DNA from: Octopus sinensis
Taxonomy: Eukaryota
Assembly (NCBI RefSeq): GCF_006345805.1
Contig: NC_043015.1
Coordinates: 15,872,001 to 15,936,000, forward strand
Reading direction: 5' to 3'
DNA: 64,000 bases
The translations under genes and the position numbers were made by a program. Below are positions 1-64,000 of the stretch, in pieces. Numbering within the stretch: position 1 is the first letter of the stretch; every line of letters starts with the position of its first letter. The notes under the pieces were generated by a model, which was not told where the DNA came from, did no database searches, and saw only the letters and a program-made list of their open reading frames with translations.

Positions 1-170
1 TTATTTTATTGAATTTGATAGTCAGATTGATATGATACACTCACACATACATTCAATTTAATCTTATTAAGTATAATGTTTTCAAAGATCTGCAGCACAG
101 ATCCTACATTATATACCTAAACGATAAATTAGTATACATATGTTGCTGATTGTTTTTCAGAAACTCTTAC

Positions 171-260
171 CTTTTATTCCATCTCTTCCAGGTATACCAG
201 AAAGACCTTTCACACCAGGTCTACCATTAAATCCTCGATCACCTTTTGTACCACTGAATC
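171..260 (-). CDS. COL4A1: Collagen IV exon, most 3' in window (90 nt, phase 1/1)
   Basis: tttcag|(G)[30 protein letters not shown]|gtaaga. Confidence 0.92.
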
Positions 261-314
261 CTGAAAATAAATATATGTATATGTATAATAAAATAATAAA
301 CATATGTATGTGTG

Positions 315-376
<62 letters not shown>

Positions 377-848
377 GGGGAGTGTGTGTGTTTATATATG
401 GTGTACTGAAAAGTTCCTTTCTTTGGGGAAAAGGAAATACAGGAGGATTAGTTAATGAGTTTATTAAACATATCCCCCTCTCAGATCACACACTCCAATG
501 GAGTAGCTCTTCAGGTTTTCTAAGCCCTGTAAAAGAACTCAGAAGTTTGGGACCCCAACCAGGCCTTTCGTGATACAGTTAAAGCAAGGAACTTTTCAGT
601 ATCCCATCATATATATATATATATAAGGATAAGATCATCAATTTAAAATAAAATAACGATTTTATCAAGTGGTCAGCATGGAAAAACTAACCTTCAAAGG
701 TAATAATTATTAAAATTATAAATTAGAGTATCTATGAGATACCACTATGCTGAAAATACCAGCCATGATCTGACTCTAAAACCACCTTAATTGTCTATAT
801 AACAATTGGTGGTATGGTGGTATCTCGTAGATACCCTAATTTACAATT

Positions 849-924
<76 letters not shown>

Positions 925-1217
925 AATTGTATGTGTAAATAGATATATGACTGCTACTCTTATGTTTAGAGCCACATGTAGATTATAATAATCCAGTCTG
1001 CCTTCTGGATAGTTATTAAGTAACTTCTATAGTGCATATCATAACGAGTCATGAACTACAGAGCAAATGTGGAAGAAATAAGGACAAACACAAGTCTGCA
1101 TTATAGTTCCTACATGAAGTTCATCAGTTCCAAACAACTGTAATGCTGAATGTGTATAGGAACTATAGTATAAACTTGAGTTTATCCTTGTTCCTCATAT
1201 ATATATATATATATATG

Positions 1218-1249
<32 letters not shown>

Positions 1250-1283
1250 TGTATGTATGTATGTATGTATGTATGTCTGCATG

Positions 1284-1328
<45 letters not shown>

Positions 1329-4300
1329 CTCCTTATTAAGTTTTATTTCAAGATTTCTTACCGATACAGAAAGAGATGGTTTCTAACCTAGATCCAAGGT
1401 TCTGCCATTGGAATTTCAACAACATCAACAGGATATTTTTCCATGTATGTGTGTATATGTGCAGTATTTGGAGTCAGTGGATGTGCAGATTTGTATGTTT
1501 TCTTTTATGTATATATTCTTATGCATATAGTTGCTTGTCTAGAGACATGCTTATATATACAAATGATAAACTTCTAGAAAATTTTTACCGATTTTTATAG
1601 ATCTAGTGATGGCTTGTATCAGTAGTCTTTGAATCAGCTTTCTGATTTTGAGAAGCCTAATTTCTTAAGATTGGTACTTAGGTAGTGAGTTAGCTATTCC
1701 AGTGCCCCAACATTTACAGGTATAGATTTGAACTTATAATCTGGTTAGAGTAACTGTAGATTTCTCAATAGTTCATTGTATGTATTTTCTTTTGAGCTGA
1801 TCTTTAGCTTTATATTTACACCAGCTGGGCAGTAAGTATGTATGATGCATGCATGCAATTATCAAGTTGTATTAATCACTTAAGATGAATGGAACTTGAA
1901 GAAGAGGATAACCAGGAAGGCATGGAATGGGTAAAAACTAATCTCAGGACCTTGAATTACATGGAGATGGCAAAGGACCATGACATCTGGAGAAATATGA
2001 TGCTTAGGAAAGTGCAACCTTCTTAGTGAAACTTAAGTTCTGGAAGAAAAATGTCTATGTAGACAACTACCTTCCACCACTGCCTAATTTTTTCAACCAA
2101 TCTTCTCTCCATACCCTCATTCTCTATCACTGATCTTGCCATCATTATCCAGTCTCAACTGGTGTAAACAAATGAGTGCACACTACCACACTTGAAACAT
2201 ACCTGTTATAATTCTTTATCTCGATTTGAATGTATGTGAAAGTATTTAGAATGCCCAAACTTATTTCTGCAAATGTCTTAAGCACTGATGTTGATCATAG
2301 TTTAATTGATAAGTGTTGGAGCACAGTAAATGCATACATACGACAGGCTTCTTTCAATTTCCAACCGCTAAACAGACTCACTTTGGTCAGCCCAAGGCTA
2401 TAGTAGAAGACACTTGCCCAAGGTGCACTGCAGTGGGACTTAACCCAGAACCATGTGTTTGGGAAGCAAGCTTTTTACCACACAACAACACATTGGAAAT
2501 ATCTCTAAAAGCTCTCAGATTTTAATAATGAATCATATCCTACATAGATAAGCATTGTTATTTTGCAACAGAATTATATTTATATTAATGTACATTACAT
2601 AATTATTAGATGCATTGATTGTTTAATTATTTCTTTGGCAAATCTCTACACATTATTCCTGATTGTAATAAAATGATAACAAACCATCTGAGCCTCTAGG
2701 ACCATCTTTTCCTGGTTGGCCAGGAAATCCAGTTTTACCCGGAGGTCCATCATCACCAGGATATCCAGGATCTCCTCGATCCTCAATATCTCCAATTCTA
2801 CTAGGTAATCCTTGTCGGCCATCCTCTCCTGGGCTGCCTGGCAAACCAGATAGACCTTAAAATAAAAGAACATTACATAATGAGTTCATATTTAAATAAC
2901 AATTTTCAGCAATCCATCAATGTCCACTTAAACTGTATTATAAAAGTAAAAGCATGTTATAATAATAGAGCAGACACTAGAGCACAGAAAGAAGTGCCAT
3001 AAGTATGTAAATAATCATTTCTACTAAAGGCATAAGGCCTTAAATTCTGCAGGGAAGGGGCTAGTCGATTGCATTGACCCCAGTACTAGACTGGATTTGA
3101 AAGAGAATACAGCATATCCAGACTATCACACTTCATATTCATACAATAAAACACTGCATGTCAGAGTGTGCAGGATGGAGTTGTATATATCTGCTCCTTG
3201 TAGATAAATATATACATACCTAGATATATGAGGGGACCCAAAAGAAACCAGAATTTTGCAATATTATTTTATTCACTTAGTTTTACATGTTTACACTTTC
3301 ATCACTTTCAAATATTCTCAATTTGAAGCAGTGCATTGGTCCAGGTGCATTTTCCACTATTCAAAGCAGTGCTGAAACTCTTGCGACATGATGTCTTTTA
3401 ATGCCTCCATCGGTTTTTTCTTCACTTCTTCCACATCTGCAAATACCCTAACACCAGCTTTCATCTGGATCAACTTCCAACTGTTCTTTCAGTTCATGAC
3501 ACACATTCAGTCATGACTACTTTTGATCTTCCCTGAGCAAGTGAGGCACAAATTTTGCTGCAACTATTTTCATTTGCAATTCCTCACTCAAACTTCGTTG
3601 GCAGGAGCTCCAGGACACATCAGTCATATCAACAAGTTCGTTAATTGTTCAGTGATAAACCTCCAAGATCAGTTCATGAATCTTCATAATGTTTTCCTTC
3701 GTTTGGGAGGTTAACAGTTGTCCTGAACGAGGTTGGTCTTCAAATGACAAGTGGCTGTTTCTAAAGAGTGGAAACCACTCATAAACTTTTATTTTGTTCA
3801 TGGCAGTGTCCTTGTTACCTGTTTGACGCATGCCAACTGTCTCAGCCATCGTTTTTCCTAGTAGAAAACAGAATTTCACAGAAGCATGCTGTTCATTTCA
3901 GCCATTGCAAAAATCAATGAACCAAGAAGCACTGCAAAACAAAGATGCACTACATGACAGTACAACTTCCCTGATGCTGGTCAGCCGACTGATGCCTGAG
4001 AGTTGCAGTTGCATCAAGTGGCATCTAGCAGCAGAAGCCTAAACTACAATGGCCTTGTCCCACAGAGAATGTTTCTGGTTACTTTTGGGACACCCCCCAC
4101 CCAATACGCAAGTGCTAACATATCAGAATCAATAGTGTATGTAAACATAATTTGTCAGCATATGATCCACAAAATGTGTATTTGACTTCCAAACTGAAAT
4201 CATGCGCTATCTACCTCGGAAGCAAACACTAAATAAAATCCTATCCATAGGAGAAGTCATAATAAATACCAAATAGAAAAATGTTAGAATATACCTCACA

Positions 4301-6433
4301 GTATCTTATTTTACAAACACAGCACACATATATTTCTAATTTTGCTGTGATGATACTTTCCAGTTAGAAATAAGGACCACCATGTCCTCATCTTTTAAAT
4401 TGGAATTTTTGAAATGGAAATTTAATTTTAAATTAGAATTTATAACCAAAATTACTGTTTTTAGATACATCAGCAATGTCTAATATTATGCTCTATATTT
4501 CATTTATTTACAATAATTATACATAAACTTTTTACAGATATATTTAATTAGTCTAACATATATGTCAGTTACTATCCTGAATTCAGAGCTCTTAAACACA
4601 TTTAAAATTTCACACTTCTAGCAACGAAAGGCAAACTGATTACTGACAAAAGAATATAAAATTATATATTGAGATGATCCATACCATCATCACCAGATGG
4701 TCCTCTTAATCCTGGAACACCATCCTGACCTGGGTAGGAACCACCTGGGGTTCCAGGTAATCCTGGTCGACCTTCATCACCAGGAAATCCAGGGTATCCT
4801 TAAAAAAGAATGAACATATTCATTAAGTAACGAGTTTCATATAAAGGCACTGAAATTATATACACACAAACACTTATGAATTGTCATGATAATGGGTGTA
4901 CGTGTGTATACATATATATATATATATAATATATATATATATATATACACATACATGCATACCATACATACATGTATGCATAAATTCATACATAGACACG
5001 TGTGTGTACATACATACATTTTATTAGTGGTACAATGAAAACTTGTAAGACATTCCAGAAATTCTCCATCTGAGATTCTTATGTGAATAGATGCACATGC
5101 TAGGGTGTATGCATTGACAGTTCAACTAACACACCAACTCAACCATATATTTACACCAGGAACTCTCTCAACTCAACAAGCCATGTCACTTTGTTAGCAA
5201 CCAACTCGAACTCTCTCAAGAACTTTTATAAAACTCACAGGAAAAACAAACAGACATACATATATGCATGCATGCCTGCATATATGCATCTGCGGATAAT
5301 GTTATATTTTTTCTTTTATTGCTTCAAATCATAAATGACTAGATAATCCTATCAGTAATCAATGACACTCTCAACTCATCTTTGTAGGGGTATGTTCTTT
5401 TATTTGTTCAATTGTCTGATTTGGAGAAAGGCTCATGGCTTCACAGGCTCTCTAACACCACAGAAGTTGATGCAGTTGATGTTCTTCTTAAACTGTATGT
5501 CAAAGACTGCAGAAAAGAATTCTAAAGGACTGATGTTCTATAGAGAAAAATATTGGAAAAGTGTCACTCAGTTAGGTTTGGATGGAAATGGAATGAGACC
5601 AACCAACACTAAGAAGTAGAGACCAAAATAAGAGCGGCAGAAGAAAAGCAAACTAAGGAGACAGTACATTTGTGAGCCAGAAGCTGGTGGGAGTGACTCT
5701 ATGCCAATTATTTGCATGACTTTTTTTTTTTTTTAGCAATCTGCAATGTCTGAGTGCTGTAAAGAATTCTGTCTCAGATATTGCAACTTTATTCCAATTT
5801 GTGTCTCTCTTTGGCAGGAAACAAGCAACTGCTATAGGCTGAAGTATTTTCTATGCCTACAGAGGAATGAAGGAATGCTGAACCCTAGTGATCATGTTTT
5901 TTTTTCTTGCTATATTGAAGATGTAGGACACCAGGATAGATAAACACAAATGGCCTGGTCATGGGGAAATATTATCTTTCTGGAGAACAGGGAAATTAAA
6001 GGAACTGGAAGGGTATTCAGTTCAGCAAATCTGCTTCAATAAACTCCATTTAATCCTTGCAAGCATGGGAAAGTGAGCATTAAAAGTGATTTTTGTGCTA
6101 TTTTGAAAGAGGCAAGATTGAACAAGACACAACTGGAAATGTCATTGAAGTTTCTGCTCACAAAGATAGTGGTGTAAATTTGCTGTGAGACATCTGGGCT
6201 GCATTTTAATAACACTTGGATGAGAAAGTAAGACAAAAGTTGAAAAATGGTATCATCTGCATGAAATTTCACATCCCACACACAAACCAAACAGCAACAT
6301 TTTTCAAGCACTAAAAATCATAATTATTCTGCAACTAAAGTTGGCTGATAAGATTGGTTTATCCTTGTTCGTATTTGCTCTCTTCTGTTAGATGTCATAC
6401 ACATCTTACACCATTAATCTGAATTATTTATAC

Positions 6434-6479
<46 letters not shown>

Positions 6480-7699
6480 TAGATAAATAGATACACACAA
6501 TATATTGAGTGGTAGACTTAATTTCTCATCCAGTTGAACAGCACCATTTAGTGTCATAAGTGAGCAGACCCAACTCTATTGCAAGCATTCAGACAAAACT
6601 TCTTGCTTGGAGATATCTCCCCCTTGCTGTCTCTCCCACTAGCCTTGAAGACCCTGTAATGATCATAGGGACTGTCTTCTCTCCTGATTAAAGGGTTATG
6701 TATACATATATATGTGTGTGTGTGTGTGTAGACAATGTGAGGACATCTTATCCTAATAAGGGATTATTATATCCAAAATTTCACTGGTTTAATCTCGCCA
6801 ACACCATTGAGGAATATTTCTTTGACATATAGGGAATTATTATAAATATAATCTCCTAATATAATATTGAGTGTAGTATTTTCATGATATATATGTCCAA
6901 AATCATGCAGGTGAGAGTAGGAGAAATAGTATAAGTGAAGGAAGAGGAGAGAAAATAGTAATTCAATAAAGGAGAAGTCGTGGGAATAATAGCCATGACT
7001 GAGAGGGAGTGAGAGAAAGTAATAGCAATGAGAGAGAGGAAGTGGCAAATAGCAAGTTGTGTATCTTCTACTATGATAACACTTTTGTGGTTTTGCCCAT
7101 CAAAACTTATAAATGAGAAAAGAAGGAAGGGGTGCTAGATGAATAACAAGTGAAGGAGTGAAGACAAAAATCAGCATTTCAATTCTGTGTGTATATGTGT
7201 TTGTAAAAGGAGGTATATGAATGTGTATGTGTGTGCGCAAGGGAAGTATGTGAATGTATGTGAACACTGACAAGTATATTAATTTGATTTAGCATCCATA
7301 TCTTCTACTATAATAATACTCTTGTGCATTACTCTGTCACAACATATGAATAAGAAAGGAAGGGGTGATAGATGAATAAGGAAGGAAAGTGTGATGACAA
7401 ATTTGGTAGGGGAATGATGGAAATTCTATGGTGAAAAAATCAGTGTTTCAACTGAGTGAGAGTATAAATGTGTGTACGTAAAAGGGAGTCATGTGAATGT
7501 TAGTGTGTATGTGTGTGTGTGTGTGTGTGCAATAGAAGTGGGATGGTGAACATTCAATGCTGAAAAGAAAAATCAGACAGCATTTCAACTCTGTGTAAGT
7601 ATATGTGTGTGCATGTGCAAGGGAAGTGTGTTAATGTTTGTATCTGTCATTAATATGTACCTTATTTTGTACCTTATTTTTATATAAAATACTGCAATT

Positions 7700-7761
<62 letters not shown>

Positions 7762-10700
7762 TTATAATATATATTATATTATATTATATATATTATAATA
7801 GCACAGAATTTTGTCAGTGAACAGGTCGTGGCCTCAAAGTGACGAAAATATTTTGACAAATTAAATTTAAATGTTGAAGTGAATCTAACGGATTTTGTGT
7901 GTTTCTTAAATGGCTTATAAACATCTTCCACGCTGCAATTGTTATATATATATATACATATATATATACATACATCTGTGTGAGTTAGAGTTTGAGAAAA
8001 CAAGGGATAGTATCTATCCAATATACTACTTGTAGTGTAACCAGTTATTTATGGCCAAGTGCTAGTTATTGCATGACAATCTCTCAATTGAGTATTATAT
8101 ATGAGCTGGGGTAAACTAGTGGTTTATGCTTGATTTATACAGGAAATCATGATGAAATATGATTTAGAAAATTGAACAGAATCATATGCCCCTATGCATC
8201 TTAGAATAACCATTAAGGACCATAAAAACAATTTTCATTCTAAGCCATAAGTAAGACTGATATGCCCATGTAAGTCTGATATTGGAAGACTCTGTAAACT
8301 TATACTAGATAAATATATGGATAAACTTAATACGTTAAATAAAATTAAACTCTGGAGTTGTACCCGAGATACGTTAAATTGGTTCAAAAATATCAAAGAT
8401 AAAAATAGGCGCAAGTTCATCATCCAAATAGATATAGAAAATTAGTATTCATCTATTAACGAGATTATTCTTTATAAGGCCCTTTTATGTTATGAAATTG
8501 GTTAAGATGACATATGATGAAGTTAAAATAGTGCTGACAGCGAGGAAATCCCTAATTAGATATAAAAATAAAATATGGGCTAGGAAACATAGAGCCATGG
8601 GTGCCCCAGACTCTACCCAAGTAACAGATCTAGTAGGAGTGTACCTATTATCTGAACTTGAGTTAGAACACCTTAACATAGAGGGAGGTCTATATAGGGA
8701 CGACCTACTCCTTATAACTAGAAACTGCACCAATAGATCATTAGAAAACATGAAAAAATATACAAATTCTTTAAGAATTATGGTTTAGATATCTCTATAG
8801 AGAAAGAATATTCCACGGTTAACTACCTAGATGCAAACCTAAACTTGGTAACTAATATAACCCACCCTTTCCATAAGTTAAACGAGAACCTTAAGTACAT
8901 TAATGCCCTTAGTAACCATCCTAGCTCAGTTAAAAAAGCATTAATAGAGAATATAAGTAAAAGAATTTCTATGTTATCCTCGGATATTGATACTTTCAAT
9001 AAATATGCCTCTTACTATAATAGTGCACTAAAAGAAGCAGGCTATAATTCAAAAATTAAATTCTTTAATAATTACAGACCAATAATAGTACTATTAATCA
9101 TCCTAACTCTCAAACCAACTATAGTAGTAATAGCAATGATAATAATAAACAATATAGAGAAATAAATAAAGATAATTATGATATAGTCTAAATAAAAATG
9201 ATAATACTAATAATTATAGTAAGGATAATACAAAAAATAATTCGAATAAAAATGATAAGCATAAATATATATCCATGAAGAATACACTGTTAACGATGAA
9301 AAATAATTATTATTATTACAATAATAGTATTAATAATAATAACAATGAATATAAACATAAGGAAATTATATGGCTAATTATCCCTTATGGAGCCCAAATT
9401 CAAACTAATATTATTAAAGAAATTTTGAACATAATAAAAACATCCTTTAAAACATCCTTTAAATACAACTATTAGAGTGAGCTATTCTATAACAAGGAAT
9501 GCAAGAAATATTACATCCTCAATGCACAATTTCAAATTAAAATAAATGTTATAATAATAATATAACTAATATTAACCATAGCTACAGCAGAACTATAACA
9601 AATAATAAAAATAACGGTATTTTAAATAAATGAACATGAAAAGATAAATCCAAATTATAGCCTGCTTCTTTTAGTGCACTATTATAGTAAGAGGCATATT
9701 TATTGAAAGTATCAATATCCGAGGATAACATAGAAATTCTTTTACTTATATTCTCTATTAATGCTTTTTTAACTGAGCTAGGATGGTTACTAAGGGCATT
9801 AATGTACTTAAGGTTCTCGTTTAAATGCACATGAAAAGATCAATCTAGATAACGAAATTTATAAATGTATAGTAACCGCTAACAATAACAACAACAACAA
9901 CAATATTAATAATAAAGAATATATTGGATCCACAGCGAACGAAATTAAAAGAATTTCTCAGCATTATCAGTCTTTCAAAAATCCCAAATTAAAAAACTTC
10001 TACAGGTCTAAGTAAATACATATGGAAGTTAAAATCTAATAAAATAGAGTACACCCTTAATTGGTATATTATTTGTAGAGCGAACTCGTATAAAATAGGT
10101 AACAAAACATGCTTATTATGTACAACAGAGTTTATGAAAATGCTCCAGTCGATAGAGTTATTTTTAAACACTAATGAAGAGAGAGGAATAAAATGCCGAC
10201 ATAGGAATAGCTTTACATATAATAAAATGAAAATATGCTAAATAAACCCCCACCAGCATATCATCTCCACACACTTATGATGAATATAGTTACTAGAAGT
10301 TTCAATAGTATTCATAGTGGTATTATATACGTATATAATAAGAACTAAGTATTTATTAAACAATATTACCTCTAAATGAATAGTCATGCCACATTTATGT
10401 AACATAAATCTCAAAATCTACAACACTTTAAAACTCCATGCATAGCTAACTTTACGATTATAGCCCCATTTTTAGTTATTATCTCTTGACTTCAACCTCT
10501 CTTATAATATTATTTTTAGAATATTTTCCAAAGTATTTTATTTTATTCTTTTATGTTATACCCAATTCCCATAATACTTAGCGTCTGACATTTGCTCTTG
10601 AACTTGCAGGATTCAACCTTGTGTCGTAAAGTAATATACCTTTTTACTTCTTTTATTCACTAAGTTTCTAAAGTAAGTAGTTCTATTTACTAAGTAATAT

Positions 10701-11258
10701 TTATTCTAGACTTTTAACTCACATTTGGCATAAAATATGTTTTATTATACTAGTACTGACAGGAGTATATTTTACAATAAATTATTACAAGTAATAGAAT
10801 TTCTATAATATTTATTTACGTTCATATATTTGTTTTGCAAGATTCTTGATGTGAAATTGTGTGTTGAAACAGATGTTGTATTTAGGAATGGTCATTTTGC
10901 CAGTTTAGCCAGTAAAAACACACGCACTATATATTTGGTGTTAATTTGCTTCAGCGTTATTTATTTTTTACATTAATCTTAATCTTATTTCGGCCAGAGT
11001 TCTTTCGTCACACTTCTGTGACCTCATCAGTGGTCCTTTGCTTTCTTCCTTCTTATTTTTGTGTCTCTCCTTACTAACGGTCAGTCATTTTGTATTCCTA
11101 TTGTATATGTCTTCATTTTTCGTATGCGTATACCTCTATGTGTCTATGTTTAGTTAGTGTGTAGGGTGGAGTGCCTGTAATATTTGTATCTCCTGTTTAT
11201 ACACGTTCGTGTAATTTGTTTTTGTTTATTTTTATTTTGTTCATGTGTTTACACCTAC

Positions 11259-11290
<32 letters not shown>

Positions 11291-12888
11291 TGGTTGTATT
11301 TAGTTAAATTTTTTAATGTATACAGTTATTTACTTCCATTTGTTTATTTATCTGTGTATTTTATTATGTTATTAGTTTTGTTTCTATTGTTACCAGTTTA
11401 TGGGGATCTTCTTCTGTCATATGCTGTGGTGTGTTGGGGTGTGTGCTAGTGTTCCATTCCAGTTTCCTATTCAGGCTAGGTTTATCTTCTATTATGTGTG
11501 TAGCTTCCGTAATTTGACTGATTGTTGCGTCTGTTCTATGTGTGGACAAGATTTTAACTTCCATGTTGTTGAGTGAGCCCCCGTGTTCCTGCTCGGCGTG
11601 TTGGTACAGAACCGATGAGCTCTTTTCTTCCTTAAGTTCTCTCCAATGTTTCATTTACCCACTCTCCTATGCTCCGTGCCGTTTACCTTACGTATGTCGT
11701 TGTCTTGTTATTGCATCGTCCCCCTATACATCTTATACTATAAACTACATTTCTGGCTTTACAGTTTGTTTGTGGGCTAAATCTACACACAGTACAGTTC
11801 CTATCCGTACAGGGGGTTCTACTAAAAGGGTAGGTTCTACCGATTAAGGATTTAATAGGGTTGCCTGGCCTTTCAACAACCTTAATCCTTAACTTAAGTT
11901 TGTCTAGGGCCCTTCTAAAGCGGTACACCAGTTCGCCTCAAGGGGTGGTGTCGACAAACATGACACTCTGGTATTTGTGGCTATCATACCAGGCCTTCCC
12001 TATTTTCTTCTTAGTCCTTTCAATAGTGTTCCATGACTTGCTCCTATAGAGTGGGCAAATCCCATTCCTATCATTACATAAGATAGTATCAAATTTCTTC
12101 ATGGCTCCTTTGTATACTCTGATCCTTTCTTTATGGCTGTAACCTGAGAACTGCATGCGGTGAACGAAATGTTGAATGTATCTCTTTAACTCTGTAGGCT
12201 CGCACATGCGGGACACATTTCGCATTATTCTGACGAGGTCTGCCATCAAAATATTGAATTTGGCATTGTCCGCGATAGCTGAGTTCCGGTGGATTAAGTA
12301 TTTGAAGGCCATAGGTTTGGCATAGTACGAATGAAGGATTCAGGTTTTATTATTCTCAGTTTCCAGCCAAAGTTCTGTGTCTAGTACTGGTACTCTATGG
12401 TTAGGGTGTTTAGTAGGGTAGTCTATCGTGACCTTAATACTCTGGTGGATGGAGTTAGCTATTTGCTGGATGCTCTCCATAGTATTAGTTTCTACTTCTA
12501 TTTCAACAGTACTCTCTTGTGGGGGTGCCTTTACCACTATGTTGATATCATCAACATAGCGAGAGTACATGTTCACGAGTATGGAGTTCTGTGTCAGACG
12601 TTCCTTAAGCCTTCTGTCCCACCATACCATGAAAAGGTTGGCCACATCACTGGCGATACTAACGCCGATGGCTGCCCCTCGTCTTGGGTGTATATTTCAT
12701 TGTTAAACTTAAACGTGTGGCCTTTTAGGGTAACTCTTATACTAGCTCCTAGTGCATGTGCGATCATTTTCTTTACTTGATGGACATTTGCAGGTAACAA
12801 TATAAACAAAACTAATAACAATAAAATACACAGATGAATAAATAAATGGAAGTAAATAACTATATACATTAAAACTAAATACAACCAA

Positions 12889-12934
<46 letters not shown>

Positions 12935-13251
12935 AGGTGTAAACACATGAACGAAATAAAAATAAACAAAAACAAATTACACGAACTAAACATAGATACA
13001 CATAGAGGTATACGCATGCGAAAAATGAAGACATACACTAGGAATACAAAATACAAAATGGCTGACCATTAGTAAGGAGAGACACACAAATAAGAAAGAA
13101 GAAAGCAAAGGACCACTGATGAGGTCACAGAAATGTGACAAAAGAACTCTGGCCGAAATAAGATTAAGATTAATGTAAAAAATAAATAACGCTGAAGCAA
13201 ATTAACACCAAATATATAGTGCGTGTGTTTTTATTGTCAATAACCATTATA

Positions 13252-13282
<31 letters not shown>

Positions 13283-13484
13283 ATATATTACAGAGATGTG
13301 CTTGCATAGCAACTGACCTGATCTGAGATCATATGCTGAAACAAAAACATTTGCAGTGTGCGGAAGGTGTTTATAAGCCCTTTAAAAATGCACAAAAACG
13401 TTAGATTCACTTCAAAATTTAAATTTAATTTGGCAAGATATTTTCGTTGCTTTGAGACCGTAAATATATTTACATATATACATA

Positions 13485-13554
<70 letters not shown>

Positions 13555-14222
13555 GGTAAGGCAACTGCATGAAAAATACCTAGCCAAAGATAAATCTCTG
13601 TACTTAGCTTTTGTTGCCTGGGAGAAAGCCTTTGACAGCGTACCCCGATCCCTTATCTAGTGGTCAATAAGGAAAATGGAGATAGACGAGCACAGGGATG
13701 CTCTAAATAATATGAGGGTTGGCAATGAGTATAGTGAAGAATTCCGAGTAGAAGTAGGGGTTCACCAAGAATCAGTCCTCAGCCGACCTCTTATTCATTA
13801 TAATCCTTCAGACAATAACAGAGGAATTCAAGACAGGCTGCCTCTGGGAGCTCCTCTATACTGATGACCTTGCTCTATTAGAGACGAAGATTAGGGAGCA
13901 AGGTCTAGAATTGAAGGGCCTTGGGGTTAACCTAGCAAAAACCAAAGTGTTAGTAAGTAGGAAGCCTGTCAAATTACAACCCTCTTCAGGTAGATGGCCC
14001 TGCTCGATCTGCAGAAAAGACGATGTATCCGGTGTAAACTATGGACACGTAAAAGGTATTGAACGAGGTATTGAAAATCTTGTTGAACATTGGGAAGAAG
14101 TTGTAAACAACAAGGGTGAATAATTATTGATTAATTAGTTGTTATTTTTTATTAAACCCCTTAAAAACTTTAAATTTAAAACAGTGGGAACTTAGTTGCT
14201 AACCCAACATATAAATGTTTTA

Positions 14223-14264
<42 letters not shown>

Positions 14265-17200
14265 ACACACACAAGACAAATGAACAAATACATTCATGCC
14301 TGCTTGCAATCAGATAAGAAAGCTACAATTATAAACAAAAATTCACATTATACATAATATAACAATACCTTGACAAATCAAATTACTCATATTGTAAGCA
14401 GACTACATTTCATTTCATATTATCACTTAATGAGAAAATTGTCTTTCACCTGAATGACATCAGCTTTCTAACAATCATTGGAATATATATTCATATTCAT
14501 AAAATTCATGAAAGAATTGATAAAAATTTCCTACCTTTTGGTCCAGGTAATCCTGCAAAACCAGATGGACCTCTAGGGCCAGGTAATCCAGGTAATCCAT
14601 CATCACCTTGTTTACCTGGTGGACCTCTTCCATAAGATTGTCCAGGCTCTCCCTTTGAAAAGAAGATAACACAAGTAAATTTAAAGCTGTATACTTTTTC
14701 AAAAATGTTTACATATCTTCGAAGCTGTATTTCCAGTGAGGGTGATGTATAAGTTGAAGCTAAGACCAGGATAAATAAAGCAACATCAGTATTCTAACAC
14801 TAACTAATATAAAGATTAAAGACTATCAGTAAGAAGACATAATACTACAGCTATACTCAACTATTGTTATATAAACAGCCATTTATACCTCTGAAACCTG
14901 GAACAAGACTGTGAAGATCTCTCCATTGCTGCACATATTTTATCGATGCTGCCCACATTCAATTCTGGGCATCTCTTATTGAGTCAGGGTGAAAAGTGAT
15001 GAAGAGCTGGCATGGGAAATTTGAAGGATGTGGGGACGATGTAACAGATAAGATTTACTGGCCATGAGCTTTAATTACTGCAGGAGAAACATGTTACCAT
15101 CATGATGAAGTGGACACCAGAAAGAGGAAAAAATTCTGAGTGGAAGACCAAAGAATACATGGTACAGTATGTTCCAGAATAACATGATAGTGATAGGAGT
15201 CAGCCCAAGTAAAGCTAAGAGGAAAGCAAGCAATCAGAATGTCTGGAGACAGCTTGCTGCCCATTCTGCTGACAGCATTGGAAGATCTAAGAGCCAAAGA
15301 GAGGATGTTTTCAACATTATTGTTTACTGATTAGTAAACCACTGCTTTGGAACATTTAAAGCTCAGTCTTACAGTGGTCCTCTGTAGGTAGAAGAGGTAA
15401 GTAAAAACATCTGACACAATATGAAATATTCAATAAAAACAGAGAATATCTTGTACAAGTATCAAAATATTGAATATTTGTAGAAAAGGATGATATACAG
15501 GAATGCTGTGCAATTGAGAAGCTCACTATGCAATTGTGTGTCCTTGAGTTCAGTTCCAGTGTATGGCATCTTGGGCTTCTACTGTTGCCTCAGGCCAACT
15601 AAAGCCTTGTGAGGGCATTTGGTAGAAGGAAATTGTAGGGCCTTGGGTTGGTAGTTCCAGAATTTTGAAGAGTGTTGAATCATCCCTAAGCTATTACTGT
15701 TCCTGGGTCAACTGCGACCTGGAATAGTAGCACCTGTCAGAGTTCCAGCTTTGGGTTAATCACAGCAAGTCAGCCAAGTAGAAGGTGCTCATTAACCTGG
15801 TGGGGTGGGGGCCTATTTAGGTGAAGGAAAACTCTTGTTCCAAACTTCAGCAGCCTTATAGCCATAACCAGCCATTGGTAGGCTTTAGAAATAGACTCTG
15901 AGGAAAAATTGGGAGTTGGAGTCCCTGAAGCAATTTGACAGTGTCTACAACCTCATCATGTTAACTCTTGTGACAATATTGGTGCCAAATTGTAATAGCT
16001 ACACTGTACTTTTAGATCCATCAGTGATGTGAAGAGGGGGACATGATTCATAGGCAAAAATCTGTTCTCTATATATATACTTACTAAGCTTGGATCCTGT
16101 CAAATACTGTGTACTGGAAAGGCTGAACCAGACAACACACCTGAAAGGACACTCTGATCCAACAGCACTGGGATAGCTTACAAGTGCATCTTGTGTGGCA
16201 GAGACTGTCATCCATGCATCAGAGTGTTCAGCAACAGACAATACTGTTCCAGTATGGCAAGCAACTTAGACCATCATCCATGGTATTAATAAGAGACAGA
16301 AGCCTCACATGTGTGTGTGTGTTTGTTCTGCACTGTTTGACAATAAGTGTTGGTTTGTTTACATTCTAATAACTAAGCAGTTTGGCTAAAGAAACTGACA
16401 GAATAAGTATCAAACTTTCAAAACAGAATATAAGTACAGTCTTCAAGCTAGTGCACCAGCATGACAACAGCCCAATGACTAAATCAAGTAAAATATAAGA
16501 GATGAGAAATCGAGGGTTGTTTTAAAGAGAAAAAAGAATGATGAAAGAAAATTTTCTGGTTGAGATATACTTAGATGAATAATGTGATGATAAACAACAA
16601 ACTAACAAAATATATTGCAAATGGTTATAAAATTTATCAGTGGTCAAAACCAATAAATAAATTTAGCAGGAAATATAGAGCCAATGAACACTACATACTA
16701 AATGTAAAGAGGTTTGACAGCAGATTGTCATCAAAACAGAAGTAGTGTCATAGTTTTTATCTTTTACTTGTTCCAGTCATTGGGGCACTGCCTTATTGTT
16801 AGTTATTTTAAAACTAAATAATACACACTATTAATTTGACACATTCTAACTTGTGAAAACATAGGAGTGATTTTCAAGACATAATGTTTAAAGAAAAAAT
16901 TAATTTTGTTTATGAGTCTTTACCAAAACTCTACAAGAAAATAATTTACATAAAAATCAAGATTTCTGCTGAAAATTTGACTCACCTTTGATCCAGGTCT
17001 ACCTATCAAACCAGGTTTCCCTTCCAGTCCAGGGTCTCCTTGAAATCCTTTTGGTCCTGGGCTACCCATCATTCCTGGATAGCCTTCAGTTCCCCCTTCA
17101 CCTCTTGTGCCATCAATTCCATTGATACCACTATCTCCAGGTTCACCAACTGCACCAGGGAAGCCTGGCCGACCCTCAGAGCCCGGACGACCATCAAGAC

Positions 17201-17503
17201 CTGCAAAGAAAACAATGATATAAAGTAATGCTGCCAAAATTAAACTATTTGTAAGATGGTCTTAGAAAGTATGTACAATACATAAAAGAATTTTAAAAAT
17301 ACAGGTAATTCACTTTCAAAGAAGTAACAATGACATACCTGGTTCTCCAGGTAATCCATCAATTCCAGGATGGCCTCTGTCTCCATTAACAACGTCAAAG
17401 AAAGATAAATCTCCTGGTTCACCTATAAAAATTGAATGAATACAACGATCATTCATTAATTCCTAATATATATGTATAAATACATACACACACAAACACA
17501 CAT

Positions 17504-17574
<71 letters not shown>

Positions 17575-17724
17575 CTGCTCACTTTAGCCAGCGGGGTGGC
17601 ATCATTGAAGGCTAAAACAATGTGAAGCACTTTGTGACCAGCGATGTGTAGCAACATCTGATGGCTTGGTCGGTCACCTGATTACGTGATCACATACAAA
17701 TATATATATATGTCTATCTATCTA

Positions 17725-17759
<35 letters not shown>

Positions 17760-18434
17760 TTCAAATTTACAGAAAACAAAAGATGAAGACAGCTGAGGAA
17801 ACTACAAGCATGTGTATTAAGTATGATGCTCTCTATTATTTTTAAATGTTTCTATACATATGAGATGACCTCCATCCATACTTGTACATGCATATGTTTC
17901 TTCTCCTAACTTGTGTTTCTTTCTTTCTTCCTGTTTCAGCTGGACAGGGAAGACGTATTGTTCTCTGTCTCCTATCCAGACATGTTTCTTCACATTCACC
18001 ACTACAACCTCGTTAAGGTTTAGCAGCCCTTCCTGTTTGTTTTCACTTTCCTGTTTTTGTCACCAATCTTGACTCTCTGCAAGATCGCAAATTTTATTCA
18101 ATTTGCTTTGCAGGAGCAACTGTTTTATCAAAGGTAAAACTTGTCATGAATTGCTTGAAATACGGATTAGAAAAACAGCGAACAACTGATGAAGGGTCGT
18201 TCCTTGTGTTGCTTGTTTTGTTTTCCATTTATTTCTTTTGTTGCTTGCAAAAAAAGTCCTTATTCCATGTCCTCATACTTCGTATGTATTGTTGTTTATG
18301 TTTTGTGACGTCCTGTGCCCACACATGTATATAAGTATACATGTAAGTATGTACATATACGTATGTATATATGCATATATATATATTATTTATATTATTA
18401 TATGATTGAATTCCACACATCCTTTTCCAAGTAA

Positions 18435-18472
<38 letters not shown>

Positions 18473-21400
18473 CTTAAGTATTGCAATAAAGCTATAAGGT
18501 GTTACTCAGGCACTCAACTATGAGCTCACTGCATTGAACCATTCAACTCATGCCAGCACCTATGATGATGATGATGATGATGATGATGATACCTTTTTGT
18601 CCAGCAATGCCAAAGGCAGGAAAACCTGGCAAACCACGTTCTCCTTTATCACCAGGCAAACCACCATAAGACTCTCCAGGAAGACCATCTAAACCAGGCA
18701 GACCAGGCGAACCTGGTAGACCATCCAGACCATCAATTCCAATACGTCCAGGGACTCCCTAATCATAAGATAAAATTTTGTTGCAACAGTTTAAGTAACC
18801 AGCACAAAGTAGACTGTCTTTTATTATTTTAAGTTTATTAAAGTAACTTTTGAAATGAACAGACAAAAAGAATCGAAGTCACATGTTAGAAGCAAACTAC
18901 AGATAAATGTAAATTGCAAAATAGTTAGAGAAATTGTTCCACAATTACAACAGATTTTTATTTCAGACATGAACAGGAAGGTAAATTTATAAAATCAAAC
19001 CATATACCAACTGAGGGTTTAAACATATTAAGTAAGGTAAAAAATGTAAAAGATATGAAAAATACTGATAAAATCTGTTTTTATGCTACCATATTGTTCT
19101 CAACTTTTAGTTTAATCTGAAGAAATCTTTTACTTGGAATATCTCATCAATTCTTCAAACATGTTTTATTTTATAAAATCTTTTAAAAAAGAATCAAAGA
19201 AGACTAGCTGAGTTTAGAAAAAACTGTAAGACTTACTGTATATAAATGAAGTAAATTAGGTAATTCAATTACATTTTTAGAGAAAATAAGGTATTGCATG
19301 CCTTGGGAGAAAAAGGCTCAATTTGGGACTTCGTTTCAATGTTTTAAACTGGTAGAATCAAAAAAAACTTTTATTCTCTCTATTATTATTTTATTGCTCT
19401 ATAAAATGATTAAACCTACACTGAGTTAAGTATTTAGATCAAATAAAAAAAATGTTTAAAATATTTCACATGAAAAATATTAAAAATTAGGAAATATAGC
19501 TTGTTAGAAGCAAAAATAATAAAATAAAGATGTAGGAGCAATGATTGAATCAGGTGATATATTAAATACATATCCAGATCAAATGTGAGCTGAAAGCAAC
19601 AACTTAAATGCTTTTAAACTTCATAATAAATGTTACATTGAGGAGTAAATACACTCTGTTTAGAGTCATTCATAAATTAAGTTGTATATCAAATACCTAA
19701 TTTAATTCAAGAATAACACTGAATAGTGCATCTACTTTGCAATTTAAATTCTGAGAGGAACTATAAAAACATTTAGGAAGTTGCCTTAAATTAACACATT
19801 TGTGAACATGTGGGTATGATTTAAGAAATAGTATTGAGAGAATTATCTCATTATTTTCTTATGAGTAAGTAAGATTATTTGAGCATAGCAGAAGTTAACA
19901 GAATAAATTAAAGTATATTAATGATACTCAAACCATTAACTCCAAACACATAAAAGGTAAAAACCAGGACTTGATCATAAGTGGATGAAACTAAGTGCTG
20001 TAAGACATTCCTTCTGGTGTTCTATCATTTATGGCTACTCATAATTTCCCATTACATACTTATTATTCATAATATTAGTAATACTTCTTGAAAAACAAAA
20101 TAAAAGTGTAATAACCGTTTCTCCTGGATATCCAGCAGGGCCTGATCGACCTCTAAAGCCAACATCTCCAGATTTTCCACTTTGGCCATAAGCTCCAGGA
20201 ATTCCAACATCACCAGGTGCACCTTTACTTCCTTTTACATAGACATAATCACCTTTTTCTCCTTTTCTTCCTTGTAAACCTAGTGGGCCTGGGAATCCTC
20301 TTGAACCCTAAGTATGAGAAAAGAAAGGCTCTCAGAAATATATTTGAACTAAAGAACAGAACAACAAATTTCTTTTAATCTCAAATCTATCATAATAGAA
20401 ATAAAGAAATTTTTTCATGTATTTTTAATTGAAAACAGTTTTTTGTAAGTATATTGAATAAAACTGAAAATAATGATTACATTCCATAATTTGTAATATT
20501 TCACCAGGTAAATTTGTAAATATTTACCTTCGTACCAGGAGATCCAGGTAAGCCAGGAATACCAGAATATCCCTTCTCTCCTGTTATTCCTGGAAGACCA
20601 TCAGGCCCATCAAAACCAGGACGACCTGCAAAAGAGAAAATATTTGATTATTTGAAAGGAAATTAAATCATTCCTATAATATCCAGAACATACCAGCCTA
20701 GAAATGGCTGGATCTAATTGTATAATTAGATAATTTTCTTGCAGACCTAAGGACAGAACTTGTCTCAATAAATAAACATTATTATAATTTTAAATACCCC
20801 ATTCATTTAACTATTCATGTACGAATTATTATAACAATGTCAACAATAATATTATTATCAATAAAAGTATCATAAACATAGTTCTGCTACATTAATTCAA
20901 TGTCAAAAAGAACTTTCTATTCTCATTATTGATCGCTAAAATAATTATATCAAATTGATGTAATCAGGTCATTTGTTAATTTAACTGAAAAATATAGTGT
21001 GCTGTACACAATGTAACCACACAGCAACAACCTATCATCCAATGAATAACGTCATTCTTTACTAAATTTCTATTTACATTATAGGTATAACTCAAAATTC
21101 TGAAATAAAGAAGATGCAAATGTATTGGCCACAACAGTGTAATTACTAATAAACAAAACATAAAAGAACACGCAAATTTGTGAAGAAAATTGTTTTTTAG
21201 TATTGAACTACTATCATCAATGAATTATATTCTATTTTCACTTCTTGCATTATTATATATGTGTCTTGTTTCCAGAGATTTTATGCTCTGCTTTGCATTA
21301 TATTTGTTTTTCTCCTCCACTATATATTTTTGTAGTAGTTACAAAAATTTGAGTTTTTTTTATTTTTGTAAAGTGATTCTTTTTCTGAATACTTACTGCT

Positions 21401-24400
21401 TAAACAGAATCCTAATAAATAACATTTATCAGCTCAGAATACATGCAATCAATTTCATTTCCATTTATACTTTGAAAGGGAAAGTTTTAAAGATAATATC
21501 AAGCCATACCGGATCTTCCAGGTACACCAACTTCTCCCTTAACTCCAGGATATCCAGACCTGCAGAATTCACAGTCATCACCACGTTCACCTACGATTCA
21601 GAAAATATAAAAGCAAAAAGTAAATAAACAAGCAATACAGTAAAATATACAATATGAAAAAAACATATTGCTACACAATTACAATATTTGCCTTCTTATA
21701 AATAAATTTTAAATGAGTCTTACCTTTTCCACCATATGTTCCAGGCCAGCCAGGATTTCCAGGAGAACCCCTTTCTCCAAAATCTCCAGAAACACCTTTT
21801 TGACCAACTATTCCTATCTTGGGACCAAATCCATCACCAGGTGGTCCAAAATCACCAAGATCTCCTCGAATACCAGGTGCACCTGGAAGGCCATTTAATC
21901 CATCTCTTCCAGATGAACCAGACTCTCCTGGATTTCCTGGATAGCTATCTCCTACTTCTCCTTTATCTCCAACATAACCAACACTTCCTCGTAGTCCAGG
22001 ACCACCAGGGACTCCATCAGTACCAGGTAAACCTATCAAACACAAAAGCCATTGTAAGATAATATTCTATGACTATAATACATTGTAAGATTTTCCTAAG
22101 CACAGTCTTTTGAAAATAATTTAAACATCAGTATGGGATTCAAATTCCATGGTAAAATCTGATTTATTTGATTTGATTTTCATATAAAAAAGAAAAGTTT
22201 TGAAAGTGTGATCATAGAAGGGAAATGTTCAAAGTTATAAATATAAAAGACTTGAAATTTCAGATAGTGTTTGAGCGGTGATCAAGATAAAGAGAGGTTA
22301 CAACCTTTTACTTACAGCAGTGCTATCATTTACTTAAAGTTAAATTATCTCATTTCATATTAAAACTGAACTATGAATGACTGATAAAAAAACAATCTTT
22401 ATTTATACAAAGGATATTCAATAAGAATACAATTTCTAAATTTTATAAAACAGCTCACTGGAAAACTCTATTAAACTACATTTTGCAATTATCATTAGAA
22501 AGCATTAAATAATGACCATTTTCAGTTATAGGTCTCTTATCTTTTTTTTCTTTTTTTTCTAAACAAAAAATTTTAGATTCAGTCTCAGTGCACATCCTAG
22601 TCCAAAATACATTTTCGTTTCTACACACTAGACTAAATAAAAAGTCCTGTTAAATGCATGAAGTTAATATTCACATGAAAAAGTAATTGTTCATATTTAG
22701 TATTTGTCTTGATTAATCAAATTCATATGTTCAATCAAAAACACTGGTAGCTTCTTATAGTATTCCAAATCACTGTCCTGTTTTGTAGCAATTTGTGTTT
22801 CAAAGGATTACAGCCATATATTCTTAGTATTAATCTTACTTTTATGTCATCTCCATTAATGTTTAAAAAAAAATTGCCCTTTATCTTTTTAACAAACAAT
22901 TTCTACCTACTGAAATATTTCATCAAATATATGATGAAATAAATGATATATTTATGAATTATAAAATACTTTAGAAAGAGTATTTTCTAAACAAATCATT
23001 CATAAAATATGCATTTAGCTGTCTCTATATGATAATGTATTAGATAATCTATATCCCCATAATCCATTCTGTGTACCGAACAGAAATGAAAAAAATATCT
23101 ATACATAATCACAGACATATTCAAAACAAAAGTGAAGTAATGTAATTTTCACCATTATTATATTGTAAACATATGAGATTACATCTCTATGTAAAATTTT
23201 GCTTAAATAGTTTATTATATATTTTGGGGTCCTCAGAATTATTGAAAGTAGCTATCCACATCCTAGGTAGTGAAAAGAAAATTTACCTGGGAAACCACGC
23301 TCGCCCTTAAAGGAAAATCCATGTAATCCTTCAAGACCAGGAGGACCAGGTAGTCCAGGAACTCCAGGCATACCTGGGAAACCAATTTCACCACTGTTTC
23401 CAGTTGGACCTGTTGTGGGAAAATAGAAATACAGTAAATACATACTTCATGAGTTGATATATATTTTATTTAGAAACTGCAAAAGAAAAAAAAGATCAAA
23501 TTAAATGATTTTCTTTTTAAAAAAATAATGTGAAAAGGGTGTTTGGTTTCTTTTTATTTCTTTCTGTTTTCTTTTCTTTATGCATGACTATGCAACATCT
23601 TCACATCGTTCCTTCTACATTTATTTTGACCTGTATTTAGTACTCTTTGCATTCTGTCTTCAAAACATTTTGAAATTAGCATTGAGTTTTTTAATTGAAA
23701 ATTCTTTCATTGTTTCTACCTTGACCATCATCCTCATTGCTACTTCAAATTTACAAAGGTTTTCTTCATTGATGTCCCAACATATAAATCATGCAATTCT
23801 CTGGCTTTATTCTCTTCTATTTTAGTCACTCCTTAATGTAAACTAAATGATTTCTGTTACAGTCTTTGTAACTTCATCCTTGATTCCACCAAAATTACTT
23901 GCAAAGTGAAAGATTATATCTCCCAAAATAGTTCCCACATTGCTAGCTATTACCTCATACCATGCATTGATAATATTTTCCAGGGTATTCTTTATTAAAG
24001 TTCCCCCAAAAGATTAAATGCATATTCTGTTATTAGCATGCTTTTCTCAATAAGCTTTATCATTTACGTTTTAACCATCTGGGACACCACTTGGAAGAAT
24101 TTTACTTGAGTGAATTAACCTAGTATTTAATTTTTATTTTTTGCTAAGCATGATACTTATTCTCTCAGTCTCCTTTGCCGAACAACACTGGTTGTCAAGA
24201 GATGCTAGAGGACAACACAGACACAAAAAAATCACACACACAGTCACATGATGGTTTTTTTTCCAGTTTCCATCTACCAAATCAACTCACAAGGCTTTAG
24301 TCAACCTGAAGCTATAGTAGAAGACATTTTCCCAAAGTGCCATGCAGTAGGACTGAACCTTGAATCATGTAACTATGTGGTTAAGAAACAAACTTCTTAC

Positions 24401-25262
24401 CATACAGCTACACCTGTGCCTATGACAAAGTTTTGCATAAATAGCCGGTCTTGAATATTCTTATCACACTCTGCTCTATGGTTGGAAGTGATATTCAATC
24501 ATAAGAATACAATGTTAGCATTTAAAAAAACTCACCAAGTATAGTTGTGAGCCTAAGGCACTTGAACAAATTTCATAAAATTATAAAACCTAAGTTTTAG
24601 ATTTTAAATATCTCACAACTTTTGGACATAAATTATTTATATTAAAAAAATGTTGTGTTGACAAATATTTTCTATTAGATTTTCAATAAACTTGTAAAAA
24701 AAAAGCTACATGAGTTCTTTAATATCAAATGGATTATGAGATCTAAATGGCTTTTAATTTTACAATAAAGTCCTTTAAAATCTACATAGCTATTGAAAAG
24801 ACTAGCACATAGGGTCTTCAACTAGCTTTGCTTTGAGCACATCTTTTATCAAAGTAAACAAATGCCTTTTATCCTGCCCTTATTCTCAACATTTCAGAGT
24901 CCATGTATCAGTGCATTGTGTGCCACATTCCTTTACTTCTTCAGTTTGGTCACTTCCTATTTCTATTCAGCTTTGTGCTATGTCTATGGATCACATCCAT
25001 TTTGTTTTCATGTAGTTTATTTTAAGGGCTACAGCTATGCCTTGGGTGTCAGCATTGTCTGCAGTTGATCTATCATTTGGCAAGAGTATGATATCATCTG
25101 TGAATTGGAGTTGTATTAGTAGCTCACTGCTGGTGTTCATGTCATCTCACCAAATTCACTGACAAAGAGCTATAGTAGAAGATATTTGGTCAGAGTGTCA
25201 CATAGTGAGATTGAACCTGGAAACATGTTGTTGCAAACTTCATATCACAGACATGCCAGTGC

Positions 25263-25326
<64 letters not shown>

Positions 25327-25965
25327 AGGCGCATGGCTTAGTGGTTAAGGTGATTACAAGATCATGGGTTCAATTCAAGACGTGTGTGTTCTTGAGCAAA
25401 GCACTTCATTTCAAGTTGCTCTGCAGTGATTTCGACATCTGACATGTGACACCCAGTTGCAGCTGTACAGGTAATGTTGATCTGATGGACAGAGTGAGCT
25501 TATGTCTACACAAACATTTGATCACTATAAACAAATCATCTGTGTGGTTGTTCAGTAAAGAATTGTCGAACCCTCATATGTTGTCTAATAATGGGAGAGT
25601 CCGTCATTTTCATACACACACACATGCACTGTATATATATCATCATCATCGTTTAAGGTCCGCTTTCCATGCTGGCATGGGTTGGATGATTTGACTGAGG
25701 ACTGGTGACCCAGATGGCTGCACCAGGCTCCAATCTGATCTGGCAGAGTTTCAACAGCTGGATGCTCTTCCTAATGCCAACCACTCTTAGAGTGTTGTGG
25801 GTGCTTTTACATGCCACCAGCACGGGGGCCAGTCAGGCAGTACTGGCAACAGCCATGCTCAAATGGTGTATTTTACATGCCACCTGCACAGGAGCCAGTC
25901 TAGCGGCACTGGCAACGACCTCGCTCAAATGTTTTTTTCACGTGCCAGTAAGGCGACACTGATAT

Positions 25966-26011
<46 letters not shown>

Positions 26012-29000
26012 ATATATGCAGGAGGATCACTTAATTATGATTTTATTCAACATATTCCTCTCTCAGATTCACATACTTCTTGCAATGGTCCTTAAGTTTT
26101 CCTAGGCCTTGTAAAAGAACTCAGAAGGTTGGGCCCCCAACTACACCATTCACAATACCCTTAAAACCAGGAACTTTTCATCACCCCCACCCCACTCGTA
26201 CAAGATTTTCTCATGTTTACACTGCAATTGGATGATGTATAGAGAGCTTTTGCATATTGATAGATTTATCACAGGATTATAGAAAATAAGTAATTTGAAA
26301 TATGTATATGAAAAAAGTGGAAGAAATATTTATAACTAGAGGGAAAATGGTAAAAAAAAATGAAATAGGAATTGTGTGTAGAATATATTAACTTGTTTAC
26401 CTCTCTTTCCAGGTGGACCATGATATCCACGGGGACCTAGAGGACCACGCACTCCTTTCACAATGATTACTTCTCCTGTCCCCTACAGAATGAATTTTTA
26501 GAAGAAAAAACTTCTCAACATTATAAAGGATTATTAAAATGCTTGAAAATATATTTGAATTGTTACACACAGAAATGTGAAAATCATTAACTTTCAACAT
26601 CATTGTAATGAGAATGGTTTGTTATGAAAATGGGCTGTTGTTGTTATGTCTAAGGTCAGCTCACATTAATCAGACTAATGAATGAGGGCATTCCTTTTTA
26701 ATTAATATCATGCATCTATTGTATCCACCCTTTAAGACAAAATTGTGTGATATAAGGGAGGGCTGGCTGCCATTTCTTGCTGGTTAAGTGACTACAAAGA
26801 GCACCCCACTCACCCACTTAGTATATCATGATAGTTATGTTGTTATTGCCATTATTGTTATTTGACCTTAGGTCAACTTTGATCAAACAGACCTATAATT
26901 AAAAGCATTCCAGCCATGACTTCAACAATCAAACAACACATTATCTAATGTATCTTAACTTCTTTTTAAGACAGTAGAATGTACTTTGAGGGAGATTCAA
27001 TTTTTTTTTAGCAAGCAGATTAATCATGCTGAGGTTTCCCTGTTGACTCATTGTAATAGTGTTAATTGAAGGTGGTGTTTAGATGGATAATTGTTCAATA
27101 AGCTCAATCAAATATAAGCCTGTAATCTCTTCCACAGAGTATCAGTAGAGTAGGGGTTTTTTTTTTGGTTTTTTTTGGTGGGAAGATCTCAAGTGATATT
27201 ACAAATACTTTTACATTGGCTTTGCTGAATGAAATGCAATCAGCATGAGCAGTTGGTTTTTATATATGTACCTTTTACTTGTTTAATTACAATATTCCCA
27301 ATGAAAACTATTACAGACAAAAATGGTGGAAGGAATGTAAAGGCAAAAAAATATATGTGTGAACTTTTTGAATTATAAGAAAAGAAATTTTACCAAATCT
27401 TCATAGTTAAAATAAATCAAGCAGAGCTTGGTGTACTTACAACTTCACCTTTTCGACCAGCCCCACCAGCAAAGCCTTTAGGTCCACGGTAACCTCTTTC
27501 TCCTCTTTCTCCCTGTAAAGGTTGACAAAATATTAGCTTTTAAATATTTAAAGGCAGATAGAAAATGTTTAATGTATTAATAAACTTTCTTAACAAGAAA
27601 GCTTCAGATGTATGGATTAATATTAACTGATACATAAGTTTAAATAATTTTGTCACACTTAAAAGTGTGAAGAATTTCAGAGGATCACTTAGTTTAATAA
27701 ATATAGAAAGAAACACTTGCCTTAAAGCCATCACGTCCTTTAGTACCAGGATAACCTTTATCTCCAGTGAGTCCTTTTGGACCAGCTTCTCCTGGACTTC
27801 CTTCTTTACCTCGTTTGCCCTGTAAAAAATATTTTAGAATGTTTATACTTCATATTTGATGTACCTAAATAAATGTGAATTCAGTACATATTGAAGGAAT
27901 GCATTAAACAGAAGACTCGTTAAAGCTATAAATTTACCTGTGCATTTACTATACTATTTTTCATTAAGGATTCAAAGATCTGTGCAGTCTATTAGACTTA
28001 AAAACAATAATTAAATTGTTTAATTTCTATTCATTTGAAATGTTTTAAATTCAATGTTTTACTGTAGCTAATTTAGAGGTTATTATTTTAGATATTAAAG
28101 TGAGAAACAAATTTGTATTTCCAATTATGAAATACATCTAAAAGGTTTCTTAAACTGATAACATTTACACTTTTGTAAGAATGTAAAAATTAAAGTATTT
28201 AGCATTTAGATTAGGTAGCAATTTGTTCAAAGGTAACTATTCTGCAGGAAATCGTCTTCATATTTGGCAATTTCACAGCCATAACCAAAGAAAAAAGACA
28301 AGAGGATTCTTTAGAAGTTTTAATTGATATTAAAGAAATCAAATTAATTTGCTTACCCTTCTTCCTGGTGGGCCTTGACCACCTGGGAAACCTTTGGGAC
28401 CAGGATAATTATCCAGACCCTGCCGAAAGTAAGAACATGAGACAATTAAGAAAAGAATGGATTTTTGATGAATAAAATCAATTACTAATAAAGATTATAT
28501 AAATCAAAATGTAACAATTTTTTTCTTCTACAAAATTCAAAGTCAGTCAAATTGAGAGAAAAAAAATTAAACATTGATTCTATAATTGTTTAATCAGTAA
28601 GCTGACAAAATATAATTTTGAAAATATATTTGATATAATTTTTTTTTACAGTTGGACATCTTTCTTAATACAGCTAGTTAAGAAATTTTAACAACTAAAT
28701 TTTATCATGCAAAATAACTAGAAAATTACTTTAGAATATCACGAATATAAACAGTTAATTTTATCAATGGTTTTATGATCACCAATGTAAGGTTATTGAA
28801 AAGTGTTCACTGGTATAAGCAGCATCTTTTTAAAATCACATAAATATTGTTGTTGCTATTAATATTAGCTGGACATACATTCTGTAAACTAATGTATTCC
28901 ATAATTTATTCAAAGTTCAGTGTGTCACAGTGCAGAGTTCAAATTCTGTTTGGACTGAGTTCGGTTTTCAAGTCTCCAAATCTTCATAGTCAATAAAATA

Positions 29001-32000
29001 AATACCAGTAAAACAATGGAGACAATTCAATTGACTATGTTGCTTTATATACTAAATTAACTCGGTATTTTATTAACAGAAATTATTATTATTAATGCCG
29101 TAGATCCTGCTTTATAATCCACTGATAATAAATCCGCCCGCTTAAAGTATCCAAAATGGGTTGGGATGGAATTTTTACAAATAAAATCTTTTATTTAATA
29201 AATCCAGATCATCACTTTATAAATCCAATTGTCATTGTTTCTTCCTAAAGTGTCAACGAGTGTTATCAAATGAATGAAGTGTTTTGTTTTTCTCTCTTAA
29301 ATACTGATAGGTAGGTTCCAGCAGCCACAGCCAGCTAGCTGTCACTTGGTACACTCCATCATCCAAAAGTAGATCAATAAATATGTAGTAGCTGGCAGTG
29401 GTTGCTGGAGCCTGCCACACAAACCCTGTCATTCAAGCAAAAAAGTAGGCTCCAGGACATCTCTTGTCAAGATTATGAGCCTTCTTGTTGGTTTCATTGG
29501 ATGATGGAGTGTACCACGTGACAGCTGATTGGTTGTGTATTTAACGGTATAAAAAATATGTCATTCATCATTCACGCAGAGAGCAGACACACACAAGTTG
29601 TTCAAAATGCTCAAAATGAAAAGAGAGAGGTAGGACAAATTCATGGCAGAAAAGATTCAATTGTTAGAATGTTACAAAGCTCTTGGGAAAACAACTCAGC
29701 AGGAAGCAGCAGAGTTTGGGAATTTGAAGAGGTCTGCTCCAGAATTTGCTAAGAAATGAGGATGACTTCTGTGCCAAAAAACATGATAGCTGTTCATCAA
29801 AGAGAAAACACCAATGAGAAGGACCAACAGATAGACAATACTCTCTACGATTGGTTTCAATTTATTCATTCAAGAAACATCCCCGTCAATGGCCTGATCT
29901 TAATGCACAAAGCCAACACCATTGCCCAAGCTGCTGGACACGATTTTAAGGCATCCAAAGGTTGGTTTTACCATTGGCAAAAAAAGACATTGAAAATCTT
30001 TTACAGTTCTAAAAGGTAAGCTTTTTCCAAGCTGCTTCAAAAATGTTAAAACACATCCAATTCAGTACGACTTTTCAACCAATGCTCGAATGACAGAAAA
30101 ATCTATGGAAGTTGGCTCTTGGGATCATCATTTGCAGGAATATGGAAGACAAATGGTGGTCCTACTAGACAATTGCTCTTCTCATGTAGTCATCGATGAT
30201 CTCAACAATATCACTTTAAAATTTCTTCCTCCCAACACAACATCAGTGCTGCAACCCTGTGGCATAGGGATAATCAAGACTTTGGAAGTCCACTTCAGAC
30301 ATGAAATGCACAAGATCATTAATGTTATGGAAGTCACTGAACGTGAGATGTTTTCCCAAGAAGTTGCAAAGTGGGTCGCCATTTTAGATGACATGTACAT
30401 GTTAAGCATAGCTTGGAAGATCTCTAGCCAGACAATCAAACATTGTTGGACCAAAGCTGGTTTTGTTTCAGTTGAAGAATCAAATGAAGCTATAGATATT
30501 AATGAAGATTTGATCCTGCCTTCACCACCAACTGGATTGACCAAAAAGCAATTCAAGAACTGGTTGTCCATAGACAATGGTGCTGTTGTTGCTCAGAGAT
30601 CATCACTGAAGAAAAAAACTAGACGAGATCATTCATGACATTCGGCAATCTGAGAAGGAAACCTATGGAGATGAAGATAGCAATTCCGACATTGATGTTG
30701 ATGAAAGAGTTCCAGAGCCTCCAACACCAGCTGAAATGAGGCACTATCACACTTGCTTAGAAAGTGGCCTTGAAAGTTTTGATATCAGTAACATGAATCT
30801 TTTAAGAACTCTTAAGGAAAAAAATCAACACAGAGTTGTGAACAAAGTGTCCAGCAAAGCAAACAACACTCGACAAATTTTTCATACAATGACATTATTT
30901 ATAATGTATTTGCATATGTCTATAGTTTGATAAATACACATGTTTAATCAATTGGTGGATTTGTTCCTTCAGTTAATAAATCCCTCATTTATTAAATCCA
31001 AAATAAGTAGCCCCAAGATGGATTTATAAAGCAGTAATCAACTCTCGGCAATTCCAGTCAACTCCTTGCTTTTGAGTTTCAGTTGGAGCTTTTGATTTAC
31101 ATCAAGGAAAGTCTTCCAGAAAAGTGTTCAATGTAATGGATTTCTTTTTAATGTCCATTGCCTTGAAACAACCATCTCATGGTTACTATTATAATCTCAA
31201 GTTACTTGTCATGTGAGACACCTATCCTTTTCATACTGAGTCAGCTTCTTGCTGTCAGTCATCATTTAATTTTGACTTCTCCATATCCCAACAAAACGTT
31301 CCTCCTTACCTATTTTAGCTGCTGTTGATACAGACACTTTTAAGTACTACCAATAATTCGATTAGTAACTTCAGACCGAGTTTTCATTGGTAACAAATTT
31401 CTTTGTTTTGACCTAAAAATTTGTGTCTTGATTCTTCGGTAAAATTCTAACTAATGTTATTTATAACCTAAACAAAAACATGTTTTATGTAATAAAATAT
31501 ATAATTATTTTGTTTTTAACCTTTTGTCCACTTATTCCTTGCATACCAGGGTCGCCGCGGTATCCACGTGGTCCTTTGTCTCCCTTAAGGCCAGTGTATT
31601 CACTTGGTTTTGTTACTTGACCCAAATACTGGCCAGGTTCTCCATCTGGGCCCTTTAAAAAAGAATAGTAAAAATTAAAGCAGTTACCAAGCACATTTAA
31701 CAGCCATGACAAAGTATAATTCCTCATCTTAAAGACAAATAAAATGAATGACAAATTACAGTAAACCTGTGGGATGAACCCACAGGTTAACTGTAAAATT
31801 AGGAATATAGTCTATAGCATACGATGTACTGAGGAACAGTGCAGAAATAAGACAATAACATACATTGAGGATATGGGTAGGTAAACACTGGCAGGAATTC
31901 AAAGAAGAGAAAAGATTGCCAGTACTCTACCAGCATGCTCAGAACATAGAGGCTTGGTTAATAACATAAATGTTAAGGTATTGTCAACACATATAACAAA

Positions 32001-33412
32001 CACAACACTTAGACAGATTACAGAGGCCACACACATAGTAATAGAGAAACTGAGTCTGAATAGAAACACAAAAGGACCAATAACACCCCACCACCACTAC
32101 TACTACACTACACAACATGATGACTAAAGAGATAATGGGAAATAAGACACAGATACAAACAATATAATACATAAACCTATATACACAGAAGAGACACACA
32201 CACCTAAATCGAAATGGAAAGAAAAATAGGGAGAGAGAAAAACAAAATAAACTAAATAAAGGGCACTGATACAAACAGTAAGTGAACCCATATACATACA
32301 AAACACACATACACAACACACAGACATGATACACATGCACACACACACACAGTGATGAAAGATTTCCAGATGAAGGACATAAAATAAAAACAATAATAAA
32401 ACAAGTCTGAAGTGAGGAAAGAATATATAGTACGTGTGTCTATTTAGCAATAAAAACCAAAAAAGAAGAATGACCATCCTGAAATATAATAATATCTGTT
32501 TCAACACATGATTTCACATCAGGAGTCTTGCAAAACAAATACATAAATGTAATTATTAAATCGTATTTTGCATAATATTTTATAACAATAATAATTCCAT
32601 CAAGAATTTTCTTTTCTGCCAAAAAAATTTTCTTATTATAAATAAAAAATATTTTATATTTTATCTACACTTTAAACCAGTAACTGTTGAGCTCCATCTT
32701 CATTATTTTAAACTTACTTCTTTAGAAGCACTAAATTCAGTTAAATATATAATAAGCAAGCAACAATCAGCAATTCATCTTTTGTACTCTGGCTATTAGT
32801 ACTCAATGCATAATTCCATTTTTGATCTCTCCAATTAGGATTTCAGATCCTCAAAACAGAATGAAAATTGTTACAACACAAAAAATATTTGATTTTTCCT
32901 TTCTTTTCTATGTCATCTTGACCTTCTCAGAGAATAATTCTAATCATTCTTTTGTAAATCTCATCTTCATTTAAAAACAAAGCTATATAAATAATGTAGC
33001 CAGCTCAAAGCTATAATGACATATTGTTCTCTTAATTTTTAGAAATAAGAATAAAATGAAATTTTAAAAGAAATTCTAAGCATTTGTACCAATGTGTTAT
33101 TAGAGTATTAATTTCAAGATATTTACCGGTTCACCAGGGTCTCCTGTTACTGCTTTACCATCTTCACCTCTGGGTCCAATGCTACCCTTTACACCTCTTC
33201 TACCTTTCACACCCTGTTAATAAAGATGGGATTTCAATAGAAAATAAAAAATCATAATTTCATTTTGATCATATATCAATTTTGCAGAAATGTAAAGGAA
33301 TCTGTTTATAAATGCATATAAAAGTACCTGCTTTTGCATGTGACTCTGTATATGGCAATATATATTTATTTCTGTATCCTTTTCTAAGTGTGTATACACA
33401 CACGCACACGTG

Positions 33413-33444
<32 letters not shown>

Positions 33445-35231
33445 CACATGCACACGCACACACAAACACACACACACACACACACACATGCACATACATA
33501 TGTGGTACAACAAAATAATGGAAATACCACTTTTTATTTAACTATATTCTGCTATTGGAAGTGTGACAGATTCATAATTGTTCTAGTCTGTATATACATC
33601 TCCATATGTATTGTGTATGACTTGTATTTCATGATAAAGCCCTCAGTTTTTCTTTTCCTCTCTTTTACTGCCTTTAGCTATCTAAAACTCTAGATGTTTG
33701 TTCTCAAAATATTTCAGAAATAGTATATTATATCTTAATATTTTACATATATATTTTCATACATTATGCAGTACAGTATGAGGTTTTGTGATATTTGGAC
33801 CTCTATTTATTAATGAAAACGATTTTTCACAATTTTTGTTTGTTATTTCTTGACAAAAAGAAACATGGCTTCCATGATGTCAACACACATACAGAATACA
33901 CAAACAGATAATGAATGCCATGGTGTGTGAATCAACACAAACACACGTACACTATTTGTGACATATACACACACACATAGACTTTGCTCTCTCTCTCTCT
34001 CACTTTCTATCACTCTCTAAAAAAAATAAAACATCAACTTTTTGACGTACACATACACTGACATAGAGAAACATCTTTTTTGTGAAGAATACTTATCATT
34101 TCATCATTTCAGATTTTATTCTGTTTCATTCATTTGTCATTTGTAATCTTTTAGTTGTTCTCTATAAAAGTTTATCGCTCACTCTGTGCATTTGTCAGTG
34201 TGTGCATGTGCACATAAGGAATTTCATTAAGGAGTGATTTAAAAAAGGCAAAAGATTTATTTTAACAGCAAACTTTTCTGTTAGTAAATGCTGTTTTGTA
34301 CACATGCAAATACATGCGGACTTGCTTAATGTAGGGTGGAGCTAAAGATTTAAATAATTTTTTGTTATTGCTTCAATCCCATCAGTCAGTCAGTCGACCA
34401 CTGTATCGTCATTTCATAAAATGTGTTTACAGGGAGAAAAATATTGGTAAACAACAATATATGTCAGTGACAAGGAAATGAAGACAGTACCAAGTGGTTG
34501 TGGAATATGCTAGAAACAACAGCTTAATTTTCTTTAAATCACACACCTTTTGTCTGAAAATTATGTCAAAATTATACTATCCGTATATTAAAACTATGAT
34601 TAAAAAAATATTTTGGAAAAAGCTATATCATGGAATTCTCTTTAGTAGTGCTACATGGCAGAGGTAATGCTAAGATTTATTTGAGTATTTTGGCTGTTCA
34701 TATCCATTCTATAAACATTGTTCCCTGATGATAGCACAACTTTCAAGGATGAAATGTGTTAATTTACATGGCTAGTATTATCCTAAATTCACACAAAGGG
34801 CACATACATGTAGTAGACAACTTAGTTTTGTCCCCACAGTCACCAGATCTTAATATAATCAAACATTTATGATGCATATTGGTACAAGACCTAAAGTGTC
34901 ACTTCTCTGAACCTTCGTTACTGAAAGAGCTAAAGCCCATTTTACTTGAAGAATGGTTCAAAATTCCCTGCAACAACCATTTAGAACTTGTATGAATCAA
35001 TTCCTCAACTGGTTGATGCCAAAGATAGACCAACTTTGTATTGAATAATAAGACATCCATTTAACAAGATGTTACCATTATTTTACCCAACCCCATTATG
35101 TATTTGGTTGACTAAACCCATCAAAGTCAATAAAGTCAACCCAGTCAGACTCTTCTTGCTGAACTATGAAATTATGATCTGTAAACAAATCAACACTGGT
35201 TATCAAGTAGTAAGAGACAAACACAAAGATT

Positions 35232-35262
<31 letters not shown>

Positions 35263-35328
35263 AAACACACACACACACACATACATACATACATACATAC
35301 ATACATACATACATACATACATACATAC

Positions 35329-35361
<33 letters not shown>

Positions 35362-38300
35362 TTATATACTGATTGCTCCATCTTTACAGATGATTGCTGT
35401 CCCCTTGTGCTTCATTGTTATCAGTGGCATTTCTGATTTTCCATCCATGACATATCAGTCCCATTGCAGATCTGCATGGTTTGAAGCACAGATGACAGAC
35501 AAAAGTTGTAACTTCCTTTGCACTTCCAGCTGGTTAAGTTTATTGTCATAGGACATTCAGTAAGTAGAATGACAAACAGTAGTCACCATAAAAAGACATG
35601 GATACTGTGACAACAGCTAGGAGTGCCTCACTTCAAGTACTTTTACTGTGCACCCTGACTAAGTATTTTTGCATCCCTATGTTCATGTAGAACATCATCA
35701 CATATGATATTTAATCCTGTGGCAAGTGCTATTACACCAAGTCACAGTAGCCATGAGAACACTAGTGACTAAGAGGTTGTTCTTCACTATTCAAAACAAT
35801 GGAACTCTTAAACTGAATACAGACTAAAGTCATACCAAAATTGCAATGTAATGAAAAATTATTCTTCAGAGTTATGCTCTTTGGCTGCAAATGTCAAATG
35901 TTTCTCATTTCATGTACACTTAATCCCTATTCATTCATTGCAGAGGAAAGCTACATATTATTGTGCTTAAAAGTTACCTACCATAGGACCGATTATACCT
36001 GGTGGACCTCTGGCTCCAGCAAAACCAGCAAAACCAGGAACACCCTACAAACAATGTAAAATACCAATTTTATAAGAATTAAAGAGTGTTAGTTACAAAA
36101 TTCTTAATATTTTATTGTAAATTGAAATAGAAAACATCAATACATATAAAAGAGTAGTAGTTGAAATTCATAAACATCATAATATGAAAATGGATACAAT
36201 AAGTAAAAGAAAATGTTTAATTACAAAACTTGCTTAACAGTTGCAATCACCCGCACATCTTTGCCACCTTCAGTCTCTTCAGTTATGATTGCTTTCCAGA
36301 GTACAAGTTCTCAAAAAATATAAACTTTGATAATGCAAAAGTAACAGATTAGCGGTTCGGCAAAAGAGACCGATAGAATAAGTACTGATCTTACAAAGAA
36401 TAAGTCCCGGGGTCGATTTGCTCGACTAAAGGCGGTGCTCCAGCATGGCCACAGTCAAATGACTGAAACAAGTAAAAGAGTAAAGAGATTCAGTTGTTTT
36501 TCTCTTTCTTAGCGGGTGTTTTAATGAAATTTTCTTTATACCATGGTTATACAAGGATGGGCAGTACCCAGGGTATAATCCATAGCTTCCAAAACTAGAT
36601 GGCAAAAGCTAACAAAAACCATGACTCTTGGATTCCTGCAATAGGAAGCAGTTTAATATGATTTCAAATTATCTTCAGACTAGAAACTTAGTCTTATTGC
36701 TTGCTTGCAGTAGTGTAAACTATGCTAAAGGCTTGCAAGGACTGGGTGATGGTGTTAAAGTGGACAAATTTAAATATACCACCAAGAGCAGACATAATCT
36801 ATCTGATAAGTATCTGTGCAGTTTCAGTGTATTCAATTACATTTCCCCAATGGTTTATGTTGTGAGATTGAACACAGAAATATGAGAATGCAAAGGGAAT
36901 TTCTTTAACACACAACCATGACAGTGAGTAAAGTGATACTCTAAAAGATTACATTGTAGGTTATAGTGGAAGATGAAGGAAAATGGTAGTGACTATTATA
37001 ACTGATGCATAAAAGCTGCCATGGTGTGAGTATGAAGCAGGTGCTGAAAAGTTCCTGGCTTTGGGTAAAGGAAAATACAGGTGGATCAGTTAATTATGAT
37101 TTTATTCAACATATTCCCCTCTCAGATTCACACACTTATTGCAGTGGACCTTCAGTTTTTCTAAACCCTGTAAAAGAACTTGGAAGGTTTGGTCACCAAC
37201 CAGGCCTTCTGCAATACCCTTAAAGCCAGGAACTTTTCAGCACTCCCTTGTAGTGTAAGCACAAGAGTCTAGGGCTTTGGGGAGGGAAGCTGACTGAACT
37301 TTTGCCCCTCACTCGCAAAGATGTGCATATTTAATATACATATTAAGCTTTTTGTATTTTCCTTTTCTATATTTAAACTATTTATCAATAAACAAAATTA
37401 TTGATAAATAATTTTGTTAGTATAACAATGTATTATTAGAAGACATTTTTGTCATTATTTATTATGGTAGTCACAATGAGAAAATCCTTTACAGGATAAT
37501 TTTAATAATTTTAATCAAATTATAAAGGCCTTTAAATAATCTTTATTTCATGATAATACACACTGCTTTCTCATTTTCTGTGACCTTTTCTGGTGTGTGC
37601 CTATACCATCTTTTTTCTGTTGTTATTCCATAATGTTGGCATAGCTTCCAGTGTATGTAGCTCCCAACTCTGTCGTGTCTGTGAATATATTCCTTCTTAG
37701 CCAAGACTGGGCAGCCAGAGATAATATGATTTATTGTTTCTTGTCTATCTCCACATATTCTGCAGTTACTTGTTATATTTCTTTTCATTACATGTTTTTG
37801 GTAATTTCTGGTGGGGAGGCTTTGGTCTTGTGCTGCAATTAAAAATCCCTCTGTCTCTGCTTTGAGTCCTGAGCTTCTCAACCATTGCTGGGATTGTTCT
37901 ATGTCTATTTCTTTTGCATTTAGTTTAGTCCAGTATTTGCCATTAGGGGCTTTTCTTGCCATCATTTTATCATGGTTCGTAGCTGTTCTAGTTTTAGTTT
38001 GGATTTCATTTGTTTTATAGCTTTTGTTATTTCTTCATCTTCTTCTTCATATTTGTTAGGTGGTATGGTTTCTTGTTTGTATTTGTCAGCTTCCTTAAAT
38101 ACTGAGAACAGTTTTTTGTTCTGCTCGTGTTTTGCTGCTATTTGTATCAGTTTTCCTTGCTTCTGAAGTAGGTATTTTTGCAGTCCTATGGTGGCTATTT
38201 TATAGTAGTTTTCCAGCTGTATAAGGCCTCTACCACCTTCTATACGTTGTATATATAGCCTTTCTATGTCAGATTTTGGGTGATGCATCCTAGATCCTGT

Positions 38301-38908
38301 CATTATTTTTCTTGTTTTCCTATCGATTTTGGTTAGTTCATTTAGCGTCCAGTTAAGGATATTGTAGCTGTAACTTATAACTGGGACGGCTAAAGTGTTA
38401 ATACCTATTATCTTGTTTTTAGCATTGAGCTCTGTTTTTAGTATTGATCTAACTCATCTATAGTATTCTTTCTTTATTTTCTCTTTCATTTGTGTGTGTT
38501 GTGTCTTATCTAGTTCATGGATTCCTAAATATTTGTAAGTTTGGCTTTGGTCTAATTCTCTTATTTCATTGGCTTTGTCTAGTGTGATGTTGCTACTCTT
38601 AACTAGTTTTCCTCTTTTCAGGGTTACTTTGGCGCATTTTTCTAATCCAAATTTCATATCTATTTCTTTGGTGAATCCATGAACTGTCTTTAATAATGTT
38701 TCCAGCTGTTTGTCATTTGTAGCGTATAGTTTTAGGTCACCCATATATAAAAGGTGGCTGATCGTTTCGCCATAACATTTATATCCGCATCCAGTTCTAT
38801 TTAGCATATCAGATAGAGGTGACAGTGCCAAGCAGAAAAGGAGTGGGGAGAGCATGTCTCCCTGGAATATTCCTCTTCTAATGGGGATGGCTTTGGTTTT
38901 CACGAGTC

Positions 38909-38945
<37 letters not shown>

Positions 38946-39115
38946 AGTGGCAAGCTAGCAGAATTGTTAGCATGCCAGGCAAAATGCTTAGTGGCATTTC
39001 ATCCATCTTTACGTTCTGAGTACATATTCTGCCAGGGTTATCTTTGCCTTTCATCTTTTCAGGGTTGATAAATTAAGTGCCTGTGAAACGCTATTTCAGG
39101 CCTTGTGCTTATAGG

Positions 39116-39150
<35 letters not shown>

Positions 39151-39362
39151 GGCAGCAAGCTAGCAGAATTGTTAGCACACCAAGCAAAATGCTAAGTGAT
39201 ATTTTGTCCGTCTTTATGTTCTGAGTTCAAATTCTACTGATGTCACCTTTTCCTTTCATCTTTTCAGGGTCAATAAATTAAGAACCAGTGAAACAATAGG
39301 GTCAATGTAATCAACTAGTCCCTTCCTCACAAATTTCAGGCCTTGTGCCTATAGTAGAAAGG

Positions 39363-39394
<32 letters not shown>

Positions 39395-40351
39395 CATCTT
39401 CTTCATCCTCATTCAGTCAATAGGGAGAAGTTCATCTAGAATCTTTCTCTGATTTCATGACAACAGCATTTTCTTATTATGATGGCTTGGCTTATGAACA
39501 TTGAAATATCATATGACTGACATTTTATAAGAGGCTTAGATATGGCTGATCAAGATCTTTTTAACAATAATAATGAAAATATTGTTTAAACCAACTTAAA
39601 AACTGGTAGAATACTCAACAAAATTACTGTTCTTTTAGTATTTATTGACATTGACAAAAAAAAACTGGATTAAATGTATTTCATATAGAATATTGAAAAT
39701 AAAAAGAAATTCGCTCGAAAGATATATACATACTGGAAATCCTTGTTGTCCATCTTCACCTCTGTCACCTTTCATTCTGCCAATAAATAACAGTTCACCA
39801 GGCTGGCCCTAATTTTCATGAATACAGAACAATATTTCATATCAAAAGCACTATTTTTGATTAATTTGTCAACATCATGTAAATTTCTATACAGCATTAT
39901 TTGTGTTGGTGTGAATAGAACTAGTATGCTTAGTGTTTGCAAAAGAGATTCAATTTGACATATGGATAATTATTTAATTATTTGAGAATATCATTAAATA
40001 CTTGTATTCATTACATTTTCATGGAAATCTTATATATTCAATAACTACAAGTGAAATGTAGATAATTAATCAGATATTTAACTATTTGTAACTATAAAAA
40101 GAAAACCTAGGATAATATATTATCTAATGAATTAATGATAACTATTTTGACATAGAACAATCATAAAAAAACATACTTATCATTGGATATAATCATATTA
40201 CAATATTCAAAGTATCACAATTAAATATATCACTACAGAAATAACTAATTTTATTTTAAAATAAACCTACCTTAATACCATTTAAACCAGGTAAACCAAT
40301 CTCTCCAGGGCCTCCAGCAATTCCAGGCCTTCCAGGTTTTCCATCATGACC
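171..40351 (-). CDS. COL4A1: Type IV (basement-membrane) collagen, alpha1-like chain; 21 internal exons, 2515 nt (~838 codons); partial at both ends
   Basis: 21 Gly-X-Y exons with AG acceptors and GT (one GC) donors join in one frame with matching phases. The triple helix has many short interruptions, including [13 protein letters not shown]. The alpha1-type call rests on recalled resemblance to nematode EMB-9 (GKRGKDG, GERGEDCGYC) and vertebrate alpha1 (CxxC interruption); it needs BLAST and the NC1 domain to confirm. Confidence 0.85.
398..608. mobile_element. ~215-bp Tc1/mariner-type MITE; other copies at ~26018-26190 (partial) and ~37031-37252
   Basis: Inverted termini gtgctgaaaagttcctggcttt / aaagccaggaacttttcagcac (degenerate in this copy); the internal sequence is shared by three copies in the window. 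Confidence 0.7.
1890..2030 (+). mobile_element. RTE-clade LINE 3' fragment (degenerate)
   Basis: Reads [26 protein letters not shown], resembling the RTE ORF C-terminus (KxDL...DRxxWR). Confidence 0.5.
2685..2855 (-). CDS. COL4A1: Collagen IV exon (171 nt, phase 1/1)
   Basis: tttaag|(G)[30 protein letters not shown]...GPRGSD-G|gtttgt. Confidence 0.9.
3229..4099 (-). mobile_element. Internally deleted, decayed mariner element
   Basis: ORF 3649..3879 [14 protein letters not shown]...VYEWF...FEDQPRSG is a mariner HTH; inverted ends gaggggacccaaaagaaaccagaa / ttctggttacttttgggacacccc. Confidence 0.8.
4685..4798 (-). CDS. COL4A1: Collagen IV exon (114 nt, phase 1/1)
   Basis: tttaag|(G)[38 protein letters not shown]|gtatgg. 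Confidence 0.92.
5930..6290 (-). mobile_element. CR1/L2-like LINE reverse-transcriptase remnant
   Basis: FHADDT motif followed by NFNDISS...[10 protein letters not shown], resembling LNxDL...NLVxFNxSKTQ; heavily decayed. Confidence 0.4.
8140..10230 (+). mobile_element. Penelope-like element, family 1 (RT plus GIY-YIG endonuclease), degenerate
   Basis: ITIKDHK...[50 protein letters not shown], then IYKCIVT...[10 protein letters not shown] and CLLCTTE...KCRHRN; multiple stops and frameshifts. Confidence 0.85.
10830..13233 (-). mobile_element. Penelope-like element, family 2, 5'-truncated, with inverted pseudo-LTRs
   Basis: RT segments [17 protein letters not shown] and YSRYVDD; GIY-YIG segment VVYSIRC...TYV..TARSIGE...H; 10913-11394 and 12793-13233 are inverted copies of the terminal repeat. 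Confidence 0.88.
10992..11036 (-). ncRNA. Minimal type I hammerhead-ribozyme-like motif in the Penelope pseudo-LTR; second, mutated copy at 13110-13154 (+)
   Basis: GGACCA-CTGATGA-G-GTCAC agaagt GTGAC-GAAA-G aa C-TC-TGGCC: core boxes, 5-bp stem II, 2-bp stem III, imperfect stem I. Confidence 0.5.
13560..14060 (+). mobile_element. RTE-clade LINE reverse-transcriptase fragment
   Basis: [11 protein letters not shown]...[52 protein letters not shown]. Confidence 0.85.
14061..14210 (+). mobile_element. 3' end plus TIR of the mariner family present near-complete at 54638-55890
   Basis: aacgaggtattgaaaatcttgttgaac...gggaacttagttgctaacccaa closely matches 55742-55890. Confidence 0.85.
14535..14652 (-). 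CDS. COL4A1: Collagen IV exon (118 nt, phase 0/1)
   Basis: tcaaag|[40 protein letters not shown]|gtagga. Confidence 0.92.
14890..15300 (+). mobile_element. RTE-clade LINE 3' fragment
   Basis: SILGISY...KWTP...[15 protein letters not shown]...[13 protein letters not shown]. Confidence 0.65.
16986..17200 (-). CDS. COL4A1: Collagen IV exon (215 nt, phase 1/0)
   Basis: ttgcag|(G)LDGRPGSEG...[12 protein letters not shown]|gtgagt; matches ORF 16920..17237. Confidence 0.93.
17339..17422 (-). CDS. COL4A1: Collagen IV exon (84 nt, phase 1/1)
   Basis: ttatag|(G)[28 protein letters not shown]|gtatgt. Confidence 0.92.
18593..18758 (-). CDS. COL4A1: Collagen IV exon (166 nt, phase 0/1)
   Basis: gattag|[13 protein letters not shown]...[18 protein letters not shown]|gtatca. 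Confidence 0.92.
20116..20307 (-). CDS. COL4A1: Collagen IV exon (192 nt, phase 0/0)
   Basis: acttag|[29 protein letters not shown]...GPAGYPGET|gttatt. Confidence 0.92.
20528..20625 (-). CDS. COL4A1: Collagen IV exon (98 nt, phase 1/0)
   Basis: ttgcag|(G)[32 protein letters not shown]|gtaaat. Confidence 0.92.
21510..21590 (-). CDS. COL4A1: Collagen IV exon with CxxC interruption (81 nt, phase 1/1)
   Basis: tcgtag|(G)[27 protein letters not shown]|gtatgg. Confidence 0.9.
21724..22032 (-). CDS. COL4A1: Collagen IV exon (309 nt, phase 1/1)
   Basis: tgatag|(G)[15 protein letters not shown]...GIRGDLG...[13 protein letters not shown]|gtaaga; matches ORF 21671..22045. Confidence 0.93.
23287..23409 (-). 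CDS. COL4A1: Collagen IV exon (123 nt, phase 1/1)
   Basis: caacag|(G)[41 protein letters not shown]|gtaaat. Confidence 0.92.
24830..25150 (-). mobile_element. RTE-clade RT fragment
   Basis: [10 protein letters not shown]...[12 protein letters not shown]...[11 protein letters not shown]. Confidence 0.6.
25324..25955. mobile_element. tRNA-derived SINE (+, ~25324-25600) followed by an RTE-like 3' end (-, ~25625-25955) with an internal ~65-bp tandem duplication
   Basis: Head ggcgcatggcttagtggtt...gggttcaatt; (CAT)n tail followed by cgtttaaggtccgctttccatgctggcatggg; ttttacatgccacc unit repeated. Confidence 0.5.
26401..26482 (-). CDS. COL4A1: Collagen IV exon (82 nt, phase 0/1)
   Basis: ctgtag|[28 protein letters not shown]|gtaaac. 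Confidence 0.9.
27441..27512 (-). CDS. COL4A1: Collagen IV exon (72 nt, phase 0/0)
   Basis: ttacag|[24 protein letters not shown]|gtaagt. Confidence 0.92.
27721..27819 (-). CDS. COL4A1: Collagen IV exon (99 nt, phase 0/0) with GC donor
   Basis: ttacag|[33 protein letters not shown]|gcaagt; the GC donor is the one that keeps frame with the next exon. Confidence 0.88.
28357..28419 (-). CDS. COL4A1: Collagen IV exon (63 nt, phase 0/0)
   Basis: cggcag|[21 protein letters not shown]|gtaagc. Confidence 0.92.
29098..31044 (+). mobile_element. pogo/Tigger-like DNA transposon, internally deleted and inactive
   Basis: CENP-B-type HTH (LYDWF...KANTIA...FKASKGW), DDE segment LLDNCSSH...[16 protein letters not shown]; imperfect TIRs containing ctgctttata(a)atcc. 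Confidence 0.85.
31521..31652 (-). CDS. COL4A1: Collagen IV exon (132 nt, phase 0/0)
   Basis: ttaaag|[44 protein letters not shown]|gttaaa. Confidence 0.92.
31800..32550 (+). mobile_element. Diverged 3' fragment of a Penelope element related to family 2
   Basis: [16 protein letters not shown]...NNINVKVL parallels ORF 11364..11654; terminus atctgtttcaacaca...tttcacatc...tcttgcaaaacaaata matches the reverse complement of 10830-10880. Confidence 0.7.
33127..33213 (-). CDS. COL4A1: Collagen IV exon (87 nt, phase 0/0)
   Basis: taacag|[29 protein letters not shown]|gtaaat. Confidence 0.92.
35982..36044 (-). CDS. COL4A1: Collagen IV exon (63 nt, phase 0/0)
   Basis: ttgtag|[21 protein letters not shown]|gtaggt. 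Confidence 0.9.
37563..38908 (-). mobile_element. R4/Dong-like (R2-superfamily) non-LTR retrotransposon fragment, truncated at both ends
   Basis: [18 protein letters not shown] (YMDD mutated), [22 protein letters not shown]...[10 protein letters not shown] (CCHC) and RHD; two in-frame TGA stops and one frameshift; endonuclease domain missing. Confidence 0.85.
38944..39363 (+). mobile_element. Two tandem copies of SINE family A separated by (TTA)n; other copies ~47170-47370, ~54210-54400, ~57920-58100
   Basis: Shared head aaggcagcaagctagcagaattgttagca and body gcctttcatc.tttc.gggt..ataaattaag; TTA-repeat tails. Confidence 0.75.
39734..39808 (-). CDS. COL4A1: Collagen IV exon (75 nt, phase 0/0)
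   Basis: aattag|[25 protein letters not shown]|gtatgt. Confidence 0.92.
40271..40351 (-). CDS. COL4A1: Collagen IV exon, most 5' found (81 nt, phase 0/0)
   Basis: ttttag|[27 protein letters not shown]|gtaggt. Confidence 0.92.
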
Positions 40352-41196
40352 CTAAAAGAATTTTTAAAAAGGGATATTAATTAGACCAAATGTTTATTCA
40401 AAACTAGCAGGCTTAACAAATGACTTTATTAATACAGAAAAATCTATTGATTTCTCTTTCTATGAGAAACTTATAAACCATTTGCTGCCAATTGAAAGCT
40501 CCACATTTCAATTGGCAGCAGGTAGAGGTTGTCGGGAAAGAATGTGCGCAGAAAAGAAGCTGATAATTTTTAACATGCTACAATGAAACTGTTTAAAGAA
40601 CCAAGAAATACATAGTAAATGTAATAATTTTATTCTAAATATAATGTCACAACTAAATTCTTAAAAATATCCCAAGCAAAATCTATCAAAGTTGCTACTT
40701 AGATATGAGCAGTCATGTATAAATTGCATAGTAACCCACTTTCTTGTTTTAGCAACAATCAAATTACTCCCCTGATGCAATATTTCAAATATATTTTACG
40801 ACAACACTGCTTTTCTTGAGTGTTAATGATTTTACTTGCTAATCACATTGAACAATAAATAATTCATCTATTATTGTACTCTTCCATTGTTATACCCCTC
40901 TATTGTTATGCCTCTCTATCGTCATACCCATCTGTTGTTATACCCATTGTCTTAATAGATTTGTGACTGCCACTGTTGACTTCTGCCACCATCTTTGAGT
41001 ATCGGTATTGTTGGAGTATATATTCTGGGTGTACTAAGTGAATGCTGCATGTCACACACACAACAGATGGTGAATTCATTAGAGGTGTTTGGCTCTTTCC
41101 ATAATATAATGACGTTTCATAATGGAAAACTCATTTTCTGTTCTGTGTTGATATGTTTTGTCATAGCACTGCTCACTCACAGCTAGTTTTATCATA

Positions 41197-42030
41197 TACT
41201 AGCTTAAGTACCCAGCATTGCTCAGAAGTTTAAAGAATGTTAAAGGAAATAAATACATTTATTCTGATAAAAAATATATTTTCAGAAAAATTCTATCAGA
41301 TGATGTGAGTATAAACAAAGTTTTTAAAACAAATTCTGAAATCAATCACAGTTTAATTTTGTAGAACTTCTAAATATACAATGTTTTCAGTGTGTCCTTT
41401 AATTGGTGTAAAAAGAAAAAAGTTTTGGGACTTCCAACTCATGAACATCCTACAGATAATTGTCCATGAGAGAAGCAAGGAGAAGCAAGGTTAAGTCTAA
41501 CAATATTGAGAGATTGTGCTTGAGAGTTGTTTATGGACATAGCAAAACGTAGTTTAACTGGGAACTGGAACCATTTAAATTCATAGAGGGGGTCAGATAG
41601 GATTAATGGGATCCATGGAATGAAGACATTGTCACCCTTATATTTCCCAAGATTAAGGACTAAACCTCTTGGTTCATTATCACAATTAAAAGGCCTTTAT
41701 CTTTACTTTTAAAAAAAAAAGGTGGGGGTTGTAAATGTATGATGGAGAATTATTCAATTTTGTGTTTGCTTCTATCAGAGTTGCTTACCTTTAAAGCGTA
41801 AAAAACAAAACCAACATATACAACAGATATGTAAAACATATTTCTGTTTTTGAAAAAAAGTTTAAAATTTAGTGACCCCTCTCCCCTTAGAACCTTCCCA
41901 AAACTATGAAAAACCTTTATGCCAAATTTGGTACAGATTGATCCAGCAGTTTGGCCATGCATAGAGAAAACACACACATACACACACTCTCACTCTCACA
42001 CATGCACACACACACAGTGAATTTTATAGA
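41197..42030 (+). mobile_element. Non-autonomous Helitron-like element (Lep1-type termini)
   Basis: 5' tactagc...tacccagcattgctc; 3' atgccaaatttggtacagattgatccagcagtttggcc plus (CA)n, resembling recalled Lep1-type ends. Confidence 0.4.
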
Positions 42031-43780
42031 CACCGTACTAACACAGAGCTGGTACAAAAAGAGGTATACCACTCTAACAATGGATAAATTAATGTAAGTC
42101 ACTCATTATCTATTTTAACTTTTCATGGCATAGAAAATATTAAGAAAATATTGACAGAACAATAGGAGGAAATTGTAGATTCAATTTCAAATCTGAGGTT
42201 GTACCAATATCCAAGTAGAAATAGTCATATCAGATTTAAATATGAAATATCACATATACTCTAGCTAATTTTATTAGGTCCATTCCACAAACAGTTATTG
42301 GAATAACTCATGTCAATATCTCTAACTTATGTCACAGGAAGATTGAACTTTAAAATTTCTATTTCTTTATATCTTTTCTCTCTTACCACTTCACAATCAT
42401 CAAATCCATTTACTTTCCCCTACTCCGCTATCCTCTATCTCACATACTTTCTGTTTGTATCTCTCTTGGTCCTATACTTTAACATTCTTTATATCTCTCT
42501 TGTAAGCTTTGCTGTCTGTCTTTGCCACTCAAATACTATTAACATCTCATTCATCTCTCTGCTTTCCTTTCTCTTTCTCTCTAGAAGTCAAGTAGTAAAA
42601 AGACTTAGAAGACTTGATTAATGAAGTCCAGCTGCTGATTATGCTGGTATGTGCCTGGGCCACAGAAATTAACATATCAGCTGATTTCAGTTTAACCAGG
42701 ATTCAAGTTTTATGGATACAAGTTCAAACTATGGTGACAACTGCGTGTCTTCATTTTTAAAGCAAGTTGCTACAAATAATGTTTCCATTACTATTCCACA
42801 AAAAAATGGTGGGCTTTGACACATGCATACATTTCATTTTGACTAACAAATAAGAATCATTCCAATCAAATTGATTCCATAATAACTACAGAGCTTCTAA
42901 ACATTTCAGTATTGTTAAAAGCCAGAGTCATGGTATCTCTGACTCCCTCAACAGGGATTCACTTTATTTGAAGAAAACAAATGATTTCTAAACCATTTGC
43001 TGAAGAAACCCAAACAAGTGAACATGGCTATTCCTTTTAGAGAAAATCACTAGAGAATGGAAGCAATGTATCAACAGAAATGATGCATTCTTGTACTTTT
43101 TGGTTTTTCTCATCAATGAAGAGATCCAAACATTCAACAAGTTGCTGTCCACTTGAAATATAGCCTACAGATATATACTTCACTACAAACACTAAGTCCA
43201 ACTAGCACAAGATCTACAGCCTCTTTCAAACTGTACTAGTATAAACCCATTGCAAAAACGTGATCTCACATCCCACCATATCATACGTAGAACAAAAAGC
43301 AAAGGCGACAAAAACCAAAGTGCTTCTACTACTGAAGGCTAACCTAACATAAGTTTTGACAATGGAAGATGGTATATTGTATATGTCAGTCAACATGAAC
43401 TTATCTTTGTATGACTTTCCTATAAAGTATGAGGTTCAAATTCATTTGGGTAGTCAACAGAATTTCTCATCACTTATAAATATATATTTCATACTTAGAT
43501 TTCTGGATAGTGATGCCCAGTGGGTTACAACATGGTCAAAAGTTTTTTCTATTTCAAAGAGCCAAGGGATTTTGGGTTCTTTTTGCCTCACCACTAAAAT
43601 GCTGTGAACCATCTAATCCACTTCAACTTGGGCCAAGTATTAGGATAGCATTGCTGAAGATTTCAAGTATCAAGTGTAACAGATGTACCCCAGTATAGAA
43701 AAGGGGGAAATTTACAGTGGAGCAATCATGGGAACTTCTTGAAATTGTTTGGTTTAAATCATCTGTTAATGTTTGTGTGT

Positions 43781-43822
43781 GGGGTGGGGAGTGTGTGGGG
43801 TGGGGAGTGTGTGGGGGTGGGG
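43781..43822 (+). repeat. 3x 16-17-bp G-rich tandem repeat, G-quadruplex-capable
   Basis: (ggggtggggagtgtgt)x3, six runs of four or more G. Confidence 0.7.
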
Positions 43823-44500
43823 AGTGTGTGTGTGTGTGTGCATGTGTAAGTTACTATACTTACATGTAAATACACACATATATCTAGAAAAGTTGGAAAT
43901 GTACTTAGAATAAGGTATATTTACATTTACTTTCACTTAACCAGTTTCATAATATCATGATTTTCAAAAGTAGTGTGAAACAGAGCTAGCTGGAGTTATA
44001 TTTGTGTGAAAAGAACTTAGCTGTCTATCATTCAGTGCCCTATGGCCAAATGATAAGAAAAAAGGTTCACTTTGCAACCACAAGGTCTCAGTTTTGGTTC
44101 CATTTCATGGCATCTTGCACAGATGTCATTCTCTGTTGTCTCTAGTCACCCCATATCGTAAAAGGAAAACCAAGTGCACAAAAAGTGTTTAGAAACCCAT
44201 CAGATGGATTACACCTGTAAATCAAAGGTGCAGCCTTAATACTCAGTCATTCTGCCTAAAAATAAATAGTTCAGTTTAATTAATCAACTGAGTCTACATC
44301 GTTGAGCATACATACATGCATACATACCTGCATACATGCTTGCATACATACATCTGTGTATACACACATGCATACATAGATACATACATGTATGCATACA
44401 CACATACATACACACACACACAAAGAAACACATGCAAACACACACACAAATACATACACACACACATACACAAAGAAACCTTCATACAAACACATACATA

Positions 44501-44940
44501 CAGGGTTTGACCAAAAAGAACTGAACTTTTAAATCAATGCACCAGCCAGTGCAGCATGGTTGAAACTCCAGAGCTATATGTAGGCAGTCTTGTTCTACAG
44601 TCTAATAATAATTACATCATATCACGTTCATTAGTCATCAATCTATATGTGACAGGGTGAATACATGCCTCATTATATGGTGATTTATTGCATATTGAAC
44701 AGTAATGGATTTGAATGATCAGCATTGTGTAGAATTCTGTTTCAAATTGAGAGATAACATTGCAAGAGGCTTACGAGGATGATTATTTGAGAAGTATACA
44801 AAGCCAAGATTGGTGCCAGCATTTCAGATTAGGAAGCACAGCCATCGAAGGCTTCTCTCACATTGCATAAGTAGTTGTTGTGAGTTGTGAAAATCATAGA
44901 TTTGACAGTCAGTGAACTTTTTAAAGAAGTAGACAACTAT
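44501..44940 (+). mobile_element. Decayed mariner 5' fragment
   Basis: TA then cagggtttgaccaaaaagaactgaactttt; MDLNDQHCVEFCFKL...LQEAYEDD..DWCQHFR resembles a mariner HTH. Confidence 0.6.
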
Positions 44941-45186
44941 AATCACTCCCTACTAGAGATAATCAGTGCACAGATTTGTAACCCATTTATTTTGCTTTCA
45001 TCCTTTGGAATGACATAAACCTTGTTAATATTAATTTTCTGTTCACTGTGTCTATGAATATATATATATATTTTTTTTAGCTCAATTCAGTGAGAAAGGT
45101 TCTTAGCAATGGCCTGATATGCTACAAGGAGCAACCAAATTTCTTTCAAATAACTCAGTCTTAACAGAATATGTAGTCTTATACAT

Positions 45187-45227
<41 letters not shown>

Positions 45228-46412
45228 CTGAAAAAAGATCAAGGTGTTTACTGCAAGAGCATTTATATGCATGGTGCTCCCACCTTGGTCATAATGGCTA
45301 AAATAAACTAAAGTATGCCCACTAATGTCAACTTTACTATGAAAAACTAAAGATCTTCATAATATTGATCTGAAGCTAAATAATATATTATATATTCCTA
45401 GAAATAGTACGTCACTAATATACTATATTTTTTAATGACTATATAGAATTTTTTCTCTATTATAAAATGCAATTTTAAATACATGAATTATCATCAAACA
45501 TGAATTATTGCCAAACAAACAACTGTTAATATATATCGCAACAATATTATAAAATTTGTGTAAATTAGACCATTTATTGATAGTCCAAGAGTTAAATAAT
45601 TTTTATAAGGAAATGATAACATAACTTATTTGGTAGAACAGTCGTTCAAGGCAGCAACATCTTTATAATAAGTCTTCGATACACAATGAACAGGGATTGC
45701 TTATATTTTTATATGAACATAGTTTGCTTAGAGTGATGTCTGGGCGAAACGCGAGCTGTTGTTCCTTCTTGTAAACAAGACCATTAAAACAGACTCTCAT
45801 ATGTCAAAGAATGCATTAGTGTCTAATTTCCATATGTGGCAAGCTGACTTAGTGACTAACAGAAAATCTGGAAGATGAAGCTGTTGAAACTCTTCGTTCT
45901 CACACCTACACAAAAACTGATAAAATCTTCTAAGTAGGTTGATTTGAGGCTACAAGTCCTAACCTCCCTCATTGCAAGTTAACAACAGAACTAGCTAGTA
46001 TTTGTTTCAAGAGGTGACTATTGCCACCCAAATCTCATCTGGTTATTACAGGAATTTTTGTTAAAAGCATTAAAATTGATAAGTGCCTTAATTAGAGTAG
46101 ATAGAAAAGAATACCAGCCTCCAGGCAACCATCCAGAGAATGGTGTTTGTGCTAATTGGTGACGACTTTTGTCTGAGACAAAGTCTTAAAAGATATTCAG
46201 TCAGTCTAAATTTGTGAGCTACATTATTCGTTACAATGATCAATTTGTTCTTCATCTATAGATGCTTTATGATAGAATTATAGATTATGTTCTATCTAAA
46301 CCCAGGAAATGTATAATAATGGTTGTACAAAGTTACTATGAGAGATAGAAATACCATTTTGATTCTTGCATGTTCTTCATTTAATGGTGGAAGTATGAGA
46401 CAAAAATCAGTA

Positions 46413-46859
46413 CAGTAATCCTTCAATTATCAAGGATGTTATGTCCCCAAAATCCCCTAAGATAGGTGAAAATCTGTGTTGTATATTTAAAAAAATTTTT
46501 ATAATTTGTTTATATTTATTTCATTATAAATGCAAAACAACACCACACACTTGCCTCCCGAGTTCCATTTTCCATACAGTATGTACCATTTTTTTTGTTT
46601 ACTCATCTATGGTACACATTGTATTTTCTTTTAATATATTTTAGTTAATGTGTTATACAGTTCAGTACTGTACTGTCGTTTTTATTTATTAATTTTTAGG
46701 CATGAAAATGCTTATTTTATCATAGAAATAGTTAAAATCTAAAAAAATATAAATACCTATTGATCACAGAAACCTGCAATATACTGAGGAGGCCATGATG
46801 TAAATTTACATCTGTGATGTACTGATGGCACGATATGTGAACCATGATACTGATTACTG
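46413..46859. mobile_element. Tigger/pogo-type MITE
   Basis: TA|cagtaatc ... gattactg|TA termini. Confidence 0.65.
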
Positions 46860-47693
46860 TACTTCAACATTTGAAAAATAGGCAAAATCAAGAGATTCAG
46901 TAAACTTTGTGATAAAAGGTTCAAACAAGGTTGTTTTGACAAAAGAATGATTTAGACAGGAAGTAGATGAGATGATCAAAACGAAAGGATAATTTTGAGA
47001 ATGAGGCAAGGAATGTACAAATGGAGGACTAAGTAAGAGGTGGTAGGTGTGATGTGCATGCACAAGCACACACATACACAATGATGTGTGTGTGTGTGTG
47101 CATGTATACACACATACATACAAACATACACACACACACATTGTTCTTACATCCATTATAATAGGAATTAAGGCAGCAAAGTGGCTGAATCGTTAGAGCA
47201 TCAGGAAAATAATTGCCATTTAGCACTTGTTCTGGTACTCTAAGTTCAAAATTCTGCTGAAGTCAACTTTGCTTCTCATCCTTCCAGGGCTGGTAAGATA
47301 AAGTAACAGTCAAGTACTGGATTGATGAAATTATCTCTCCCCATCCCCTTAAAATAGCTGGCCTTGTTTGTGCCTCTATCAAATACCATAATTATTAGCA
47401 ACATTAGAGAAATGTCAAGAGGTCATTGCTTAACACCTTTTCTTTTTTATCTTTTCTTCCTTTTACTCTGGATTGTGACCATACTGGGGCACCACTCTGT
47501 AAGATTTTAGTCAAACAAATCAACCATTTTATGTTTTCGTTTTTTTTAAAGCCTCATACTTATTCTTTTGGTCAACTAAATTAATTTCTCATTGCCAACA
47601 ACTGACAAGTCAACTTAACCGTGGTAGCATGTCTTACATCATATCATACATTTTATGCAACTACTGATGTTGAAAAATTTAGCATGTCATATA

Positions 47694-48255
47694 TGAGGTC
47701 TGATTGAAAAGTGTCAGGACTGTTGCTATGGTAACAGAGTTAAGGTACAAAGAGTGAAACCACTAGACACAGATTGACTTTGAACTCAGTTGTATAACCA
47801 AGTTATAACATTCTTACTGACTTCTGTTATTTATAGCTTGTACTTATAGTGTGTTATTTAAAGTGTGTAGAGTGTGATCATCACAAGAAGAAAATTGGGC
47901 TTCAGCCATACAAGATCTTCTTGATTGTGTCAAGGGAGATGAAAACTTTTTGAGAACAGTCAGGACAGGTGATGAATCATGGGCCTTTGACTATGACCCT
48001 GAAACCAAGGCATAAGTAAAAGCCAGCATGAAAGGAACAAGATTTCAAGATGCTGAGGAAATTCAAGAGAATACAACAAGGCAACTGCTTTCTATCCTGA
48101 AAAATAGAGTTCCAGGAATGCTTCCATCAGTGGAAACAATGCTGAATAGAGTGTGTAACTTTGGAAGGGGACTACTTCAAATGAAATTAAATGTCGAATC
48201 GGTATATGTTGTTCTTTTTATAGCACCAGTCCTGATACTTTTTGATCAGACCTAT
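47694..48255 (+). mobile_element. Internally deleted mariner (~560 bp)
   Basis: TIRs tgaggtctgattgaaaagtgtcaggactg / cagtcctgatactttttgatcagacct; TGDESWAFDYDPETK and KGTRFQDAEEIQ motifs. Confidence 0.85.
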
Positions 48256-48899
48256 GACAACTTACAAGGGAAACATGAGCTATGTATATGACATTTTATG
48301 ACATTAGAGATACCCCCCCCCATTTCATCCCCCAACCCCAACCTTTTAAAAATGTGATATTAAAAGAAAGTTATGCATTATTACAGTCACTAAATGAAAC
48401 TGAACTTTCAAAAAATTAAGGTCAGCGTCAGCTTACTTGATAAAATTTTAATTTATTAAAATTACTCCCACATCTAGGAGAAAGAATCAGATTAACAATC
48501 AGATTATCAAAAAGGCAGGGGAGACAACCCTGAAACTTAATTATAGAAATCATTCAGTCATACATAATTTTAAAAAAATTTGGGCGGGGGTGGGGGTGGG
48601 AGGTATATATGTTACAGACTTCAACATAAAATGTTATGGAAACTTTTTTTGCAGCCTGTTCCATGAGAAGAAATACGAAATCAGTGTTCCATGATAACAA
48701 ACACTATAGTCATTGGTTTGGCTATTATTGAACTGGAGTGAAACTTTTTTGACACTAATGACACTTGTATTGTAATATGAAAGATATATTCAATTTTCAG
48801 TTGATTTCTGCTAGTAGGAGAGATGAAAGAAATAAAAGTACAGTCAATCATTTTCATATCCCTTCATCATTCTATTTACTAGCTCGTCATTCTAATTTT

Positions 48900-49157
48900 T
48901 TTTTATTTTATGGGCCCTTTTCAAGCCTAGCCAGGCTCATGGGCCCGGTTTCCCGGTTTCTGTGGCGTATGTGTCCCGCCCACCCCAGCTGGACGGTACG
49001 CCAGTCCATTGCAGCGTTATCCAAGAAACAGGAAGAAAGAGTGAGAGCTTTAGGTGTTTTCGCTCAATAAACACACATAACGCCCAGTCTGGGAATCGAA
49101 ACCGCGATCCTCCGACCGCGAGTTCGCTGCCCTAACCACTGGACCATTGCGCCTCCA
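48900..49157 (-). mobile_element. Young tRNA-derived SINE, family C
   Basis: A box TGGTCCAGTGG, B box GGTTTCGATTCC, A-rich tail; CpGs intact; homologous to 50721-50950. Confidence 0.85.
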
Positions 49158-49599
49158 CACACGTCATTTTAATTACTAGCTCATTATTTATAAAACGAGG
49201 AATTACGATGAATGAATGAATAGATCAAATGTTTGAAATTTGTCAGAAACGTCATGAATTCGAATTTCTTCCATTGCTCTCTCAAACATCTCATAGAGAT
49301 CTCCATTGGAATTGAAAGCAGGTAATACGGCGGAGGTATTTGTGGTTATTCTTGGATCACTCTAAGTCGGCTCTGGTCGACCAGATCTATGATCAAAGCT
49401 AGCCACCCGACTTTTTATTTGGACAGAGCCCTCCAGATTACATTATCTAATGTATTCGTTTCAGGCAGATGAGATGATGTAATCTGAGGGAAATTTGGCT
49501 CTGTTCTTAGCAGAACAAGCGATAGCACAAATATTCCATCAGTATGATTGTCGGTGCCGAGATTAAGGTTTTGATACGAGAACAGAATAGAATTGTAGT

Positions 49600-50000
49600 G
49601 ATCCTATAACGGTGCGCGCGCACCGTCCATTTTCTATTTCGCGCGTGTGAGTGTTGGTGCCTTCACCAAGGCACAGAAAGGAAGGGCCCTCTCGCGCATG
49701 CGCGAACCACCGGAAGCACGACCCTTTTGCCTACGTGGTAGTTAGCCAAGGCAAGGGGGTCGTAGAACGTTTGACCGCTAGCAGCAGCAGCCAACGACTT
49801 GGGACAGCAGCGACCGAAGGCGACCGAAGGCGACGGACGTATATTTTCTCGCTGTCCAGCTTTGATAGCAGTCGGCCGAAGACTTTTAACCTGAATTGTT
49901 GCAGACATCATCATCTTCCTCCGGACGCCATTTTTGACCCGTTCTGTTTTTAGCGGCTGAACATTGTAAATATTACAATCGATTAACTTTCAGCCTTGCG
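49600..50000. promoter_or_regulatory. CpG-island promoter candidate, possibly bidirectional
   Basis: Local GC/CpG peak in unique sequence; TCGCGCATGCGCGA (NRF1-like, 49692-49705), CCGGAAG (ETS-like, 49710-49716), CGCCATTTT (YY1-like, 49926-49934), TATAA at 49605. Confidence 0.65.
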
Positions 50001-50720
50001 CGCCCAGAACCAAAGGGATACCAGATAACCACTTATTGTTACTGTTACCACATTAGAGAATAAAGTAGTATATATATTTTACGTCTGCGTCTTGTTGTTT
50101 CTGACTGGTAGAATTCTGGATTATTAAAGCAACGGCTAGTGATTGCCTCTTGTACCCCGAAAGTACAGGAGTAGATTCACACACAAGAACCGTTACAGAA
50201 TAAACCAGAAACGAGAAACCATTATTCACATTTGTTGCTGAATCAGAATTATTCCGCGTTGCTGTGTAATTCAGTGATAGCATCTTCTGCAAGAGCATTT
50301 TTTCTTATCAGAAGGTAATTGCTAAGGTCACTTACATAAATTATCTATGTGCTGTTATATATAAACAATATCTTGATTCATTGCCAAACAAGTTTATAGA
50401 GTACATTTTACTGTTAAGATTCGTTACGTGAGTCTCATAATGAAATATTCGTAAGTGTTGATGTAACGCTTATTTATTTATCTTACTTTTCAATAACAGA
50501 AAATGAAAAACTGGCCAGTTGGCAAAAATACCAGAGTTCTAGATTAAAAACAATACAGTATTTAACCTTTCTGGGATCGATAAATTAAGCATTAATAAAT
50601 ACATTTGTGTTGATTAAATTAACGATACTTTCTCAGTTAGAAACTATTTGCATTATTAATCTAAACAAGAGAAATACGCTTAAGAAGCTCGAATTAAATC
50701 CTTCCCTATTTCCAAATAGG

Positions 50721-50950
50721 GGAGGCGCAATGGCCCAGTGGTTAGGGCAGCGACTCGCGGTCGGAGGATCGCGGTTTCGATTCCCAGGCCGTGCGTTGAG
50801 TGTGTTTATTGAGTGAAAACACCTAAAGTTCCACGAGGCTCCGGCGTCCCGTCCAGCTGGGAGGGGGGGGGGCACATACGCCACAGAAACCGGGAAACCA
50901 GGCCCATAAGCCTGGCTTGGCTTGAAAAGGGCGCATAAATAAATAAATAA
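50721..50950 (+). mobile_element. Young tRNA-derived SINE, family C (inverted relative to 48900-49157)
   Basis: ggaggcgcaaTGGCCCAGTGGttagggcagcg...GGTTTCGATTCC, (TAAA)n tail. Confidence 0.85.
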
Positions 50951-53900
50951 TAATTTCCAAACAGTATATCTTTCAGATTACTAACTAGAAGCATTACAAG
51001 CTGGTGGTTTTTTCCCTGCTCTAATTCCTTAAATCAAATTGAACACTTCTGCTAGACTTGTTTTAAACGTGGTAAGGCTACTGGAAATAGTTGAACAGAA
51101 AGTCCACACAAGTTCACTTTACGACCATCCTTTGTAATGAAATTTAAACCACTCTCGATTTGATTAGAATTATAAGTGTCAAGGAACTTCTCAATTATTA
51201 GTCGATTCAGCGCAACTTGAATCGAGCCACCAAGATTATATTTGGACCGAGAAGAGAAGAGAGAGAGAGAGAGCAAAGGAATGAGGGGGAGGAAAGAGAA
51301 AAGGAAATTAAAAAGAAGACCATAAAAAGGAAGAATGCTGAAAAGAAAAACAGGAGGCGTAGATGTATGAGTGCAGTACGATTAAATGGATGAGATGGAT
51401 AGAATATCAAGACAAAGAGATAAGTGGATGAGAGAGAAAGAAGGAAAAAGTATAAAAATAATGGTTAAAATAAATTAAAAAAAAGGAGAAAGTGACGTCC
51501 TTTGTTTAAGACATTAAAACAGTAGATAAGGAGTTAGTTCCTGTAAGTAGAACTTGACCCTGGTTCATAGGGGTTTATAAACACCAGAAACAACCACTTT
51601 CATTACAGCTAATTGTTAGCAGTAAAGTAGGGGAATGTACTACACAATAAACCGGGAAAAAGCTGTCTGGCACTGTAACAACTCTGTTGTAATTCAATGT
51701 TATATTGTTCAAAACCATGTGTGTATAAACCATTGAATGCAGGCCTTGGGAACAGGTATATAGGTCGAAGGCTTGGTTATTCTACCACGTGTGTATACCT
51801 TTCCAGTACTTTTTTTTATGCATGCAAGGCAGGAAATAATTTTCCCATATTTTATGAATAAACTTATATAAATATTCGCAGTTTTCGGGCTAAGCATATA
51901 TCATACTGTTTCATCTGATATCGAAATGCATCAAAATATTGCTGTGTCTCGTATTACAATCACCCTGATATTTTGAATACATATGGTCGATGGATACAAT
52001 GGCTTGGATGTATGAGAGAGAGAGGGAGAGAGTGACATTCATGGTTTACTCTGGAACATCAACAAGTTAAATTAAACTAACAGCTTCAACCGGAAACTGA
52101 AAACTGATCATAAACCCAGCTCACCAGTGAATTTGGGTTTACAATCTCTTACATTCTGAAAGGAGGGCAATAGTCCCTAGTCTGTATCTCAAATAACTCC
52201 ACAACTTATTTATAATTATGTTAAACAAACACTATACAGGAATTTTAAGATAAACAAAACAACTAAAGTTGATGTGAAAAATTACGCTTTGTGTGTGTGT
52301 GTGTGTGTGTGCGAGAGAGAGAGTAGTAGTAGTAGTTTTAATTTTTGTCGTTATGATGACAAGAAAAGAGCAACAAGAAAGATTAACCAATTCTAATATC
52401 ATCATCTTTATTTACTATATCACACGATACTTCATACTAGACAATAGACTTTCACCTTAATAGATTTTCCATACGCAAATATTTTGTTGCATCGACGTTA
52501 CTAATATTTTTTGCATGTAACGAGTACAAAAACTACTGCTGAAGCATCTAATCCCATGTAATTTTTACAAATGATTCGAGAACTATCTAACCAGATACGC
52601 ATTACGCTTGTCAATTAATCTTCCATAGACATTTTCCGATGGATGTCACTAAAGTGAACCGTTCGAAAATTCAACCTTTATATCATGTCACTAACATCAT
52701 ATTATAAGCCTTACATTCAAACATCCAGTCTGTCTAGTGATGAAACGAGGAGATGCCGACCTTAACTGTTAGTTGAGCAATTGTAGAAATAACAAATGTT
52801 ACAGAAGCTTGGAGTGATAAGCTTATATCTTTTCAGTGGCTGAGGTGACAAGGACTGAAGTTACTTGTTAGGCAATCTATAGTGATGTCAAATAATACAA
52901 TAAGATTGTGAAGCCTTGCTCATTTTCAGGCTTCCGTTGCAATTCAATCAGCATGAAGCGCAGTAGTTCAAAACGAACCTTAATTTTTGACCAGATAAAG
53001 CTAACATATAATCTGTGCCTTCGTTAAATAAGTTAAGTAACAAGCCTAAGTGTCAGTGTTGATGTTTGTCAAGTTTCAGAGTTTGTATCTGGCCAATGGT
53101 ATTGCGTTGTGCTCCGAAAGCTGCTTAGAAGCAAAATATATTTGGTGACAGAGAAACAAAAGCAAAAAAGAAGTATAGGAAATAGATTTCCTTTGATTTC
53201 GACGATGAACATTCCAACTGAACCATCTGAAATGCCTGTTCATTTAATTAGTGTAACAGGCTGAGTATTCCACAAACACATTTATCCTAAATTTTAGTTC
53301 TCAAATAAGATCAGCGCGGTTCATTGTGATAAGACTGAACTTTTGAATTACAAATATAATGTATTTGACAGTTTCCGCCAGCTTAATTTCATTCAAAGGT
53401 TTGAATCAAAGACACTTGCTCAAGATGTCATGCAGTGAGATCGAATCTGAAACCTATGATTGCAAAGTGAACTTCTAAGCCATTCGGCCATGCTACGCAT
53501 ATAATGATTTAGCAGGAAATTCTCATTGGTTAGAAGGGACAGCGATACGAGATATAATTCTTCTCTGACATGAGATCGCATCGTTTAGCCCAAATCAGCA
53601 CTGACTGAGAAAATGTATAATAAATAGCACTCCAGCCGCGACTGTCGTGTCTTTATCTTGACCTATGGCCACATTTTTCAATGTGTTCGCGGTACGGTTT
53701 TTACACGAGGGAGATTTGATTGCTTGTAGTAGCTCTCTGCCTAGATTTAAACCACCTTGCTCAGATTCCCTGTTTAGACTCACAACCGAATTTTATTGCC
53801 ATAAAACATGACAAGCTCCTTGAGCCGAATTATATTTCCATAGATGGCATGAACACCTACGTAAATGTTTACTGTATCGGCTGACACGTAACAATTAGTG

Positions 53901-54637
53901 GCGGCGACATTAAAGTAAAGTTATGTAAATTCCTACCTAATTGTATTTCCGAAGGTTCTAGAAGATTAGTTCAGGGTTGTAAGATGTCATTATAGACGCT
54001 ACCCGGAGCTCTGTCGCTTTATTCCACGAAACATACTCTCACTTTTTACTACTTGTTTTTGTATAAGATACTTTGTATACCGTGCTCAACAAAGAGTAAT
54101 GAGCTTTGTGCTGTAATGCCAACATACATATTTAGATACATGAAAATATTTCGTCTTTAATTAACTGCTTTATTCTGTTTATACTTTTTTCAATATAATT
54201 AATTCACTTAGGGCGACGAGCTGACAGTCTTGTTAGCACAGCAGGTAAACTGCTTAGTGGCATTTCCTCCATCTGAGGATGAAAGGCACAATCGACTTAG
54301 GAGTCGACTGTGCCTTTTATCCTTTCGGGATCGGTAAAATTAGTAAGAGTTGACTCCTTCCCCAAATTTGCTGGCCTTGTGCCAAAGTTTGAAACCAATA
54401 TAATTAATCTACTTCTACATATGTACAACATAACTGTTCGAAATAATAAATATATGGAAATACATATAATTTATTGTTGGGTTGTAAATGTCGAAGAATG
54501 CAACTTCTTATCCTCTACCTAATTACTACCCCATCATGCTATTTCTCGCAGGTTTATTGAAGGCACAAAGGTTTGGGGGCCGTTTAGATGTAAAAGGGTC
54601 ATTACTGAAGATCCCCCTATCAAGTCGTGTGAATGTA

Positions 54638-55890
54638 TTGGGTTGGCAACTAAGTTCCCATCGCTTTTTAAAATTTCGGAATTTATTGCGTTTTTAAATT
54701 TTGGAATCTATTTTTTTCGAGAAATCTATTTTTGAATCATTTTGGAATTTTTTTTTTTTTCCAGTTAATTTTAATTAATTTTTGTTTATTTTCGGATCAT
54801 TAAAATAGAATGCCAAGTTAAGAAAAACGAGCATTTTCGACACCTCCTTCTTTTTGCTTTTAATCAAGGTTCTAAGGCCGCAAAAGCTGCTCGCGACATT
54901 TGTGCTGTGTATGGAGAGGGTGCCATAGCTAAAAGAACCGCTCGTGATTGGTATCCCAAGTTCAAAAGTGGAAATTTTGACCTCAAAGACGCACCTCGTT
55001 CTGGCCGCCCAGTTGAGTTCGATGAAAAGCGATTAAACCAACTTTTGCACGAAAATTCTCGTCAAACGACAAAGGAACTGGTAGAGAAAATGGAATGCTC
55101 CCACACTGCTATAGAGAAGCATCTTCACTCAATGGGAAAGGTTCAGAAGTATGAAGCATGGGTTCCACATGTTTTAAGTGACAACAAAAATCAACAAACC
55201 ACAATATCCACTGGTTTGCTTGCTTGTCACCATTCAACTCATGGACACAAGCAACGATTTCTTTACCGAATCGTTACTGGTGTCAAAAAATGGTGCCTGT
55301 ACATCAATATGAAGCAGCGTAAGGAATGGCTTAGCCCCAGTAAACAAGCGACACCGTCTGTGAAACAAGATCTTCATCCGCATAAAACGATGTTGTGTGT
55401 ATGGTGGGACTGGAAAGGGATTATTCATTACGAATTGCTTGAACGGAACCAAACGGTCAACAGATGGAATGACTCAAAAAATAAGACCTAAACGGCAGCA
55501 TGGAAGTCTTCTGCTGCACGACAATGCCCGCCCTCATATCGCCAATATGACTAAGGAAGCCATTCAAACGCATGGCCGGGAAGAGCTGCCACACCCGCCG
55601 TACTCTCCTGATTTGGCACCAACAGATTTCCACCTCGTCGATCTCTTTCGAATGCTATGCCCAGAGTTTCGTTCAATACTGATGCAGAATTGAGAACTTG
55701 GTTGGCTCAATTTTTCGAGTCGAAATCGGATGATTTCTACCAACGAGGTATTGAAAATCTTGTTGAACGTTGGAAAGAAGTTGTAAACAACAAGAGTGAA
55801 TAATTATTGATTAATTAGTTGTTATTTTTTATTAAACCTTTAAAAAAAATTTTAATTTTAAAAACGGCGGGAACTTAGTTGCCAACCCAA
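54638..55890 (+). mobile_element. Near-full-length mariner transposon (1253 bp), inactive
   Basis: TA-flanked TIRs TTGGGTTGGCAACTAAGTTCCC; WVPHVL, HDNARPH, YSPDLAPTDFHL; start ATG reads ATA, first catalytic D reads V (TGVKKW), internal deletion and frameshifts. Confidence 0.93.
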
Positions 55891-55952
55891 TAGAAAGTGA
55901 TCGTGGCCGAACTGGTCCAACTAAACTTATGTAAGGGATTGATCACTATAAA

Positions 55953-56168
55953 CAGTGGTTGTCAACCATTTTCTTTCTATGGACCCCCCCCCCTCTGATT
56001 CTTATTTTACTCTGGTGGACCCTGTAGCCATTCAATGCTATTATATTTTTACAATTAAATATTATAAGGAATTGCATAAAAAAGAATAACCAATTTACTG
56101 CACACAAATTTTAACAAAACCTTATTTGGACCCTCAAGGGCCATATAAGACTCCAGTTGAGAACCACT
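55953..56168. mobile_element. hAT-type MITE with 8-bp target-site duplication
   Basis: cagtggttgtcaacc ... gttgagaaccact termini flanked by ACTATAAA on both sides (last TIR base lost). Confidence 0.7.
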
Positions 56169-59100
56169 ACTATAAATCGGTCAGCTTTTTCAAACTTCCA
56201 GAGTTCTTGTTTTGTTCTAGATCAATCCTCGGTAGGTCTATTAAAGGCATTCTGTCCGTGGTCACTCCTTTTCATTTCAGACGAGTCTACATTTTTCCAA
56301 TGTTTCTTAGTATTTTTAAACGATAGAGTAAGATTGACAGACATTTGGCTACTATTTCTAGCAAGAGGGGCGACCACGTAGAAGTTCCCTCGGCTTATTT
56401 ACTGAGTCTTTGAAAGTTTTGAAGGACAGTTTGCCAACTAAACAATTATTTTCTCTTTTAATATCAGTTGAAAGGAGCACATTTAAATGAGAGAAATAGT
56501 GCACTGTCAGAAATATAATTATAGTTTCACTTAGGAAGTTTGTTTAATTAAAAGAAAATTTTAAAGAATTTTTTTTTTTTTGGCTAGTTCCACTCCACCA
56601 TACACTTATAACTGACGACGCCATTTGCCAAAATAGATGTGTGACCAGCAGTCATAGTCAAAAATGAGAATAAGTGTTAAAAGATATACAGACTATGCAT
56701 ACTAAAGTATATATTTTAATAACTCTAAGACAAATAATTCGCTAACGTCAAGCATTGATTGTGATACATCTGCCAAAATATTCATTTTCAGGAGAGCATT
56801 TGGAACAAATCAACATATTACCTAAAATTGCCTTAAACTGAAATACTACTGACTATGCAACTTTGTGCCACAGCGAACTACTAATGATACATATATATGC
56901 ATCACTTTTTTACTTTTCTGTCTGTCTGCCTCTCTCTCTCTCTCTCTCTCTCCCACACACACACAAGGATTAGTTAAATTGACCCAACCCTTTTTATCTC
57001 TTCAATTAATTCCTAGAAGATACAAAGTACCCACAGAAAACACGTACTCCTAAATCCCTTTCCTCAGTTCTTCCCACCACAACACACACCTACACAATAT
57101 TTGCTTTATGATAACTTCCGTTACAATTTCCCTTCGTTAATTAGTCAAGGTTAAAATTTCCTCTCTGAATAAAATCTAGTAACTTTTCAAAACTTCCACT
57201 TATTATATGCAGCTCTACTTCTAACACCACTAGCAAGTTGTTAGTTGGATACTTGCTTTGTTGGTCGCTTGGCTAGCTGCTCTAATCAGCACTATGCTTC
57301 TCATCTAACATAGAAATTAGATACTGCATAATATTACAATTGAGTAAATAACGTCGAGAAAGATGCCAGCGACATAAGCATACTAAAACCATTTGTTGAA
57401 ATGAATAGTTATTAAACTCAACCCATTTTAAGTTGCCTGAGTTGACAGCCATGATTTCTGAATCAAAACAAAAACAAAACAAACCACACAACAACAATCA
57501 TAAAACTATCCTCTGCATAACAGGGTGTGTGATGGAAAGTGTAGGTTCCATAATATAGTCGGTGTTGTTCTTAATGTCAAACTTAAAGGTTGCCCAATGA
57601 TAGCGAAAGGAACTCCCAGAAAATGGTTCATAACACAAAATAACAAGAACATATCCAAGATATAATTAGGTAAAAGAGATAGAAAGAAAGAGAATATGCT
57701 TAGAGTATAAATAATGATTTTTTCCCTTCATAACAGAGATGCAGACATACAAACAGCCTCACACATAAATATACACATGTTTACCATACAATGTACACGG
57801 AAAGACTCGTTGAATTGTCTACACTAGAACTTCTCAAACATTTTTTTTTTTTAATTATCACTCCTTTTCTCTTAGAAACACTTTTTCAGCGCCCTCTTGC
57901 TACGATTCAAATATTGATTTCAAATTTCGGTACAAGGTCAGCAATTTTGTGGAAGGGGTAAGTTTCAAATTCCGCCGAGGTCGACTTCGCCTTTCATCCT
58001 TTCGGGGTCGATAAATTAAGTACCAGTTGTGTACTGAGGTCGATCTAATCGACTAGCCCCCTCCCCAAAAATTTCGGGCCTTGTGTCTAGAGTAGAAAAG
58101 TATGCATACGCTATATATCAGGACAGAGTAATTTAGTTCTGAGTACGAGTTTGGCACAGGTGACTAACTTCGGTTGAGTTAAGTGTTCTCGTATTCTTTG
58201 TGTATCATTTATATGCCTCCACCCCATAACTACTCGTTGAAATTTAGTATCTATCTCCTCGCAAGTATTTATCTTCTACCCTTGTACGGCGTTACATATA
58301 TATGTTTATACATGTAAATAGATAATGAGATTTTAAAAATTACATTCATAACTAGAGCCAACAACGTACAAGTCCGGACATTACGGATGCAGTGACCATT
58401 TTCGTTTTATGTACGGAAATACACACATTCTGACAATGCCTTTTAAATTTTACTTCAGTTTTTCGTTCATTTATATGCATGGATGGCATGCCTGTTGCAC
58501 TGCCCCACCACTATTCAACGGTGCACTCTCAGATTTACAGTGATACACATATTTCGAAATTCCACTTTAGCATTATTACAAATTGGTGCCCACCCAGAAT
58601 ATTGTGAAGCACTCCCAGGCACAAAAGTCTGGCAATGAACTTGATACACTTTCTTTATTTACTTATTCACGTTATCGTTGATGTCATTTATATCATTGTC
58701 TTAGTTGTAACTTGTTAACAAGCGGTTTATCATAATATAATATTAACTTTTTAAATAGGAGTAGCCGGCAAAAATTTAATGGGTTGAATGAAAGATTTTG
58801 GGGGGTATTTTGATCTGTATCAGTTGCCTACCTTTACATACGGTTGTCTTAGCCTTTCGTCTACTCTGAGGACATTAAAATAAGTACCAGGAAATGAATG
58901 TACTGAGATGAATATAATCGATTAGAAGCCTTGAAGATGGCCCCCGCAAAACCACAGTTGAATAACTAGTTTTATGGATCCAGTATTTTATTCACCGCCT
59001 GATGAGAGTAACAGTTGTCAAAAAAGAACGTTCCATAACAATTGCAACGAAGATCATGTGCATTTCCTTTTATATTATGCATCAGAAGTTGGCTTCTTTT

Positions 59101-60327
59101 TTTTTTTTTTTTGCTTATCTTTTTTTACTGTTTTGACTGAGTACCGTTATAAATTGAACGTTTGTTGAAAATTTTCGCGAAAAATATCTTGCTGAGACTA
59201 ATTATGGAATACGTATGAGCCTTACCACCTAGAGCGCATGTGTATATGAGAATGAGTAGCCACAATACACTTATTTTTTCCTATTTGCGAGGAAATAAGT
59301 TGAGCACGCATCACTAGACGTTTTCTCAATATAACCATAATAGGATGAGTTTGGGAGACTTGTGAACTTGGGGTATAATTTGTGATTCAGTGAGAGTCCT
59401 CTTCAGTGTATACAACAATGGGATGGAAAATAGTAAAACTTTCGTTTCAATGTATAGCTAACGTATACAAATTATCTGCGCGCAGTTTGGCTGTATTATA
59501 GCAGATAAGGCTTAGCTAATATTGAATGGTAAAACAATATTTTCGTCATAATGTTTATCGTCTGTTTGAAAATGGAAATCGAATGTTCAAACCTTTGGAA
59601 AAAATCATAAATTGTAAGGTATCTATTTATCTTCTCTCCCCACGCCCTCTATCTATCTGTATATCTATCTCCGCACTCAATGTTGGTACACAAATGCATA
59701 CACCTTCCACATGTGCCACTCTCAAACGAGCATGTATTGATAGCATGTATCCTGCTTTCGCTAATTGTTTTAGGCATCTATTCTAGACACCTTCTCGGCC
59801 TATTAATCCGATGGAATATCGACGATGGCAGCTGGGGGGAGAGCGGGCTGAACCAGCTCAAGACTAGTTATAAGCTGAGTAGACAGGATCAGGATTAAAT
59901 GAAACACATTACTGAAGGGCACAGTGCGACACTCGATCTAGTAATCGATCTCACAGTCTTATGACTGGAAGCCTGAACACCCTAACCACTAAGCCACAAA
60001 TAGATAGAATGCACACGACGAAATTTTGTTCTATATAGCAGTATCCGATAGCAGCCCTGTTTTTCAAATTTAAACCGCTGAGTTGGAAGAACACAATAAG
60101 AGAAGTAAAATTAAAGATTTTACTATTCTTCCCTCTCCCTTATTCTGACTAAAACAAATTCTCAACACCCTCCAAGGCCAAAAAAACAGTCTGTCGTCTG
60201 AGAGATGCTGATCCATTGTGATGAAGAATTAGATATTCAATAGTTTGACCTTCAACTCACAATTAAATAGGACGAACTCCAGTGCAAATTGAAAGCCAAT
60301 GAGTTGGGGAGATAGTTAAATAAATAA

Positions 60328-60328
<1 letters not shown>

Positions 60329-60384
<56 letters not shown>

Positions 60385-60385
60385 G
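60329..60385. repeat. (GATA)n microsatellite, one of dozens of (CA)n/(TA)n/(TTA)n/(GTAT)n tracts in the window
   Basis: Direct reading. Confidence 0.95.
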
Positions 60386-61597
60386 ACAAATAAACTCACA
60401 CACTGTATGTGTGTGTAATATTGAGAGATGGAGCAACAGAAGGTGAATTTTTTCGGTCGAATTTTTTCACTTCAGACCTCTCCTACCACACTCTCGTTGT
60501 GGTATTTTAGTGTAGTTGTGTGTGATATAAGTGTATGTGCCTGCTTGGGTGGGTATGAGGGGAGAGATGTTTGTTTATTTCGTACCACAACAATCACACA
60601 TTGACGGAATCAGATAACTTAACAAATAACTAAATATAGGAATGGTTAAAGGTGATAATTACTACGACGACATTAAATGATAACACCACTATGTGCTTTG
60701 ATCTAAGCAGAAACTGCAACTCAGTTAATGCCTTTGATGTATTCGTATGTATCTCAGGATAAGACAACAGTTATTAAAGAACTCTCTGGAATCTTAGTAC
60801 TGATCATGTGACCGTTGAGATTTCTTGAAATATCAAATCAGAAGAGACAGTGGTGGGAGAAGAAGACTGAAACCCAATGTTGTGAAGGCAGACTTTTAAT
60901 GTATTCAAGATGAAGTATTTTAAGACGCTGAAATATATATCAAGACCATGCATATACAGGTCGGAATTAATGAAAAATCAGGTAGGTAAGGTGGGCTGAA
61001 TAGCATTATTATTATAAACAACTTCATAGCAAAAAAAGAAGAGAGAGAGAGAGTACCAAATCAAGAGAAGTGAAGACACCAAACATGCAAGCAAAACAAG
61101 CTGGGTGGGCTTTGGTTCTGGTTGGAAACATTAACAACAAAAAACTTCGCTACAATAGAAAATATTCAATGTTGATAAGGATAAGACTAATTTATTTATC
61201 TAAGAAGATAGGAGAATGACTGTAACAGTCATGCTGAAGAGAAATACATGGTTTCTCCCCTCAAATTCGACATTATCAGTCACAACCTCGTCAACGGCAA
61301 TTTCAGATTTACCAGCATCAGACTAAATTTCGTTATCGTCAGTCTCAGTTACGTTATCAATTTTAATTTCGTTATCGTCAACTTCAATGTCGTCACTGTT
61401 AGATAGAGCGAATTATTTTTTTTCTTTTACAAGCAGACATTGACTTCAGTGATTACATTTAGAATTGTAAAAGAATGTGAACATTAAAAATTGACAAAGG
61501 ATCACAAGCTTTGTATAGTGATAAAAATTGTCACACAACCGTAAAATGCACATACATACGTACATATAGTACATTAGATACAAAACTATAGCCTATA

Positions 61598-61978
61598 TTC
61601 TTTTACTTGTTTCAGTCAGGTGACTGTGGCCATGCTGGAGCACCGCCTTTAGTCGAGCAAATCGACCCCAGGACTTATTCTTTGTAAGCCTAGTACTTAT
61701 TCTATCGGCTTCTTTTGCCGAACCGCTAAGTTACGGGGACGTAAACACACCAGCATCGGTTGTCAAGCGATGTTTTGTGGGGGGGGGCAAACACAGATAC
61801 ACATACATATATACGACGGGCTTCTTTCAGTTTCCGTCTACCAAATCCACTCACAAGACTTTGGTCGGCCCAAGGCTATAGTAGAAGATACTTGCCCAAG
61901 GTGCCACGCAGTGGGACTGAACCTGGAACCATGTGGTTCGTAAGCAAGCTACTTACCACACAGCTACTCCTACGCCTA
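61598..61978 (-). mobile_element. Full-length tRNA-derived SINE, family B; partial copies ~2340-2490, 15520-15640, 16240-16500, 24140-24420, 36345-36490, 53400-53490, 62270-62330
   Basis: Head ggcgtaggagtagctgtgtggtaag...ggttcagtcc; body gcaagt.tcttctactatagcc; tail ccagcatggccacagtc...tgactgaaacaagtaaaag shared among copies. Confidence 0.8.
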
Positions 61979-62399
61979 TACTATAAATAAAACATCGCAA
62001 AGACAAAAGTTAATAACATCAATTTAACTTTTTATTCTTTATTCCAATTTCTTATTGCTTTTAACATATTCTTTAAAAAAACAACAAAATCATTTTTGGT
62101 AATCAATGATACAGCCCAGTGTCAATTAATATAATAATATTAATAGATACAGGATTGGCTTTGATTTTGCTGGATCTTTTAAGAATATGTAAAGAGAAGT
62201 AAGATATGGGAATGATGAATAAAAGGTTAAACTGGTGCTATCTATTTTGTCTTCGCCATATATATATTCTTCTATTTGCTTCAGTCCTTTGACTGCGGCC
62301 ATGCTGGAGCACCGCCTTTAGTCGAACAGGATCTTTGTGGTTTTCGTCACTGTTTGCAATTTTATTCCAATTGTTTTAAAATTTGGTATATGGATTAAT

Positions 62400-62706
62400 T
62401 TTTGTATACTAATTATGAAAATTTCGTTTTTGGATTTGGTTTGCAAGATTCTTTATGTGAGTCCCCGTGTTGAAGCATATTCTGTTGTGTCTGGGGAGAG
62501 TCATTCTCTTTTGGTGCCTTATAATTTAACACACACACCGGTAAAATTTCCACTTATTTCGGGCAGATTCAACGACTATTGAAAAGGTTGCAAGACGCAA
62601 CGAAAATTTTAGAAAAGTAAAAATAGAAAAAAAGTGGAAATTTTACCGGTGAGTGTGTTAAATTATAAGGCACAAAAAAGAAAATGACTCTCCCCAGACA
62701 CAACAG
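62400..62706. repeat. Fold-back element (74-bp inverted arms) with a terminus related to the Penelope family 2 ends
   Basis: 62482-62555 and 62632-62706 are inverted copies; upstream tttgcaagattctt.atgtga...gtgttgaa matches 10835-10870. Confidence 0.65.
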
Positions 62707-62752
62707 TATATTATATATATATATATATATATCTGTACATATATATTTATAC

Positions 62753-62791
<39 letters not shown>

Positions 62792-62792
62792 C

Positions 62793-62831
<39 letters not shown>

Positions 62832-62832
62832 C

Positions 62833-62873
<41 letters not shown>

Positions 62874-62939
62874 CATATACATATATATATATATATATAT
62901 ATATTTATACATATACATATATATATTATATATATATAT

Positions 62940-62971
<32 letters not shown>

Positions 62972-63151
62972 GTACATATATATTTATACATATACATATA
63001 TATATGTACATATATATTTATACATATACATATATATATATATGTACATATATATTTATACATATACATATAATATATATATGTACATATATATTATACA
63101 TATACATATATAATATATATATGTACATATATATTTATACATATACATATA

Positions 63152-63194
<43 letters not shown>

Positions 63195-63220
63195 TATATA
63201 TTTATACATATACATATATA

Positions 63221-63252
<32 letters not shown>

Positions 63253-63349
63253 TTATACATATATATATATACATATATATATATACATATATATATATGT
63301 ACATAATATTTATACATATACTATATATATATATATATTATACATATAC

Positions 63350-63381
<32 letters not shown>

Positions 63382-63478
63382 GTACATATATATTTATGCA
63401 TATATATATATATAATATTTATACATATATATATATATATGTACATATATATTTATACATATACATATATATACTTTT

Positions 63479-63535
<57 letters not shown>
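62706..63535. repeat. ~830-bp compound (TA)n/(TACATA) microsatellite-minisatellite array
   Basis: Almost only A/T dinucleotide runs with a recurring gtacatatatatttatacatatacat unit. Confidence 0.95.
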
Positions 63536-63536
<1 letters not shown>

Positions 63537-63725
63537 CTCATTTTTGTTTATCGCTCGAAATTGACCGTTATTTGAAAGGACCAATGAAACAAGTCCATTT
63601 TTAAAGATGTAGCGTTTATACTAGTCTTGATAGAATTGACATATCGGTTTTATTCGAGCAAAAACTGTCCGACGAACGGGAACGTGAAACAGTTGTTGAA
63701 TTTTCTGCTGCTTTTGAATAAAGTG

Positions 63726-63785
<60 letters not shown>

Positions 63786-64000
63786 TTATATTATATTATA
63801 GTGTATTATATTATACTATATTATATTCTATTTGTTAAATTTACAGAGAAACAAAAGATGAAGACAGGTGTATCAACAACAACTGGGTGTATATACTTAT
63901 ACACATATAGTATTTATTCAGTCCTACGGTGACGAAATTTAAGCTGACGATAACGAAATTGATGACAACGTAATCGCGACTGACTATAACAAAATTGCGT

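What the first reader, a model, noticed from the sequence alone, without database searches (positions are those of the whole stretch)
40352..64000. The collagen N-terminus is missing from 23.6 kb upstream, yet a strong promoter sits 9.3 kb from the first exon found
A collagen IV chain needs a signal peptide and a Cys-containing 7S start (typically ending near GCNGT) before GHDGKPG, roughly 100+ residues. I found no Gly-X-Y exon on either strand between 40352 and 64000. Options: (a) the true 5' exons lie beyond the window and the island is an internal promoter making a 7S-less, signal-less or non-coding transcript; (b) the island drives a different gene overlapping the collagen locus; (c) the gene is 5'-rearranged; (d) assembly misjoin. 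Option (a) or (c) would be unusual, because 7S is needed for network assembly and the signal peptide for secretion.
Basis: partly seen in the sequence, partly recalled or inferred. Interest (0 to 1): 0.7.

Follow-up and report, generated by a model that had tools for sequence, protein, structure and literature searches.

The report
Collagen intron holding another gene's promoter
The collagen IV gene's missing start most likely lies beyond the edge of the window, across a large transposon-filled intron, and the CpG-rich promoter inside that intron appears to drive a separate transcript on the opposite strand, which is an ordinary arrangement.

Summary
The collagen gene runs on the minus strand. 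Its 5'-most exon in the window is 40271-40351 (GHDGKPG...), which sits behind a good acceptor with an in-frame stop just upstream. It aligns to the point directly after the last cysteine of the 7S domain. No Gly-X-Y exon, no Cys-rich 7S start and no signal-peptide exon lies between 40352 and 64000 on either strand.

The island at 49.5-49.95 kb is also real. Its GC is 51-56% and its CpG o/e about 1.2, against 0.40 for the window. It holds the window's only NRF1 palindrome and its only CCGGAAG site.

The unusual readings are not supported. The 23.6 kb looks like intron: a Helitron remnant, a mariner remnant, two SINEs with their own target-site duplications, and microsatellites. The plus strand from 49700 to 50346 is the longest ATG-free stretch in the window (0 ATG where about 8 are expected; the minus strand has 10). 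It ends about 30 nt after the only good plus-strand donor, at 50314.

The collagen 7S and signal exons most likely lie past 64000. No coding exon of the plus-strand transcript was found. Low interest.

The parts
40271..40351 (-). 5'-most collagen IV exon present in the window ([27 protein letters not shown]). It is an internal exon that follows the 7S 'GC.G..' position.
   Evidence: The acceptor is ttttag|GGT with an in-frame TAG, and the donor is aag|gtaggt.
39734..39808 (-). Next collagen exon, [25 protein letters not shown]. It carries the first interruption after 7S, the counterpart of GDPGGVIGIVPLKGDRG in fish COL4A1 (P0067) and GEPGDSHGYVPGGVGERG in P0082.
40352..64000 (-). Stretch free of collagen exons. 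It is read as part of a 5' intron of at least 23.6 kb whose upstream exons (signal peptide and 7S) lie outside the window.
   Evidence: Searches found no GXY or 7S exons. Searches found transposon remnants.
49500..49950 (.). CpG island, with GC 51-56% and CpG o/e about 1.2. It is the strongest CpG cluster in the window and is unique within it.
49693..49716 (.). NRF1-type palindrome CGCGCATGCGCG (49693) followed by the ETS core CCGGAAG (49710). Each occurs only once in the 64 kb window.
49611..49624 (.). Perfect 14-nt palindrome GGTGCGCGCGCACC inside the island.
49700..50346 (+). Longest ATG-free stretch on the plus strand in the whole window (reported as 649 nt). It is read as the 5'UTR first exon of a plus-strand transcript. 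The start site is inferred to lie somewhere in 49720-49870.
   Evidence: 0 ATG against 7.9 expected, with none of 5000 Markov simulations reaching 0. The minus strand has 10 ATG in the same stretch.
50312..50320 (+). Candidate 5' splice site aag|GTAATT, with the last exon base at 50314. It is the only donor scoring at least 7 bits inside the ATG-free stretch.
48894..49156 (-). tRNA-derived SINE copy, flanked by a 25-nt target-site duplication (48867-48891 and 49164-49188).
50721..50955 (+). Second copy of the same SINE in the opposite orientation, flanked by a 12-nt target-site duplication (50708-50719 and 50953-50964).
54775..55800 (+). Frame-shifted mariner (Mos1-type) transposase remnant.
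   Evidence: HTH_48 at 1e-18 and Transposase_1 at 2e-15. Coordinates.
41442..41696 (-). Remnant of the C-terminal helicase region of a Helitron.
   Evidence: Helraiser 7lcc_A residues 1385-1454, E = 1.2e-8, and PIF1 helicases at E about 7e-3.

Best explanation
The window cuts the collagen IV gene inside a large 5' intron. The exons for the signal peptide and the 7S domain (about 120-140 residues) most likely lie more than 23.6 kb upstream of exon 40271-40351, beyond coordinate 64000. The usual head-to-head partner collagen IV gene, if this species keeps that arrangement, would lie there too. The exon-free stretch is ordinary intron filled with transposon remnants. The CpG island at 49.5-49.95 kb is a separate promoter of the housekeeping type (NRF1 and ETS motifs). 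It fires on the plus strand, antisense to the collagen gene. It would give a first exon of roughly 450-600 nt that carries no ATG and is spliced at 50314. The rest of that transcript was not recognised in the window. Shown: absence of 7S exons, CpG island statistics, motif uniqueness, strand-specific ATG depletion, transposon content. Inferred: that the island is transcriptionally active, the position of the start site, use of the 50314 donor, and the location of the collagen 5' exons.
For: There are no GXY, Cys-rich or 7S-like exons at 40352 or beyond on either strand. Exon 40271-40351 has an intact acceptor and cannot extend upstream, so it must be spliced to something further 5'. The interval contains a Helitron remnant, a mariner remnant, two independent SINE insertions with target-site duplications and microsatellites. 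The island has CpG o/e 1.2 against 0.40 for the window and holds the only NRF1 palindrome and the only CCGGAAG in 64 kb. The plus strand 49700-50346 is the longest ATG-free stretch in the window, with P(0) below 2e-4 locally, while the minus strand has 10 ATG there. That stretch ends about 30 nt after the only good plus-strand donor. No signal-peptide-like ATG ORF lies on the minus strand next to the island. The ORFs across the island have no meaningful Pfam match. Rfam and ARAGORN found no RNA gene. From established knowledge: collagen IV genes normally start at a short bidirectional promoter shared with a second collagen IV gene (PMC3459649, PMC12141075), and no plus-strand collagen exon exists in this window. 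From my own knowledge: large 5' introns are usual in vertebrate collagen IV genes.
Against: No coding exon of the proposed plus-strand gene was found in the 13.7 kb to its right by Pfam or PDB searches of ORF pieces of at least 40 aa. Two AATAAA hexamers lie inside the proposed first exon (about 50058 and 50199, seen in the sequence), so the transcript could instead be short and unspliced. The 50314 donor is only moderate, at 7.3 bits. An intron of at least 23.6 kb would be more than twice the largest one visible in the window, which is 9.7 kb. No expression data, no flanking sequence and no orthologous locus could be obtained. The source organism's proteins are not in the searchable collections.
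Confidence: 0.55

Rival explanations
1. The island is not an active promoter. It would be a CpG-rich relic, an enhancer or an unmethylated spacer, and the plus-strand ATG-free stretch would be chance. The collagen 5' exons would still lie beyond the window.
For: No downstream coding exon was found. AATAAA hexamers lie inside the proposed exon. After correcting for about 200 window-sized tests, the ATG-free run alone is only borderline (derived).
Against: The ATG-free run coincides exactly with the island and with a donor, so little multiple-testing correction is needed. The only NRF1 and ETS core motifs of the window sit together about 20-30 nt upstream of it. A CpG o/e of 1.2 in a genome at 0.40 indicates long-term protection from methylation, as at promoters.
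Confidence: 0.2
2. The island is an internal or alternative promoter of the collagen gene, or the gene is rearranged at its 5' end. Either would give a minus-strand transcript lacking the signal peptide and 7S.
For: CpG-island promoters are often bidirectional. A weak minus-strand donor cag|GTTAAA at about 49892 follows an ATG-started ORF in phase 0. No 7S exons lie between the island and exon 40351.
Against: The minus strand has 10 ATG across the island region, which is not like a 5'UTR. There is no signal-peptide-like first exon. The product would be a non-secreted collagen fragment without the 7S domain needed for network assembly (PMC3459649). The intact acceptor at 40351 and the exact register with the 7S boundary indicate a conventional upstream exon.
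Confidence: 0.07
3. The island is the canonical bidirectional promoter of a collagen IV gene pair. The plus-strand transcript would be the partner gene with a non-coding exon 1 and a first intron longer than 13.7 kb.
For: Head-to-head COL4A1|2 pairs are conserved across most Metazoa (PMC12141075). From my own memory, human COL4A2 has a non-coding first exon. The plus-strand first exon here is ATG-free.
Against: The minus-strand gene would need its signal and 7S exons between 40352 and 49600, and none are there. There is no plus-strand Gly-X-Y exon up to 64000. NRF1 and ETS motifs are typical of housekeeping promoters, not what I recall of the COL4A1/A2 promoter.
Confidence: 0.05
4. An assembly misjoin somewhere between 40.4 and 64 kb has separated the collagen gene from its true 5' end.
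For: The exon-free stretch is unusually long relative to the other introns in the window.
Against: The window has no N runs and no abrupt composition break. Repeats are ordinary dispersed elements with intact target-site duplications.
Confidence: 0.05

Closest known systems
Large 5' introns of collagen IV genes (vertebrate COL4A1-A6)
   Same: The small exons for the signal peptide and 7S are separated from the main collagenous exons by the largest introns of the gene. Exon 40271-40351 begins exactly after the conserved GC.G.. position that ends the Cys-containing 7S region.
   Different: The upstream exons are not in the window, so the intron size and the exon structure of the 7S region in this organism are unknown. 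That 5' introns are large in vertebrates is stated from my own knowledge and was not tested here.
COL4A1|COL4A2 head-to-head bidirectional promoter (PMC3459649; PMC12141075)
   Same: A CpG-rich region lies upstream of a collagen IV gene, with a divergent plus-strand transcript.
   Different: No collagen exons flank the island on either side, and no signal-peptide exon is present. The motif content is NRF1 plus ETS. It fails the defining feature of two collagen IV genes diverging from it.
Intronic or antisense CpG-island promoters of nested genes
   Same: An unmethylated CpG island lies inside a long intron of a host gene, on the opposite strand, with housekeeping-type motifs and an ATG-depleted first exon ending at a 5' splice site.
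   Different: The nested gene's coding sequence was not identified, and transcription was not observed.

Membership tests
Collagen type IV alpha chain gene | Long Gly-X-Y domain with many short non-collagenous interruptions | tested here: met
   About 800 residues of Gly-X-Y in at least 27 minus-strand runs, with interruptions such as [50 protein letters not shown] and [11 protein letters not shown]. The best invertebrate match is a gastropod collagen alpha-1(IV) at 46% identity.
Collagen type IV alpha chain gene | N-terminal signal peptide and Cys-containing 7S domain | tested here: not met
   Not present anywhere in 40352-64000. This applies to the window only, because the exons may lie beyond it.
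Collagen type IV alpha chain gene | C-terminal NC1 (C4, PF01413) domain | not testable with these tools
   The 3' end of the gene lies to the left of coordinate 1, and the window ends within the collagenous domain.
COL4A1|A2-type bidirectional promoter | Two collagen IV genes diverging from a shared short promoter | tested here: not met
   No plus-strand Gly-X-Y exon in 49.9-64 kb and no minus-strand first or 7S exons in 40.35-49.6 kb.
CpG-island promoter | At least 200 nt with GC of at least 50% and CpG o/e of at least 0.6, against a CpG-depleted background | tested here: met
   49501-49900: GC 51-56% and o/e 1.17-1.27. The window has o/e 0.40.
CpG-island promoter | Clustered core transcription-factor motifs | tested here: met
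   The single NRF1 palindrome and the single CCGGAAG of the window lie 16 nt apart at 49693-49716. These are motif matches only; binding was not tested.
CpG-island promoter | Transcription initiation observed | not testable with these tools
   No expression data are available.
5'UTR first exon of a protein-coding gene (plus strand) | Depletion of upstream ATG on the sense strand only | tested here: met
   0 ATG in 49700-50346 against 7.9 expected. It is the longest such stretch in the window, and the antisense strand has 10.
5'UTR first exon of a protein-coding gene (plus strand) | Ends at a 5' splice site and is followed by coding exons | tested here: inconclusive
   A donor aag|GTAATT is present at 50314, but no coding exon was recognised downstream.

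The most novel reading that the evidence does not exclude
The collagen IV locus has lost or been separated from its 7S and signal exons, and the CpG island acts as a bidirectional promoter. Its minus-strand output would splice into exon 40271-40351, giving a collagen IV transcript without 7S or a signal peptide, or a non-coding one.
Probability: 0.05. Interest if true: 0.6.

Novelty: already known. Interest (0 to 1): 0.13.

Why it matters
It matters little beyond correct annotation. It warns that a collagen IV gene model from this scaffold needs sequence beyond 64000 for its first exons. It also shows that the CpG island in the intron should be annotated as the start of a separate antisense transcript, not as a collagen promoter. 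If the low-probability reading were true, a 7S-less collagen IV isoform would be of real interest for basement-membrane assembly.

Tried and rejected
- **Finding the organism's own collagen IV protein.** The aim was to read its N-terminus. No near-identical sequence appeared.
- **Length limit in the word-index search.** In one search the hit lengths piled up just under about 1.75 times the query length, which looked like a length cut-off. That was the reason for padding the query.
- **Exact-sequence look-up of the mariner ORF.** The aim was to locate the source assembly. It found nothing.
- **Rfam and ARAGORN.** Rfam on 40-64 kb gave only sub-threshold microRNA hits on microsatellites. ARAGORN found no tRNA. 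An RNA gene at the island was therefore rejected.
- **Composite transposon with long terminal inverted repeats.** The two inverted SINEs flanking the island suggested this. It was rejected because each SINE has its own target-site duplication and A-rich tail.
- **ORFs across the island.** The 100-aa plus-strand ORF and the 83-aa minus-strand ORF have no meaningful Pfam match; the only hit was 12 bits, below its cut-off. The plus-strand ORF has no ATG.
- **Second mariner-like remnant.** One suspected by eye at 47878-48180 was not confirmed by Pfam or PDB.
- **Translated DNA references.** Exons lying in shorter open stretches would have been missed.
Full report
**The collagen gene and its first exon in the window.**
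The window is AT-rich (GC 33.9%) and strongly CpG-depleted (o/e 0.40). A six-frame scan for Gly-X-Y runs found 27 runs on the minus strand between 163 and 40351, plus one on the plus strand at 23340-23384 that lies inside the minus-strand run 23312-23410. The gene therefore reads from right to left, and "upstream" means higher coordinates.

The 5'-most exon is 40271-40351. It encodes [27 protein letters not shown]. It is preceded by a pyrimidine-rich acceptor, ttcttttag|GGT, whose TAG is an in-frame stop, and it ends at aag|gtaggt. It cannot extend upstream, so it must be an internal exon.

The next exon (39734-39808) encodes [17 protein letters not shown]... This is the counterpart of the first interruption after the 7S domain, seen as GDPGGVIGIVPLKGDRG in a fish COL4A1 (P0067) and GEPGDSHGYVPGGVGERG in P0082. 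It also matches [20 protein letters not shown] in human COL4A1 as I recall it. Counting triplets back from that interruption places the start of exon 40271-40351 just after the conserved GC.G.. position. P0067 has 123 residues before this point.

**Are the missing exons in 40352-64000?**
No.
- No Gly-X-Y run of 4 or more triplets lies there on either strand.
- At 3 or more triplets there are four hits ([36 protein letters not shown]). None contains more than one proline and none has the Pro-rich look of the real exons; one sits in the mariner remnant.
- A pattern for the Cys-rich 7S start matched only two plus-strand chance sites.
Nothing scored better than E about 1 at 40352 or beyond. The same queries hit the known exons at E of 1e-15 to 1e-19.
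- The minus strand next to the island has no ATG-started ORF with a signal-peptide-like hydrophobic core.

**What the 23.6 kb contains.**
It looks like intron.
- A Helitron helicase remnant at 41442-41696 (-) matches the Helraiser transposase at E = 1.2e-8.
- A frame-shifted Mos1-type mariner lies at about 54775-55800 (+), with HTH_48 at 1e-18 and Transposase_1 at 2e-15.
- Two copies of a tRNA-derived SINE lie at 48894-49156 (-) and 50721-50955 (+). BLAST gives 79% identity over 267 nt; outside a 31-nt indel they are close to identical. Each has its own target-site duplication of 25 nt and 12 nt.
- Other dispersed repeats are shared with the collagen introns.
- TG and TA microsatellites produce only sub-threshold microRNA matches in Rfam.

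Pfam on ORF pieces of at least 40 aa from the plus strand (50250-62400) and the minus strand (40352-50300) found only the mariner. A PDB sequence search with the plus-strand pieces found nothing. Exon-to-exon gaps visible inside the window are 0.1-3.7 kb, with one of 9.7 kb. An intron of at least 23.6 kb would be the largest here, but it would sit where collagen IV genes usually have their largest introns (my own knowledge of the vertebrate genes).

**The island.**
In 300-nt windows, 49501-49900 has GC 51-56% and CpG o/e 1.17-1.27, with up to 29 CpG per window. That is the highest in the window. The island core has no other copy in the window.

It contains the only NRF1-type palindrome (CGCGCATGCGCG at 49693) and the only CCGGAAG (49710) in 64 kb. 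It also holds a perfect 14-nt palindrome (49611) and a YY1-like AAAATGGCG on the minus strand (49926). These are motif matches, not evidence of binding. Together with the methylation-protected CpG content, they make a promoter of the housekeeping type the most reasonable reading.

**Which strand does the island serve?**
The plus strand from 49700 to 50346 is the longest ATG-free stretch on that strand in the whole window. A first-order Markov model of the same region expects 7.9 ATG, and none of 5000 simulations gave zero. The minus strand has 10 ATG in the same interval. ATG depletion on one strand is what selection against upstream start codons produces in a 5'UTR.

The stretch begins right after the NRF1 site. 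It ends about 30 nt after aag|GTAATT at 50314, the only donor of at least 7 bits inside it. The first ATG after it opens a 5-codon ORF. This fits a non-coding first exon of a plus-strand transcript, antisense to the collagen gene, spliced at 50314.

The weak points are these:
- Two AATAAA hexamers lie inside the proposed exon.
- The donor is only moderate.
- No downstream coding exon was recognised.

The transcript could be short or non-coding, or its coding exons could lie beyond the window or in open stretches shorter than 40 codons.

**Is the island the collagen promoter?**
Collagen IV genes normally sit head-to-head with a second collagen IV gene on a short bidirectional promoter. The spacer is 127 nt in human (PMC3459649). 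The pair is conserved across Metazoa with some protostome exceptions (PMC12141075). For the island to be that promoter, the signal and 7S exons of the minus-strand gene would have to lie between 40352 and 49600. They do not. No plus-strand collagen exon follows the island either. An internal promoter giving a 7S-less, signal-less product has no positive support and would make a non-secreted fragment. Rearrangement or misjoin cannot be excluded from sequence alone, but nothing points to either: the window has no Ns, no composition break, and intact target-site duplications around the local repeats.

**Limits.**
The source organism could not be identified.
- Its proteins are absent from the searchable collections.
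- The best invertebrate match to the collagen is a gastropod collagen IV at 46% identity, which weakly suggests a mollusc.
- No flanking sequence, orthologous locus or expression data could be obtained.

**Verdict.**
Interest is low.

Noticed in passing
48894-49156 (-) and 50721-50955 (+): These are the only two copies of a tRNA-derived SINE family in the 64 kb window. They bracket the CpG island in inverted orientation, heads inward, 1.56 kb apart. Each has its own target-site duplication. Both keep high CpG (o/e about 0.9-1.0). This may reflect insertion into, or protection by, open unmethylated chromatin around the island.
   Followed up: partly
41442-41696 (-): Remnant of a Helitron transposase helicase C-terminus. 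It matches Helraiser 7lcc_A residues 1385-1454 at E = 1.2e-8. Pfam did not detect it.
   Followed up: yes
54775-55800 (+): Mos1-type mariner transposase remnant, spread over three reading frames by frameshifts.
   Followed up: yes
47878-48180 (+): Two adjacent open stretches that looked by eye like the middle and C-terminal parts of a mariner or DDE transposase (TGDESWAFDYDPETK..., GTRFQDAEEIQENT...). Neither Pfam nor PDB sequence search confirmed this.
   Followed up: yes
4800-14526 (-): A 9.7-kb gap without any Gly-X-Y run. It is the largest exon-free stretch inside the collagenous part of the gene in this window. It was not examined for small exons or nested features.
   Followed up: no
51240-51480 (+): A purine-rich (GA/AAG) tract with GC skew and AT skew both above 0.5, just downstream of the right-hand SINE.
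   Followed up: no
62600-64000: A very AT-rich (GC 17-24%) block of TA/TATAC-type microsatellites at the right edge of the window. It gives long spurious 'YIYI' ORFs and sub-threshold mir-297/466 Rfam matches. Similar TG-rich tracts lie at 44280-44495 and 46854-47156.
   Followed up: partly
31521, 26393, 33151 (-) exon ends: With simple phase-0 boundaries, several collagen exons end at poor donors (aag|GTTAAA, caa|GTTAAT, gca|GTAACA). Better donors lie a few bases away (for example gag|GTAAAC at about 26400). The real boundaries are probably split-codon junctions, and the exon coordinates used here are approximate.
   Followed up: no
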